A stretch of 64,000 nucleotides of DNA from Patescibacteria group bacterium (GTDB lineage Bacteria; Patescibacteriota; Gracilibacteria; UBA1369; PNNO01). This document shows, piece by piece, positions 1 to 64,000 of this stretch. The stretch covers positions 1-64,000 of the forward strand of contig JBHPIO010000006.1 of the NCBI GenBank assembly GCA_042568575.1, in the 5' to 3' direction. A program made the translations under genes and the position numbers. The stretch's first letter is position 1. The number at the start of each line of letters is the position of its first letter. Below the pieces are notes generated by a model that saw only the letters and a program-made list of their open reading frames with translations, made no database searches and had not been told where the DNA came from.

Positions 1-40
1 AAATCAGGAGGAGCCTGTTGAATTCTATTCCGAGGATGAA

Positions 41-745
41 ATGATAGATATAATAGCAGAATATCTATTTCAAGCTGATGATGAAGGTTTCTTTAAGTTA
101 GATGAAGTAAATGTCGGATTATTCAGAGTTGAAGGAGATATTTACGGGACAGTAGATGCCTGGGCTGAAAAAATTCACACAAGTTCGAAGACAGATGTTG
201 CTGTAATAAAAAAAGTACTAACCGAAAAGCTTGTTGGCACTAAATATGCAGCAATTCCGGGAATAACATATTCAGGTGAGATTCAAAAAAATGCGTTCTA
301 CTCTCAAAGAGATGTATTTACTGCATGTACTGAGTTTAAAAATCCTTTTGATAGAGAAGATAAAGAGTTATACAAAAGCCGGGAAACATTAACTCCTCAC
401 CAAAAGAGAGTCTTCGGACATTTTCTTGGTTCAGATTCAGAATTAGCAAATGAAAGAGAGATAACAAGTGCCATGGACCAACTACATTTACTACTGCAAA
501 AAAAGGATGAATTGGCTCATAGGGTTAATATAGGATCAATAAAGCATCCTGCATTGGCGGAAGACACCGTATATGTTATTCCGCCGCAATATAAAGATAT
601 ATATAGATTACTTGAAAAAAACACAGGCATTAGAATATATGAAGAAGAAGTTTTTGCTTTCCTTGAAAACAGAGGTCTTGTTAAACTAGTCGCAAGTGAA
701 CTTTCACCTCTTTCCGAAGATAAGGATGAAGAGTGGAATGATTAA
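41..745 (+). CDS. hypothetical protein (234 aa)
   Basis: Long ORF from the track; no motif recognised. Confidence 0.6.
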   Translation: MIDIIAEYLFQADDEGFFKLDEVNVGLFRVEGDIYGTVDAWAEKIHTSSKTDVAVIKKVLTEKLVGTKYAAIPGITYSGEIQKNAFYSQRDVFTACTEFKNPFDREDKELYKSRETLTPHQKRVFGHFLGSDSELANEREITSAMDQLHLLLQKKDELAHRVNIGSIKHPALAEDTVYVIPPQYKDIYRLLEKNTGIRIYEEEVFAFLENRGLVKLVASELSPLSEDKDEEWND

Positions 746-766
746 TTACATTTTTTAAAAGCTCTT

Positions 767-796
767 TGGAGCTCCCTCCTGGACACTAATCGAACC
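767..796 (-). repeat. degenerate tRNA-Gly 3'-end-like site (possible att remnant)
   Basis: Plus-strand TGGAGC-n16-ATCGAACC matches both ends of TGGAGC-n11-ATCGAACC at the tRNA-Gly 3' end (3185-3209). Confidence 0.35.
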
Positions 797-808
797 TGTT
801 AGATTGGC

Positions 809-1543
809 TTATTCTGCCTGTTCCCAAATTATTTTCCACATTGAAAGCAATGTTTGCGAGATTCCCCTATCTTCAATTATTACACCAGCATAGGGACGTT
901 TAAAACTTAATAAGGCAACTTTGTCACCAAAAATATTAATCTCTGTTTCAAATTCAACTTTTTTAACGTATCGAACCTCGCGTAACTGTTCTTTCCCAAC
1001 CAATTCTGCTTTTTTTGCATTAGGACCTTCTTTTGCAATTGAAAAAACCTCAATATTACTTGAAGCTCTTTTTCTCGCATAATCCCACATCCACTTTTCG
1101 TCCATTGTTTCAAACATTTTTTCATAATCTGAAATTAAATAAATAGTCTTCTTTTCTTTTAATGTATCTTCATATACTTTTTTTAAGCCTTGAATGCCAT
1201 CGTAAAAAAGAACTTTAGATTTTTCTGCAGGTAAATTATAAATACTCAAAAACTCAGGAAGTATATCTTCTAATTTCTTCTTTTGAGCATCAACTTTAGC
1301 AAGTAAAGAGTTAGGGTCTTCTGCTATTAAAAGTTGTATTTTGTTCTTTTGAATTACAGTAATAAATCCTTTTGACTTAAGATCTTCAAGAAAATTATAA
1401 ATACTGGTCCTTTTTATCTTAGCCTTATCTGCAACTTCTTGGATAGTAGCACTACCAAGTTCAAGACAAGCCAAGTAGACCTTTGACTCTTTTTCGGTTA
1501 AACCCAAATGTTGAAGAATTTTAATTAATTTTGCAGTTCTCAT
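809..1543 (-). CDS. TrmB-family transcriptional regulator
   Basis: N-terminal LGLTEKESKVYLACLELG...IKRTSIYNFLEDLKSKGF wHTH; C-terminal YDGIQGLK...EINIFGDKVALLS effector-binding domain. Confidence 0.9.
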   Translation of the reverse strand: MRTAKLIKILQHLGLTEKESKVYLACLELGSATIQEVADKAKIKRTSIYNFLEDLKSKGFITVIQKNKIQLLIAEDPNSLLAKVDAQKKKLEDILPEFLSIYNLPAEKSKVLFYDGIQGLKKVYEDTLKEKKTIYLISDYEKMFETMDEKWMWDYARKRASSNIEVFSIAKEGPNAKKAELVGKEQLREVRYVKKVEFETEINIFGDKVALLSFKRPYAGVIIEDRGISQTLLSMWKIIWEQAE

Positions 1544-1734
1544 ATGTGTTCCAATTGGTCATTTGTCTATATTATAGACAATAACACAAAACGTTTTTAT
1601 GTGCAATTTGAGCTTACTGTGCGAGTTTTTTTGATAATATAATTATACTCTGGCATAAGTCGGCGTCTAGTTATTTGACGTACCTACATATAGTTATTAT
1701 GATTTTGTCTTAATTATTTTTAACACAATTTATT

Positions 1735-2979
1735 ATGAGTAAAAGAAGTGAAATAAGTGATCTCAGAGATGAAGAACGTAGGATTAAAAAAATTCTGGAG
1801 CCCTTGAGAGAGAGCAATGAGACGTGGGAATTGGATGAAACATATATGGATCCAGCCGAACGCAGAAGAATAAAGCAATCGAGATATGAACAACGTTTAA
1901 GTGAAGTACGAAGGGAACGTGAAAAACGTGAAGAACGTAGGAATGAAGAAAGTAAAAATACTAATTTAGTATCTCCTGGTGATTATAATGGGGTAGATAT
2001 GCGACCTCATTTTGATTCGGACGAAGATCAATTGAATTATGATGCAAAGGGGTTAATCGAGATTACTAAAAGAATTGTAGGTAATGTAGAAGTCACTACT
2101 GACCAAGTTATGTTAGTCTTGCAAAGAAAAGATGACGATCCTCAACAATTAAGAATAGCAGTTGATAAAATTCTTAGTGAAAAGTTTGTACCTACACTTG
2201 GAGTTGATAAAGTAATAGCAGATCACTCACATTTTGAAGAGACACTTCCTCCCGAAATTGCAGATGAACTTATTGACAGTGTAGTAAAAAAATTCATAGT
2301 AAATTCAAAAAAATATTATAATAAAGAGATATATTTATTAAATCCTACCCTTGCAAAGGCGTATTATGGAATAATATTTCATTATCCTGGAGAAGCAAAG
2401 AAATTCCCTAGAGGCCGTTATCCTTATCCTGGTATTAGTTTAGATAAAATTACTGATAGGTTAACCTGGGCAAAAGAAAATGCTCCAAAAAAACTATGGT
2501 CACTATTCCTTATGAAAGAAACCGGTGGTGAACCTGATATTGCATCCTATGATGATGAAACGCAACAGCTAGAATTTATGGATTGCTCGTGTGAAACACC
2601 ATCGGGTCGAACAAATGTATGTTACGATGAATATGGAGAAAACCTTGCAAGAGAAAGCGGGAAATCCCCTAATGGAAATGCTGTTTGTCTAGCAGAAAAA
2701 ATGGGGGTTGAACTGATTACCGAAGAAGACGTTATTCGCTATAGGTATTTCGGTGGACGATATGATTTCAACAATACATACTCCTATATTCATAGTCCCA
2801 ATATAATAGATGCCCCAGATCCTGATCGTAAAGGCAAGCCACTTCATAGTTTTTGGAAACGACCATGGGCAGAAGGGGAAAATAATGAGAAAGAGGACTA
2901 TGGGTACATGTCAGTAAATACGATGGAGAGAGCAACGTGTTGGCCAGTATTAGGATTTCGCGCTAAACTATTGATTTAA
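1735..2979 (+). CDS. DUF4256-like protein with long charged N-terminal extension
   Basis: C-terminal KLWSLFLMKETGGEPD...FMDCSCETPSGRTNVCYD...AEKMGVELITEE resembles DUF4256; N-terminus is an E/R-rich coiled coil. Confidence 0.7.
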   Translation: MSKRSEISDLRDEERRIKKILEPLRESNETWELDETYMDPAERRRIKQSRYEQRLSEVRREREKREERRNEESKNTNLVSPGDYNGVDMRPHFDSDEDQLNYDAKGLIEITKRIVGNVEVTTDQVMLVLQRKDDDPQQLRIAVDKILSEKFVPTLGVDKVIADHSHFEETLPPEIADELIDSVVKKFIVNSKKYYNKEIYLLNPTLAKAYYGIIFHYPGEAKKFPRGRYPYPGISLDKITDRLTWAKENAPKKLWSLFLMKETGGEPDIASYDDETQQLEFMDCSCETPSGRTNVCYDEYGENLARESGKSPNGNAVCLAEKMGVELITEEDVIRYRYFGGRYDFNNTYSYIHSPNIIDAPDPDRKGKPLHSFWKRPWAEGENNEKEDYGYMSVNTMERATCWPVLGFRAKLLI

Positions 2980-2990
2980 AATTTGGATCT

Positions 2991-3149
2991 TGGATTCAGC
3001 AACGGGGATTCGCACTACGCTTCGCTCCGTCGCACTACGCTTCGCTCCGTCGTACTCGCTCAACCTGTTCAATCAGTCGCAAGCTCCTTCTTCACAGCTT
3101 GATCTAGCAAACCCTACGGCTGCGCTCGGCCGTCGTCCCATCCACAATC
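2991..3149 (-). repeat. tRNA-linked repeat: partial tRNA 3'-end copy plus 2x20-bp tandem repeat and hairpins
   Basis: TGGAttcaGCAACGGGGAT (2991-3009) matches tRNA end TGGAgcggGCAACGGGGAT; CGCACTACGCTTCGCTCCGT is exactly duplicated at 3011-3030 and 3031-3050. Confidence 0.75.
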
Positions 3150-3181
3150 AAAAAAAGCTAGGCCCAAGGCCTATCTTTTTT
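3150..3181 (-). terminator. rho-independent terminator downstream of tRNA-Gly (likely bidirectional)
   Basis: A-tract, TAGGCC-caa-GGCCTA hairpin, T-tract. Confidence 0.75.
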
Positions 3182-3184
3182 CAA

Positions 3185-3259
<75 letters not shown>

Positions 3260-3335
3260 GCATTCAGTAATGAAAATTCATACTTGAAAGGCAAAGAGAA
3301 TTATAACGAATCCCTGAAAAATTTCAAATCAATTT

Positions 3336-4739
3336 TTACTCCGGTAATTCGAAGATGTCTCCTGGGGCTGGCATTTCAACATTTTTGTAGCCATTTTCCG
3401 CGAGGACGTTTTTGAATTTGAATCCTTGATCTTTTTCTCCGTGGACTAGGAATATCTTTTTCAGACCATCAATGCGTCCGACGTAATCAAGTAAGTCGCT
3501 TCTGTCTGCGTGAGCTGAAAATGCATTAATACAATTTACTTCTGCTCGGAGTCTGTATTCTTCTCCAAAGATTTTAACTATCTTGTGTTTATCAACAAGT
3601 TTACGACCAAGAGTGTGTTCCGCCTGATATCCAACTATCAAAACGCTATTTTTTGGATCTTCAATATTATTCTTTAGATGATGCAAAATTCGTCCGAACT
3701 CACACATCCCAGAAGCCGAAATGATTATACATGGCCCCTGATAATGGTTAAGCGCCTTTGAATCTTTAACATCACTTATATACTTTAATTGTCCAAAACC
3801 AAACGGATTTAAACGATTATCGATAAACTCCCTATAAGTTTCTTTATCAAAACATTCAGGATGATTTGCAAACACTTCAGTTACGTTTCCCGAAAGCGGA
3901 CTATCAACAAAAATCGGTAAATTCGGAATCCGTTCGTGCTTTATTGCAACGTTTAATCTGTAAACAATTTCCTGTGTTCTTCCAACCGAAAAAGCCGGAA
4001 TTATTAACTTTCCGCCCCTTTTATATGTGTCATTAGTGAATTCAATAAGCTGATTATCCGCATCAGTAACTGATTCATGAAGCCTATCTCCATATGTACA
4101 TTCTGTAATAAAGTATTCTGTTTCTGGAATAACTCGAGGATCTCTTAAAAGTGGAATATTCTTCCGTCCAAGATCTCCTGTAAATCCGATTGTAGTTCTT
4201 TTGTCAGTTTCTTTATCGTGAATTACTAGATGAACTAAAGCAGAACCCAAGATATGACCTGCATCGTAGAAACATGCAGCAAGAGCATTCTCAACTACAA
4301 AAGTCCGATCGTATCCAACTCCATGAAACTGATTTAACGCCTGTTGCGCATCTTCCAAAGTATAAAGAGGCTCAATTGGATCCTCACCTTTTTTAAGTTT
4401 CTTCGCATTGTAATATTCCGCTTCCCTCTCCTGAATGTACGCACTATCTGCAAGCATGTGATTACATAAATCACGAGTCGCATGAGTAGAATAAATTGGA
4501 CCTCTAAAGCCTTTCTTTACAAGAAGAGGCAAAAGTCCACTATGATCGATATGTGCATGAGAAAGAATAACTGCATCAATTTCCGCAGGATTAAAAGGGA
4601 AATTCATATTTTTCTCTTTCGAAATTTTACGTCGACCCTGGAACATTCCGCAGTCTAAAAGGATCTTCTTTCCGTTAACGTGAAGAAGATGTTTTGATCC
4701 GGTTACTTCCTGAGCAGCACCGACAAATTCAAGTTTCAT
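3336..4739 (-). CDS. metallo-beta-lactamase / beta-CASP RNA-processing hydrolase
   Basis: GAAQEVTGS, DCGMFQG, SHAHIDHSG, DAGHILGS, ECTYGDR, SASGM and FSAHAD...VHGE motifs. Confidence 0.95.
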   Translation of the reverse strand: MKLEFVGAAQEVTGSKHLLHVNGKKILLDCGMFQGRRKISKEKNMNFPFNPAEIDAVILSHAHIDHSGLLPLLVKKGFRGPIYSTHATRDLCNHMLADSAYIQEREAEYYNAKKLKKGEDPIEPLYTLEDAQQALNQFHGVGYDRTFVVENALAACFYDAGHILGSALVHLVIHDKETDKRTTIGFTGDLGRKNIPLLRDPRVIPETEYFITECTYGDRLHESVTDADNQLIEFTNDTYKRGGKLIIPAFSVGRTQEIVYRLNVAIKHERIPNLPIFVDSPLSGNVTEVFANHPECFDKETYREFIDNRLNPFGFGQLKYISDVKDSKALNHYQGPCIIISASGMCEFGRILHHLKNNIEDPKNSVLIVGYQAEHTLGRKLVDKHKIVKIFGEEYRLRAEVNCINAFSAHADRSDLLDYVGRIDGLKKIFLVHGEKDQGFKFKNVLAENGYKNVEMPAPGDIFELPE

Positions 4740-4869
4740 ATTAAAAAGTGTTTATGTTTTTATATATTTTACCATATTTTCGGGGAAAACTCAAAGGGGC
4801 ACAGTGCTATATCACTCTTTAACAAAGAGGTGTTTTATGCTATAATTAAGGGAATTATTAACGCTCGAT

Positions 4870-7101
4870 ATGCCTGGAGGAACAGAAATTTTTCATCCGA
4901 AGCGTTCTGCGGCGGAAATAGCTAAAGAACGTCGTGATAACAAAAAGGCTAAAGTTAAAGACGCATCTAAACAAATGCGTGCTGAGTTCAACAAACAATT
5001 CCCTATAGGTAGAAAAGTAGAATTAATGCCAAACGAAGTTCAGAAGATGTTTAAGGACATCAGGCATTACAAAAAAGAGCCATGGGCTGCCAAGTTTTAC
5101 CTCGACTTATTGAAACTTAATGGTGCTAAAGATCTATTTGGTAAAAACGCTGAATTCGCTTTTAAGTATTTTAAAGATTATAAAGATATGCCGTGGGCTG
5201 GAAAGGTTCTTATGGCAGCTGCAAGAATTAATACAGTCTTTCCATGTAAATATTATAAAGAATACGTTGGCTTGAAGTATAACGGGGTATATTTGGATGA
5301 GAAAATACTCACTTATATAGCCAAGACAAGCCCGAATGACATAATTCGTGTTATGTTCTTTAACGATAAATTTCCAAAACGTCTTACAAAAATAATTCTT
5401 CCGATTACAGCAAAAACAGAAAAAATGGGCAACACTCTTAGTATCATTTTAAGAAAGTACAAAAAAGAAGCCTGGGTAGTTCCCGTTATAAGAACGTTTG
5501 CAAAACACAACAAATCTTCTACTTGTTTTTACATGTTAAGATACTTCAAAGATATGTGGTATGCGGAGGAAATTCTCGAAATTGCCAGTAAGAATATTAA
5601 AGCTGGCACTAGTTTCGTATTCGGAATGCTATATATGGGAAAGAAGTTTAAAAAATTCAAACTTAGAAAAGGAAAGAAATACATGATCATGGCTGCACAA
5701 GTAGCATCTGAACATTTATTTCAAGAGTTCAAAAAGATATCAAAAGATATGCCAAAAGAATGGCTTAGAGATGTTTGTATTGCCGCAGCAAAAAGCAAAC
5801 CTGAATATGCTTTAGAATACGTTAAAAATTTAAAAGGAAATGTATCTTTAGCAGAAGATATACTAATAATCGCTGCTCAAGCTAAACCTGAATTAGCATT
5901 TAAAAACTTCGAGAAATATATGAAGCTTTTCCCTTGGAGTGGAGACATCCTCTCGATTGCAGGAAATCTTTTGCCAAAATCATCAAACATATATTTTTCG
6001 ACAAAATACGGAAAATATGTTCGTAAATATGTAAAAAATCAGATTGTTCGTGACGAATTGCTACCACGATTTAAAAAGGCAGGAGAAATTGCAGATGTGC
6101 TACTACAAAAACAATATCAATCAGATCAAAGACGACCAAGCAAAAAACGTTTAGGGAAAGATAAAATCAAAGATTGGTTCTCAAGTGATAAAGGCCTTAA
6201 GTATGTTCTAGATATTCATCCAAACTGGATTATTCCAAAACCTTCGTCAAAATATATTCTTTTTCAATATATCGTAATGATCTCAAGAAATCTTTATGTA
6301 GAAGGAAAAAAACTTACGAAAAAGAATGTCCAATTAGAATATAAAAGAATACTTGAATATAGAAGAAGATATGCCAAAGTCCCTCTTTTTCAAGGAAGAG
6401 ACATACTCTTTGTAGCTGATTTTGAAAAATACAAAAATGGGACCAATCGTTTTGGGAAGAAAGCCACTTTAGATGCAATTAGAGGACAAGGGGGCAAAGT
6501 GGATTTCATAAAACCCAAACCATCAATAGCATCATTAAAGCAAAAAAAACAAGATATCTTAGATAAAATCGCAAACACACGTAAATTAACATTTTTACAC
6601 GATGGTCACGGTGAAACAAACGAGCTTGTTTTAGGTAAAGTAAATGGCAAAGATGTATCTATTGGTTATTATGCTTTAGCGCTTGCGTTCATTAAAAGGC
6701 AAAAGAAATTCCCTAATGAAAAATCTGTTCCAATAATGATTTTGACTTCTTGTAAATCAAGTAGTTTTGCAAAGAATTTCCTTAGATATGCAAAATCCCG
6801 ATATAAAGATTTTAAACCACCAATTATTTTGACAGGATCTGAACACAATCTATATGGATATTCTCATAGTAAATCTCAATATGGAGACATGTTCTTTGAA
6901 AACATCCTTGAATTAAACAAAAAAGGACAAACCACAACATTCGGAACAGTTATGCGAAATGAGTTAAAAGGTCAATCAAACCCTTGTCTATACATACCAG
7001 GCAAATCAAATGGAAGTGTAAAAAGTATTAGCTCCAAGCCAACTGAAGTACGACAAATTTCTAAAAAGACTACTCCAAAGAAGCGTAAAGCTAACGCGTA
7101 A
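4870..7101 (+). CDS. Lys-rich helical-repeat protein with putative C-terminal clan CD (caspase/gingipain-like) peptidase domain
   Basis: Repeats such as KDMPWAGKVLMAAA, KDMWYAEEILEIAS, SLAEDILIIAAQAKPE; C-terminal FLHDGHG (H580) and IMILTSC (C628). Confidence 0.55.
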   Translation: MPGGTEIFHPKRSAAEIAKERRDNKKAKVKDASKQMRAEFNKQFPIGRKVELMPNEVQKMFKDIRHYKKEPWAAKFYLDLLKLNGAKDLFGKNAEFAFKYFKDYKDMPWAGKVLMAAARINTVFPCKYYKEYVGLKYNGVYLDEKILTYIAKTSPNDIIRVMFFNDKFPKRLTKIILPITAKTEKMGNTLSIILRKYKKEAWVVPVIRTFAKHNKSSTCFYMLRYFKDMWYAEEILEIASKNIKAGTSFVFGMLYMGKKFKKFKLRKGKKYMIMAAQVASEHLFQEFKKISKDMPKEWLRDVCIAAAKSKPEYALEYVKNLKGNVSLAEDILIIAAQAKPELAFKNFEKYMKLFPWSGDILSIAGNLLPKSSNIYFSTKYGKYVRKYVKNQIVRDELLPRFKKAGEIADVLLQKQYQSDQRRPSKKRLGKDKIKDWFSSDKGLKYVLDIHPNWIIPKPSSKYILFQYIVMISRNLYVEGKKLTKKNVQLEYKRILEYRRRYAKVPLFQGRDILFVADFEKYKNGTNRFGKKATLDAIRGQGGKVDFIKPKPSIASLKQKKQDILDKIANTRKLTFLHDGHGETNELVLGKVNGKDVSIGYYALALAFIKRQKKFPNEKSVPIMILTSCKSSSFAKNFLRYAKSRYKDFKPPIILTGSEHNLYGYSHSKSQYGDMFFENILELNKKGQTTTFGTVMRNELKGQSNPCLYIPGKSNGSVKSISSKPTEVRQISKKTTPKKRKANA

Positions 7102-8797
7102 TTTCAATCTTCCCTTCTCTAATCTGCGCCGCAAGGCTTTCATCATAGGCTCCCCACGAAAGAAACTTCTCCAAGAATGATGCCTTATTGCCCTCACTCA
7201 TAAATTCCGGCTGGCTGTTTGGAATCGCATACGGATACAAATAAATCACTGTTCGATCTTTTTCAAAAATCGTACCGATCGCAAGACCTTCCTGCGTATC
7301 TTGTGAGAAATATTGATCGAATACGAAATTCCCTAAACTATAAAAAACAGGAACACCGTTGTAAATTTCCATTGTCTGAACCACATGTGGATGATGACCA
7401 ATTACCAAATCCGCGCCAGCATCAACAAACCCGTGAGCCAGCTCTATTTTTCGATTTGTCGGAGTATGCTTATATTCTGCTCCCCAGTGAATCGAAATAA
7501 TAACGTAATCGTTTTCCTCTTTTAACTGCCGAATGTTTGCTGCGGAGTCTTCTACATTTACTTTGAAAATCGTGTCATCATAACCGAGAAAAGCCACCTT
7601 AGACCCTGAGATTTCCGAAACATGAACATTCTCTTCGTGAGTGTTTTTTGGATGACCAAAATACGTAACGCCGCCTGCTTCAAGAAATCGCTTTGTATCA
7701 TCACGACCTCCCCAACCTTGATCTAGCGCGTGATTATTCGCAATGCTCACGATTGTAATCCCGGCATCCTTTACTACCTGAACAACATCTGGCTTAAATC
7801 TGAACGAAATCGACTTACTTGTCGCAACTGGAAACTCTTTAATTGGACCTTCGAAATTGGCAAACACATGATCGGTTCCTCCAATATCACCCGCAATTTT
7901 TTGAAAAGGATAGTTGAGGCCATGCTTATCCATTAGTGAACGAACCGCACGATCCAGCATTACATCGCCAAAGCCAAGTAGAGTTACTCGCTCCATTTTT
8001 TCGGGTGCGTCTTCCTTTGTATAGTAAACAAAATTATTTTTGAAAACCGGATTTTTCGCCTGATTGAAATGGAAATAATAGAGCGCAGTTTTTATTGCAA
8101 GCACACTATCTGTCTTCAAATTTTTAATCGTAGAGATATCAAAGTTGTGGAATGCACGCTCCTGAGTCGACATCTGCAATTCCTTCATATTTGGATCGCT
8201 GGATGGAGACTCCTTATTTATCGCGATAACAAAAACAGATTTATTTGATTCTCCAACTATTTTTTTAAGCAATCTTGATAATTTATAAGCATCGAGTGAT
8301 GCTGTTTCACTTGTTAAAACAATCGGCACAATTCGTGCATTTTTAAAACTATATTTGATTGAAGTTACCAGAGGCGTTGAAGCCGAGAAGCTATAAAAGT
8401 CTTCACTCGCCAGAGTTATATAATCAGTCTCTAAAAGCTTATCCACAAACTCACTATCACACTCAACTTCTCCAAAAATGGTTTTATATCCATTCTTGTG
8501 CGTAATTATTGGTTCTACTGTAATCGGAGCAGTTATAAAGTCCGTCTCATCAATAATCACAAACGTTTTTGGGTTTTCAAGCTCCTTAATTTCTGCAAAA
8601 TATTCATTAATTTCATTTGGACTATTTGGATCATAAGGAATAATCCCGCCAAAAACATCCTGGTGAATCTCGACTACTTGCGGCGCAAGCAAAACATCCA
8701 CCTTCACATCCTTCACATACGAACCAAATCCAAAAAGAATGATCAGTAAAAATATGCCGAGTGCGTAAATCCCAAATTGTAAATCAAACCTTTTCAT
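7091..8797 (-). CDS. CapA-family metallophosphoesterase with N-terminal TM and degenerate MEMO/AmmeMemoRadiSam-B-like domain
   Basis: GDVMLDR, ANFEGP, SIANNHALDQG, IHWGAEY, GHHPHV, YSLGNFVFDQ; N-half has GGIIPY, IKYSFKNARIVPIVL. Confidence 0.85.
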   Translation of the reverse strand: MKRFDLQFGIYALGIFLLIILFGFGSYVKDVKVDVLLAPQVVEIHQDVFGGIIPYDPNSPNEINEYFAEIKELENPKTFVIIDETDFITAPITVEPIITHKNGYKTIFGEVECDSEFVDKLLETDYITLASEDFYSFSASTPLVTSIKYSFKNARIVPIVLTSETASLDAYKLSRLLKKIVGESNKSVFVIAINKESPSSDPNMKELQMSTQERAFHNFDISTIKNLKTDSVLAIKTALYYFHFNQAKNPVFKNNFVYYTKEDAPEKMERVTLLGFGDVMLDRAVRSLMDKHGLNYPFQKIAGDIGGTDHVFANFEGPIKEFPVATSKSISFRFKPDVVQVVKDAGITIVSIANNHALDQGWGGRDDTKRFLEAGGVTYFGHPKNTHEENVHVSEISGSKVAFLGYDDTIFKVNVEDSAANIRQLKEENDYVIISIHWGAEYKHTPTNRKIELAHGFVDAGADLVIGHHPHVVQTMEIYNGVPVFYSLGNFVFDQYFSQDTQEGLAIGTIFEKDRTVIYLYPYAIPNSQPEFMSEGNKASFLEKFLSWGAYDESLAAQIREGKIEITR

Positions 8798-8864
8798 AAA
8801 TGTTTTTTCCTAATCTGTTGCTGGTGTGAATGAGCAACCCGCTTGCATTGTGAGGGTTGCGAAA

Positions 8865-10157
8865 TCATTCCCGTAACAATTGTATGATTTTAGATGCCTC
8901 GGCTCTGGTTATCGGATCGTTCGGATAGAAATTTCCATCTTCACGACCTGAAACTATAAAGTCCAGATATGCCTGATTTATATAAGAAATTGCCCAGTGT
9001 CCGACTGAATCTTCGAATGCCCACTCGTCACTGGTATCCGGAACTTCAACTCCAAACGCAAGCATTGTGATTTTTAGCGCTTCTGCTCTTGTTACATTTT
9101 GCGCTGGGGCAAAAGTCGTTTCATCATATCCTTGAACAATCCCCTGCTTCCATGCCGCATACACCCAGTCAATCTGCCATCCATCCAAATCGTTGAATAG
9201 AAAGTTTTGATCATCTGGTGTTAAAGAAGCAATTCCCGCTGCCGATAACGACATTTTGGTTAACTCAGCTCGATTAATATTATCATTTGGATGGAATCCA
9301 CCATCGTCATATCCTTTTACAACTCCAACTTTAAATAGATCAATAATAAAAGTTTCCGCCCAATGTCCTGCGATATCATTAAAGATTACATCCGGTTCAT
9401 CCTTTGGAGCTAAATCAGGATCATCATTACACCCAACTGTTTCATTCCAATAAAATGCCTCTCCGCAATAACAACTTGGATTATCCGCGTCAGTAAGCGC
9501 TCCACTTGTATCCATACAAAGTTCATCAAGAATTTTGCTTTCCGTACAACCAACCACACTACTCCATTCGCTTCCACCTGGGCACGAACAATTCTCATTC
9601 AAAATTCCGCCCGTCCCAGTGCAAAGTTTCTCGTTCCAATAATCAGCCTCGTATTTTGGAATTTCTCTTTTGTCAGAAGGAGGTTCTACAGAGAAGTAAA
9701 CATATGAAGTTGGTTGATACGACCACGATTCATCTTCATAACCGTTAATGTATCCGTGCAGCAGATAAGTTCCCGGAGGAAGGATTGGGTATTGGTCTTC
9801 GTTTGGATCTAAAGTCCTTGTCCAAATTGCTTTTCTTGAATCTGGAATTGATATTTCAGTTGATGAAGGATCGCAATTCCTCGGATTCAAAAGATAATTA
9901 TAAATAGGTACCGAATAGTTCGATGTATCTATATTGAATGCATGTATCGTAAAACTCATCTGGCATCCTGTATCAAAAGAGAGCGGGACATCAAAACCCG
10001 TTGTATTTTCAGCTGCCAAAACTATCTGAATCGAATCTCCATATTCATACACAATTTGATCTGTTGAAGCAGACATTGTAAGGTTTGAAGCTGCGTATGC
10101 AGACGCTGTAAACGCAAAAAAGATCATCACAGATCCCAATAATCTATAAGTATTCAT
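8865..10157 (-). CDS. secreted SLH-domain protein with BsuPI-like Ig domain and two Cys-rich repeats
   Basis: Signal peptide (ASAYA); three SLH repeats (FNDIAGHWA...GYDDGGFHPNDNINRAE); N-terminal YEYGDSIQIVLAAENTT...LSFDTGCQ. Confidence 0.85.
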   Translation of the reverse strand: MNTYRLLGSVMIFFAFTASAYAASNLTMSASTDQIVYEYGDSIQIVLAAENTTGFDVPLSFDTGCQMSFTIHAFNIDTSNYSVPIYNYLLNPRNCDPSSTEISIPDSRKAIWTRTLDPNEDQYPILPPGTYLLHGYINGYEDESWSYQPTSYVYFSVEPPSDKREIPKYEADYWNEKLCTGTGGILNENCSCPGGSEWSSVVGCTESKILDELCMDTSGALTDADNPSCYCGEAFYWNETVGCNDDPDLAPKDEPDVIFNDIAGHWAETFIIDLFKVGVVKGYDDGGFHPNDNINRAELTKMSLSAAGIASLTPDDQNFLFNDLDGWQIDWVYAAWKQGIVQGYDETTFAPAQNVTRAEALKITMLAFGVEVPDTSDEWAFEDSVGHWAISYINQAYLDFIVSGREDGNFYPNDPITRAEASKIIQLLRE

Positions 10158-10269
10158 ATTAGTAGGTGTTATTTCCAGTACGATAATTTTACCAAAAAAG
10201 CTGAATTTGGGAAGGGGCAGTGTTGTTTAATAAAACAAAAAGAGCTCATCTGCAAGCTACTTTACTCAT

Positions 10270-10722
10270 CTAGTAGTGATACTTCTTCCCTTCTAAAATC
10301 GTGCATCCTCTATAAACCTGCTCAAGCAAAATCACTCTTATCATCTGATGTGTAAACGTCATCTTGGAAAAAGAAAGCCTGGCATCGGCTCGACTAAGCA
10401 CTTTGTCGCTCAATCCGTATGGCCCGCCAATCACAAAAGTTATTTTCCCAGATTCTTTTAAAAATGAAGCAAACTCCTCGGAGCTGTAAGATTTCCCGCC
10501 TATTTCAAGAGCAACAACAAACGCATCATCTCGTATTTTTTTTATTATTGATTCGCCTTCCTTCTCTATTGCCTTAATTTTATCGTCCCCTTTTTTATCT
10601 TCCTCTATTGTTTCTACACTTATCTTCGCATAACGAGATAAGCGCTTTAAATACTCGTTTTCTGCTTCTTTAAAATAAGAATCTTTTGTTTTCCCAACCT
10701 GGATGATGTTTATGTGGAGCAT
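10270..10722 (-). CDS. rlmH: 23S rRNA (pseudouridine1915-N3)-methyltransferase
   Basis: FVIGGPYGLS...LSFSKMTFTHQMIRVILLEQVYRG...YHY SPOUT signature. Confidence 0.96.
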   Translation of the reverse strand: MLHINIIQVGKTKDSYFKEAENEYLKRLSRYAKISVETIEEDKKGDDKIKAIEKEGESIIKKIRDDAFVVALEIGGKSYSSEEFASFLKESGKITFVIGGPYGLSDKVLSRADARLSFSKMTFTHQMIRVILLEQVYRGCTILEGKKYHY

Positions 10723-10770
10723 TGTTTTAATTTAATGTAGTATATTCCACACGCATTGTAGCTTAAATTT

Positions 10771-12177
10771 ATGCAGCTTAAAAAGGGAGAAGAAATTTCG
10801 CTTTCTATAGAGAAACTGGCGTACGGAGGAGCAGGTATTGGATATCTTCAAATTGATGACAAGAAACTTGTTGTTTTTGTTGAGGGCACGCTTCCGCAAG
10901 ATGAAGTCACGGCCAAGCTCAAGAAAATTAAGCCGAATTATATTGAAGCTGAACTTGATGAAGTTACAAAAGAGTCTCCTTTAAGGGTAAAACCGCGCTG
11001 CCCTCATTTTGATGTTTGTGGCGGCTGCTCTTTGCAAACTCTTTCATACGAGGAACAATTGCTCTCAAAAGAGCTTCAAGTTAAGGAGTCACTTGAGCAT
11101 ATTGGAGGATTTGTTGAACCGCCTATGAAGAAAATCATTGGATGCAAAGATCCATGGTTTTACAGGAACAAAATGGAATTTAGTTTTGGGACTAGAGATA
11201 TTGATGATGACGAAGTTACTGTTGGACTTCATCCAAAGCATAGACGGTATGATGTTTTCCAAGTTAAGACCTGTTTTCTTGAAACTAATGATATTGGGAA
11301 TTTGATGACTACTGTTCAAAAATTTGTGCGGAAACATAAACTCACTCCGTATCATTTCAAATCAAATACTGGGTTGCTTAGGTCAATAACTGTTCGTGAA
11401 GGAAAGCGGACTGGTAAACGCTTGGTGAATCTTTTGACTTCAGGCGAACCGTTTGAGCAAACTGATGAATTTTTGAAAATACTAACAGAAGATGCTAAAA
11501 AAAATGGTTATAAAGAGGCAACTTCCGTTTACTTAACTCAACAAGTGATTCAAAAAGGCAGACGAACTGAATTTAAAGAAATATTGCTGCACGGTGAAAA
11601 ACCGCTCCTGGAAACTATGATTCTTGAAGATGGATCTAAACTGGATTTTGAAATCCTGCCAATGGCATTTTTTCAACCAAATACTCTTCAGGCAGAAATT
11701 TTGTATGACACAGCTCTCAGGCTCGGAGATGTTTCAAAAAAAGATATAGTGTTTGATCTCTTTTGCGGGACAGGGACGATTGGACTTTTTTGCGCACATA
11801 AAGCAAAGCAGGTTTTTGGAGTAGACCTTAATAAAAATGCTATCGAAAACGCACAAAATAATGCCAAAACTAACAATATAAAAAATGTCGAATTTGCAGT
11901 TGGAGATGCGCTTAAAATAGTCTCGGAAAGAACAGAAAAACCAGATATCGTTATTGTCGATCCTCCACGCAACGGACTTGGAGAAAAGCTTTGTGAACAT
12001 TTGCTTGAAATTAAAGCTCCGCAAATAATTTATGTTTCATGTAATCCAACTACACTTGCGCGAGACCTAAAACAGCTATGCGAAGAAGCATACACATTGG
12101 AGACTGTGCAACCGGTAGATATGTTCCCTCATACTTATCATATTGAAACCGTGTGTAAGCTCGTCTATAATCACTAA
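10771..12177 (+). CDS. rlmD: 23S rRNA (uracil-5)-methyltransferase RlmD/RumA family
   Basis: TRAM domain, CPHFDVCGGC Fe-S motif, FFQPN, DLFCGTG, VDPPR, YVSCNP, DMFPHTYHIE. Confidence 0.93.
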   Translation: MQLKKGEEISLSIEKLAYGGAGIGYLQIDDKKLVVFVEGTLPQDEVTAKLKKIKPNYIEAELDEVTKESPLRVKPRCPHFDVCGGCSLQTLSYEEQLLSKELQVKESLEHIGGFVEPPMKKIIGCKDPWFYRNKMEFSFGTRDIDDDEVTVGLHPKHRRYDVFQVKTCFLETNDIGNLMTTVQKFVRKHKLTPYHFKSNTGLLRSITVREGKRTGKRLVNLLTSGEPFEQTDEFLKILTEDAKKNGYKEATSVYLTQQVIQKGRRTEFKEILLHGEKPLLETMILEDGSKLDFEILPMAFFQPNTLQAEILYDTALRLGDVSKKDIVFDLFCGTGTIGLFCAHKAKQVFGVDLNKNAIENAQNNAKTNNIKNVEFAVGDALKIVSERTEKPDIVIVDPPRNGLGEKLCEHLLEIKAPQIIYVSCNPTTLARDLKQLCEEAYTLETVQPVDMFPHTYHIETVCKLVYNH

Positions 12178-12201
12178 GGTTTATATTTTAACCTTTTCAA
12201 C

Positions 12202-13365
12202 ATGAAGAAGGGAGTATCATTTCTTGTCGCATTGATAACATGCACCATTTTTGCAAGCCTGCTGGTTCCATCAGCTTTAGCAGTTGAATTCCAGGCTGAC
12301 GAAGAAGTTTTCATTTCAGAACCTATTTTGGATGACGGATATATTGCGGGTGGAATAATCACTGTTGATGAAGATGCAGTAGGTGATCTTTATATTGCCG
12401 GTGGAACAATCACAGTAAATGGAAATGTTGAAGGAGACCTTGTTATTGCAGGTGGAGACATTACTGTTAACGGAGATGTAGGCGATGATTTACGTGTTGC
12501 CGGAGGTACAATTTCTATTACTGGAAATGTTGGTGACGATGTAATTGCAACAAGTGGAAGATTGGACGTTGGATCTAGCACCCTTATTGGAGGGAGCCTA
12601 ATTGTGGGAAATGGTTATGCAAATATTATGGGAACGATTAATGAAGATGTATTGGGTGGTGGAGGCAGAATTACACTCGGAGGAGTTGTTTACAGAGATG
12701 TTATTCTTGAAGTACAGGAGACACTGATGCTAACTGATACAGCTAAAATTAACGGAAATCTTGTTTATACTAGTCTTCGAGAAGCTGAACTTGAAAACGA
12801 TCAGGTTGCTGGTTATATCGAATTTGATAAACAAGTTGTTGAAGATAAAAGTGTTGGAAAACAGGTTGGTGACTTTTTTACTAAGTGGCACCTTATTTTC
12901 CTTGTATTAAAGTATTTGTCTATTCTTCTTCTTACTGTAATTATTGTTTCACTTTTTCCCGCATGTCTTATGCAAGGATCTAAAATCGCAATGGAGCATC
13001 CATGGAGAAGTCTCGGACTTGGCTTTGTAATAGCGATTTGCGCAGTTGCAGCAACTATCATTCTTTTGATTAGTGTGATTGGAGTGCCAATCGCTGGAAT
13101 AGTTGTAGTTATTCTTGCCATCACAATGTATGTGGCAAAAGTTTTCGCTGGAACATTTATTGGAAGACTTCTTATCAAGCCTAAAAAGATGACCAAATGG
13201 AAACTATTTGGAATAACAGCACTCGGAATATTTATTCTTTTAGTGATTGATATAGTTCCATTCATCGGATGGCTCGCTTCTGTAGTTGTTCTGTTTATTG
13301 CGTTCGGCGCACTTTGGACACACAAAAAAGAGCTTTATGATAAGTTGGGATTACAGAAGGTTTAA
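12202..13365 (+). CDS. bactofilin-like beta-helix repeat membrane protein
   Basis: Signal peptide, repeats of V(E/G)GDLxIAGGxITVNG, then ~5 TM helices ending VPFIGW. Confidence 0.8.
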   Translation: MKKGVSFLVALITCTIFASLLVPSALAVEFQADEEVFISEPILDDGYIAGGIITVDEDAVGDLYIAGGTITVNGNVEGDLVIAGGDITVNGDVGDDLRVAGGTISITGNVGDDVIATSGRLDVGSSTLIGGSLIVGNGYANIMGTINEDVLGGGGRITLGGVVYRDVILEVQETLMLTDTAKINGNLVYTSLREAELENDQVAGYIEFDKQVVEDKSVGKQVGDFFTKWHLIFLVLKYLSILLLTVIIVSLFPACLMQGSKIAMEHPWRSLGLGFVIAICAVAATIILLISVIGVPIAGIVVVILAITMYVAKVFAGTFIGRLLIKPKKMTKWKLFGITALGIFILLVIDIVPFIGWLASVVVLFIAFGALWTHKKELYDKLGLQKV

Positions 13366-14669
13366 GACTTAAGACTCTTAATCCAGGTTAAAGCATCTTT
13401 CTTTGTTTTGAACTCTCCAGAAAGCTGCTTTCCCTCTAGTTCATCAACAATTTTACCAACCTCTTCTCCGGACTGTAAATCAAGAATCTTCATGATTTCT
13501 TTCCCATCCAGAAGAGGTTTTGGTTTGTGTGGCATTTCTTTCATAAGCTTTCTATAGCGTTCCATTATCTGATCGTATGCAGATAAATCTGTTGGAATAA
13601 TGCCTTTTGAATCAGCTTCAAACACCTGCATCAAATTCAAAAAATTCTCTTTTAAAAACCATTTTCTAGCCTGACCGTCAGTCATTTCAATTAGAGGAAC
13701 AACCATCATGTGGTGTTCGATAAGCCACTTAATCTCTTCCCTGTCCCTTTTTGGAAATTTTAGTCGTGTACAAATATCATGAGCAATTTCCCGCCCACGC
13801 TCTACATGACCGTTATATCGAATTCGTTCTGCAAGTTGAAAAGTATCTGGCTTACCAATGTCGTGTAAAAGGGAAGCCCACTTAACATCGCGTGCAGCAT
13901 GTGCGTCACATTTTTCCAAAGCTCTCAAGCTATGATCCCAAACATCTCCTTCTTGATGGAACTCTCTTGGCTGAGGAACGCCTCTAAGAGCTTCCAACTC
14001 AGGAATAATATGCTCCAAAATTCCAATTTCACTTAAATCTTCAATTGCTTGAGCCGGATTTGAGCCTTCTATCATTTTATTTAATTCATCACCTACTCGT
14101 TCCGCGCTCACTTTATTAGCAAGATGAGCGTGTTTTTCCAAAGCTTCATAAGTATCCGGATGATACTGAAAGTTAAACTGATTCTTAAAACGAACAGCTC
14201 TTAAAATCCTTAAATGATCTTCCTGAATCCGTTTGTGAGGATCACCAATAAAACGAATTAGCTCCGCATCAAGATCTTTTTGCCCACCGACACAATCAAT
14301 TATTTCATCGTTAAGTGGATCATAAAACATTCCATTAATTGTAAAATCACGGCGTTTTGCATCTTCGCCGGCATCAGTAAAACAAATTTTATCAGGACGA
14401 CGACCATCGGTATAACTTTGATCTGCCCTAAAAGTTGCCACCTCAAAAGCGTGTTTATCTTCAATTACTAAGATGACACCAAATTCTTTTCCGACAGGCT
14501 TGGTATTATCGAGCAGTTTTTCAACTTCATCGGGTTTGGCACTTGTGACGATATCGTAATCCTTTGGTTTATGCCCTAAAAGGATATCTCGCACACAACC
14601 ACCGGCCCAATAAGCGTCGTAGCCCGCCTTCTTTAATTTCTCAATTATACGAATCGATGTCGGCTTCAT
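13362..14669 (-). CDS. cca: CCA tRNA nucleotidyltransferase with HD domain
   Basis: GGCVRD...KDYDI, EVATFR, DAKRRDFTIN, EDHLRILRAVRF, HQEGDVWDH, LLHDIGK. Confidence 0.9.
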   Translation of the reverse strand: MKPTSIRIIEKLKKAGYDAYWAGGCVRDILLGHKPKDYDIVTSAKPDEVEKLLDNTKPVGKEFGVILVIEDKHAFEVATFRADQSYTDGRRPDKICFTDAGEDAKRRDFTINGMFYDPLNDEIIDCVGGQKDLDAELIRFIGDPHKRIQEDHLRILRAVRFKNQFNFQYHPDTYEALEKHAHLANKVSAERVGDELNKMIEGSNPAQAIEDLSEIGILEHIIPELEALRGVPQPREFHQEGDVWDHSLRALEKCDAHAARDVKWASLLHDIGKPDTFQLAERIRYNGHVERGREIAHDICTRLKFPKRDREEIKWLIEHHMMVVPLIEMTDGQARKWFLKENFLNLMQVFEADSKGIIPTDLSAYDQIMERYRKLMKEMPHKPKPLLDGKEIMKILDLQSGEEVGKIVDELEGKQLSGEFKTKKDALTWIKSLKS

Positions 14670-14727
14670 TATTTTGTTTTTACGTTACTTTAAATTATAC
14701 TACAAATCGGTTCTTTTATCGAGAAAT

Positions 14728-15762
14728 ATGAACATACTTGGAATAGAAACTTCGTGTGATGAGACTGCAGCTGCTGTTGTTCAAAACGGAACAACAGTCC
14801 TCTCGAATGTTATTGCATCACAGATAGATTTACACAAAGAAACCGGTGGCGTTGTCCCGGAAGTTGCCGCGCGTGAACATATTTTAAAAATTATTCCTGT
14901 TATTGAGAAATCATTGAAAGAAGCAAACTTAACATGGGACGAAATTAATGCGATCGCCGCCGTTCCTGGCCCTGGCTTGATTAGCGCTTTAATTACAGGA
15001 ACTCTCACGGCCTCAACATTGGCTTTGGTAAAAGACAAACCACTTATTCCTGTCCATCATATTCTGGCCCACATTTATGGAAACTGGCTCGAAAGAGATA
15101 ATTCGACTGAATTCCCCGTACTCGTTTTAACTGTTTCTGGAGGTCATAACGATCTTGTTTTGATGAAAGATCATGGGGACTTTGAACTTCTTGGTGCCAC
15201 ACGAGATGATGCTGCAGGCGAGGCTTTCGATAAAGTTGCTAAATTGCTTGGGCTTGGATATCCGGGAGGTCCTGCCATTCAAAAAACTGCCGAAAAAGGA
15301 AATTCTGATGCGCTTGATTTCCCTATAGCAAAGCTTGAGAAAGACAGTTTGGACTTTAGTTTTTCTGGACTTAAAACAGCGGTTTTATACGAGATTCAAA
15401 AAGAATATGGACGAGAGTTTACTCCTTCAAGTCTCGATCCAACCTTTGTTGCTAACGTTGCTGCTTCTTTCCAAAAAACGGTCGCGAGAACATTGGTTCA
15501 AAAAGTTATTAAAGCAGTGCAAAAATATCAGCCAAAAGAGATTCATATTGCAGGAGGTGTTTCTGCGAACTCATATTTGCGCGAACATGCGGAAAGTGAG
15601 CTTGAAAAATTTGGCCTCCCATTAAAATATCCGAAAAATATCGCTTACTGTACAGATAATGCTGCGATGGTTGCATCGTGCGGATACTTTATGTACCAAA
15701 AGAATCCGGAAAAATATTCGAAATGGGAAAATATTCAGCCAAACTCTAATTTCAACTTTTAA
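14728..15762 (+). CDS. tsaD: tRNA N6-adenosine threonylcarbamoyltransferase
   Basis: MNILGIETSCDET, GGVVPEVAAREH, VSGGH, TRDDAAGEAFDK, CTDNAAMV; start moved to ATG at 14728. Confidence 0.97.
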   Translation: MNILGIETSCDETAAAVVQNGTTVLSNVIASQIDLHKETGGVVPEVAAREHILKIIPVIEKSLKEANLTWDEINAIAAVPGPGLISALITGTLTASTLALVKDKPLIPVHHILAHIYGNWLERDNSTEFPVLVLTVSGGHNDLVLMKDHGDFELLGATRDDAAGEAFDKVAKLLGLGYPGGPAIQKTAEKGNSDALDFPIAKLEKDSLDFSFSGLKTAVLYEIQKEYGREFTPSSLDPTFVANVAASFQKTVARTLVQKVIKAVQKYQPKEIHIAGGVSANSYLREHAESELEKFGLPLKYPKNIAYCTDNAAMVASCGYFMYQKNPEKYSKWENIQPNSNFNF

Positions 15763-15832
15763 TAAAGTTTAATTGCTTTTCTAGGAGGATTATTATACAA
15801 TATTTTCCTATTTAGTCATATGCGGCAATCTT

Positions 15833-16252
15833 ATGGTTGACTCATTAAAAGAGAGCGAAAATCCGGATCTCGAAATACTGCGTGGTAGAACCGTACTTCT
15901 TGTTGAAGACGATTCTGTAAATCAACTGGTAGCAGTCAGGATGTTGGAAAAATTAGATTGCACAGTTGTAATTGCCAACAACGGACAAGAAGCAGTTGAT
16001 ATTGCTCTTTCTGGTGATAAGGAATTCGATTTTATTTTGATGGATATTATTATGCCAGTCATGAGTGGATTTAAAGCCACGAGGTACTTAAGAGAAAACG
16101 GAGTAACAACACCTATAATTGCACATACATCAGCTTTTAAACCTGAAGAGCGACAAGAATTTGAAACTGCAGGGTTTGACGAACTCGCATACAAAAACCC
16201 CACAGATATCGCAGTAATTGCCGCAGCCGTTAAAAGAGTACTTGGCAAATGA
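15833..16252 (+). CDS. single-domain response regulator receiver
   Basis: LLVEDD...ILMDIIMPVMSG...PIIAHTS...AGFD..YK; resembles hybrid-kinase-type receiver. Confidence 0.9.
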   Translation: MVDSLKESENPDLEILRGRTVLLVEDDSVNQLVAVRMLEKLDCTVVIANNGQEAVDIALSGDKEFDFILMDIIMPVMSGFKATRYLRENGVTTPIIAHTSAFKPEERQEFETAGFDELAYKNPTDIAVIAAAVKRVLGK

Positions 16253-16313
16253 AATTTTGACTTCCTCGGTTTTTTCAGTAGAATTTACACCACGTAGAGC
16301 TAAGGCATTTTCT

Positions 16314-17333
16314 ATGATCAAAAAAACGTTCGTATTTCTGGGATTTCTTGCAATTGGAATTGCCCTTTTTGTTTCTATTCTTTTGGAAACCGGTTTTGAT
16401 GCAATCGCCGATTCATTAATAAAATTTTCTTTAGTTAATTTCCTTTTTCTTTTACTTGTTTCCTTAGTTAATTTTGGACTTTTTACATGGAGATGGTCAA
16501 TGATTATCAAACTTCATTTAAAGAAGACCGGGCAAAAAAGCCCATCGTTTGTAAGACTCTTCCTACATAGGATGTCTGCATATGCCGTTAGTTACCTAAC
16601 TCCAACAGCTACAAGTGGAGGTGAGCCTGTTCGTGTATTCTTCCTTCAGGAAGACAAGATCGACACCAAAACTGCCGTATCAACAATAGTTATAGATAAA
16701 GTTTTTGAATATACGGCACTTATTTTGTTTATTTTCTCAGGTTTACTAGTCGCAATTATTGAAGGATCAATCTTTTCTGGAAAAGTAGAAATCATGCTGG
16801 GCGGTGGAATAATTCTTTTTGGGACTCTTATTTTTTGGTTTTATTACTCAACGATGAAACATATTGGCTTCTTCAGTTCTGTATTCAGATTTTTCCGTCT
16901 AAACAAGATTAAAAGATTAAAAGGATTCGAAGAAGGTATTGTTAAGATCGAGAAAAAGATGGCGTACTTTTATACAAAGCACATTCCGAGCTTCATATTC
17001 ATGATGTTCCTTTCGTTTGTAATGGTATTCTTCATGGTTTTTGAACATTTTATCATTGCATATTTTATGGGCGTTAAACTAACTTTCCTTCAATCGTTCC
17101 TTTCTGCAACAATTCCCGGGATTTCTTATATGCTTCCAATTCCTGGTGCTCTCGGAGCACTCGAGACAAGTCATGCTGGAATTTTTGTACTTCTAGGTGT
17201 TAGCATCAATGTGTTCGTTTTCGTTCTAATAATGCGTCTACGCGACCTAATATTCATATTGATAGGACTCGCGCATGCTTCTGGGCATGGAATCGGCATG
17301 ATTATTAAAGGCATGAAGAACGGGAAGGCTTGA
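16314..17333 (+). CDS. lysylphosphatidylglycerol synthase TM / flippase-like membrane protein
   Basis: Multi-TM; WRW, TPTATSGGEPVR, IDKVFE, PIPGALGALE, MRLRD motifs; start taken at ATG 16314. Confidence 0.85.
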   Translation: MIKKTFVFLGFLAIGIALFVSILLETGFDAIADSLIKFSLVNFLFLLLVSLVNFGLFTWRWSMIIKLHLKKTGQKSPSFVRLFLHRMSAYAVSYLTPTATSGGEPVRVFFLQEDKIDTKTAVSTIVIDKVFEYTALILFIFSGLLVAIIEGSIFSGKVEIMLGGGIILFGTLIFWFYYSTMKHIGFFSSVFRFFRLNKIKRLKGFEEGIVKIEKKMAYFYTKHIPSFIFMMFLSFVMVFFMVFEHFIIAYFMGVKLTFLQSFLSATIPGISYMLPIPGALGALETSHAGIFVLLGVSINVFVFVLIMRLRDLIFILIGLAHASGHGIGMIIKGMKNGKA

Positions 17334-17409
17334 TTTATTCAAAAAAGAGGGTACTATGAAAGCTACGTTCATGTACTCTCATGAATTATTCTTAACGCGC
17401 TCAACTACA

Positions 17410-18762
17410 ATGATAGATAATACTCAAGCGCAAGCCCCTAATCTAAAACTCTCCCCGCCTTATAGAACCGCTAAAGGTGTCCACGACATTCTGCCACAGG
17501 ATCACGAATATCATACTTATATTAAGAAGGTTGTAAGACACAGATTAAGACAAGCTGGTTTTAAACGTATCTCGACTCCGATATTTGAGTATACAGACGT
17601 ATTTGCTCGAAGTATTGGTGATGCCACTGATATCGTAGAAAAAGAAATGTATACATTCCTTGATAAGAAAGGTCGAAGTTTAACTTTAAGACCTGAAAAT
17701 ACTGCTGGCGTTGTTCGCTCGTACATTCAACATGGAATGCAGCAATTACCACAACCTGTTGAGCTCTATTATATTGAGCCATTTTTCAGATATGATCGTC
17801 CTCAAAAAGGTCGTTACAGGCAGTTTTGGCAGTTTGGATTTGAGATGATTGGTGAACTTGATCCAGCACTTGATGCACAAGCAATTTTTATGGCTAACAA
17901 AATCAACGAAGATCTTGGAATAGAAAAGTTATTTAAGATTCAGCTCAATACAATCGGTTCACTTGAAGATAGAAAAAACTACCTTCAAGCATTGAAAGAT
18001 TATTATTATGGAAAAGAGAGGTCGCTTTGCGAACACTGTAAAGATCGTCTGGAGAAAAATCCGCTACGACTTTTGGACTGTAAAAACGAAGACTGCATGA
18101 TTTTGGCAGAGCTTGCTCCTAAGATGACTGATTATCTTTCAAAGGAAAGTAGGGAATATTATGAAGATGTAAAAGAATACTTAGCTGAGCTTGAGATTGA
18201 TTACGTTGAAAATCCAAAACTTGTTCGAGGACTTGATTACTACACAAACACTGTATTTGAATTCTGGGATGCTAAAAATGGTGCTCAAAATGCAATTGGT
18301 GGTGGTGGTCGATATGACGGACTTGTTGAAATAATGGGTGGACAACCAACTCCGGCTGTAGGTTATGCTGCTGGAATCGAACGAATCATTGCCCACATGA
18401 AACGTGAGAAAATTCGAGTTCCTTCTAAAGACAACATCCATGTATTTGTTGCTCAACTTGGAAAAGAAGCAAAAAAGAAATGCCTAAAACTTATTGATGA
18501 ATTGCGTGAAGCAGGACTTAAAACAATCGGAGCTCTTGGTAAAGGTTCAATGAAACAACAACTAAAGCTCGCAGATAAGTTTGATGTTCCATACACACTC
18601 ATCATGGGCATTACTGAAGTACGTGAAGGTACAGCAATAATTAGAAACATGGAAAAAGGAAGTCAGGAAATAGTAAAATTCGACCAAGTCATAGATGAAC
18701 TGATCAGTAAAATCGGAGAAAAGAATCTCGACAAATACACTCCAGGAGAAATTAGTTACTAG
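17410..18762 (+). CDS. hisS: histidine--tRNA ligase
   Basis: TDIVEKEMYTF, LRPENTAG, FRYDRPQKGRYRQF, LVRGLDYY, GGGRYDGL; start uncertain (17356 or 17410). Confidence 0.97.
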   Translation: MIDNTQAQAPNLKLSPPYRTAKGVHDILPQDHEYHTYIKKVVRHRLRQAGFKRISTPIFEYTDVFARSIGDATDIVEKEMYTFLDKKGRSLTLRPENTAGVVRSYIQHGMQQLPQPVELYYIEPFFRYDRPQKGRYRQFWQFGFEMIGELDPALDAQAIFMANKINEDLGIEKLFKIQLNTIGSLEDRKNYLQALKDYYYGKERSLCEHCKDRLEKNPLRLLDCKNEDCMILAELAPKMTDYLSKESREYYEDVKEYLAELEIDYVENPKLVRGLDYYTNTVFEFWDAKNGAQNAIGGGGRYDGLVEIMGGQPTPAVGYAAGIERIIAHMKREKIRVPSKDNIHVFVAQLGKEAKKKCLKLIDELREAGLKTIGALGKGSMKQQLKLADKFDVPYTLIMGITEVREGTAIIRNMEKGSQEIVKFDQVIDELISKIGEKNLDKYTPGEISY

Positions 18763-18834
18763 AACTTTCCCGTTTGATCTTATAGAGCTATTCCTATATT
18801 ATTGTTGAAGAATATTCTTTAGTCATTTTTACCT

Positions 18835-19824
18835 ATGTCACCAAAAAAGAAGAAGAGCGCTTTCAAGTTTAATCCATGGATTCTGGTATCAGTAATTGCA
18901 GTTATTGCTTTTGCAGGATTCATTTTTTACGATAAAAGTCCAACTTTCCACAACAACGTCAATTTTGTGTTTGGGATTGAAGACGACATCTTCCCTGAAA
19001 TCCACAAAGTTAAACTTACAGTCCTTACAGATCCATCATTTGAAAACCCTGCGTACGATCTTGATGAAAAAGTCGCGGCTATTGAAGAAGAGCTGGGAAC
19101 TGAGGCTGAACTTAAAATTGAAATGTTAGATATAAATGACGACAAGGGCAAAGAGATCGTTGAAAAATTAGACCTTAAAACTTATCCTCTATTCCTTTTC
19201 GACAAAGAATTTAGTGAGACAGAGCTTTATAAAGGACTCATAGGATTCTTTGTGGAAGAAGATGATTACTTTGTGTTAAGGCTTCAACCATATGGATACT
19301 TACAATTCCCAGAAGTTGGCGATGGACACGTAAAAGGAATACTAACAGACGACGCGCCTATAAGAATTGTTGAATACAGCAGTTTCTCATGTACATATTG
19401 CGCAAGAATGAAAGACGTATTCGCTCAGGCACTCACAGAATACCCAGACAAAATCCAATTTGTTTACAAACATTTTGATAGAGGAGGCATTGATCAATTC
19501 CTTGCGCACATGTCTGAATGTGCGGATGAACAAGGGAAATTCTGGGAAATGCACGACCATATTTTCGATAATATTGCCGAGACACAGAATAGTGACGCTG
19601 ATACTGTAATGAATCTTTTTGCGACTCAAGTTGGTCTTGATGCTCAATTGTTCCAGAGCTGTATGGATGAAACCAGATACACTCAAAAAATCACCGGTCA
19701 GACTCAGGAGGGATACACTTTTGCAATCACCGGAACTCCTGGAATTTTTGTAAACGATAAATTTATTGGTGGCGCTATCGATTATGCAAATCTAAAAACA
19801 ATTATTGATTCCTTTACTCCTTAA
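18835..19824 (+). CDS. membrane-anchored DsbA-like thioredoxin-fold protein
   Basis: N-terminal TM; YSSFSCTYC CxxC; EQGKFWEMHD; ITGTPG cis-Pro loop. Confidence 0.9.
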   Translation: MSPKKKKSAFKFNPWILVSVIAVIAFAGFIFYDKSPTFHNNVNFVFGIEDDIFPEIHKVKLTVLTDPSFENPAYDLDEKVAAIEEELGTEAELKIEMLDINDDKGKEIVEKLDLKTYPLFLFDKEFSETELYKGLIGFFVEEDDYFVLRLQPYGYLQFPEVGDGHVKGILTDDAPIRIVEYSSFSCTYCARMKDVFAQALTEYPDKIQFVYKHFDRGGIDQFLAHMSECADEQGKFWEMHDHIFDNIAETQNSDADTVMNLFATQVGLDAQLFQSCMDETRYTQKITGQTQEGYTFAITGTPGIFVNDKFIGGAIDYANLKTIIDSFTP

Positions 19825-19836
19825 TACAAACAAGAT

Positions 19837-20601
19837 ATGACGTTCGAAAAATTTTCTGTCATTCCTATAGGTCCGATCCAAATTCAAGTTTGGGGACTGC
19901 TTGTTGCGCTTGGAATGCTTGTCGCTTTACTCTTCACACTACGTGAAGCAAAAAGAAAAAAGATGAGAAGTGAACCATTTATTGATATTTTCATCCTTTC
20001 ATTTATTGCTTCTATTATTGGTAGCCGATTACTTTATGTGGCTATCTTTTGGGATAACTACAAAGATAATCTTTGGAAAATTGTTCAAATCAACGAAGGA
20101 GGACTTGTTTTCCTTGGAGGAGTTCTTTTGGTTGTACTCACAATCATTCTCTACACAAGATTTAAAAAATTAAAATTCTGGAAAGTTGCAGATGCGATTT
20201 CTCCTGGATTTGCGCTAGGTATTGGTATTGGACGAATTGGATGTTATTTGATTGGCGACCATATTGGCTCACGAACTAACCTCTTTCTTGGTTCTTATTA
20301 CAATGGTGATCTTAGACACGAACCTTCTTTATATCTTTCTATAAACGGGTTCATTCTATTCCTATTGTTGTTCTTGCTAAGGCCTTTTATTAGGACTCAA
20401 GGAGTAATGGCATACATATTTATTGTTTGGTATTCAGCAAGCAGATTCCTACTCGATTTCACAAGAGCAATGGATATCGAGGGTCTTTCAGATCCAAGAT
20501 ATTTCAATTTAACAATCTCTCAATGGCTTTCGTTAGCTCTGTTTGTTATTTTTCTTCCTCTTTTAATACATAAAATAGCACGCGCTAAAGCTAAAAAGTA
20601 A
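19837..20601 (+). CDS. lgt: prolipoprotein diacylglyceryl transferase
   Basis: IGPIQIQVWG, GSRLLYV, GGLVFLGG, GIGRIGC, RHEPSLY, RFLLDFTR. Confidence 0.9.
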   Translation: MTFEKFSVIPIGPIQIQVWGLLVALGMLVALLFTLREAKRKKMRSEPFIDIFILSFIASIIGSRLLYVAIFWDNYKDNLWKIVQINEGGLVFLGGVLLVVLTIILYTRFKKLKFWKVADAISPGFALGIGIGRIGCYLIGDHIGSRTNLFLGSYYNGDLRHEPSLYLSINGFILFLLLFLLRPFIRTQGVMAYIFIVWYSASRFLLDFTRAMDIEGLSDPRYFNLTISQWLSLALFVIFLPLLIHKIARAKAKK

Positions 20602-20603
20602 TT

Positions 20604-21947
20604 ATGAGGAAATTTTTTCTTACCTGTATAGTTTGCGTATTTCTAATCCCGGTTAGCATGCCGGCGGTATATGCTGCTAACTCGTTTCCTGATGTAACAA
20701 GCGACTCTCCATATTACACAGCAATCGAATATTTTAAAGAAAGTGGAGTAATTGAAGGATATACAGACGGTACTTTCAGGCCGGATCAAGAAGCAAATCG
20801 TGCAGAGGCACTTAAAATAGTCTTACTAGCATCTTCAGTTAGCGTTGAAGATGTTTTTCTGGGACTTAATGTTTTCCCTGATGTTTCACCGGAAGACTGG
20901 CATTATCCTTATATAAAAACAGCAAAAGAACTGGATTATGTAGAAGGTTATCCCGATGGAGATTTTAAACCAGAAAAAGTTCAAAATATTGCAGAGACCT
21001 TAAAACTCATTTTGCTAACAAATGATATTGACGGTATAGAAGTAGATGTTAACGAAACGATATATCCGGATGTAACCGGCGAAGTTTGGTTTGCTCCTTA
21101 TGCAGCATATTCAAAAGAAAAGAACATTATAGAGCCAGGTGACGATGCAAAACTACATGCAGAACGTGGTATCACTAGAGGTGAACTTGTTGAGATGATG
21201 TACAGAATGGAAATTGTTCTACAAAACGGCGGGGATCCATTTGATATTTCAACAAACTGGCCAACAGTTTCTTATCCACAGCATGCATTTAAATCAAAGC
21301 TTCCTTTCACATGGGAAGTTGTTGAAAACGCAGACGAGGTTGTTTTCTGGAGACGTGACGAGATAAACCATCAAAGTTCATACGAGGTGTCGTTCCCCTA
21401 TTCAGCAAGCATGACTTTCCATTTAGATAACAATGAAGATGGCTTAAGTCCAGCAAATTATGAAGCAAATCTCGACATGGTTTATAAATCGGATTTTGGT
21501 TCATATCAAAAAAACAGTTTAACTATAGCCGGAAACCAGGCAATTGAATTCAATGTAAGTGTCGATCATGATGACTATTTTGTATTCCTTCCTGAAAACA
21601 GGGTTCTTCATATTTACACTTCGTACGGTTGGTCTGATTTGACAGAGCAACTCCAAGCAGAAATGGATAAGATTTTGGAAAGCCTTGAGTACATTACTCC
21701 AGGAAGTGGGTCTACATCTTCGGGAAATGTACTTTCCGATGCTAGAGATCGAATTCTTGTAGAAGGACTTGGGCAGGAAACTCTAAATATGTTTAGTGAT
21801 CTTGTGAATATTGAAACAGATACAATAGGTGTTGGAACTGGTCCTGTAGATTATTTTTACAGCGCTCAGTATGACGTCACCATTAAATATGAACGAAATT
21901 CTGATACGATTTTAGATATTCAGGATGGAGAGACTTCGGCATTTTAA
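20604..21947 (+). CDS. secreted SLH-domain protein
   Basis: Signal peptide (AVYA); three SLH repeats (FPDV...GYTDGTFRPDQEANRAE); C-terminal PsbP-like stretch. Confidence 0.88.
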   Translation: MRKFFLTCIVCVFLIPVSMPAVYAANSFPDVTSDSPYYTAIEYFKESGVIEGYTDGTFRPDQEANRAEALKIVLLASSVSVEDVFLGLNVFPDVSPEDWHYPYIKTAKELDYVEGYPDGDFKPEKVQNIAETLKLILLTNDIDGIEVDVNETIYPDVTGEVWFAPYAAYSKEKNIIEPGDDAKLHAERGITRGELVEMMYRMEIVLQNGGDPFDISTNWPTVSYPQHAFKSKLPFTWEVVENADEVVFWRRDEINHQSSYEVSFPYSASMTFHLDNNEDGLSPANYEANLDMVYKSDFGSYQKNSLTIAGNQAIEFNVSVDHDDYFVFLPENRVLHIYTSYGWSDLTEQLQAEMDKILESLEYITPGSGSTSSGNVLSDARDRILVEGLGQETLNMFSDLVNIETDTIGVGTGPVDYFYSAQYDVTIKYERNSDTILDIQDGETSAF

Positions 21948-21958
21948 CTTTTTGATGT

Positions 21959-22129
21959 ATGAAAAAAACACTACTCGCTCTTTTATTAAGCATTTTAATA
22001 GTATTTCCAGGTTGTGATTGCAATCCTCAGCCCGTATTGGAAGAAGAAGAACTTCCAGCTCCAGAAATTCAAGGACCGACAACTCCTCCATATTCGGTCG
22101 GACCAAGTGGGCCGCCGCCGGGTGAATAG
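21959..22129 (+). CDS. small putative lipoprotein (56 aa), absent from ORF track
   Basis: Hand translation MKKTLLALLLSILIVFPGCDCNPQPVLEEEELPAPEIQGPTTPPYSVGPSGPPPGE*; basic N-region, hydrophobic core, G-C19; fills the gap between co-oriented genes. Confidence 0.7.
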   Translation: MKKTLLALLLSILIVFPGCDCNPQPVLEEEELPAPEIQGPTTPPYSVGPSGPPPGE

Positions 22130-22147
22130 TTGCATAATCTCATCAAG

Positions 22148-22402
22148 ATGAAATTATCAAAAAAAATCATTACGGGAATAACAATATCTGTAATAGTAAC
22201 ACTCTTAGTTGCTATTGACTTAGGTTTGTTTAGAAAATTTAGTCCTTATAACTATTCAATAATTAGGCATTTATACTGCATTACAATAGAACAGGAAGAA
22301 TATTCTCACATTTCGCCACTTTCTCGTTACCCATCTTCCATGGACTACCTTTCTATATTTCAATGTGGAAATGAATATGATGAAAAATATCCTCCTGGTT
22401 AG
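22148..22402 (+). CDS. small hypothetical membrane-anchored protein
   Basis: MKLSKKIITGITISVIVTLLVAI TM segment, two Cys. Confidence 0.5.
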   Translation: MKLSKKIITGITISVIVTLLVAIDLGLFRKFSPYNYSIIRHLYCITIEQEEYSHISPLSRYPSSMDYLSIFQCGNEYDEKYPPG

Positions 22403-22485
22403 AATACTTCCGACAACAGAGGGCTTTTTCTTGAATTTTCAGCTAAGTTTACTTATAATTACGGCGCAAATTAACTCACTTTAAT

Positions 22486-23238
22486 ATGTCTGGACATTCA
22501 AAATGGCATTCGATTAAACATAAAAAAGGTGCTGCTGACGCTAAACGAGGAAAGATTTTTACAGTACATGCGAAACTTATAACTATTGCTGCTCGCGAAG
22601 GTGGTGGTGATCCTGATATGAACCCATCACTGCGAACTGCGATTGATAACGCAAAAACAGCAAACGTTCCAAACGCAAATATTGAGCGGGCTGTTAAACG
22701 CGGAACTGGCGCAGATAAAGACGGTATTGAAATTAGCGAAGTAATGTACGAAGGATATGGGCCTGCAGGAACTGCTTTATACATTCAGGCAGTTACAGAC
22801 AATAAGAATAGAACAGTTGCGAGCGTTAAAAGTATTTTGAGTAAAAACGGTGGGAATATGGGCGGCGCAGGTAGTGTTGCTTATCTTTTTCATCAAAAAG
22901 GATTGATTCTAATTAAAGCTGAAGCTGCAAAACATGAGGACCTCGAATTAACAGCAATCGATTCAGGTGCAGAAGATATAAAAATCGAAGGAGACACTGC
23001 GGAAGTTTATACAAATTCGAAAGATCTTCATAACGTTAAAAAGAAAATGGAAGAAGGTGGATTTGAAATTGAATCTGCAGAAATCGCATTCATTCCGGAA
23101 AACGAAGTGAAAATCGAAGAAGAAGATAAAGCAAAAAAGGTTCTCAAATTAATGGAAGCTTTGGAAGATGACGAAGACGTTACTAACGTTTTCAGTAACT
23201 TTGATATTCCAGAGGAACTATTGGAGAAGTTGGGGTAG
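22486..23238 (+). CDS. yebC: YebC/PmpR family protein
   Basis: MSGHSKWHSIKHKKG, YEGYGPAG, TDNKNRT, LEDDEDVTNVFSN. Confidence 0.97.
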   Translation: MSGHSKWHSIKHKKGAADAKRGKIFTVHAKLITIAAREGGGDPDMNPSLRTAIDNAKTANVPNANIERAVKRGTGADKDGIEISEVMYEGYGPAGTALYIQAVTDNKNRTVASVKSILSKNGGNMGGAGSVAYLFHQKGLILIKAEAAKHEDLELTAIDSGAEDIKIEGDTAEVYTNSKDLHNVKKKMEEGGFEIESAEIAFIPENEVKIEEEDKAKKVLKLMEALEDDEDVTNVFSNFDIPEELLEKLG

Positions 23239-23913
23239 ATTTTTCACGGCTATAGGTCTATCTTCTTGGATTTCATATCCAGCCTTTTGATGACCTGCTT
23301 TTAATAGCTCAGTATCATCAGGTTCTTCAGAAATTAATCTCGCAAAAATCAAATTACAATCGTTTTCATTAGCAATGCGATCAGCTAATTGCAATAGTTT
23401 TTCTCCTATTCCCCCGCCTCTTAATGTAGGTATGACATATCTATCCGCAATATACAGAACATTTTGTGATGTCCCATCTTTTTGAGTAACTCTAAACAGT
23501 TTAAGATTTATCCAATATCGCTGTTTTTCTGCTGTAATACAAATTATATAAGCATCTGATTTTGGATGATCAATAGCTAATGTTCTTATGTTTACATTCG
23601 CCAAATCGCTAAAAGCAAATATTCTATCTGCTCTTGTTTTCAGTGATTCCTTTTGCCCATCAACTTCAATTGTATATTCTGATTCAACATTTATTTGTGA
23701 AGCAGATGGCTCTCCCAAAAGCATTCCTTGGGCAGCCTGAATAAACTGAAGATACTTTTGTTTCCCATCTCCTGTGGGTATTTCCACTGCCATACATTGT
23801 GCTTCCTCAATAAGCACTTCTATGTCTGTAGGAGATAATTCCGATAACCTTTCATGATTATAAATGTAATCTTTTAATTCAGGTCCTCCTTCATTACCAA
23901 ATTCAAGTCCCAT
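23218..23913 (-). CDS. GNAT-family acetyltransferase domain protein
   Basis: YVIPTLRGGGIGEKLL acetyl-CoA motif A; start moved to MGLEFG (23913) to avoid overlap with the upstream gene. Confidence 0.7.
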   Translation of the reverse strand: MGLEFGNEGGPELKDYIYNHERLSELSPTDIEVLIEEAQCMAVEIPTGDGKQKYLQFIQAAQGMLLGEPSASQINVESEYTIEVDGQKESLKTRADRIFAFSDLANVNIRTLAIDHPKSDAYIICITAEKQRYWINLKLFRVTQKDGTSQNVLYIADRYVIPTLRGGGIGEKLLQLADRIANENDCNLIFARLISEEPDDTELLKAGHQKAGYEIQEDRPIAVKNLPQLLQ

Positions 23914-23923
23914 AGTTTTGGCA

Positions 23924-25330
23924 TTACTCTTCAAACTTGTAAGTAACTCCCGGTTCCATATCGATCTCGTCCTGTTTTTCAGGAATATTTTCGACAACGT
24001 CTTCTTTCTTAACTTTCTTAGCTGGAGCTTTTGAAGACTTTGCATCTGCTTTCTTCGGCTTCGGATCAGCCTCAACTTTCACATCTTCTTTTTGCCAAAT
24101 ACTCTCTTTAAGAGCCTTGGCATTTTTTACGTCCGATCCTGAAATCACATCCGGATGTTCATCTGGGTGAATGTTCAGCCTTTTTGCCTGATATTCACGA
24201 ACTTTTTGAATGATTTTTTGTTCTGTATCTTGAAGGTCACCATTTTTCATCTTGAATCCTGCAGCCTGGATATGCCCTCCCCCATCAAACATTTCCGCGA
24301 TTACACTTGCATTGACAGATTCGCTTGTTGTCCTTACACTACACGAAATCACGCCGTCTTCGCGCTCCTTAATAAGGAGTACCACATCTGCACCTGGTGC
24401 GTTTGTCATTAATTCATCGATAATATCCCCTGTTTCTTCAGCCTGACTACTTGTTTCAACAAAATCCTGCTTACTAATTGTTGACCAAACAACTCTATAA
24501 AGTCTATCGTACTGAATTTTTGTAAGAACTCGCCCCCACAGTTTTAGCATTGTGAGGTTTTTCGTTTTATAAATATGTTGAATGATTTCCTGCTGCCTCG
24601 CACCATATCCAAGAAGGTGCGCCGCAGAAGCAAAAGCTTTTGGCGAAGTATTCGCATTTTGAAAACTTCCGGTATCGGTGATGATTCCAGCTAGCAAAAG
24701 AGTTGCTATATCCTCGTTGATAATCTCTTTATCTTCAGCTTTTGCAAGACCCTCAATAATTGGAATAATAAGTTCAGTTGCAGAAGAAGCCATAATATCA
24801 ATCAGGTTTATCTTCCCGAAATGATTATTGCTCACATGATGATCAATATTAATAACTGGGATCTGAGTGAATAGCCCAGCATTATCTTCATAAAGTTTCC
24901 CAAGTTGGGAAAGATCACCAGCATCAACCACCATAATAAGGTCATACTTTGAAGGACCATAGTGATACGAGACCTCTCTTTCGCTTAGAGATCCATTTTT
25001 CGGCGAAATAATAATATTTATCTTATTGTCTTCAAGGTTCGTTTTAATAGTGTCGATTTTGGCTTTTGTGCAGTCCAAAGTCACAATAAAGTCATTCGAT
25101 GTTACCAAATGGTCATCAATAACATTTGTAGTTGGGAGAAACTGATAAACATCAGGAATTGGATCCGCGCAAACCACAGTAACCTCTTTTTTAAGCTTTT
25201 TAAGCGCAAGAAATAAAGCCAAAGCCGAACCTATCGAATCACCATCCGGCGGAGACGACGGCATAATCAGAATTTTTTCACTCTTCTGAAGTAACTGGAT
25301 AATCTGACTTTGTATTTGCGTTTCGGCCAT
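23924..25330 (-). CDS. nrnA: DHH/DHHA1 phosphoesterase (NrnA-like)
   Basis: PDGDSIGS, VVDAG, NIDHH, TDTGSF, GGGHIQAAG; charged C-terminal tail. Confidence 0.85.
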   Translation of the reverse strand: MAETQIQSQIIQLLQKSEKILIMPSSPPDGDSIGSALALFLALKKLKKEVTVVCADPIPDVYQFLPTTNVIDDHLVTSNDFIVTLDCTKAKIDTIKTNLEDNKINIIISPKNGSLSEREVSYHYGPSKYDLIMVVDAGDLSQLGKLYEDNAGLFTQIPVINIDHHVSNNHFGKINLIDIMASSATELIIPIIEGLAKAEDKEIINEDIATLLLAGIITDTGSFQNANTSPKAFASAAHLLGYGARQQEIIQHIYKTKNLTMLKLWGRVLTKIQYDRLYRVVWSTISKQDFVETSSQAEETGDIIDELMTNAPGADVVLLIKEREDGVISCSVRTTSESVNASVIAEMFDGGGHIQAAGFKMKNGDLQDTEQKIIQKVREYQAKRLNIHPDEHPDVISGSDVKNAKALKESIWQKEDVKVEADPKPKKADAKSSKAPAKKVKKEDVVENIPEKQDEIDMEPGVTYKFEE

Positions 25331-25452
25331 CTAGAAAATTAAAATGATTATAGTATTATAAAAGTTTTTTCGCCCAATGTCAACCATCGCGCACTAATAA
25401 CAGGAAGGCGTAAAAATATCAAAACCTTGCCCTAAAAGCAACTAAAAATGAC

Positions 25453-27159
25453 TTACTGAGAAGAGTCTGAGAAATCCACAATCTTCATCTGAAGAGACTT
25501 TCTGCCTTTCCACTCGTTTCGTTCTAATTGAAACACTATATCGAGTGACCTATGAGTTCGAACAAAATCGGTAAATCCTCCCATATTAAAGGCGATTCCT
25601 TTTAGTCTTGTGCCGTCTTTGGAGACATCAATACTCAAATGATTATGCTCTTTGCCTACACTTTTCGCCTCATTAATTTCTGCATCTTTCAAAACGAATT
25701 TAGGCCTTTCATTAGCGATTCCGAAAGGCTCAAGAGATTCTATCAGTTCAACAGTTTCCCAACTAAGTTCATCTGATTTTATTTCACAATCAATAGATAA
25801 AGGCTGTTGTAGATCACATTTTTTAAGCTTATTTTTTGTATATTTTTTGATATCAGTCATAAATGCCTTCAGATTCTCCTTTTTCAAACTAAATCCTGCC
25901 GCTTGTGCATGCCCTCCAAAATGATCCAGATACGAAGAACACTCCGTAATCGCCTCAACAATATTGAAAAATTGAGGACTTCTTGCTGAAGCAACGAGAT
26001 AATCACCGAAATCCTGAAGAATAATTGATGGTTTTGAATATTTCTCTGACAATCTTCCTGCAACCAATCCAATTATTCCAACATGCCAATCTTTATCATA
26101 ATGAATGATCATTTTCTCATCCGGACTACTTCTTTCCTCTTCCTTATAACGTCTTTCAGCTTCTTCAAATGCATCCGCAAGCATGATTTGCCGTTTTTTG
26201 TTGAGAGTTTCCAATTTATTTGCCAGTTTCTTAGCATTTTCTGTTTCTCCTCCCTGAATAAGTAATTGTAAAGCATAATAAGGAGAATCGATTCTGCCCG
26301 CCGCATTTATTCGCGGTGCAATTTGATATCCAATATTATACGTGCTCAGTTTTTTGGTACCATCAATTCCTGCAATTTCCTGCAAAAACTTAAGACCTTC
26401 CCATTTGGTTTGGGGAAGCATTTCTAGCCCTTTTTTAACTATCAATCTATTCTCTCCAACAATCGGCCCACAATCTGCAACCGTTCCAAGACTTGCCAAA
26501 TCAAGAAGTGCAAAGATAAGAGAGTTGTCATCTTCACCATGGCCATCGTGCCTTAGAAGCGCATGAGCAAGTTTAAACGCAACTCCTGCACCTGTTAAAT
26601 CTTTAAATGGATAGTTGCTATCTGGACGCGCTGGGTGCAGCACTTCGTATGCTGCTTCGGGGTAGTTTTGCGGAATTTGGTGGTGGTCTGTGATTATTGT
26701 TTCTACGCCTTTTTCTTTTGCTATTGCCACTTCTTTTGCATTCGAAATTCCGCAGTCAACGGTAATCAACAAAGTTACTCCTGCCTCCTTAAATTCATCA
26801 ATAAATTTTTCGTTCAGTCCGTACCCATCATTTAAACGATGTGGCAGACGATATGAAACTTCCGCACCAAGGTGCTGCAGAGTTAGTACAAGAATTGCAC
26901 AACCACTTATTCCATCAACATCGTAGTCACCATAGACAATTATTCTTTCCTTATTTTTAATTGCTTTTTCAATCCTCTCAACTGCTCTATCCATCCCTCC
27001 CATTAAATAGGGATCGTGAAAATCTTTATTAAAATCCGGCTTTAAAAATAAAGCAAGATCATCGGGATCGCTTAGCCCACGATTCGCAAGTATCTTATCA
27101 ATAACACTTTTATTGCCGTCAGCATTTTTAATTTCCCATTTTTTCCCTAGAACAGACAT
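25453..27159 (-). CDS. recJ: ssDNA-specific exonuclease RecJ
   Basis: YGDYDVDG, TVDCG, ITDHH, LGTVAD, PRINAAGR, GGHAQAAG, LEPFG. Confidence 0.97.
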   Translation of the reverse strand: MSVLGKKWEIKNADGNKSVIDKILANRGLSDPDDLALFLKPDFNKDFHDPYLMGGMDRAVERIEKAIKNKERIIVYGDYDVDGISGCAILVLTLQHLGAEVSYRLPHRLNDGYGLNEKFIDEFKEAGVTLLITVDCGISNAKEVAIAKEKGVETIITDHHQIPQNYPEAAYEVLHPARPDSNYPFKDLTGAGVAFKLAHALLRHDGHGEDDNSLIFALLDLASLGTVADCGPIVGENRLIVKKGLEMLPQTKWEGLKFLQEIAGIDGTKKLSTYNIGYQIAPRINAAGRIDSPYYALQLLIQGGETENAKKLANKLETLNKKRQIMLADAFEEAERRYKEEERSSPDEKMIIHYDKDWHVGIIGLVAGRLSEKYSKPSIILQDFGDYLVASARSPQFFNIVEAITECSSYLDHFGGHAQAAGFSLKKENLKAFMTDIKKYTKNKLKKCDLQQPLSIDCEIKSDELSWETVELIESLEPFGIANERPKFVLKDAEINEAKSVGKEHNHLSIDVSKDGTRLKGIAFNMGGFTDFVRTHRSLDIVFQLERNEWKGRKSLQMKIVDFSDSSQ

Positions 27160-27168
27160 TATATTAGA

Positions 27169-28101
27169 TTATCCTGCATATTTCTCTCCTGGAAGCCAAG
27201 TTACTTCAGGTTCCTTCTTAAACCATGTTATCTGTCTTTTGGCATAATTCCTAGTGTTTTTCTGAAGCCAGCCTAAGGCTTCTTCAAGGGTTCTTTCCCC
27301 ATTGATGTATGAAATCATTTCTGGATAGCCAAGTGAGGACATTGAAGATAGTGAAAGATCAAATCCCTTATCCAAAAGTCCCTGAGTTTCTTCAATAAGC
27401 CCTTTTTCCACTTGTATCCCAGCTCTCTTATCAATTCGTTCATAAAGTTTTTCACGCGGCCAGTCTATTCCAAATCTTAAGATATGATATTCAGGATCAC
27501 CTTTCTTCTGGATATCCCCTCCAAATTTCGCAATCTCAATAGCACGAATTACATATCTATGATTATTTGGATGGATTTTTTTTGCTGCTTCCGGATCTAG
27601 CTTTTTCAGCTTTTCATAAACATAATCCCCGCCTTTTTTCTCAATTTCTTTTCTAAGTTTTTCGCGAAATTTCTCATTTGGTGGAATTCTTGGAATTGCG
27701 TAATTTTCGCAAATTGCACGAATATACAAACCAGTTCCTCCAATGAGTATAGGAAGTTTTCCTCTTTGGTGAATATCTTTAATATGCTCTTTTGCTTTAT
27801 CAACAAAATTAGCCAATGAAAATTCTTGATCAGGTTCAACAAAATCTAACATATAATGCGGCACGCCTTCCATTTCTTCCGGCATAACTTTCGCTGTGCC
27901 AATATCCATATACTTATAAATCTGCCTGGAATCAGTTGAGATCACTTCTCCATCATATTTTTTTGCAATTTTAATACTTAAATCTGTTTTACCAGAAGCG
28001 GTCGCGCCGAGAATGACCAGCAAAGGTGGAAGCCCAACTTTTTTTGATTCTTCTAGGAATTTTTCGGTTTTCTTATAAACATCCACGTCTTCTGAGTGCA
28101 T
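27169..28101 (-). CDS. miaA: tRNA dimethylallyltransferase
   Basis: GATASGKT, DSRQIYKYMDIGTAK, GGTGLY, TRNYAKRQITWF. Confidence 0.97.
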   Translation of the reverse strand: MHSEDVDVYKKTEKFLEESKKVGLPPLLVILGATASGKTDLSIKIAKKYDGEVISTDSRQIYKYMDIGTAKVMPEEMEGVPHYMLDFVEPDQEFSLANFVDKAKEHIKDIHQRGKLPILIGGTGLYIRAICENYAIPRIPPNEKFREKLRKEIEKKGGDYVYEKLKKLDPEAAKKIHPNNHRYVIRAIEIAKFGGDIQKKGDPEYHILRFGIDWPREKLYERIDKRAGIQVEKGLIEETQGLLDKGFDLSLSSMSSLGYPEMISYINGERTLEEALGWLQKNTRNYAKRQITWFKKEPEVTWLPGEKYAG

Positions 28102-28188
28102 AATATTTCTTTAATTCGGACTTATTTATACCAAATTAGTTGACGAAAAGCAAGAAAAGGGTTTAAAATCATCTCCTTAATTTGAAAT

Positions 28189-28753
28189 ATGTCATCTGAA
28201 TCTGAACAAGAAGCACAACTGCAAGAACAACTTGACGCTGTAAAAGAAGCTTTCTTTAAACAACTTAAATATTTTTTAGAAAACGAAGCAGCAAGCGAAC
28301 TATTTGATGGGTTGCAACGATTAAAACGATCAGCAGCTCTATAGTGATCCAAGTAAATTTAAATTTATGTTGTTTAGAGCCGTATCATTAGAAAAGCAGC
28401 CAACCCTCAAATTATTTTTAGAAAGTTATAATGGAGAAGATAATGTAAATATTCCGCTTTCTTCAATTGAAGCTCATGAAATTATTTCAAACCTAACTCC
28501 TGCTGATTATGCTGTGCTTTGTGAGCACGGGGCAAGAGAGTATATAGAACATATGAAGGATAGAGTTGCAAAACTAGATAGAGAGCTTGATGATCCTGAA
28601 ATTTCTACTGAAAATGAACAAGTTGTATTGCAACTTCGGGATGTTGATGAATACGACATGCGTGTAATAGAGCGCTATTTAGAAGGAATAATGCATGGTA
28701 CTAATACGGATTGGAGAAAAAAGGTCCCCCTTTACAGTGAAATAGGTGCGTAG
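28189..28753 (+). pseudogene. hypothetical protein apparently split by a +1 frameshift near 28322
   Basis: ORF 28189-28344 (MSSESEQEAQLQ...DGLQRL) joins open frame 28325-28753 (NDQQLYSDPSKFKFMLFRAV...) if one A of TTAAAACG is removed. Confidence 0.5.
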
Positions 28754-28765
28754 TAGGATGTGGAT

Positions 28766-30418
28766 ATGAGAACTCAAAATTGCCTTAGAACAAAACAGGA
28801 ATTCGTATTTGCCGACAAGGAAATAGATCTTTGTAAAAAAATGGATGTTCTTTTGCCTAAGTTGTCTCCTCAAGAAAGGTTACGAGATGTGATGGCAACA
28901 AGAAATGAGTGGAAATTATATAGAAGAAAATGCGATTTCACTGGAGACGAAATAATAAGCGCCTATAACAAGGATACTGTTTTTCCTGTATATAAAAATG
29001 AAATTTGGTGGGGTGATGAATGGGATCCAATTGAGTATGGCAGGGATTTTGATTTCTCCAGGCCATTTTTTGAACAATTTAAAGAGTTACAAAACGTGGT
29101 GCCTCGAGAAGGTACTACTGTTTTTAATTGTGAAAATTGTGATTACAACAGCCACATTCGTGAATCACGCAATTCATATTTAAATTCACTTGTATATAAA
29201 TGTGAAGATCTCTTCTATTCATACTGGATGGTAAATGATAAAGATGTTTTTGATTCAATGTACACAAATGACAGTACCCGTTGTTACTTCTGCAGTGATG
29301 TAAATGGTGGATATAATTGTGTTGCTTTGGAGGAATCAACAAATTGTAATGACTGTTATTTCTCATATCAATTGCGCGGTTGTAAAAACTGCTTATTTTG
29401 TAGCAATCTAACAAATAAGGAGTATTACGTGTTTAATAAGAAATGTTCAAAAGAAGAGTTTGAAAGTGAAAAAAAGAAAGTTTTAAATGGTTCAAGAAAG
29501 TCATGGCAAGAAGCTTATGATTATTTCTTAAACGAAGTTAAGAAAAAAGCGGTACAAAGATATGTGCATAATTTAAACTGCGAAAATGTTACTGGTGATC
29601 ATGTTTACAATTCGAAGAATTGCGTAAATTGTTTTGAAAGTTTTGACGCTGAGGATGGCTTTAATTCAATATCTTTGTCTGGATCAAGAGATGCCCACAA
29701 CTCATATTCTGCAGGATGGCCAGGTTGTGACAAGATACATTATTCAGCTGTAACAAGAGGCTCAACTGACATTGCCTTTTGTAGTTACACATGGTCTTCA
29801 AGTTCACTTCGATATTGTGACAGCTGCAATTCGTGCGAAAACTGTTTTGGTTGTATCGGACTTAAACATAAAAAATACTGCATTCTGAATAAACAGTATT
29901 CTAAAGAAGAATATGAAAAATTAGTACCGCGAATTATTGAACATATGAAAAAAAACAATGAATGGGGAATGTTTTTCCCACCTAATATGTCTGTTTTTGC
30001 TTATAATGAAACTGCTGCCCAAGATTTCTTCCCGTTAGAAAAAGGGGAAATTTTAGAACTTGGATGGAAATGGAAAGAAAAAGACGCAAAGGACTATCAA
30101 GCAACAAGTATAAGTGAAATTCCTGACAATATTTCTGATATTAAAGATGATTTTACTAAAGAAGTTTTAGCGTGTTCTGAATGTGGAAAAAACTATAAAA
30201 TTGTTCCAAAAGAACTACAATTCTACCGATTAATGAACTTACCTATACCAATAAAGTGCCCTGAATGTAGACATACTTCGCGTTTCAGCAGAAAGAACCC
30301 CTTAGCGCTATTTGAACGTAAATGCGATAGATGTAATGAAGATATTGATAGTAGTTATTCTTCTGATCGTGAAGAAACTGTTTATTGTGAAAAATGCTAT
30401 CTTGAATCAATTGATTAA
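28766..30418 (+). CDS. CPR-type Cys-rich protein with C-terminal zinc ribbons
   Basis: LYRRKCDFTG, WWGDEWDP..YG, RPFFEQF, many CxxC/NCxxC repeats, CFGCIGLKHKKYCILNK, CSECGK...CPECRH, CDRC...VYCEKCY. Confidence 0.85.
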   Translation: MRTQNCLRTKQEFVFADKEIDLCKKMDVLLPKLSPQERLRDVMATRNEWKLYRRKCDFTGDEIISAYNKDTVFPVYKNEIWWGDEWDPIEYGRDFDFSRPFFEQFKELQNVVPREGTTVFNCENCDYNSHIRESRNSYLNSLVYKCEDLFYSYWMVNDKDVFDSMYTNDSTRCYFCSDVNGGYNCVALEESTNCNDCYFSYQLRGCKNCLFCSNLTNKEYYVFNKKCSKEEFESEKKKVLNGSRKSWQEAYDYFLNEVKKKAVQRYVHNLNCENVTGDHVYNSKNCVNCFESFDAEDGFNSISLSGSRDAHNSYSAGWPGCDKIHYSAVTRGSTDIAFCSYTWSSSSLRYCDSCNSCENCFGCIGLKHKKYCILNKQYSKEEYEKLVPRIIEHMKKNNEWGMFFPPNMSVFAYNETAAQDFFPLEKGEILELGWKWKEKDAKDYQATSISEIPDNISDIKDDFTKEVLACSECGKNYKIVPKELQFYRLMNLPIPIKCPECRHTSRFSRKNPLALFERKCDRCNEDIDSSYSSDREETVYCEKCYLESID

Positions 30419-30425
30419 TTTTTAT

Positions 30426-30453
30426 TTGACTTTCCTTTATAGATAAGTAGAAT
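30426..30453 (+). promoter_or_regulatory. sigma70-type promoter of rplJL
   Basis: TTGACT-16 bp-TAGAAT. Confidence 0.6.
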
Positions 30454-30459
30454 GGTCAT

Positions 30460-30570
30460 CGTCAGAGACAGCCGGTTGCAGGCATTCTAAATGCTCGCGT
30501 AAATCCTGCCGAGACGCATAAATCAAACAATTCTTGATATTGCGGCTCGTCTGAAAGCCGCTTTTTTTTT
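30460..30570 (+). ncRNA. ribosomal protein L10 leader with attenuator terminator
   Basis: AGACAGCCGGT...TAAAT...CCTGCCGAG core upstream of rplJ, then GCGGCT-loop-AGCCGC-T9 hairpin (30542-30570). Confidence 0.75.
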
Positions 30571-30583
30571 AACTATCAGAAAT

Positions 30584-31414
30584 ATGGCTGTTACAAAAGA
30601 GAAAAAACAAGAAATCCTCAAAGAACTCACAGGTTTGTTTGAAAACGCAAAATCAGTTGTATTTTCGGACTACAAAGGTGTGAGCGTTAAAGACTTTGGC
30701 GACCTTAGAAGCAAACTTCGTGAAAAAGAAGTAGCTTATAAAGTTGCTAAAAAAACACTGATTAAACTTGCTGCTGAGCAAGCAGGTTTTAAGGATCTAC
30801 CTGAAGGAGTACTAGAAGGTCAGGTTGGAGTTGCATTTGCTCAAAACGACGAAGTTGCAGCTGCAAAAACACTTTTCGAATTCTCAAAAGATCATAAAAA
30901 TGTGAAACTTCTTGGGGCTTTAATGGAAGGCCGCACTCTAACACAAGAGGAAACACTGGAACTTGCGAAGATTCCTGGAAAAGAAGAACTTCTTGCAAGA
31001 TTGGTTGGATCAATGAACTCTCCAATCAGTGGATTCCACGGAGTACTTTCTTCACTTCTACGAAACTTTGTTGGTGTTGTTTCTGCATATCAAGAGAAAG
31101 TTGAAAAAGAATCACCTGCGGAAGAAGCTCCTAAAGCTGAGGCGCCTGCTGCAGAAGAAGCAGCTCCGGCTGAAGACAAGCCTGCAACTGAAGAAGCTAA
31201 AGCAGACGAACCAAAAGCTGAAGATGCTCCAGCTGCGCCAGAAGCTGATGTCCCTGCGGAAGAAGCTGCGCCGGCTACTGAGGAAGCTAAAGCAGACGAA
31301 CCAAAAGCGGATGACGCTAAGCCAGAAGGAGACGACAAATCTGAGCCAGCTGCAGAACCTGAAGCTGAAGCTGCACCAGAAGATGATGCTCCTGCAGAAG
31401 AAGACAAACAATAA
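30584..31414 (+). CDS. rplJ: 50S ribosomal protein L10 with ~100-aa acidic Ala/Pro/Glu tail
   Basis: DYKGVSV, YKVAKKTLIKLA, LAKIPGKEELLARLVGSMNSP; followed by rplL. Confidence 0.96.
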   Translation: MAVTKEKKQEILKELTGLFENAKSVVFSDYKGVSVKDFGDLRSKLREKEVAYKVAKKTLIKLAAEQAGFKDLPEGVLEGQVGVAFAQNDEVAAAKTLFEFSKDHKNVKLLGALMEGRTLTQEETLELAKIPGKEELLARLVGSMNSPISGFHGVLSSLLRNFVGVVSAYQEKVEKESPAEEAPKAEAPAAEEAAPAEDKPATEEAKADEPKAEDAPAAPEADVPAEEAAPATEEAKADEPKADDAKPEGDDKSEPAAEPEAEAAPEDDAPAEEDKQ

Positions 31415-31459
31415 TCTAAATTTAATTATATTTTTATCAACCTTTAACTCATTTACACA

Positions 31460-31879
31460 ATGGCTGAAGAAACCAAAGAAGAAGTTAAAATCAGCAAGGA
31501 TGCAGAAAAAATCCTCGACTTAGTTGAGAAACTTTCTGTACTCGACCTTGCAAACCTTGTAAAAGCAATGGAAGACAAATTCGGTGTTAGCGCTGCTGCT
31601 CCAGTTATGATGGCTGGCGGAGCTCCTGCTGCTGGAGGCGGAGACGATGCTGGTGGAGACGATGCTGGTGGAAACGTTACTGTTGTTCTTGCTGCTGCAG
31701 GTGGACAAAAAGTTGCTGCTATCAAAGCGGTACGTGAAATCACAGGTCTTGGTCTTAAAGAATCAAAAGACCTTGTAGACGGAGCACCAAAACCAATAAA
31801 AGAAAATGTACCTAAAGAAGAAGGTGAAGAACTTAAGAAAAAACTAGAAGAAGCTGGTTGTACTGTAGAATTCAAATAA
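31460..31879 (+). CDS. rplL: 50S ribosomal protein L7/L12
   Basis: [43 protein letters not shown]. Confidence 0.98.
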
Positions 31880-31897
31880 TCTACAAAGCAAAAAATC

Positions 31898-31935
31898 AAT
31901 AAATCGCCTTCTTGCATGAGGAGGTGGTTTATTTG
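31898..31935 (+). terminator. hairpin terminator after rplL
   Basis: AATAAATCGCCTTC...GGAGGTGGTTTATT stem with G-U pairs. Confidence 0.55.
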
Positions 31936-31936
31936 T

Positions 31937-32037
31937 GAGTACCGGGTACTCGAAACCATCTCGCTTTTATAAGCCATTCTTACTGTTGTACCTGGTACTC
32001 GATCATCTTTGACTTTTCCACTGAAATTTGGTAAAAT
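31937..32037 (+). promoter_or_regulatory. pil operon promoter with two upstream palindromic boxes
   Basis: TTGACT(32009)-17 bp-TAAAAT(32032) with extended TG; GTACCnGGTACTCGA at 31939-31953 and 31988-32002. Confidence 0.55.
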
Positions 32038-32083
32038 ATAGGGAATATTTAAGAAATACTAAACAAAAATAAAAAACCTATAC

Positions 32084-33307
32084 ATGCCGTTATTCAAAAT
32101 AAATAAATCCAAAAAAGCATCAAAGAAACCTGAAGCCAAGCCAGAGGAACAGGAAAACACTTACACAAATATTTTTGAGAAAAAAGAAGAGAAACCTAAA
32201 GAAACAGGTGAAGAAAGCGCAGTAATCTCAGGTGTTTATGCAAAAGAGGAAGAAAAAACTCAAGAAAAAGAGAATGTTCTTGGACCCCTTCCAGAGCTAG
32301 AACAGAAAATTGTTGGAGCTTATGATCCATCGAAACGAAATCTTAAAGTAATTCGAAGTTTATTCATTGGATTAATCGTAGTTTCGCTTTTGGGAATAGG
32401 ATTCTTCTACACAGAGCTAAATCCTGATTTTGATCTATTAAGCAGCGTAAGAGGACCAAATACAACTCAGCAGCTTAATAATTCCAATGCACAAATTGTT
32501 ACGCAACAAACATCAATCAATCAAAAAAACTATCTACTCTTAAACTATTACTTACAAGAATTAAGCTATATTGCCGACAGTTACGGCAAAGCTCGAAGCG
32601 GACAAATCACTCCTCAGGAATTAATAACTCTTCAGGATCAATTTCTTATTACATACGAGAATGCTCTTACAAAATGGAAAGAGCCAATTGCCGTAGCAAA
32701 CATCCCTGTTGCAACTTTTGAAGATGAACTTAAAATTGCACTTCAAGATGAATTGAAGCAACTAAGTAAGGAGACAAAATCACAAACCATACTTGCAGAG
32801 ATAGATAATTACAGATCAACACATCAATTAATTGGAAATCAACGACTGGCAACTTTCTTTTCAAAAGATACGGACGACATAAGAGGCGATCTTCCTCGTG
32901 ATGACACAAAGCTTTATGCGTTAACAGAAGAAATTCTAGACATTCTAAATAATGACTTCAGCACAATTAGCACACTCAAACAAAACCGTATCGAATGGGC
33001 TGAGATAGTTAATGAAATCGAAAAAGTTACAAAAAGCGTTGATACTCTATATAACACTGGATTCTTTGAAGAACTAGGTGGAGTTCAATATGCATCTTAC
33101 GATTTTGACGCAGGCTCAAACGAGATCATCCTTTCAGGAAAAGCAAAACGGGATGACGGAACTACGTTTAGCCTAATCGCAAACCTGATGGACGCTTTAG
33201 AGAAGTCAGAAATGTTTAAAAGTGTTGATAACAGATCCTTCCCAAAAACTGGATCTGAAGATGAAGGATACGTATCACCTTTCCGCATCGAACTTACAAT
33301 TGAATAA
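32084..33307 (+). CDS. PilN-like type IV pilus alignment protein
   Basis: Single TM, coiled coil, C-terminal RIEWAEIVNEIE...IILSGKA...IANLMDALEKSEMFKSV...FRIEL; upstream of pilO/pilB/pilC. Confidence 0.65.
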   Translation: MPLFKINKSKKASKKPEAKPEEQENTYTNIFEKKEEKPKETGEESAVISGVYAKEEEKTQEKENVLGPLPELEQKIVGAYDPSKRNLKVIRSLFIGLIVVSLLGIGFFYTELNPDFDLLSSVRGPNTTQQLNNSNAQIVTQQTSINQKNYLLLNYYLQELSYIADSYGKARSGQITPQELITLQDQFLITYENALTKWKEPIAVANIPVATFEDELKIALQDELKQLSKETKSQTILAEIDNYRSTHQLIGNQRLATFFSKDTDDIRGDLPRDDTKLYALTEEILDILNNDFSTISTLKQNRIEWAEIVNEIEKVTKSVDTLYNTGFFEELGGVQYASYDFDAGSNEIILSGKAKRDDGTTFSLIANLMDALEKSEMFKSVDNRSFPKTGSEDEGYVSPFRIELTIE

Positions 33308-33323
33308 ACTATAACTTACCGAA

Positions 33324-33944
33324 ATGGCTAAATCATTCTACAAATCAAGACAATTCCAGACACGACTTTACGGTGGGCTTTCAATCGTCCTTCTACTAGT
33401 TATTGGGTTCTATTCATATTCAAACGTAATGAAAATGCTTGGAATGCAGGCTGAAATTGATACTCATAATCAACTTCATAGTGCTCTTGCTAATACTGAG
33501 AACAGAATTGATGAGGAGCTTTCAACTGTCAAAGAAGAAAACATTGATCTAAATCAAACTATTCAAGAAGAAAGAGATGTTGTTTTTCCAAAGGGGGAAA
33601 ACCATACTGCTTTAACAAGAACTCTAGAACAATTTGCTAACGATACTCACAGATCAAAAAATCCATTCATGATTAGTAATCTGCAGTATCAGACTCCTAA
33701 AAAATCCGAAAGTGGCGAATATATGATTCTGCCTTTTAAACTTACTATTCACTGTTCATATGAGAATTTCTTTAAGTATCTTGAATATGTAGGGAATAGT
33801 GGAACCTTGAGCGACAAGACCAGGCTTATTGATATTCAACAAATCATTATCAATTTTGTTAGTCCTCAAGGGACGCAGGGCAACATAAGCGGACAAGACG
33901 AAATAAATTTTAATGTGTCTATGCAGGCATATTTCCGATCTTAA
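33324..33944 (+). CDS. PilO-like type IV pilus alignment protein
   Basis: N-terminal TM, coiled coil, LPFKLTIHCSYENFFKYLEYV...RLIDIQQI...MQAYF. Confidence 0.75.
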   Translation: MAKSFYKSRQFQTRLYGGLSIVLLLVIGFYSYSNVMKMLGMQAEIDTHNQLHSALANTENRIDEELSTVKEENIDLNQTIQEERDVVFPKGENHTALTRTLEQFANDTHRSKNPFMISNLQYQTPKKSESGEYMILPFKLTIHCSYENFFKYLEYVGNSGTLSDKTRLIDIQQIIINFVSPQGTQGNISGQDEINFNVSMQAYFRS

Positions 33945-33960
33945 TCATTAAAGAAGTTGT

Positions 33961-35403
33961 ATGCCTTCAGAAAAACTACAACAATTACAGGACGCAATTC
34001 TTGCAGGAAATATACCTCAACTGGTATTAAATACTATTAGTTACGCTTTAGATTCCCGTTCAAGTGATATTCACATTGAGCCTCTTGAGCATACTGTTCG
34101 TGTTAGATACAGAATTGATGGTGTACTTAGACAGATTGTGGAATATCCAACAAATATCCATCCGGCTGTAGCTTCTCGTGTAAAAATCATGTCGAATCTA
34201 AAGATCGACGAACAAAGAATTCCGCAAGATGGAAGAAGTTCTGTTTCTACAAGAGATGGTCGCGAAATGGATCTCCGTATTTCAACACTTCCAACTGTAA
34301 ATGGTGAAAAGATTGTAATGCGTATTCAGGATAAATCACGAAAAATTCCGAATTTGGATAAACTTGGACTTGAAGGAAATAGCTTAAAATTTATCGCCGA
34401 TAGTATTAAGCAGCCAAATGGAATTATTTTGAATACTGGACCTACTGGTTCAGGTAAAACAACAACTCTATACTCGATCTTAAGTGACTTAAATAAGCCG
34501 GAAGTTAACATTTTAACAATTGAAGATCCGGTTGAAATCCAAATGGATGGACTTAACCAGAGTCAGGTACATCCAGATATCAATTACACATTCGCATTTG
34601 GTATGCGTACTGGGCTACGTCAAGACCCAGACATCATAATGGTAGGTGAAATACGTGATAAAGAAACTGTTGATACCGCCATTGAGGCGTCTTTAACAGG
34701 TCATCTAGTATTTTCTACAATTCATACGAATAGTGCCGTTGAAACGCTAACTCGTATTGATAACATGGGAGTTCAGCCGTTTTTAATGGCTTCTTCTATT
34801 GAATGTATTATTGCACAACGACTTGTACGAAAAATTTGTGAACACTGTAGAGTTGAAGAAGAAGTTGATCCACACTTGCTTGAACACGTAAAACTTGTTT
34901 CCGGCAAAATTCATAAAAGTGAAGGAGTTGATCCCGCTTTACTACAAGGATTGAAATTTTATAGAGGTCAGGGATGCGAAAAATGTGACAATGTCGGATA
35001 TTCAGGCCGAGTTGGACTTTACGAAGTAATGAAAATGAATAATGAACTTCGAAGAGCTGTTCTAAAACGAACTAGTGCTCTTGAAATTGAAGATATAGCT
35101 ATTAGAACCGGCATGATAACTCTTGAACAATCCGGAATTATTAAAGCATTAAAAGGAGAAACCAGTTTGAATGAGGTTTATAGAGTAGCAAGAAAAATGG
35201 AAGATGCAGATGTTAGAACAGCCAGTGAACCACCTGCGGAGCAAGCTCCCGCAGAGCCAGAGCCACAGCCAGAACCAGAACCAGAACAAAATCCAGTTAA
35301 TCAATTAATTGCTGAAGCTGGTGTTCCAGGTGAACCTGCTAAGCCAAAACCTCAAGCAGGCGTTCCAGGTGAACCTGCAAATCCCGAACAACCAACAACT
35401 TAA
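33961..35403 (+). CDS. pilB: type IV pilus assembly ATPase (PilB/GspE)
   Basis: SDIHIEP, RYRIDG, GPTGSGKTTT, TIEDPVE, RQDPDIIMVGEIRD, TGHLVFSTIH, two CxxC; no N-terminal N1/MshEN domain. Confidence 0.95.
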   Translation: MPSEKLQQLQDAILAGNIPQLVLNTISYALDSRSSDIHIEPLEHTVRVRYRIDGVLRQIVEYPTNIHPAVASRVKIMSNLKIDEQRIPQDGRSSVSTRDGREMDLRISTLPTVNGEKIVMRIQDKSRKIPNLDKLGLEGNSLKFIADSIKQPNGIILNTGPTGSGKTTTLYSILSDLNKPEVNILTIEDPVEIQMDGLNQSQVHPDINYTFAFGMRTGLRQDPDIIMVGEIRDKETVDTAIEASLTGHLVFSTIHTNSAVETLTRIDNMGVQPFLMASSIECIIAQRLVRKICEHCRVEEEVDPHLLEHVKLVSGKIHKSEGVDPALLQGLKFYRGQGCEKCDNVGYSGRVGLYEVMKMNNELRRAVLKRTSALEIEDIAIRTGMITLEQSGIIKALKGETSLNEVYRVARKMEDADVRTASEPPAEQAPAEPEPQPEPEPEQNPVNQLIAEAGVPGEPAKPKPQAGVPGEPANPEQPTT

Positions 35404-35409
35404 TTCATT

Positions 35410-36672
35410 ATGAAGAAAGCTAAAGAATTTGCACAAAAAACGGCTGGAGAAGTTTTCTCATTAGATACTGCTGAAGATCTTGCAATATCAGAACAGGAAA
35501 AGATCGTTTTGAATATTGGCAGAAGTAAAAAGAAAATCGGCCTTCGCAAAAAAGAAGGTACAGAAAAATCAGGAAATTTTCTCTTGGATACATACAAAAA
35601 GATTAATGATGCGATGATCAACTTAAATAAGGTTAAGTTGCCGACTAAAGCAACCTTTTTCAGGCTTTTAGCTGTTATGGTTGATGCCGGAATTCCTATC
35701 ATAAGATCGCTTCATACACTTGCAGAACAAAACAAAAAAATACCTAAATTTCAAAGGATAATCACTGAAATGGCATATAAAATTGAAGAAGGAGAAAGTC
35801 TTTCAGGTGCTATGGATCAATATCAGGATGTATTTTCCGAAGCTGAAATAGGAATGATTAGAAGTGGTGAAGTTTCTGGTCATTTAAATGATATCCTACG
35901 CAATTTAGCGCATGATACAGAGAAAAACTCGAAGACAGTATCCAAGGTAAAAGGAGCACTTACATATCCAGTAGTGGTTCTTGTTATCCTATTTATAGTT
36001 TTATTTTTGATGATGGTGATGGTTATCCCTCAAATAACTAAATTATTTACTCAAACAGGAAACGCATTACCACTAATCACACAAATTGTTATTAATATTA
36101 GTGATTTCCTTCGTAATAACGTTCTTCTTCTTATTGGAGGTGTCGTTGCGTTTGGAATAGCATTCTCTTTTTGGATTAGAACAAAAATAGGTAAATATTA
36201 TTGGCATGTATTCCTTTTGCATATGCCGATTATTGGCGTACTGGTAAGGAAATCTACACTTGCGCAATTTGCTCGAACTTTGGGAAATTTGCTTGGAAGT
36301 GGTGTCTCAATCATTCAATCAATGAGTATTATTTCCAATGCAATGAATAATGAAGTATATAAACGTAAGATAAAATTCGCTGGAGATGACCTTAGAGGAG
36401 GTATTCCTCTCGCAGAAACACTTCAGAATCCTAAATATTTCCCAATAATGTTCGTAAATATGATTGAAGTTGGGGAACAAACAGCCCAACTTGAGAATGT
36501 TTGTAAAAGACTTTCTGATTTTTATGATGAGCAGGTTGATTTGGCTGTAAAAAGCCTTACAAAAGTCATCGAGCCAATTATTATGATATTTGTAGGTGCG
36601 ACTGTCGGTGGGCTAGTTGCAGCTATTATGCTTCCAATTATGTCTCTTGCTACTGTTGCTGGAGGAATTTAA
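35410..36672 (+). CDS. pilC: type IV pilus platform protein (PilC/GspF)
   Basis: Two T2SSF domains: GESLS, GEVSGHL, ALTYP, VGEQTAQL, IEPIIMI. Confidence 0.93.
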   Translation: MKKAKEFAQKTAGEVFSLDTAEDLAISEQEKIVLNIGRSKKKIGLRKKEGTEKSGNFLLDTYKKINDAMINLNKVKLPTKATFFRLLAVMVDAGIPIIRSLHTLAEQNKKIPKFQRIITEMAYKIEEGESLSGAMDQYQDVFSEAEIGMIRSGEVSGHLNDILRNLAHDTEKNSKTVSKVKGALTYPVVVLVILFIVLFLMMVMVIPQITKLFTQTGNALPLITQIVINISDFLRNNVLLLIGGVVAFGIAFSFWIRTKIGKYYWHVFLLHMPIIGVLVRKSTLAQFARTLGNLLGSGVSIIQSMSIISNAMNNEVYKRKIKFAGDDLRGGIPLAETLQNPKYFPIMFVNMIEVGEQTAQLENVCKRLSDFYDEQVDLAVKSLTKVIEPIIMIFVGATVGGLVAAIMLPIMSLATVAGGI

Positions 36673-36742
36673 TTTACACGGAGTTTTCATTGTTGTATAA
36701 TTGATCAATGAAAAAACTAATAATATAAATAACCAAGCTTCT

Positions 36743-37252
36743 ATGAAACTGAAAAAAGGTTTCACCCTGATCGAATTACTTATTGTAATTGCGATTATCG
36801 GTATCCTCTCCGCAGCGTTGCTTCCAACAATCTTGAACGCACCCGCAAAAGCAAGAGACAGCGCTAGGATTCTTAATATCAGCTCTCTTGCAACAGCAAT
36901 TGAATCATATAACGCTGACCAAGGTGGTTATCCTGCAACAGCAGGTTGTTTGGACGGATCAAACGCGTTTAAAGATGTAGCAGCAGATTACTTCTCTGGT
37001 GGTATATCTGGTATCCCTCTAGATCCTTCTGGGGCAAGAACAGCACTTGCAGGTACAGATGCTGTGTCAGTATGTGCTAAAGCAGGAAATTATTATTATA
37101 CTCCTGTAGCAAGCACTTATGGACAGTATGCAATTTCAGCAGCTATGGAATTAGCCCAAAACAATAATTCTGGAGCAGCTCCTGCGGCAACTGGAGACCC
37201 TATTACAGCATGTGCTGCAAGTGGATGTATTGTATTCATACAAGTTCAGTAG
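36743..37252 (+). CDS. type IV prepilin (major pilin candidate)
   Basis: MKLKKG|FTLIELLIVIAIIGIL class III signal, KARDSAR, Cys pairs. Confidence 0.95.
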   Translation: MKLKKGFTLIELLIVIAIIGILSAALLPTILNAPAKARDSARILNISSLATAIESYNADQGGYPATAGCLDGSNAFKDVAADYFSGGISGIPLDPSGARTALAGTDAVSVCAKAGNYYYTPVASTYGQYAISAAMELAQNNNSGAAPAATGDPITACAASGCIVFIQVQ

Positions 37253-37271
37253 AGAAATCACACATTTAATT

Positions 37272-37312
37272 AGCCGGTTTATCGCTGCAAGCAGCCTTAA
37301 TCCGGCTTTTTT
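37272..37312 (+). terminator. terminator after the pilin gene
   Basis: AGCCGG...CCGGCT followed by a T-run. Confidence 0.55.
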
Positions 37313-37429
37313 GATAATGATTCCTAAATAACACAACATTTCCATTGTTTTGCAGCTCATCAGAGCTGTCTTTTTTGGCTTTTTTATGCTAAAATATATA
37401 GATATTTAAGAACGTGTAAAGAGACAAAA

Positions 37430-40400
37430 ATGGCAAAAAAATACAAAAACAAAATTTCGAAGCTAATCGCGGGACTATTAATTCCGGTAATACTTGGCGT
37501 TCAACTCTTAAACGTCCCTATTGCAAGCGCGCAATTTGGAAACAATCAACCAAGCGAACCAACAGAAGTAACTTCACTAATAGCTGTTCTAGTTCAAGAC
37601 AGCCTTCTTGAAGACAACCAACAATACCCAGGGCTAACATCCGACTACGCTGGATACCTGGATGAATTAACTCTTCGCGATCGTATTTACAGATATGCAA
37701 GAGACGCACAACTGTCTCAACCATTTACTCGTTCTGTTATCTTACGCGTTTCAGAAAATCAAAGTCCTGTGGAAATTTCACAGGCACTTGAAACTCTATA
37801 TTTTAAAGGCGACGGAAAAGATGAGCTTCCAAGTCAGCTCGATGGAGTAATTGTTGTTGGAGATGTTCCTCTTCCTGTCGTAAATAAAAATGGATATCGA
37901 TTTGTGAGCTTATTTCCATATACAGATTTTGAAGAAAAGGCATATATCTACAATGCACGTTCAAATGAATTCGAAAGAAATGAAGATATACTCTTCCCAA
38001 GAGTTGAAAGCTGGCATGGAGTAATCAATCCACCAGAACTTGAAGTAGACACAGCCAGTGCACTTGCTGGCTACTTTGATAAGAATCACTTGTTCCACAT
38101 CGGCCACGAAGATTTCATTAACGATGATGCGCCTGACCTATTGCAATGCCCAACTGCTGGACTAGATTGTTACAAATATAACCGCAAACTTTTATTTGCC
38201 GATATTTACTGGGAACAGGAATTGATAGATAAAGATTCATTGCCAAGATACGAGAACTACACAAAGTACCTGGAAGATATTTCATATATGAGATTCACCA
38301 AGACTTTCTTGCGAGAACTTGCAGGTGTTGGTGGCGAAGGAGAAGGCGACGGCCTTGATGATGATCTTGATGGATTTATAGACGAAGATCTTGAAAATGG
38401 CATCGACGATGATGGCGATGGACTGATTGATGAAGATGCCGGAACTAATCCTGAGAATCTTGATGAAGAAACGGCAGCACTTTTTGATACTCTGCCAGAT
38501 GTTCTTTCTAGGAACATTATTCTTTCATACGCAATGAAGTATCCTGAACTACTTAGAAACTACATTCAAACTTCAAACGATCTTGTTGAGGGAATTAGTC
38601 GATACAATGAATACGACTCCCCTGTTGCTTTGATCGCAATTAAAGATTTGCATGCGCAGGAGTATTTACGAAAGGTCAATGATGCTCTTGAAAAAAGAGT
38701 AGATGAAATAGTTGATGAGCTGCAAGATCCAATTCCTATAATTGAAGAAGCAGAGATTACTGGAGAAATTACATTCGAGAATAATAATACAGCGAGCCTA
38801 TCAACATATAATTTTACTAATTATTCAAAGAAGCTATATAACGATCCTGATTTAGGAGTTCGTGATGTTGTCTACTTTAACGGAAAATCAGCACTTGAAC
38901 TTGAAACCGCACAGGAATGTACGCTTTTCAGAGGTAGCAATGCTACAGATGACTTGGTTGGACAGGTTATTGAGGCAAATCGTGTCTATCATCGAGAAAC
39001 CGCTGACTCCAGTGTAGACAATACAGGATACTCCACTTGTTTTGGAGAAAACACAGATACACCCGAGCGTTGTTTCCCAGAAAAAGCCGAAAAAGATTTG
39101 TTTGATTTAATGGGGACTCACATTCGCGAAGATGTTCCAGACAGCGCATTAACATATGCAGGCTGTTACGACTTTAGAGAGGAAGCAAGATTTAATCAGT
39201 ACATGCTAGAAGTTAATGGATATCTTCTTGCCTTGGCTACCGCGCTTACGGAAGAAGAGAAAGATTTAATTGCTCTTCCTGGTGATAAGCATTTGCCGGC
39301 AGAAGACATAGTTTTATATACAAATCCAAATATCACATTAAAAGACCTTCTGGATCTTTACGGAGGTTATGATGTTAAAGACAATGATGGTGACGGCGAA
39401 ATCGATGAAGCTGATGAATACTCATTAAGTTATCGAATTGACGATGATGACTGGTATTCAATTGGTCGCGATATTCTTGGGAATAGAAAAACTCATTTTA
39501 TTATTGATGATCCTCCATTTCTTGGAATTAAACAGATTGATATCACAATCAATCAAATAAAAGGTGTGGAACTTAAACCAGCTGACGCAACTCATGCTTT
39601 TCCGTATATCGGAGTTTCTGAGGTTCCAAGTATCACATATCACAAAGAACCTACACTTGAAACAATACAACAGCAGCTTGAAGCTGGTTTTATAGATGCA
39701 CTCCCTGCGGACAATCCAAGGTATGTTGCGTTCCAGGATCAGGACGGCAAATTGCAAAAGATAATTTATCCAAATACTTTTAAAAGCACTTCAGGCGAAG
39801 ACTTCGTGCAGTCTCTAGTAGATCTTGAGGAGTACCTAGTAAATCTCCCTGGTGCAGACCCAACTGATATTGAAGGAAAACTAGCAGAAGTTATCGAGGA
39901 AGAAGAAAACTTGTATGAAGATATTGAAGAGAACGTGCTGCTATACACTTCACAAGGAATGGTGACTGAAGCGGTTGATTGGATTAATCTTTCAATTGAT
40001 AAAAAACATGCATACGCGATCAGCGCATATATGGATCGCGACACCGATGCATTTATTGGAGACGAAGATGTTGATTATGAATACTTATACTTTGTTTCTG
40101 ACGGAAAGGCCGACGAGATAGAGTTTGCGGTAAATAAAGATGCTCAAGTAGTGGACAGAGATTCTGAATGGTTAGATCCCGAAGCACAACTTGACCCAGA
40201 AGCTGCAGAAGAAGAGGAAGAGTCGGGTGGAGGTGAAGCTATTAACTTCCTTGTATGGCTGCCTTACTTAGTTGAATACCTCGATGAACTTGCGAGCCTA
40301 ACAAGTGCAAGCGGCTTTACTGCTTCTTGTGGAGAATTCGGTGGTGGAAGTAACCTAGGAGACTTCTTACTTGGACTTGATAGCGATGGTGACGGAATCC

Positions 40401-43400
40401 TTGATAGCGAAGATGCGAATCCAAACAGTATTGATGCTGATGGAGATGGTGTACCGGATGGAGCCGAGGCAACATCTGTAATTCAATTAACATTCCAAGA
40501 TGGAGCAAGCACTGTTCCTTTTGATTCAACAGATAGTTACACAGTTACGGCAACTGCACTTGATGCATTTGGAGATAGAGTTCTAACAGATTCATTTACT
40601 CAGGTAGCATTTGATATTGTTCAGCCAGAAATTGGACAACGTGCAGAGTTAGCAGGCGCAGACACTTTAAACCTTGTCGCAGGACAAGCAGTCTTCTCAA
40701 TAAGGCCTACGGGCACTCCTGGAGACTTCTCGCTTATAGGACATACTACAAACAGACCAACAACTATAGTTTCGAATACACTGGTGATAACAAGCGACGA
40801 AAAGAGCGTTCGTATATTAACTTACAAAATGGAAGTAGTTGAGCCGCCTACATATACTCAAGAGGTTCTACAAAATTATATTGTTAAAGATGAGAATGGA
40901 AACGATATTGCTGAAATTGATTCGGACACAGGAAAGATTATGATTAAAGATAGTGCGTACGAGACAGAAGTATTCGAGTCTCTACCTTCGAGGCCAATGA
41001 GAATAGGGATTATTGAGATTCAATCAGGAAACATTATTGCCAGCGTTGTGATTATTTCAAATGAGATCGCAACACCTGAGATCCATGAAAGTTCGTATAG
41101 TTTTGAAGACAATGCACTGCAGCTTGAAGGACTTCATGTAAAAGATGTAAGCAACAGCCCTTATATTCAAGCATATGCACAGGAGAGTACTGGCGATTCC
41201 CCTGCTCCGGTTTATATTCTTGAAAACAGTGGAATCTTTTCTAAACGAATTGCGAAGCTAACTCCGGAAGGAAAAGTATTTGTTGCAGATGAATATTTCA
41301 TTCAAATAAAAAACGGAAACGATACTAAAGCGCCTTATATTTTTGAGATAGTAGATTCTAATGGCGCAAAGCTTATTGAGTTTTATATCGGATATGGCCA
41401 GGGCAGCCTTGAAATCCTTGAGGAAACAGATCAGCTCGAAGAGTTCAATCTGATTAGTTCGGCAATTAAATACTTATTTCCGAAAGCGTTTGCCCAAAGC
41501 AGCCTTACAGATGATACAGACAATGATGGCCTAACTGATATCGAAGAACTCTTTATCGGAACTGACCGTATTATTTCTGATAGTGACGCTGATGGATTTG
41601 ATGATGGTGAGGAAATCCAGGCAGGTTACGACCCAATAAGGAAAGATGCAGAGCTATTTACTGATCTTCCAAAAGATCATCCAGCGCACGATGCATTTAT
41701 GCAGCTACTGCTTAGAGGAACTATTTCACGAACTGATGACGGGAAGATTAGACCAGATGATTTAATTACACGTGAAGAGTACGTTCAAATGGTACTTGGA
41801 ATTACTTGTGTTAATTGCTGGTCGTTCTCGGATCAAACAAAACAGAATGTTCAAAATACTTATAATTCGAGTCCATTCCCGGATACAGATATTTCAGAAA
41901 CATATTTATACTGTGTTGAAGAGTCAAAGAATCAGGGAATTGTTAGCGGATATGCAGAAGGTGCAGATGCTGGGTACTTTAAGCCTACATATGAGATAAG
42001 CCGTGCGGAAGCAATTAAGGTTATTCTTGAAGCGGCTGAACTAGACAGCTCGACATATTACGATGCTAGCAAACCGTGGTACTACCATTACGCATTAAAG
42101 GCTCAGGAAGAAAATATTTTCCCTGAACAAACAAGCGAGCAACTACTTGCAGTCACTTATGCTTCAACGGATGACTTTAAAGTGTGGGTGGACAATCAAC
42201 TATTAACGACAAACAATTTCTTCGAACAATGGATGATGGCGTCTGTAACGAGATCTGAATTTGCATTAATGGTTCGAAATGTAGTTGAAACATTCGATTG
42301 CTACAACGAAGACAAAGATGGCGATGGCCTTCCAGATAATCTTGAGTTGTATCAATACAATACTGCAGCAGACAATCCGGATACTGACGGCGGTGGTCTT
42401 GATGACTTATCCGAAGTTCTTGAAGGAAAAGATCCTTTTAATCCTGATGACGATTTAATTTACGATAGCGACAAGGACGGCATGACAGATGAGTGGGAAG
42501 AAACTTACGAACTTGATCCTTTTGATCCTGCAGATGCATATTTTGATGACGACTTGGATGGCTTAATTAATCTGCATGAATACGAACGTGACACAAATCC
42601 ACTTGATCCAGATACTGACGATGGAGGCATTTCCGATGGCGACGAAGTGTGGCTACAGTCTACTGATCCTTTAGATGGATCTGACGACATTGGAGATTTC
42701 TTACTTGAAGCAGGTGTCTATGCAGTAGGAGCAAACATAGAAAGGGATGTTGTTTTTGAGACTATAGTCGCAGGCGAGGAAGAAGAAGTTCCTGTCTATA
42801 TCGACAATATGCCGGCAGACGGAGAGTCAACTTTATTTCTTACGGCAGAGATTGTTGATGGCAATGGCGACATTATTACAAGTGACAACAGTAGCGTAGT
42901 TGAATTTATTATTCGATCTACGTCGACAACTAATTCAGAAATTGAACAGACAAAGGTTCGAGTAAATGAAGGTGTTGCTATTACGCAAGTTACTTCAAAC
43001 ATTAAAGCAGGACTTGTGGACATTGATGCAAGAATTCTCAACAATGAGCATCCCGTTGAAATCCACAATGTCTATATTGAACCTCTTGAGCCAGTTGAGA
43101 TGGAGGTTGTTGCGGCTTCACCTGTAATCAAGACAGGTGGACTTTCTAAGACACCTCTTGCAATTAGTCTATATGACGAACATGGAAACATAACTAACAA
43201 TGACTTCTTTGAAGTTACAGTAAAGACAGAGGGGCCTGGTGAACTTGATAAGTCTGTGGACACAAACCCAGATCAAGAAGGAATCCAGTTGCAATCATAT
43301 GAAGGCGTGTTTAATGTCGACCTTTATTCAACCGATGTTGAAGGAGAGGTTGATGTAACTGCTAGTCTCGCGAAAGATGTTGAAAACTATGAAACAGAGG

Positions 43401-46400
43401 AGATCACTGTTACGTCTTTATCGTTAACAGCTAATGCAACTGTCTCGACAAGGGAAGATATCGCTATTGTGTTTGAGGCTGATAAAGATTTTGTTGTGGC
43501 AAATGGAGAAGACATTATAACTCTTCGAGCACAGGCAGTTGATAGTAGCGGAGATCCTATTGAAGGATTCAATCAACAAATCGTATTTAAAACTTCTAAT
43601 GATTCTGCTGGTGGGTTTATTGACGAGACAGTTCAAAATCTTATTGATGGAGACTCGCAAATTAGATTTATGTCGTCAACGAAAGTTGGACCACTAGAGA
43701 TATCAGCAACAGCTTCTGGGGTTGATCCTGGTTCTGCTGTAATTCCAATGTTGGCAGGTGACGCATATGAAGTTCGTCTAATTCCAGACGAAGCAACTTT
43801 TGATGCATCACCTCTTAACAATGTAAGAGTTGAAGCGAGCGTTTACGACAAGTATGGAAATTTTGTCGACTATGAGGATACTATCCAGATTAGCTTCAGA
43901 GTTACTCAGGCTACAGAAAAGTATGCCGAAGTTGTAAGTGACGAGATTGTTGTGACAGATAATGGAACTGCAGAGGTATTCCTGTCTGGAAAGAAAATTT
44001 CCGGACCAGTGAATTTAGTTGCCTCAGCAGATGGATTAATTTCTGGAACCTTAAAACTTGAAACAGTCAGCAAAGTTACTGGCGAGGATCTTGTTGGAGA
44101 TTATCCAGAAGTACTTTATGCAACAATGCTTGGAGGACCATTCGGAGACACTCAGAATAAAAACCATATCGGTGGAGAGTTATTGTTTGCAGGAAAAACA
44201 CAGGCAGTGACATCGACAACAACACATCCAAAACCACCTAAGCCGCTGATACATGTGCAAACAAGTGGAGGCATAGACATCTTAGATGAGGCTCAAGTGT
44301 CCACAGAGTTTATTGCAGCTAATGGAAACTTCACGCCTAACAGAGTACTTATTCAGGACCCTGACTTCCAGGAGAACCTTGCGGAAGTGTACTTTGTCTA
44401 TCCATCGGATATGTCCATGGTTCATCAAAAGAATTCGTACAACGAGATACTTCAAGAAGGAATTTTTGTTAAACAAATAACTGATAGTGAAGAATACGAT
44501 GTTGCTTTGAAACTGGATTCGATTAGCATAACTCACAATGGAATCGAGGCGGTTACTATTAATAACACTGGAAACCTACAACTACATGACAACCTGATAG
44601 ACATTTCTATCAATGATGCGGACTCCCCTTTCCTTGCTTTATCAATTAAGCGTGGGGACGAAACGATTGCAGATGTTGTGTTTGCTCAAAACCTTAATGC
44701 AGATGTGCAGATAGTTGATGCTGATTTCGAATTCCAAGTTGGATACCCTTATCAGCCTGGAATTTATATTAAACCTCTAACAAGGCTTCCGCAGTATGAA
44801 GTGGAGCCGGCGTACTCAGGTTATTCGACTCATCTTCCGAAGGGAGCCCAGATTGTTAATACTGATCTTGAGATACCTCAGGAGCAGGCTCCTGGTTTCT
44901 CTTACTCTTCATTTGCAAAAGCACTTGATGAACAGGGAGTAGGATTTGATGGTGATAATAAGCACGGACTATTCTTCGCAGGAGGAAATAACGTTGGAGT
45001 TTCTAACGAACCATACTCATCTGAAATTGGAATTAACCTTGGAGACCCAACAGTTCGAATTCAAAACGAAGATCTTGCAGGCGTTTCTGGATACACTAAA
45101 GACATTGGACAACCGCTTTTCTACGGTGACGAGCCAGTACAAGAAATCATGCTTGCAGACTACAATAACGACACCCTTGAAGACATCTTATTAGCATATG
45201 AAAGTGGCGAAATAAGACTTTTACAAAACCAGCTTTCAGCAGATCAATTCAACAATAAAGGGCTACTTCTAAACATTGCGAATGGAATTTACAGTGCCGG
45301 AAGTGGCGACTTTAACAACGATGGTTATGACGACATCGTCGTAGCTACAAAAGAAAGTTGTGTTGGCAAGGAGGTTTGTATAGATCTATATGTTAATAAC
45401 GGTGGACAGTTCGATCGAATAAATCTCGACCTTGATCTAGAAGATAAAATATCAGACCTGGAGGTTGGCGACATGAACAATGACGACTTTGCAGACATTG
45501 TGATTGCAGACTTCTCAGGAAACATAAAAGTTTACTACAACAATTTTGGTGAGATAGATCCTGAAGGACAAATTTTAGACAATCTAGGAATCAGCGTAGA
45601 CAAGAACGCAGACCTCAAACATGAAGTACTAATTAGATATTTTGGAATGATTCAGGAAGACCCTGATTCTTACGAAGACGACTTTAATTACAAAGCGCTT
45701 GAGCTTCGAACAGGAGCCCCAGAAGCTAATCCACATATTAGCGCATCCGACCAAGCAGCACTTGAAGAGCTTGGTGCAAACGAAGAAGATTTCGCAACTG
45801 CAGAAACTCTTATGTTCATATACATGGATTCTGATCCTGTATTTGGAACTGCAGATTCAAGCAAGAAGGCAGTGGATGTAAACGGTTCAACATTAACAAT
45901 GGAAGATAAGGTCGTTTACACAATCACTCTATCCAACACAACTGCAGCCGATATTGAGGATGTCATGATTAACGACATCATGCCGGACATGTTTGATTTT
46001 GATCCTGAAAGCATAAGCTGTCTAAACTGCGGAGATGATGAAATAGAAGTAATAGAATCTGGATTAAGCCTAAGACCATTCGTGGTTAGTGGGATTAATA
46101 TCCCTGCCGGCGAATCAAGAATTATCACATATGAGATTGAAACTATTTCCGTTCCAAACGTTTCGATTGAATTAAATAAAAATTATGACCAACCGTTTAT
46201 TCAAGATTCATATTTTGATATAAGTGCTAATCCTGAAGGTAACAATTCAGGCAAACTCGTATTCTTCTATTCAGTAAGCCAAGACACAGAAACAGGAAGA
46301 ATGTCTTATGCAACACATGTTGCAGAAGCTGAAGCTGGAGAACCTATACAAGGTCCCGATATCGAGATCCCACCAGACGACGACGATGACGGTTTCCCTG

Positions 46401-49400
46401 ACGATGCGCCTGACGATCTTAAAGACGTGCATGACAACCTTACGAAAGAAGATGAAGATGGTGACGGCATTCCAAATAGCTGGGATGAAGTGAGCGGAGC
46501 AATCGATGCAGTTAGCGACAAAGTAATTGATGTGCTTGGAGAAATGTCATGTGGTGGTGGAAGCGGTGGCCTTCCTATCCCAATAAACTTTGCATTTTTC
46601 GCACCTGGACCAATAAACGCAATGGGAATACCAGTTGGAACCGATCCTGGACTTCCTGTATTTGGATGGGGGGCGCCTTCAACAATTCCTATATGGCCGC
46701 CGACACCGTACCAATCTACAACCGGAGGAAGACTTTACATAGTTCCTACATTAACTGGCAAACTTGCGACAGCAGTGTGTCTCGGCCCATACATGGGCGG
46801 ATCTTGCTGGGCATTTGTAATTCCAGACATCCCAGGCTTCCCACCTTCATCTGGCGGCGGCGTTGCCGATACAGAAAGCTACTGTGAAGTCATTACAGAG
46901 TCCTCTGCGAGCTCAATGATAAAAGCAGCTAACTTTGTAAGCTCACCAAGTTCAGGCAGTGTATTGATCAATGGACAAGGTCTTACGTCATCGAACATTC
47001 CTCAAGATAGTGATATAGGTCATTCTTTAAGACCTGAGAACGGTGGACTCACTGGAAGCTCATCTCTCGGAAGCTACAGCGTGAACATATCAGCGAAAAC
47101 TAATGTTAAGATACCTGGATTCGTAAATGTAATCACAGCATGGTTTGCAAAACAGCAGGAAGAAGTTGTTACAAAGCTTTCAGACCTTCCTGATTTGTAT
47201 GTTCTATATCCAAATCCAGAGTCTATTGTTAATCCTATACCGCCAGAACCAAAATTCAAAAACTTCACCGATGTTCTTACATACGTAAACAAATTACCAC
47301 TTGTAGATCTTGAATCTCGTTCAGTAGTCATTAAAATTCCGGCAATCAGTCAAAGTGAAATTAAAAAGATGCAAAATGAATTAAAGAATTGGGTAGTTGC
47401 AGCAAAGGCTGAACTTAAACGCGCTAAAGCAGTATGGGAATGTGATAAGAAATCAGGACAGAAAACGATCTGCGACAAACTTGTTGTGGATGTTGGCGGA
47501 CTAATTCAAAAAGTTGAGAAAAATATCAAAAGACTTGAAGAATACAAAAAACTCCCACGAAAGATTCTTGAATGGAGGAATGTACACATGAAGTACATTT
47601 ACCAAGTAATCTGTTATCTTGATACGATAATTCAATACATGGGTGGATACATCAAGAAGCAGGAAGTTCGAATAAAAGAATGGATTGATCTGGTTAAGCA
47701 AATTAGGGAGACGCTTAAGTCGTGGAGTATGGCCGCCAATCTTATGGTCGACTACATGAAGTGTGATTCGTGTAAGACGGAAAGAAACTCACTCATATCG
47801 CTTCTAATGAACTTTATGGTGGTTATTCCAGAGCTGCCTGTCATACCGATGCCAAAATGGCCTGACTTCTATTTTGACTTCTCACAGATTAAGCTCGGGT
47901 TAAAAATCATTTGGCCAGATGTGAAGTTTAAAGCAGAGCAAGTAATCTTTCCAAGCATTCCAACGCTTACAATTCCGGATGTGCCAACTTTAACGGTTAA
48001 GTTAGATCTAGAAATACCAGAATTACCAGCACTTCCTCAATTGCCAGAACTGCCGGATTTACCTCCGTTACCTCTGCCAACATTACCGGATATACCAAAA
48101 CCACCAAAGATTCCAAATATCCTTTCACCGCTCAAAATAACACTTGGCGCGATGTCAAAGATTGTTAAAATACTTTGTTTACTTAAAAAAGGACTAATCC
48201 CTGTGAATGAGTCATATCTAAAAACTCATATTGAATCGTTAACTGCACGTCCTCTTAAAGCGACTTTGCCTTTGGACTTCATATTCAAGTTCCAAACACC
48301 AAACATAAGTATACCGTTTGTTGAAAAGATTAAAGTAACTACAAAAGTTGACTTCAGCCTCGAGACTGAACAAATCTACAATGCTGCAAATGATGTAGCG
48401 AAGGTATGGAACAGTTTAGCCACAGATCTTGTTGAGGCAACAAATAAAGGAATAGACATTGTTGAGGATGCAGCTGGTTCGCTAGCAAATCCAGAGATAC
48501 CGCAAGGAAGCATCAACTTAGACTTATCAACATATCTTCAAGAAGAGGTCGACAGTACGTACGCTCTTCTTATTGAACAATCCGAGAAACAGCAAGAGTA
48601 TATTGATTCACTTCCTGATTCATATCATCTAGTCGCAGAGCAAACTTATGTAAGCCCAGATCATTCGAGTCTTCATCAAGACATCGATGAAATCAAAGCG
48701 CGTATTGCAAGCGAGGACTTACCAGAGTCAGTTCAACAAAATAATTTAACAGCACTTCGAAATGCAATGGTTGCATTTGTTGACGATGAAAACAGCAAAG
48801 CAAGCATTGTTGAACAAAGCGAAAGCTACGATAACATTGTCTACTTAGCAAACAATTATCCTTCTCTAAGTGACTACGTTAACAAGGACGTTCTTGTAGC
48901 AAGCACAGATCCAACTCCTCTTCCTTCTGTTGAAAGCGAAGAAGTACAAGGATTTAGTGAAGTAGAAGAAATGGCGAGACTAATTGCAATCAATACTGAT
49001 GCCGTATCATCTAATCTTGTTGATCCTGATGAAGCAATGAATCCATCTATTGGACAATTTGTGGAGGGGCTATTTGTCTACAATGCAGACACTTCAATAA
49101 ACGAAAAAATACTAATGTACAAAGGCGAGCAAGATCTTGAGCACAATGGAGCATTTATGGACATAGACGAAGACAACGACGAAGACATCATTTACTCGTA
49201 TGGTGGCAATGTCTATCTAAAAGAAAACTACACAAACCCGAAATCGAGTAAATACTCAAAATACAGCGCCAAGAGTCCTGACGTTTATAACTTATCAGAA
49301 TTTGCACCATTCAGTCCGTCTGTTAACGGATATGAAACTAATTATGAATCTGGCACAGAAACAGACTTTGACTGGACAGCAGACTACTCGTCTCAAACTG

Positions 49401-52400
49401 CCGGCTACGAAATTGTCTACAAAGATAGCTTACAAGATTTTGATAAGCCATATGCAACACCATCGCATAAAATTAATATCTTCGAGAAACCTGAAACATT
49501 CACAACAATCGGACGAGTACGCGAAGACATTGAAATAACAGTAATCGAAGGAACATTTACAGTAAACGACGAAACTACTTCGTTATACACATTTGGCGAC
49601 ACAATAGAAACCGGCGGCGAATCAAATACTCAAGTTATTATTACATTCTCTGATAGTAGTCAGATAGTTCTTGGAGCCAACACTTCAATAACTTTGCCGG
49701 AATATGTTCCTGGCAACTTAACAGTAACAGTTCACAAAGGAAACCCTGTATTCAGAAGTAACTTCTTCACAAACCTATTCCTGCAAGAAGGATCTGGCGT
49801 TGTAACAGAAGATGGAGAGGCTACTCTTGAATATAAAAATGGCGACAAAGTGACAGTACAACCAGACACCGTATTCTTCGGTTCATTCACCGAAGAAGGA
49901 TACGCATACATTGAACAAGCAGATGGAGATGCAGTAATCACAGCAATCCCAAGAACAATTGTCGACCAATTCTCATCAACACAGATTGTCCAGACAGGAC
50001 AAGTTATTCACACAATGGAAGATTCAACTCTTGTCATCAGACCTGAAGAAGAAAGCAGGCAAATCCTTGAGTTAAGTGCAAACACAATACTGCCAATTCC
50101 TCAAAGTTATGCATCAAGTCTTGAACTAAATGTCATGACAGGAAAGGTAGAAATAATGACACCAAACACTGACCGTATCGAGAATATTCCACTTGAGAAA
50201 GGCATGTTCGTACAATTCGAAGACAAAATCTCAGTATCTAGCGGACAGGTTATTGTTAAATATTCGTTCGGTCCTCAGACATATTTAAATACAGGAGACA
50301 CATTAACTCTTAAAGAATTAATAGATCCAGACAATCCGTTCTTCACATTAGACACTGGTGTCGAGAACTATTACTCACAAACATATACATTCAATAATAG
50401 TGGATACAGAAGCAACCCTTCCGAAGTTGAATTATTCGCTCCACAACTTTGCTCAGACAAAGATGTGCCATTCGCAGAAGCAGGTCCATCATCAAAGCAG
50501 GTAATTATATTCCAGGAACTTGAAATAGATGCTTCAAAATCGTTCGATACATCAGGCGAAATAGTCGGATACTATCTGGATACAGATCCTTCCGAAGATT
50601 CGGATGGTGATGATGATCCTGAAAATGATGTTGATATAGCAAACCAGGATCCTCTTGATCCAGTGTTTAAACTTGGACCTTTTGAAGAAACAGGAACTAA
50701 GCAGGTTGTGCTAAATGTTGTTGATGAATCAGAAAACATTGGTAAGCAAATCATAGACATTGAAATTATTGTTCCTCAAATTACATTAAACAAATCATCT
50801 GATCATGAAGAAGAAGTCACTGGATACATTGATCCTGCGGCAGAAGGCATCCCAATTCACCTTGTAAGAAACAGGGATGGAGTAATCAAACAAATTATAT
50901 CTGAATCCGCGGATGAGTTCGGACAATACTTCACTGATGAAAATGGAGAGTTTATAATTGCAGATCTTGAATATGAAGACACAATCCTATTACGAAACTC
51001 AGATGGCAACATAATTGCAGAAATTGACGACACAACTGGACGCATCGTAATTGTCGACAACAGGTACTATGTAGACGTCCTCGAGGCAACACCACCAAAC
51101 CTACCGACACGAGTAGTAGTCAAAGAAAAAGCAACAGACATCATAATGTTGACACTCCTAATGATCCCCGATTTAAACACAGATGTAAGCATTGACCAGA
51201 CAGACACTGTCTACACAACTGAGACAATCACAGACTACGAAGGTGTCCATCTAAAAGATACAAACAATATCGACACTTTTGAAATCACGCCTCTACCTGC
51301 ATCCGATCCAAACTTCACAGGTGCAGCAGAAATCCGTGAGACAACAACTGACTCAAGAATCTCAATTGTCGACTCAGGTGGAAATATCTACTTTTTTAAC
51401 GAACATCTTGACTTAAGACTTAAACAAGCAGCAACTCCTGACGAGCCAATCCTAATAGAAATGCTCTACGACACTAATGTTATTTCGGAAATTTATATAG
51501 CCGTTAATAACGGTCGACTTGCGGAAATCACAAACAGAAAAGCACTAAACATGCCTCCAGAAAGCGACATTGTTTCTGACCAGGATAAAGATGGTATGCC
51601 TGACTGGTTCGAATTCAAATATGGATTTGATGCACAAAACCCTGGAGATGCCTCTGGAGATGCAGATGGAGATGGACTATCTAACCTTGAAGAATCGAGG
51701 CTTGGAACTAATCCACTTGATCCAGACAGTGACGGCGACGGCTTTACCGATAGCGAAGAAGTCGCTTACGGCAAAGATCCAACAGAAAAAGCTTCATCAC
51801 CGTTTGTTGATGTATCTGCGGAGCATCCATATTACGACAGCATAGTGAACCTATCGCAAAGAAATATCCTAAGAGGAACATTGCAAGACGGAGACCTGTA
51901 CTTCAACCCGGATTCATTTATTGCAAGGCAAGACTTTACAGATATCATCCTAAAAATGCTTTGTATTGTTCCAAGATCAGAAAGCTACAAAGAGCCTCCC
52001 TTATTCTCGGATATGCCATTCACGCAGGCAACAGAGCTCGGCCAAGACTACTACTACCCAGTAGTAAAAGAAGCAGTCCTCCAAGGCTTCATCACAGGTT
52101 ACATCGGCGAAGTAGACGAAGAACTTGGCCTCGCTCCATTCAAACCACTAAACACAATCTCACGTGCAGAAGCCGCAAAGATCGTGCTAGAAGCACTTGA
52201 ACACCAAAAAATCATAACTCTTAGAGACGTACAACAGGCAGAAGACGAAGCGTGGTACGAACCTTACATGAGGCTCGCTACAGACATAACACCAACACTA
52301 CTTGAAGAAAGCGCAGTGAAACAAACATATATCCTAACACCAGAAGAAGCTGCAGATCCGAACGCATCAATAACTCGTGCGGAATTCGTTGCCCTTGCAG

Positions 52401-53020
52401 ATCGCGTGCTTCAAGCATTCGACTGTTATGAAATAGACGACGACAAAGACGGAATGCCAAGCGTATGGGAACTTCAGTACGGCCTTGATCCGTTTGATCC
52501 TTCAGACGCAAATGAAGATCCAGACAAAGAAGGTCTCATCAACCTGGACGAATATAGATTTGGCACAAATCCATTTAATCCTGATACAGATGCAGGTGGA
52601 ACAAACGATAAAGACGAAGTAGACCATGGAACAAACCCTGTAAACTTCCCTGCCGACGATCCTTTTGATGACGATAATGACGGACTAACAACTCGAGATG
52701 AAATAAACATATACGGAACAGACCCATATAACCCAGATACAGACGGCGGAAGCGTTATGGACGGACTCGAAGTTTCTCGTGGAACAGATCCACTGGATCC
52801 TTCTGATGACCTACTCTCAATCGCAAGAGATCCTAGAAGTGGACTTGAAGAAGGCATCTACATCGTTGAAGAAGCATGTAATTCATGTCCATGTGTATCC
52901 GCAATTGATCACAAAGCGGACCTAATACCAGGCGACCTCTTCTTCTCAATCATTAGTACAACCGACCTTTCTACTATATTCGCCAAGAGCAATCAGCTCA
53001 TATTTAAAGGACTAAATTAA
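37430..53020 (+). CDS. giant (5196 aa) secreted multidomain surface protein
   Basis: Signal peptide (PIASA|Q); DxDxDG Ca-binding (TSP3-like) clusters; two SLH triplets; Ig-like repeats; FG-GAP repeats (ADYNNDTLEDILL, GDFNNDGYDDIVV, GDMNNDDFADIVI); DUF11-like (VVYTITLSNT); PKD-like (IDASKSFD); TG-C-TAAAAT extended -10 at 37387-37395. Confidence 0.9.
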   Translation: MAKKYKNKISKLIAGLLIPVILGVQLLNVPIASAQFGNNQPSEPTEVTSLIAVLVQDSLLEDNQQYPGLTSDYAGYLDELTLRDRIYRYARDAQLSQPFTRSVILRVSENQSPVEISQALETLYFKGDGKDELPSQLDGVIVVGDVPLPVVNKNGYRFVSLFPYTDFEEKAYIYNARSNEFERNEDILFPRVESWHGVINPPELEVDTASALAGYFDKNHLFHIGHEDFINDDAPDLLQCPTAGLDCYKYNRKLLFADIYWEQELIDKDSLPRYENYTKYLEDISYMRFTKTFLRELAGVGGEGEGDGLDDDLDGFIDEDLENGIDDDGDGLIDEDAGTNPENLDEETAALFDTLPDVLSRNIILSYAMKYPELLRNYIQTSNDLVEGISRYNEYDSPVALIAIKDLHAQEYLRKVNDALEKRVDEIVDELQDPIPIIEEAEITGEITFENNNTASLSTYNFTNYSKKLYNDPDLGVRDVVYFNGKSALELETAQECTLFRGSNATDDLVGQVIEANRVYHRETADSSVDNTGYSTCFGENTDTPERCFPEKAEKDLFDLMGTHIREDVPDSALTYAGCYDFREEARFNQYMLEVNGYLLALATALTEEEKDLIALPGDKHLPAEDIVLYTNPNITLKDLLDLYGGYDVKDNDGDGEIDEADEYSLSYRIDDDDWYSIGRDILGNRKTHFIIDDPPFLGIKQIDITINQIKGVELKPADATHAFPYIGVSEVPSITYHKEPTLETIQQQLEAGFIDALPADNPRYVAFQDQDGKLQKIIYPNTFKSTSGEDFVQSLVDLEEYLVNLPGADPTDIEGKLAEVIEEEENLYEDIEENVLLYTSQGMVTEAVDWINLSIDKKHAYAISAYMDRDTDAFIGDEDVDYEYLYFVSDGKADEIEFAVNKDAQVVDRDSEWLDPEAQLDPEAAEEEEESGGGEAINFLVWLPYLVEYLDELASLTSASGFTASCGEFGGGSNLGDFLLGLDSDGDGILDSEDANPNSIDADGDGVPDGAEATSVIQLTFQDGASTVPFDSTDSYTVTATALDAFGDRVLTDSFTQVAFDIVQPEIGQRAELAGADTLNLVAGQAVFSIRPTGTPGDFSLIGHTTNRPTTIVSNTLVITSDEKSVRILTYKMEVVEPPTYTQEVLQNYIVKDENGNDIAEIDSDTGKIMIKDSAYETEVFESLPSRPMRIGIIEIQSGNIIASVVIISNEIATPEIHESSYSFEDNALQLEGLHVKDVSNSPYIQAYAQESTGDSPAPVYILENSGIFSKRIAKLTPEGKVFVADEYFIQIKNGNDTKAPYIFEIVDSNGAKLIEFYIGYGQGSLEILEETDQLEEFNLISSAIKYLFPKAFAQSSLTDDTDNDGLTDIEELFIGTDRIISDSDADGFDDGEEIQAGYDPIRKDAELFTDLPKDHPAHDAFMQLLLRGTISRTDDGKIRPDDLITREEYVQMVLGITCVNCWSFSDQTKQNVQNTYNSSPFPDTDISETYLYCVEESKNQGIVSGYAEGADAGYFKPTYEISRAEAIKVILEAAELDSSTYYDASKPWYYHYALKAQEENIFPEQTSEQLLAVTYASTDDFKVWVDNQLLTTNNFFEQWMMASVTRSEFALMVRNVVETFDCYNEDKDGDGLPDNLELYQYNTAADNPDTDGGGLDDLSEVLEGKDPFNPDDDLIYDSDKDGMTDEWEETYELDPFDPADAYFDDDLDGLINLHEYERDTNPLDPDTDDGGISDGDEVWLQSTDPLDGSDDIGDFLLEAGVYAVGANIERDVVFETIVAGEEEEVPVYIDNMPADGESTLFLTAEIVDGNGDIITSDNSSVVEFIIRSTSTTNSEIEQTKVRVNEGVAITQVTSNIKAGLVDIDARILNNEHPVEIHNVYIEPLEPVEMEVVAASPVIKTGGLSKTPLAISLYDEHGNITNNDFFEVTVKTEGPGELDKSVDTNPDQEGIQLQSYEGVFNVDLYSTDVEGEVDVTASLAKDVENYETEEITVTSLSLTANATVSTREDIAIVFEADKDFVVANGEDIITLRAQAVDSSGDPIEGFNQQIVFKTSNDSAGGFIDETVQNLIDGDSQIRFMSSTKVGPLEISATASGVDPGSAVIPMLAGDAYEVRLIPDEATFDASPLNNVRVEASVYDKYGNFVDYEDTIQISFRVTQATEKYAEVVSDEIVVTDNGTAEVFLSGKKISGPVNLVASADGLISGTLKLETVSKVTGEDLVGDYPEVLYATMLGGPFGDTQNKNHIGGELLFAGKTQAVTSTTTHPKPPKPLIHVQTSGGIDILDEAQVSTEFIAANGNFTPNRVLIQDPDFQENLAEVYFVYPSDMSMVHQKNSYNEILQEGIFVKQITDSEEYDVALKLDSISITHNGIEAVTINNTGNLQLHDNLIDISINDADSPFLALSIKRGDETIADVVFAQNLNADVQIVDADFEFQVGYPYQPGIYIKPLTRLPQYEVEPAYSGYSTHLPKGAQIVNTDLEIPQEQAPGFSYSSFAKALDEQGVGFDGDNKHGLFFAGGNNVGVSNEPYSSEIGINLGDPTVRIQNEDLAGVSGYTKDIGQPLFYGDEPVQEIMLADYNNDTLEDILLAYESGEIRLLQNQLSADQFNNKGLLLNIANGIYSAGSGDFNNDGYDDIVVATKESCVGKEVCIDLYVNNGGQFDRINLDLDLEDKISDLEVGDMNNDDFADIVIADFSGNIKVYYNNFGEIDPEGQILDNLGISVDKNADLKHEVLIRYFGMIQEDPDSYEDDFNYKALELRTGAPEANPHISASDQAALEELGANEEDFATAETLMFIYMDSDPVFGTADSSKKAVDVNGSTLTMEDKVVYTITLSNTTAADIEDVMINDIMPDMFDFDPESISCLNCGDDEIEVIESGLSLRPFVVSGINIPAGESRIITYEIETISVPNVSIELNKNYDQPFIQDSYFDISANPEGNNSGKLVFFYSVSQDTETGRMSYATHVAEAEAGEPIQGPDIEIPPDDDDDGFPDDAPDDLKDVHDNLTKEDEDGDGIPNSWDEVSGAIDAVSDKVIDVLGEMSCGGGSGGLPIPINFAFFAPGPINAMGIPVGTDPGLPVFGWGAPSTIPIWPPTPYQSTTGGRLYIVPTLTGKLATAVCLGPYMGGSCWAFVIPDIPGFPPSSGGGVADTESYCEVITESSASSMIKAANFVSSPSSGSVLINGQGLTSSNIPQDSDIGHSLRPENGGLTGSSSLGSYSVNISAKTNVKIPGFVNVITAWFAKQQEEVVTKLSDLPDLYVLYPNPESIVNPIPPEPKFKNFTDVLTYVNKLPLVDLESRSVVIKIPAISQSEIKKMQNELKNWVVAAKAELKRAKAVWECDKKSGQKTICDKLVVDVGGLIQKVEKNIKRLEEYKKLPRKILEWRNVHMKYIYQVICYLDTIIQYMGGYIKKQEVRIKEWIDLVKQIRETLKSWSMAANLMVDYMKCDSCKTERNSLISLLMNFMVVIPELPVIPMPKWPDFYFDFSQIKLGLKIIWPDVKFKAEQVIFPSIPTLTIPDVPTLTVKLDLEIPELPALPQLPELPDLPPLPLPTLPDIPKPPKIPNILSPLKITLGAMSKIVKILCLLKKGLIPVNESYLKTHIESLTARPLKATLPLDFIFKFQTPNISIPFVEKIKVTTKVDFSLETEQIYNAANDVAKVWNSLATDLVEATNKGIDIVEDAAGSLANPEIPQGSINLDLSTYLQEEVDSTYALLIEQSEKQQEYIDSLPDSYHLVAEQTYVSPDHSSLHQDIDEIKARIASEDLPESVQQNNLTALRNAMVAFVDDENSKASIVEQSESYDNIVYLANNYPSLSDYVNKDVLVASTDPTPLPSVESEEVQGFSEVEEMARLIAINTDAVSSNLVDPDEAMNPSIGQFVEGLFVYNADTSINEKILMYKGEQDLEHNGAFMDIDEDNDEDIIYSYGGNVYLKENYTNPKSSKYSKYSAKSPDVYNLSEFAPFSPSVNGYETNYESGTETDFDWTADYSSQTAGYEIVYKDSLQDFDKPYATPSHKINIFEKPETFTTIGRVREDIEITVIEGTFTVNDETTSLYTFGDTIETGGESNTQVIITFSDSSQIVLGANTSITLPEYVPGNLTVTVHKGNPVFRSNFFTNLFLQEGSGVVTEDGEATLEYKNGDKVTVQPDTVFFGSFTEEGYAYIEQADGDAVITAIPRTIVDQFSSTQIVQTGQVIHTMEDSTLVIRPEEESRQILELSANTILPIPQSYASSLELNVMTGKVEIMTPNTDRIENIPLEKGMFVQFEDKISVSSGQVIVKYSFGPQTYLNTGDTLTLKELIDPDNPFFTLDTGVENYYSQTYTFNNSGYRSNPSEVELFAPQLCSDKDVPFAEAGPSSKQVIIFQELEIDASKSFDTSGEIVGYYLDTDPSEDSDGDDDPENDVDIANQDPLDPVFKLGPFEETGTKQVVLNVVDESENIGKQIIDIEIIVPQITLNKSSDHEEEVTGYIDPAAEGIPIHLVRNRDGVIKQIISESADEFGQYFTDENGEFIIADLEYEDTILLRNSDGNIIAEIDDTTGRIVIVDNRYYVDVLEATPPNLPTRVVVKEKATDIIMLTLLMIPDLNTDVSIDQTDTVYTTETITDYEGVHLKDTNNIDTFEITPLPASDPNFTGAAEIRETTTDSRISIVDSGGNIYFFNEHLDLRLKQAATPDEPILIEMLYDTNVISEIYIAVNNGRLAEITNRKALNMPPESDIVSDQDKDGMPDWFEFKYGFDAQNPGDASGDADGDGLSNLEESRLGTNPLDPDSDGDGFTDSEEVAYGKDPTEKASSPFVDVSAEHPYYDSIVNLSQRNILRGTLQDGDLYFNPDSFIARQDFTDIILKMLCIVPRSESYKEPPLFSDMPFTQATELGQDYYYPVVKEAVLQGFITGYIGEVDEELGLAPFKPLNTISRAEAAKIVLEALEHQKIITLRDVQQAEDEAWYEPYMRLATDITPTLLEESAVKQTYILTPEEAADPNASITRAEFVALADRVLQAFDCYEIDDDKDGMPSVWELQYGLDPFDPSDANEDPDKEGLINLDEYRFGTNPFNPDTDAGGTNDKDEVDHGTNPVNFPADDPFDDDNDGLTTRDEINIYGTDPYNPDTDGGSVMDGLEVSRGTDPLDPSDDLLSIARDPRSGLEEGIYIVEEACNSCPCVSAIDHKADLIPGDLFFSIISTTDLSTIFAKSNQLIFKGLN

Positions 53021-53026
53021 TAAACC

Positions 53027-53608
53027 ATGAATATACTCACACACAAAAAATCGATAATGAAACTCGGAATAGGTGCAGTCCTAATAGCATCTATTATGGC
53101 TTCGTGGCTTGTATTCGCGACGTCACTGCATGCAGCGGATCCAGAGCCAAACGAAAAGGATGTTAAGTGTACTCTCGAAATGAAACCTTTCATCAAAACT
53201 GAAGGTGATAAATTTAGAACATACTTACAGGCACACTTTAAGAACAAGAGTAAGAACTCAAGCCTTCTTGATCTAGCTTTAAAGCGTTTTGAGATCTACA
53301 AACAGACACTTTGGAACAAGGCTCAAAATTACTATCCACAATCAGGACTTCCGGTTCTTTCCGAATCCACAGATGCACTCCAGTGCATAAAACTGGTAAA
53401 AAATGACATCAACATATCAGAAGAGCTACTCAAACAATATTTCTTAGAAACATCTGATATCAAAACAACATCGATACTTATGACAAAACTCGAAAAGATA
53501 AACAAAAAATTGGATGGTCTTAACAGACAAGTAATACAAATGCTCGGCAAGTGGGAAACACTTAAAGACCGCATACCATGTTTCACTGGTAAATGTATCT
53601 CAGGTTAA
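53027..53608 (+). CDS. secreted helical hypothetical protein, C-terminal Cys pair
   Basis: Signal peptide (SLHA); ends PCFTGKCISG; 6 bp after the giant gene. Confidence 0.75.
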   Translation: MNILTHKKSIMKLGIGAVLIASIMASWLVFATSLHAADPEPNEKDVKCTLEMKPFIKTEGDKFRTYLQAHFKNKSKNSSLLDLALKRFEIYKQTLWNKAQNYYPQSGLPVLSESTDALQCIKLVKNDINISEELLKQYFLETSDIKTTSILMTKLEKINKKLDGLNRQVIQMLGKWETLKDRIPCFTGKCISG

Positions 53609-53617
53609 CAACTTCTT

Positions 53618-54250
53618 ATGATATATGTAAAAAAATCGAAAATCTGGCTGGCTCTTACTATCGTCTTCTTTATCGTCTTTAACACGATATCTATAGAAAG
53701 CCTCTATGCGGAAGCGACAAGTAACCCATACAACAACAATAAATTGACGTTCTACGAACTTCAAAAGCTATATCATACTCGGATAAATGATTTATTTAAT
53801 GCGAAGACAAAGTTACTTGAGAAGGGTGAGAAAGGGCCTGGAACAGGTGTAATCCCGCAAGGTGACGAATGTGAAGAGAAAAACTACAGCACTTTCTGTT
53901 TAGCGACTACTGCAGCGAAAGAATACCAAAATTACGAGATTGCACTTGAAAGCCGCAAAAGCAAAATAGAATTCACGGGTGAAAACATTTCAGTAACGCT
54001 CGAAAAAGCGACTACAACAGCAATAAGTCAGGCAGCCGAAATCAATAACGAGCTTGTGGCAGCGAAAAGAGCGCTCGACACATCTGTCAAAACATACAAC
54101 GAGCTAAGTGTTGCATACACCATGCACTTACAATACGAAGAAGTAATCAAAAGCTTAACCAAATATAAAAACAAACTTTCCGAATACTACGAACAAGTTG
54201 GAACTTATCCAAACAAGTTTGTCGATGCAACTTCACTCTCATGCTTATAA
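53618..54250 (+). CDS. secreted helical hypothetical protein
   Basis: Signal peptide (SLYA); CEEKNYSTFC; ends SLSCL. Confidence 0.75.
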   Translation: MIYVKKSKIWLALTIVFFIVFNTISIESLYAEATSNPYNNNKLTFYELQKLYHTRINDLFNAKTKLLEKGEKGPGTGVIPQGDECEEKNYSTFCLATTAAKEYQNYEIALESRKSKIEFTGENISVTLEKATTTAISQAAEINNELVAAKRALDTSVKTYNELSVAYTMHLQYEEVIKSLTKYKNKLSEYYEQVGTYPNKFVDATSLSCL

Positions 54251-54251
54251 T

Positions 54252-55790
54252 ATGAAAAAAACACTCCTCAACATATCGGTAATCTCTCTTGCATTAGCCC
54301 TTCTATGGACTGGATTGTTTGCTGGAACAATCAATGTTACTCATGCAGCAGATTCAGATAAAAGAGCAATCGATGAGGTAATTGAGGAAGCAAAAGCGAA
54401 AAAGAACAAGTTCCTCGCTCACGACATGTACTTGAATATTTATGTTGAAGTAAACGACAAGCCGGAAAAGAAAGCTACAAAAGCTGCTGCAAGCAAACTC
54501 GGAATGAGTGAAGATCAAGTAAGTAGTGTCGCTAAACAAGGAGATCTATCTTCTTTATACGAAAGTTCAAAGACACTAGACAAAACACATCAACAATACA
54601 TTAAAGTCCTAGACTCATATAATAAAGCGTTGGCAACAGAAAGCCTACGTACAGAACTCGAACAAGCAGTTAAACCAAGTGAAATCTTTGCCGATGGCGA
54701 CACGTCAAACTCAGACTTCGACTTAATCCATGACCTGTCTATCATAGAAGAGATTTTGTTTAATGAAAAATCAAAAAGCGACTTCGGTGGAACCTTCAAC
54801 TCGCCATCTGTCGACACGACAGATTCGGGCGAACAAGAAGAACTTGCCGACCTATTTGATGATCCAAGCCTTCTCCCAGATGAAGAAGGTGATGACGAAG
54901 CTCCAAAGGAAGATGATGAAGGCCTTGAGCCATTAGAATGTTTTGAAGGAGACGATGCTCTTACAAATTCCCTACAAGACTTTGAAGACGAACAGGCTAC
55001 GCAAGCAGAAGCAGGAGCCGGCGAAGGCGAGGAAGATCCTTTTGGTGACGAAACAACAGAAGAGGAAGAATTCCCTAAAGCACCTGAAGACGAATGGTCT
55101 TTAGATGACTTGTGTCCAGATGGCGCTCCATTCTGCATAGACATTGAATTCATCATGAAGAAAGCTTCAATTGGGCCGTTTAAAGGATCCAAGAGTGATT
55201 GTGTTGAATGCACAGTACAAAAGATCAACAAAGCATTTGACGACACACTCGCAAAACCGCTTTCAGCAAATAAAGTTACCGGAAACGTACTTGAAGTAGC
55301 TAAATGTAAAAAGAGCCTCACTGTACTTCCAGCAAATATGAAGATCACAACGGTTGCAGTAGCAGTTCCTCAGTCTACCAACTTGTTTGCACCTTCAAGT
55401 ATTGGTGAAGAATGGAAGAAGTTTAATGAAAGAACAAATCCATTGTGGTATCAGAAAACAGATAAAGCCGCTGCAGAAGACCTTAAAAAGGAAGATCCGT
55501 CGCAAGAAGATCGAGCTGCAAGAAAAGGTATAACCACTGCAGGACCTGGTGCAACACTCGATGATGTTCAGCAGCGCACTCAAAATATTGTGAAAAGCCA
55601 AAAAGATCAGGCAGATAAAGATGCAGACCTCGCAAAACAACAGGAAACTGCAGAAAAACAGAATCGTCATTATTCAAACCTTCTACGTGAAATAACTACA
55701 ATGAACCTTCATTTCCAGAGCATGAAAGAAACATTCGAAAAAATGAAGACACCATGTAGCGAACTAGCTAACAAATCCAAATGCAAATAA
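54252..55790 (+). CDS. secreted hypothetical protein with acidic linker and Cys pairs
   Basis: Start ATG 54252, signal peptide (VTHA); FADGDTSNSDFDLIHDL; CPDGAPFC, CVEC; ends PCSELANKSKCK. Confidence 0.78.
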   Translation: MKKTLLNISVISLALALLWTGLFAGTINVTHAADSDKRAIDEVIEEAKAKKNKFLAHDMYLNIYVEVNDKPEKKATKAAASKLGMSEDQVSSVAKQGDLSSLYESSKTLDKTHQQYIKVLDSYNKALATESLRTELEQAVKPSEIFADGDTSNSDFDLIHDLSIIEEILFNEKSKSDFGGTFNSPSVDTTDSGEQEELADLFDDPSLLPDEEGDDEAPKEDDEGLEPLECFEGDDALTNSLQDFEDEQATQAEAGAGEGEEDPFGDETTEEEEFPKAPEDEWSLDDLCPDGAPFCIDIEFIMKKASIGPFKGSKSDCVECTVQKINKAFDDTLAKPLSANKVTGNVLEVAKCKKSLTVLPANMKITTVAVAVPQSTNLFAPSSIGEEWKKFNERTNPLWYQKTDKAAAEDLKKEDPSQEDRAARKGITTAGPGATLDDVQQRTQNIVKSQKDQADKDADLAKQQETAEKQNRHYSNLLREITTMNLHFQSMKETFEKMKTPCSELANKSKCK

Positions 55791-55792
55791 TC

Positions 55793-56812
55793 ATGAAAAC
55801 AATTAAGAAGATAATCGTAACACTTACACTAATAAGTGTAATAACTACCGCTGCACCTATTGCAAACGCGCAAAATACAGGTAAAGAGCTGTTTTGTCAG
55901 CGTGACTGGGCATCGTTTATATCGTCGGTTATCTCTTACGACAGCTTTTCCGAATACTGGAAAGATATGTTCTACAGATACAACAAAAACATCTGCTACT
56001 ACACTGATATCGACAATATTCTCCAACAAGTCGAAAAAGCCCAAGAGCAAATAAGAAATGCTTTCTATACCTGCGATGCAGCGCGTGCCACACAGTTAAA
56101 GACCAGATATTATGAACTTGAAGCGGAACTCTTCTTCCTACGTAATTTCGTTGATATTTCAAAGAGCGAAATCAAAACAGTCCCTGATAAAAAGATCCAC
56201 GAAGCTCTTCGCGGCAATTTCGTAATAGGCAAATCATACTTCACAGAAGAAAGATCAACTGAATTGTTCGAGCAATTTAAACAAAAGTACGGAAAACGTG
56301 TGGCAACTACATATAAAGAATGTAGCGACCCAGGGCTAGAAGCACTCACAAAGAAATTTAAGGATCTTAAGAAAAGCTTCCAAAACATGGCCAGCGGCAA
56401 AACAGGAACCTCATTAAAGGATTACTGGAACAAAAGTCTAAACACTCCAGTGAAGCGAACAGGCAATTTCCTTGGTGGAGTTTTGGATGCACGGATAAAT
56501 GGACTCCCACCAAAGGAGGCAGTCGATAATATTTACAAGGAAGTGCAAAAAAGTCTACCACCAGACACACCGCCAACACTGAATGCGGTTCAAAATGCCA
56601 TCGCAAAAGAAGAAGATGACTATGCCGCGAAGCTTGAAAAAGCATCATTATTGGCGGAATATGAAGCACTATATAAGAACGGAACTGACTCAATGGCCAA
56701 AGATTTCGAAGCGAAACTGAAGCAATTAGATTCAATAATCAAGGGTACATACCCTGCATTTAACTCACTCATCGAGTGCTCGAAAAAGGCTAAGGATAAA
56801 CAATGCAAGTAA
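55793..56812 (+). CDS. secreted helical hypothetical protein with Cys pairs
   Basis: Start ATG 55793, signal peptide (IANA|Q); ends ECSKKAKDKQCK. Confidence 0.78.
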   Translation: MKTIKKIIVTLTLISVITTAAPIANAQNTGKELFCQRDWASFISSVISYDSFSEYWKDMFYRYNKNICYYTDIDNILQQVEKAQEQIRNAFYTCDAARATQLKTRYYELEAELFFLRNFVDISKSEIKTVPDKKIHEALRGNFVIGKSYFTEERSTELFEQFKQKYGKRVATTYKECSDPGLEALTKKFKDLKKSFQNMASGKTGTSLKDYWNKSLNTPVKRTGNFLGGVLDARINGLPPKEAVDNIYKEVQKSLPPDTPPTLNAVQNAIAKEEDDYAAKLEKASLLAEYEALYKNGTDSMAKDFEAKLKQLDSIIKGTYPAFNSLIECSKKAKDKQCK

Positions 56813-56890
56813 TTGCCTTAAGCATTTAGCTGCTTATACATGCGCATTTGACCTACGGCCCTCGGATGGATAAGTACGCAGAGCGAACGT

Positions 56891-56929
56891 GCAAAAAACT
56901 CCCGGGGTAAATATTGGGGAGTTTCTTGC
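56891..56929. terminator. bidirectional terminator between convergent operons
   Basis: GCAAAAAACTCCC...GGGAGTTTCTTGC inverted repeat. Confidence 0.65.
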
Positions 56930-56980
56930 TAAGGCTTTTCTAGGGCTTGTATTGTGGGGGTCGAATAATGTGGGGAGGAT

Positions 56981-57151
56981 CTAACGATGCACAAGTGCCA
57001 TAATTGTTCCTTTCAGTTTTCCCTTAATCAGATTACTACTATGTGGTCTGTTCAGTTTCTCATTAATTTCCGCGATGTCACTTTTACAGTAAGGGCATAT
57101 ATCTTTCATACTTGAGATAGCCTTACCGCAACTAATGCAATTAAAAATCAT
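56981..57151 (-). CDS. small zinc-ribbon protein (56 aa), absent from ORF track
   Basis: Hand translation MIFNCISCGKAISSMKDICPYCKSDIAEINEKLNRPHSSNLIKGKLKGTIMALVHR*; CxxC-x10-CxxC; starts 7 bp after the HTH gene stop. Confidence 0.75.
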   Translation of the reverse strand: MIFNCISCGKAISSMKDICPYCKSDIAEINEKLNRPHSSNLIKGKLKGTIMALVHR

Positions 57152-57158
57152 AAATAAT

Positions 57159-57470
57159 TTATTCCAGGATGTAATGGTCGTCTTTCTCTCTGTCCGAGAG
57201 GGTGTCTTCTACTTTAATATCTTCTTCAATCTTTTCTTCAACTGTTGTGGTTGCTTCTTTTTGCGTTTCTTGAGAGATGTCTTTCTTATCCGAAGGAGAA
57301 GCCATGAATCTTTCTTCGAGAAATTTCTCAACGTCACTTTCTCTGATCCTCCATACTCGCCCCAGCTTAAGTCCTCTTAATTTTCCTTCTTTAATATACT
57401 TAAGGACTGTAAAGGGGTGTACTTGGAGAATTTGCGATACTTGCTCTGACGTTAATAATTTGTCCGCCAT
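57159..57470 (-). CDS. excisionase-like HTH_17 DNA-binding protein
   Basis: LLTSEQVSQILQVHPFTVLKYIKEGKLRGLKLGRVWRIRESDVEKFLE. Confidence 0.9.
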   Translation of the reverse strand: MADKLLTSEQVSQILQVHPFTVLKYIKEGKLRGLKLGRVWRIRESDVEKFLEERFMASPSDKKDISQETQKEATTTVEEKIEEDIKVEDTLSDREKDDHYILE

Positions 57471-57899
57471 CCGATATAAATTAGAGTGATTTTATACAAT
57501 TTTGTTTAACTCTAATAAATTGTACCATTTCTAGGCAATCTGAGCAAGTTCTATGTAAACAACCTAAATTTCAAAAAGCATTAGTATATATATCACAATT
57601 TAAATAACTTTTCAATAGTTTTGGCAAGTTTAATTTAATTTAATTAAAGATGAAGTATGTTTCACACAATTTTATCAAATCTGATTAAAGGTCATTAAAC
57701 TTTCGCATATTTCATCAAATTTAGACACTTCCAGGCGTTTTAAGGATTTTTTTGACCACTTATACGTTTTTTATGGCTTGCGCGTTATATCGCATAAAAT
57801 TTAGTGGACAGTGATTTTGGATCAAGAATCATTTAATTTTACCTTTTATTGTAATTTTGATAAAATTAAATTATCCAATAAAAATATAATCGAAAAAAT

Positions 57900-58332
57900 A
57901 TGGGCGAAGTCGATCCAAGATATCATTCTGCCGAACATATTCTTACAGCAGTGTTCGGAAACTTATTTAATGCAAAAATAATCGACTCAAGATTCAAAGG
58001 AACAAAAGTAAGATGTGACTTCGAGATCGAAAGCGAAACACCAATAGAAGAAATCGCACAAAAAAGCAGAAGAAAAGGCAAATGAAATAATCTCCGAAAA
58101 TAGAAAAACAACATTTGAAGAAGTTAGTTTAGAAGAAGCAAAAGAAATATGCTCCTTGCACAGATTGCCGGAAGAAGCAGAGAAAATAAGAATTGTTCGC
58201 ATTGGTGAGGACGTAATAACACCTTGCCGTGGTGAGCACGTTAAAAACACGTCTGAAATAGGAGTAATAAAGATTCGAACCTACAACTATATAAATCCAA
58301 GAACGTTGCGTTTAACTTTTGGGATTGAGTAA
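57900..58332 (+). pseudogene. AlaX-like free-standing tRNA editing protein, split by a +1 frameshift at ~58060-58065
   Basis: Frame A has HSAEH (HxxxH); frame B continues AEEKANEII...IRIVRIGEDVITPCRGEHVKNTSEIG (CxxxH) to TAA at 58330-58332; removing one A from CAAAAAAG gives 143 aa. Confidence 0.8.
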
Positions 58333-58351
58333 TCTTTGAACACCTGATAGC

Positions 58352-61243
58352 CTACCTCTCCATCGTTTTCTTAAGCCACTGCCCAGTAAACGATTTTTTC
58401 ACCTTCGCAACCTCTTCCGGCGTTCCTACAGCTACGATTTCGCCGCCTTCGTCGCCTCCGTGAGGTCCAAGGTCTATTATGTGGTCTACGGACTTAATAA
58501 CGTCTAAATTGTGTTCGATTGTAAGCACTGTATTGCCTTTTTCGACTAATTGCACCAAAACGTCGAGTAATTTCCTTACATCGTCGAAGTGAAGACCTGT
58601 TGTTGGCTCATCCAGAACGTAGAAAGTTTTTCCAGTTGATCTTTTTGAAAGTTCGGATGCTAATTTGATACGTTGCGCCTCACCACCAGAAAGCGTTGTC
58701 GCCGGTTGGCCGAGATGGATATACCCGAGTCCAACCTTCTGCAAAGTTGCGAGTTTGGTTTTGACAGATGGAATGGCATTGAAAAATTCAAGTGCCTCAT
58801 TCACGGTCATAGTGAGAACATCCGAGATATTTTTTGAACGATAATTTATTTCGAGCGCCTCTTCATTGTACCTTCGACCTTTACACACATCACATTGAAC
58901 ATAGATGTCCGGAAGGAAGTGCATTTCGATTTTTTTGAGCCCATCTCCAGAACATGCCTCACAGCGCCCACCTTTCACATTAAAACTAAAGCGTCCTGCT
59001 TTATATCCTCGCATGCGCGCCTCGGGGGTGTTGGCAAAAAGGTCTCTAATATCAGTAAAAACGCCGGTGTATGTTGCCGGGTTTGAACGCGGTGTTCGAC
59101 CAATTGGAGACTGATCTATGTTAATAATTTTATCAATTTGCTTTATATTTTCGATAGAATCGTGCTCTCCAGGCAGTGCTTTTGCACCATTTATTTCCCT
59201 CGCGAGCTCCTTCACAAGTATGTCATTTATGAGTGTTGATTTCCCTGAACCAGACACTCCGGTAACTCCAATAAATTTTCCAAGTGGGATTTCAACTTCT
59301 AAACTTTTCAAATTATGTTGACGCGCACCTTTTATAATAATTTTTTCTCCATTCCCTTTTCTACGTTTCTCCGGAATAGGAATTTTTTTCTTCTTTGCAA
59401 GATACTGTCCTGTAATCGAATTAGGATTTTTCATAATTTCAGCCGGAGTCCCTGCTGCCACAACTTCACCACCATGTTTTCCTGCTCCCGGCCCAATATC
59501 CAAAATATAATCTGCCGCGAGCATCGTATCTATGTCATGTTCAACAACAATTACGGTATTTCCGAGTTCGCGAAGCGATTCCATCGTAGTTATGAGCTTA
59601 TCGTTGTCGTTTTGATGTAATCCTATGGAAGGCTCGTCTAAAACGTACAGAACGCCCGATAATTTGGACCCGATTTGTGTAGCAAGACGAATTCTCTGTG
59701 CTTCCCCACCAGAAAGCGTATTTGCAGATCTATCTAATGTTAAATAATTCAATCCCACATTAGATAAGAACGATAATCTGTTTAAAATCTCCTTTAAAAT
59801 CGGCTTTGATATCTGTTCTTCCACTTTTGTGAACTCGATATTCTGAAAATGATCAGATGCTTCTTTTACTGACATCTTTGTTGCATCAATAATAGATGCA
59901 TCCCCGATTGTTACTGCCAGAGCTTCCGGCCGTAATCTGTGCCCCTTACATGTTGGACACTTCAAAATCCGCATAAACTGCTCAATTTTCTTTCTTATAT
60001 AGTCAGAATCTGTTTCACGATAACGTCGTTCCAAGTTCGGGATAACTCCTTCAAAAGTCGTATTATAGTCTCCACTAAAGGCAGAACCTTCGTTTCGCTT
60101 AATGTTCACTTTGTATTTTTTGTCGCCAGTTCCATAAAGAACGAGTTCTAATTGCTCTTCTGTAAGCTTTTTAACTTTATCATCCATAGAAAACCCATTG
60201 TTCGCCGCAACTGCTTCCAAAATCCTGTTATACCAAGTTAGATGTGATGTCGTAGCCGACCATGGCACAATTGCACCTTCTGCAAGCGTTAATTTCTTAT
60301 TAGGAATGATAAGCGTAGAGTCGATTTCAAGTTTTGTTCCAAGACCGTGGCACGTTGGACACGCCCCATGAGGACTATTGAACGAAAAAGTTCTTGGAGA
60401 AATCTCTGGAATATTGATATTACAACTTGGACACGCAAAAAGTTCACTATAAGTGTCAATTTTGTTCGAGTCATTATCCATAATCATCATAATTCCGTTT
60501 CCATTTTTCAAACAAACTTCTATAGAATCGGCCAAACGACTTCTGTCCGGATTTGGCATTTCAACTTCCTCACCGGAAGAAAGCTTCTTAATAATCCTTT
60601 TGAAATTCTTTACAACAAGACGATCAACAACAATTTCGATGTTATGCTTCTTGTTTTCGTCGAGATCCGGGATATTTAGTACGTTCACTACTTCACCGTC
60701 CACTCTTACACGAACAAACCCGTCTTTCTTAATTTTTTCGAATACTTTTTGATGAACACCCTTCTTGTCACGGATAACAGGTGAAAGCAGCAATATCTTC
60801 TTGCCTTCGGGCATTTCCGCAACTGTCTCGACAATTTGAGATAGCGATTGTCTACTGATTGGTTTTCCGCATTCAGGACAGTGTGGCTTCCCTACTTTCG
60901 CGAATAAAAGCCTTAAATAGTCATATATTTCGGTTACTGTTCCTACAGTTGAACGGGGATTTCGAGGTGCAGATTTCTGATCAATCGAAATTGCAGGCGA
61001 AAGACCATCGATGGACTCGACTTCCGGTTTCTCCATTAATTGAAGGAATTGTCGCGCGTATGTAGACAAACTTTCCACATACCTGCGCTGACCTTCTGCG
61101 TAGATGGTATCAAAAGCCAGTGATGATTTTCCTGATCCACTTAAACCGGTAATAACTACCAGCTTATTGCGGGGGATTTCAACATCAATGTTCTTTAAAT
61201 TGTGAATTTTTGCGCCCTTTACAACAATTTTATCGGATCCCAT
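58352..61243 (-). CDS. uvrA: excinuclease ABC subunit A
   Basis: [23 protein letters not shown], Zn fingers, two LSGGEAQR signatures. Confidence 0.98.
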
Positions 61244-61328
61244 TCGAAAAGCCCTTTATATAAATTAAACTACACCATGAAAAAGTGCAGCTATCAAAAT
61301 ATCATAATTTTAGCCAGTTGGCAACTAT

Positions 61329-62177
61329 TTAGTCACTGGTCCTTATAGAAGCTAATTTACCATACTTCTTAAGATTTTCCTTCTTCTTTAAGAGATAAAC
61401 GAGCGTCGCGTATCCGCCGGCTAGGAAAGGAATTATCATGAATGCCCATTCCATTTCGAGGAAGATGTTGAAAAATGCATGGAGGAGCGACGCGATAACG
61501 AATCCTTCAACTATTTTTTCGTGGTGGAACAGCACCGGACGCCTTATATGGAATATTTTATGGAAAAGCTTCATTATTGGATGTCTTTTGTTGCGTAGCT
61601 CTTCTTTCAATATTGGCTCTGCAAAGTGAGCAACACCGTAAAAGTATCCAAAAATTCCTGAGAACATTACATGCGCAAACGTCGAGAAAAGTGATCTAAA
61701 TATAAAGGGGAAAAACAATTGATCCATTCCACGTACTGCAGCAATATTATTAAAATAGATAATATTTTCAATAAATGCGAATCCGAGCGCAGCCACAATG
61801 CAAAGCTCTATAGCGTCATCTATGCTGCGAATTGCCTTGTTATCAACTACTCTTACTGAAATAATTTTTGAAACTTCCTCTATTACTCCTACAAACATAA
61901 ATGTCACTAAAATCGGCAGCGGAATAAGCATAAAAGAAGAAAGCCCCAATATGTCGGCATTCAGATTTCGTGTCCAAATAAAAGCATTTATCCATGGAAA
62001 AAACTGCCATAAATACTTATATGCAAGCAATGGCGCAACAGAAACCATCCCGGCAATAAACGTTATTATTACCAGCTTTTTAGCTTCGGGATGCTTTTTA
62101 AGGAATATATACCCCCACATAATTACTGGGAGAAAAGCTAATAAAACGCATATTCCTATTGCTGCTGATTGTTCCAT
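61329..62177 (-). CDS. prsW: PrsW-family intramembrane metalloprotease
   Basis: VIEEVSK, GFAFIEN, FAHVMFSG, LLHAFFN. Confidence 0.9.
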   Translation of the reverse strand: MEQSAAIGICVLLAFLPVIMWGYIFLKKHPEAKKLVIITFIAGMVSVAPLLAYKYLWQFFPWINAFIWTRNLNADILGLSSFMLIPLPILVTFMFVGVIEEVSKIISVRVVDNKAIRSIDDAIELCIVAALGFAFIENIIYFNNIAAVRGMDQLFFPFIFRSLFSTFAHVMFSGIFGYFYGVAHFAEPILKEELRNKRHPIMKLFHKIFHIRRPVLFHHEKIVEGFVIASLLHAFFNIFLEMEWAFMIIPFLAGGYATLVYLLKKKENLKKYGKLASIRTSD

Positions 62178-62241
62178 GATTCAATTATTACATCATATGA
62201 TTATACCATATTTTGTAGCAATTGACTAACATGAAATGTGC

Positions 62242-63312
62242 TTATTTTAGCTTTCCGCTCTCAATTTCGAATACAGACGACCCATCGACGGAAAAATCAT
62301 GATGGGTTGTAGTAATAAACGACTGAAATTCTTGAATTGCATCCATTAAAAACTGCTGACGCTTCTTATCAAGCTCAGAAAACACATCATCCAAAAGCAA
62401 GATCGGCTTCCTGCCAGCCTGTTTTTCTATATAAGCGATTTCCGTAAATTTAAGCGCAATCAAAAGTGTTCTCATTTCGCCTCTAGATCCAAATTCACTA
62501 ATATTATGTCCATTAAAGTTAAAAACAAGATCATCCCGATGAATGCCCTTTGTAGTTTGCGCATATCTTAAATCGTTTTTCCTTTGCGCCTTTATGACCT
62601 CAAGATAATCCCCCTCAATAGTTGCATTATAACTTACACCAAGCTTGTCCTTTGTCTGCGAAACATTATTGTAATTTCCCTCAGCCACCTCATTGAAAAA
62701 ATCGACAAGTTTAAGCCGTTTTTTCAATATGTAGGTTCCATATTCCGCAAGTTGTTGATCCCAAACATCCAATTCCTCAGCAGAAGATTTCCCAAGATCA
62801 ATCAAAAACAGAGCCTTATTTCTTTGTTTAACAATGCGGTTATATTGAATAAGCGCATCGAAATAAAGCGGGTCTGTCTGCGACAAAATCGTATCCAAAT
62901 ACTTCCTTCTAAGCGAAGGTGAAAGATAAAGCATATTCAGATCCTCTGGATGAAAAAGAACAATATTCAGCTGTCCAATAAAGTTTTTTATCGAAACATC
63001 TGCGTTATCTTTGCGAAGATTCTTCTTTTGCACTGGAGCAATACTCGCAAAAAACTCGAGTGAAATTTCGTTATTTGCATGAGTTGCAGTCCCAACAATT
63101 CTCGTATAATCCTTTTCCCACTGGATTAAAGACGTATGCTGTTTTGTCCTAAATGACTTCGCAAGCGAAAGAAGCGTAATCGCCTCAAGAAAATTTGTCT
63201 TCCCTTGTGCATTATCACCTATGAAAAGATTTATATTTTTTGCATCGTCAAAGCTGAGATCGAGATTCTCATAATTGCGATAATTTTCGAGTTTGATGCT
63301 TTTTAGTCGCAT
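62242..63312 (-). CDS. recF: DNA replication/repair protein RecF
   Basis: GDNAQGKTN, GIHRDD, GSRGEMR, LLLDDVFSELD. Confidence 0.95.
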   Translation of the reverse strand: MRLKSIKLENYRNYENLDLSFDDAKNINLFIGDNAQGKTNFLEAITLLSLAKSFRTKQHTSLIQWEKDYTRIVGTATHANNEISLEFFASIAPVQKKNLRKDNADVSIKNFIGQLNIVLFHPEDLNMLYLSPSLRRKYLDTILSQTDPLYFDALIQYNRIVKQRNKALFLIDLGKSSAEELDVWDQQLAEYGTYILKKRLKLVDFFNEVAEGNYNNVSQTKDKLGVSYNATIEGDYLEVIKAQRKNDLRYAQTTKGIHRDDLVFNFNGHNISEFGSRGEMRTLLIALKFTEIAYIEKQAGRKPILLLDDVFSELDKKRQQFLMDAIQEFQSFITTTHHDFSVDGSSVFEIESGKLK

Positions 63313-63428
63313 ATTTAGATTAATTTCATCAGACGCAGAGAAATCATACAGGCACCATGATGTTTTGACAATATGCTCAATAACGGCTATCTTCTAAAAA
63401 GAAATATAGTATTTAAGCACCTAATTAT

Positions 63429-64000
63429 ATGGCTAAAAAAACTTCAGCATCTCCAGATATAGAAAAGATGAGACACTCATGCGCACATGTGCTTGCGCAA
63501 GCGGTTTTGCAAATGTTCCCAGAAGCAAAACTTGGATTTGGACCTGCAATTGAAAACGGATTTTATTATGATTTTGAACTTCCAAGAACGCTTATTCCAG
63601 AAGATTTACCGCTTATTGAAAAGAAAATGAAGCATATCGTAAAGCAGAATCAAAAGTTTGAAAAACACGAGAAACCTATTAAGGAATCTATTACTTTTTT
63701 AGATAAGATAAATCAGGATTATAAAGTGGAAGCTGCCAATGATTTGAAAAAAGAAGGTCATGACACTATTCAGTTCTTCGAAAATGTCGATCAAAAGGGC
63801 ACAGGGACTTTTGTTGATATGTGTGAAGGGCCGCATTTAGAAACTACGGGAAAACTTAAGGCATACAAACTAACTCATACTGCTGGTGCTTACTGGAAGG
63901 GAGACGAAAAACGCCCAATGCTTCAGCGTATTTACGGTGTTTGTTTTGCTTCTCAGAAAGAACTCGATGAGCATTTAAAAAAGCTTGAAGAAGCTAAGAA
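63429..64000 (+). CDS. thrS: threonine--tRNA ligase, N-terminal part (runs off the window)
   Basis: Hand translation MAKKTSASPDIEKMRHSCAHVLAQAV...GPAIENGFYYDF...FVDMCEGPH...AGAYWKGDEKRPMLQRIYG. Confidence 0.95.
   Translation, partial: MAKKTSASPDIEKMRHSCAHVLAQAVLQMFPEAKLGFGPAIENGFYYDFELPRTLIPEDLPLIEKKMKHIVKQNQKFEKHEKPIKESITFLDKINQDYKVEAANDLKKEGHDTIQFFENVDQKGTGTFVDMCEGPHLETTGKLKAYKLTHTAGAYWKGDEKRPMLQRIYGVCFASQKELDEHLKKLEEAK

Follow-up and report, generated by a model that had tools for sequence, protein, structure and literature searches.

A conserved five-gene envelope module of Gracilibacteria as a candidate apparatus for host contact

The means by which Patescibacteria keep hold of their hosts and feed on them are still to be established, and the literature on Gracilibacteria and Absconditabacteria, as far as its available text goes, lists only pili and unnamed giant proteins. 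The window analysed here, a DNA stretch of 64,000 nucleotides from the class Gracilibacteria, contains type IV pilus genes followed by the gene of a giant protein, G, and four smaller genes, A to D (Table 1). Do these genes form a unit, and would their products act together at the contact with another cell? What is conserved is a module of five genes comprising the core of G and the proteins A, B, C and D, and no paper describing it was found in a literature search. We give even chances to the reading that the core and A-D constitute an envelope module assembling into one disulfide-locked helical stalk, which is predicted for host or prey contact. The module supplies five class-wide genes with residue-level predictions (A185-C511 and C502-D329; protein letter followed by cysteine position).

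The locus and its gene products

An earlier note on this DNA had described a minimal pilN, pilO, pilB, pilC and pilin block followed by a tightly spaced, co-oriented run of genes. PilB, PilC and the pilin are confirmed by Pfam and NCBIfam, whereas pilN and pilO are names by position. The PilN-like gene has an orthologue upstream of pilB in most loci of the taxonomic order to which the window belongs (hereafter, own order), and the genome carries three PilB/PilC sets. The run itself was found as described, with gaps of 6, 9, 1 and 2 bp for G/A, A/B, B/C and C/D if the starts in Table 1 are used. G is present in a single copy and is the longest open reading frame of the genome.

Table 1. Features of the pilus block and the G-A-B-C-D module in the window
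Feature	Position	Strand	Details
PilN-like membrane protein	32084..33307	+	407 aa; no Pfam/NCBIfam match, named by position only
PilO-like protein	33324..33944	+	206 aa; PF04350 E 0.042, below cut-off
PilB-type assembly ATPase (PilB/T2SSE)	33961..35403	+	Pfam PF00437 E 1.3e-127
PilC platform protein (T2SSF)	35410..36672	+	Pfam PF00482 E 3.7e-60
Promoter-like site by pilin gene	36673-36701		11/12 consensus match
Type IV pilin	36743..37252	+	N_methyl PF07963 and TIGR02532
Terminator-like hairpin	37352..37369	+	within the 177-bp pilin-giant gap; consensus match only
Giant protein G	37430..53020	+	5196 aa, predicted secreted
G, N-terminal conserved domain	37565..38314	+	alignment A11
G, first SLH motif region	41657..41782	+	aa 1410-1451; PF00395 E 8.4e-10
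G, Ig-like (Big_1/invasin-type) domains	43469..44053	+	PF02369, PF09134, PF18565
G, FG-GAP repeats	45158..45343	+	PF13517 E 7e-10; DUF11 domain (PF01345) next
G, class-wide conserved core	46517..48529	+	aa 3030-3700, ~670 residues
G, second SLH motif region	51800..51937	+	PF00395 E 6.6e-7
Protein A	53027..53608	+	193 aa, predicted secreted, helical
Cys185 of A	53579-53581		co-varies with Cys511 of C
Protein B	53618..54250	+	210 aa, predicted secreted, helical; three cysteines, including Cys209
Protein C	54252..55790	+	512 aa counted from ATG, predicted secreted
Cys502 of C	55755-55757		co-varies with Cys329 of D
Cys511 of C	55782-55784		co-varies with Cys185 of A
Protein D	55793..56812	+	339 aa (alternative ATG 55781, 343 aa), predicted secreted, helical
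Cys329 of D	56777-56779		co-varies with Cys502 of C

All five products begin with a basic N-terminus and a single hydrophobic stretch, as judged by a hydropathy heuristic and not by SignalP, which agrees with the Sec signal peptides proposed earlier. By the same heuristic, A-D have no transmembrane-like window after this stretch. Each of the four small proteins has a cysteine within its final four residues, and their description as Cys-terminated therefore holds. So does the statement that they belong to no assignable family: none of them reaches a Pfam or NCBIfam cut-off, and no PDB sequence match below E 0.002 was obtained, the best being a designed coiled coil. Profile comparison with hhalign (93.6%) indicates that A and B are likely paralogous. 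For A and D, paralogy is tentative, the match being a 72-column N-terminal one (88%) that includes signal-adjacent sequence, and the comparisons B-C, B-D, C-D and A-C were not significant. Homologues of B fall into 773 clusters at 50% identity, and an Atlas search with B, for which the model is poor (pLDDT 0.40), gave no usable match.

Protein C has an N-terminal helical bundle and acidic linkers; its middle is Cys-rich, and it ends in a helix of 71 residues. For this helix, the fold search gives single coiled-coil helices only, as for a helix without its partner. A Foldseek comparison of C and the core of G yielded no fold match for either (E<=0.001 for the core), each model exceeding 400 residues and the search testing one helical part of each well, so that either may still have a known fold. 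The best VIA matches were single helices for C (Z 6.5; 83 aligned, rmsd 3.0) and generic hairpins for the core (Z 7.5; 75 aligned, rmsd 3.2). That the core might be a fifth paralogue, related to A, C or D, was also considered and rejected (hhalign 8.6, 0.4 and 0.8%).

Conservation of the module and its pilus neighbours

The earlier note had suggested a synteny search for the linkage of the four small genes to the giant gene, and this linkage is conserved. Among loci drawn from genomes already having a core or C match, the arrangement G-A-B-C-D occurs in 51 of the 55 scorable loci of the own order and also in many other families. Class-wide counts, which cover the core, B and C, amount to 221, 192 and 194 of 301 genomes, respectively, and all three are present in 45/45 genomes of the own order. 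The three were jointly not found in families f24 (0/11) and f156 (0/7). The core was not found among about 282 other Patescibacteria and, among the genomes searched, is restricted to the class Gracilibacteria. G, B and C are also retained where the operon is scattered. For instance, A-B-C is located apart from G in family f146. In f158, f163 and f161 the genes for G, B and C are dispersed, and A was not seen adjoining them (near flanks for f158 and f163), which speaks against the five-part module. B was present in 10/10 genomes picked for a broken operon, and elsewhere C lies next to a D-sized Cys-rich gene. An apparent C-D fusion of 1069 aa (locus L033) was dropped as evidence because it retains the tail of the D signal peptide and a run of N follows about 30 residues past the junction.

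It is conceivable that the five genes are functionally unrelated and stay together only through slow change of gene order in this group. Indeed, rplJ (15/23 loci) and uvrA (20/28) are likewise kept beside the module within the own order. However, the arrangement is also kept in distant families, where the neighbouring genes and the genetic code differ, and cysteines co-vary between the proteins (see below), which makes this explanation very improbable.

The same neighbourhood bears on the pilus. In 23/23 loci of the own order, G is preceded by a pilin gene at a distance of no more than 2.6 kb, and this gene stays with G in three loci (L084, L088 and L108) with an inverted, relocated or split pil block. 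Furthermore, pilB and pilC are found within 9 kb upstream of G in 22/23 of these loci. The tip complex of type IV pili consists of the PilY1/PilC adhesin and the FimU-PilVWX minor pilins, and the module resembles it in combining a single large adhesin-like protein with four smaller ones beside pilus genes. Thus, G and A-D might form the tip of the adjacent pilus or an accessory adhesin complex on it, a reading to which we assign a low probability. The pil block is upstream of G in 0/14 loci outside the own order, so that the linkage is confined to this order, in which rplJ and uvrA are syntenic too. A-D are not prepilins, the N_methyl and TIGR02532 motifs matching the pilin but none of them, and a G anchored by SLH motifs would be fixed to the wall. 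A terminator-like hairpin also precedes G; two such hairpins were found compared with 0.8 expected in shuffles. The earlier suggestion that the giant protein works with the pilus is thus weak, also in view of the three PilB/PilC sets, and the pilus genes probably represent another envelope system located nearby, not a component that the module requires.

Cysteine co-variation between chains

Two pairs of cysteines in different proteins take the top rank among inter-protein features, of which 6520 and 5298 were compared. A185 and C511 are concordant in 70/70 loci, with five changes each, all five of them joint, and C502 and D329 are concordant in 63 of 64 loci. In contrast, the same-chain pair C502/C511 is concordant in only 35 of 79 loci. 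A third pair, A190-D338, shows a single joint loss and three mismatches in 61 loci. The independent events number only four to five each for A185-C511 and C502-D329. For the cysteine pairs, which were chosen after inspecting the data, contrasts on supported branches gave 4/4, 3/4 and 1/1 (p 0.125, 0.25 and 1; none significant alone). The co-variation suggests interchain disulfides A185-C511 and C502-D329. Hence, the small proteins likely form a physical complex, as far as can be judged from their sequences, and of the disulfide-bonded helical partners proposed in the earlier note the partnership is retained, but the terminal cysteines seem to connect different chains rather than parts of one chain. 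A four-chain structure prediction (A 40-193, B 36-210, D 27-339 and C 280-512) scored 0.14 against a mark of 0.32 and has no bearing either way.

Once exported by the Sec pathway, A, C and D would bundle through their long amphipathic helices at the C-terminus and be stapled by A185-C511, C502-D329 and perhaps A190-D338, an assembly that we regard as quite probable. B, as the paralogue of A, would join this bundle, with a good though somewhat lower probability. Fibrinogen and laminin are known as disulfide-ringed hetero-coiled coils, and the proposed stalk is similar in that different, partly paralogous chains would be joined by predicted terminal interchain disulfides ending long helices. However, no sequence or fold relation was found, and the module is bacterial and has four or five chain types. 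Such a covalently joined hetero-oligomer, built from four secreted chains, would if true be unusual in bacteria.

The giant protein and the possible function of the module

The core of G is modelled (pLDDT 77) as a Cys-braced beta domain with long helices, long strands and a polyproline arm. None of its cysteines tracks a small-protein cysteine, the best pair being G319-C502 (58/69; unsupported by contrasts), and therefore the link of A-D to G is genomic only. The bundle would dock onto the helical/polyproline core, for which the chances are somewhat better than even. The N-terminal conserved domain of G gave an Atlas feature match of 0.91 to a cluster of which 14% carries PF01364, which provides a lead, namely that the domain may correspond to the non-catalytic half of a fold like that of peptidase C25. 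A Pfam match was obtained in 0/37 members of this domain. In peptidases C25, a catalytic His-Cys pair follows the first subdomain; in A11, none of the invariant or nearly invariant positions holds a conserved cysteine.

It had also been claimed that G is an SLH-anchored, Ca-stabilised scaffold. In the window, SLH motifs exceed the Pfam cut-off at two regions of G, the second being flanked by TSP3-type acidic repeats (PF18884 E 1.6e-19), so the claim may fit this protein but not the module in general. SLH regions were undetected in the giants of families f150 and f22 and in the short G of f20, all of which retain the core, and in this respect these forms differ from SLH-anchored Gram-positive surface proteins, with which the G of the window shares the motif. 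In f20, G has only 805-1060 aa, and A, B and a Cys-rich gene about as long as C come after it; giant size and the SLH and Ig decorations are therefore optional. Across loci, the length of G ranges from 1000 to 7900 aa. Conservation thus concerns the core together with A-D, and the SLH and Ig regions as well as the giant size are decorations of particular lineages. Judged by the domain families, SLH motifs would tie G to the wall in this lineage, and the Ig, FG-GAP, DUF11 and acidic Ca-binding repeats would extend and stiffen it.

These decorations are swapped between lineages, as would be the case if they formed the part of an adhesin that is specific to the host, and attachment to host or prey as the job of the module is given slightly less than even chances. 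As a less probable alternative, although one to be taken seriously, the complex could be a housekeeping envelope structure such as a surface coat, a wall scaffold or a glue between stacked daughter cells, with no direct role in host contact. The module is single copy and near-universal in the class, and such retention fits a housekeeping role equally well. The SLH motifs of G are in line with this role, as is family f22, in which B-C lies two genes downstream of a polysaccharide pyruvyl transferase. However, invasin-type Ig, FG-GAP and DUF11 domains and the wide length variation of G are typical of adhesins, and one giant-subunit copy per five-gene set differs from a lattice-forming S-layer. 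According to the available text of one report, Vampirococcus forms stalks with a fibrous surface, which would also suit the housekeeping role (PMC8080830).

It is rather improbable, even less likely than a pilus tip, that the module serves penetration or feeding, with paralogous helical subunits forming a multi-component pore or conduit (ClyA/YaxAB-like or VirB5-like) that opens the host envelope. The alpha pore-forming toxins ClyA, YaxAB and Nhe/Hbl and the type IV secretion protein VirB5 are secreted, helical, paralogous subunits of one operon, as A-D would be, and a module component occurs in a predator lineage. However, A-D lack a conserved hydrophobic tongue, an above-background profile match and linked VirB4/VirB6 genes, and C and the core gave no fold match above background. 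A hydrophobic segment was detected in only 0/75, 1/82, 9/79 and 1/97 homologues of A-D and in 24 of 81 cores. No VirB5/TraN-type match to A-D appeared in the Pfam, NCBIfam or PDB-sequence searches, and the core and C gave generic helical matches only in the ClyA/YaxAB fold comparison, YaxB surfacing as a generic 75-residue hairpin (Z 7.3) that scored no better than many unrelated proteins. Gracilibacteria are reported to lack VirB6 homologues (PMC12102498), and another contact device may thus be needed, but bridges between Vampirococcus and its host were not seen, according to the available text (PMC8080830).

Under the preferred reading as a stalk for host or prey contact, giant proteins of the same class offer the closest comparison. 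In the available text, giant membrane proteins with DUF11/integrin domains were proposed for host fixation of Ca. Vampirococcus lugosii (PMC8080830). These and the BD1-5 giants (PMC6851277; VCBS-repeat protein, PMC11452946) are very large and secreted like G, and they are listed by known domains (DUF11, integrin/FG-GAP, invasin and S-layer) and proposed for host attachment; the conserved core, partner genes and a complex are not described in the text available. The 4163-aa Vampirococcus giant is a possible orthologue of G. Tentatively, and with clearly lower confidence than for attachment as such, the module may be the ancestral host-contact organelle of Gracilibacteria including the cultured predators and a novel type of bacterial surface machine, in which Sec-exported, disulfide-stapled A-D would sit on a new-fold core and swappable adhesive arms of 0-7000 residues would set the host range. 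If true, this organelle would stand in for the type IV secretion system of other Patescibacteria, which is seemingly incomplete in Gracilibacteria. For the cultured systems of Vampirococcus and Absconditicoccus, the module is a candidate marker of the zone of contact with the host, and a homologue of C is encoded by the epibiotic predator Ca. Vampirococcus lugosii.

Gene order and occurrence of the module

The giant protein G, represented by its core (residues 3030-3700), and the four small secreted proteins A to D constitute a real, class-wide envelope module that was previously undescribed. In the window, which is contig C28 of a 1.2-Mb genome using genetic code 11, the ORF calls bore out the positions and the intergenic gaps of 6, 9, 1 and 2 bp reported in the earlier note, and the protein sequences carry the signal-like N-termini and terminal cysteines that it had described. 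The linkage of the small genes to the giant gene, on which that note had relied, is conserved: the order G-A-B-C-D was observed in 51 of the 55 scorable loci (62 in total) from the order of the window genome. Since the loci were drawn from genomes with a prior match, these counts describe linkage given presence. At individual loci, A was not called (L015), D was recovered with a deeper profile (L034), the C-D join is doubtful (L033) or A-B-C lie 48 kb distant (L030). G-A-B-C-(D) is also kept in many other families. In f150, G is followed by an A-sized gene and a D-sized Cys-rich gene and then by B and C. A-B-C are separate from G in f146, as are B-C in f22, and in f158, f163 and f161, G, B and C each occupy a separate site. 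Despite the broken operon, B was present in 10/10 picked genomes.

Coordinates of features in the window and at related loci
Feature	Location	Strand	Remark
ORFs of 552 and 128 aa without annotation	window 28760-30418 and 28367-28753	+	between miaA and rplJ
Candidate site for rplL-sized ORF	window 31460-31879
pil block (pilN/pilO/pilB/pilC/pilin)	window 32084-37252	+	upstream of G
G	window 37430-53020	+	5196 aa
A	window 53027-53608	+
B	window 53618-54250	+
C	window 54252-55790	+	residues numbered from ATG at 54252
D	window 55793-56812	+	residues numbered from ATG at 55793
HTH_17 protein, uvrA, PrsW protease, recF	window 57159-57470 and 58352-63312	-	downstream of module
B, C and 150-aa Cys protein (f22)	L057:10821-15621, L070:4235-9116
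Orphan B	L171:2-2166
C (or D) as two ORFs	L031:8705-10246
Largest core-bearing open frames (f146)	G338:C6, G361:C1		7874 and 6555 aa
Tandem 2000-3300 aa ORFs, own genome	G000 C26:66886-82834, C29:27091-40324

The core of the window matched 39 of 41 relatives. Class-wide profile counts, made for the core, B and C in 301 genomes, stood at 221 for the core (E<=1e-8), 192 for B (E<=1e-4) and 194 for C (E<=1e-3), with all three in 45/45 genomes of the own order. With these profiles, none of the three was found in f24 (0/11), f156 (0/7), f157 (0/1) and f144 (0/1). Across a phylum sample of 301 genomes, the core profile had matches in 12, all of the same class per the listing, and found no core in about 282 genomes of other classes; a further core search gave a similar picture. 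In f20, the profiles detected the core in 4/44, B in 7/44 and C in 0/44 genomes. In five f20 genomes chosen for weak matches, the core lies inside an 805-1060-aa protein that is followed by A in 5/5, and B and a C-sized Cys-rich gene come next in the 4/5 genomes in which B was found. A shortened and divergent version of the module is therefore present in f20 too, and the giant size of G is optional. Moreover, a C query from the TGA-recoding f150 retrieved a protein labelled Ca. Vampirococcus lugosii at NCBI (E 1e-27), which matches the C profile (E 6e-13). The close relatives of D at NCBI, from Patescibacteria and Ca. Gracilibacteria, are all labelled 'hypothetical protein'.

Some rearranged loci have distinctive neighbours. 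In two f22 loci, B, C and the Cys protein lie two genes downstream of a polysaccharide pyruvyl transferase gene (PF04230); SLH motifs usually bind pyruvylated wall polymer. The orphan B of L171, from a TGA-recoding genome, lies downstream of a HerA/DUF87-type ATPase gene (PF01935), and it is placed likewise in L174 and L179 (TGA-recoding; ATPase by sequence likeness). In L053, a ClpB/ClpC-type ATPase gene precedes C and the D-sized gene beside it; L052, L055, L063, L064 and L065 have the same neighbour, judged by size and N-terminal likeness. In L031, L119 and L132, single genomes including a same-genus relative, C (or D) is split by assembly error or decay.

Cysteine co-variation and a putative assembly

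A and B are likely paralogues, judging from their profile comparison (93.6%, 115 columns). Each of the four small proteins has a long amphipathic C-terminal helix followed by cysteines; in the model of C, this helix is predicted to span 71 residues, and its fold matches are single coiled-coil helices only. The presence or absence of cysteines, named by chain and residue number, was scored across loci. Of 70 loci, 48 have both A185 and C511 and 22 have neither; C502 and D329 are concordant in 63/64, and A190 and D338 in 58/61 with one joint loss. The sole C502/D329 mismatch (L038) is a product of the distance rule, as the cysteine sits in the aligned column. Pairs within one chain did not go together, being concordant in 35/79 (C502/C511) and 48/75 loci (A185/A190). 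On two trees, A185 and C511 changed five times each, all five jointly, and the partner cysteine ranked first of 6520 (A185) and of 5298 (C502) inter-protein features. The supported independent contrasts for the cysteine pairs were 4/4, 3/4 and 1/1, none significant singly; taken together, 8 are in agreement and 0 opposed (hand-calculated sign test about 0.008, with pairs chosen after looking). B209 tracks B94 and C352 alike, via one clade-level change, and in the loci comparison no core cysteine tracks any partner-protein cysteine.

This co-variation is specific evidence for a putative covalent complex among the small subunits. The simplest reading, which it supports well, is that A-D would form a secreted hetero-oligomer whose C-terminal helices are bundled and stapled between chains. 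Gene order and co-retention suggest that this hetero-oligomer may be mounted on the core of G; G itself would tie the structure to the wall and contribute adhesive arms that vary. The lack of conserved hydrophobic segments speaks against a pore or feeding conduit. From domain types and lifestyle, we infer a function in host contact; its main rival is a housekeeping role in the envelope. In the f13 loci L016 and L019, the C-terminal cysteines are lost in A, C and D and retained in B, and these loci are a natural experiment on assembly in the absence of disulfides.

The giant protein and its genomic setting

The known domains of G comprise SLH motifs in two regions, TSP3-type acidic repeats, Ig-like domains, FG-GAP repeats and DUF11, together with a weakly matching FecR-like stretch. 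When eight giants were tiled against G of the window, two regions without annotation were kept most widely, the core tile (8/8) and the N-terminal tile (7/8). For the N-terminus, an Atlas lead with a score of 0.91 pointed to a peptidase C25-like domain, present in 14% of the cluster; this domain is read as non-catalytic because 37 homologues gave no Pfam match there and a conserved cysteine is absent from the alignment. The core model (81 sequences, pLDDT 77, pTM 0.56) predicts a beta domain braced by cysteines, long helices totalling about 140 residues, long strands and a polyproline arm. Giant membrane proteins that carry DUF11 and integrin domains, the longest of 4163 aa, have been proposed for host fixation (PMC8080830), and S-layer-domain proteins with one large invasin-domain protein (PMC6851277) and VCBS-repeat proteins in Gracilibacteria proteomes (PMC11452946) have been reported. 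In Gracilibacteria, VirB6 is described as absent and other T4SS parts as mostly unlinked (PMC12102498). No account of the module was found in the literature covered, with subscription journals mostly outside its scope. The accessible text of PMC10849945 does not discuss the locus, and its catalogue may include these families without names; a term search of bioRxiv 10.1101/2023.11.21.568195 found neither Gracilibacteria nor Peregrinibacteria.

The earlier note had associated the module with a type IV pilus. In the pil block, Pfam/NCBIfam matches firmly identify PilB, PilC and the pilin, and PilN and PilO are named by position. The association stood in the own order, where both pilB and pilC are found no more than 9 kb upstream of G in 22/23 loci and a pilin gene within 2.6 kb in 23/23 (adjoining in 19). 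It did not extend to 14 loci from other orders, in which no pil block precedes G and one has a lone PilB-like gene. The synteny background is high, with rplJ within 9 kb of G in 15/23 own-order loci and uvrA downstream of the module in 20/28 with enough DNA, and the genome carries three PilB and three PilC homologues. Because of this background, these copies and the absence in other orders, the link is suggestive for the pilin and not class-wide; a tie of the module to the pilus is putative. A terminator-like hairpin, by consensus match only, lies between the pilin gene and G.

Further upstream, the two ORFs between miaA and rplJ had nothing above cut-off in Pfam or NCBIfam. No rplL-sized ATG ORF follows rplJ among the window ORF calls; relatives carry one of about 135 aa, and a candidate site is tabulated. 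Large frames also occur at other places, namely those listed for f146 and the own genome, and in the f22 loci L092 and L093 genes of 1763-1803 aa lie immediately 5' of G.
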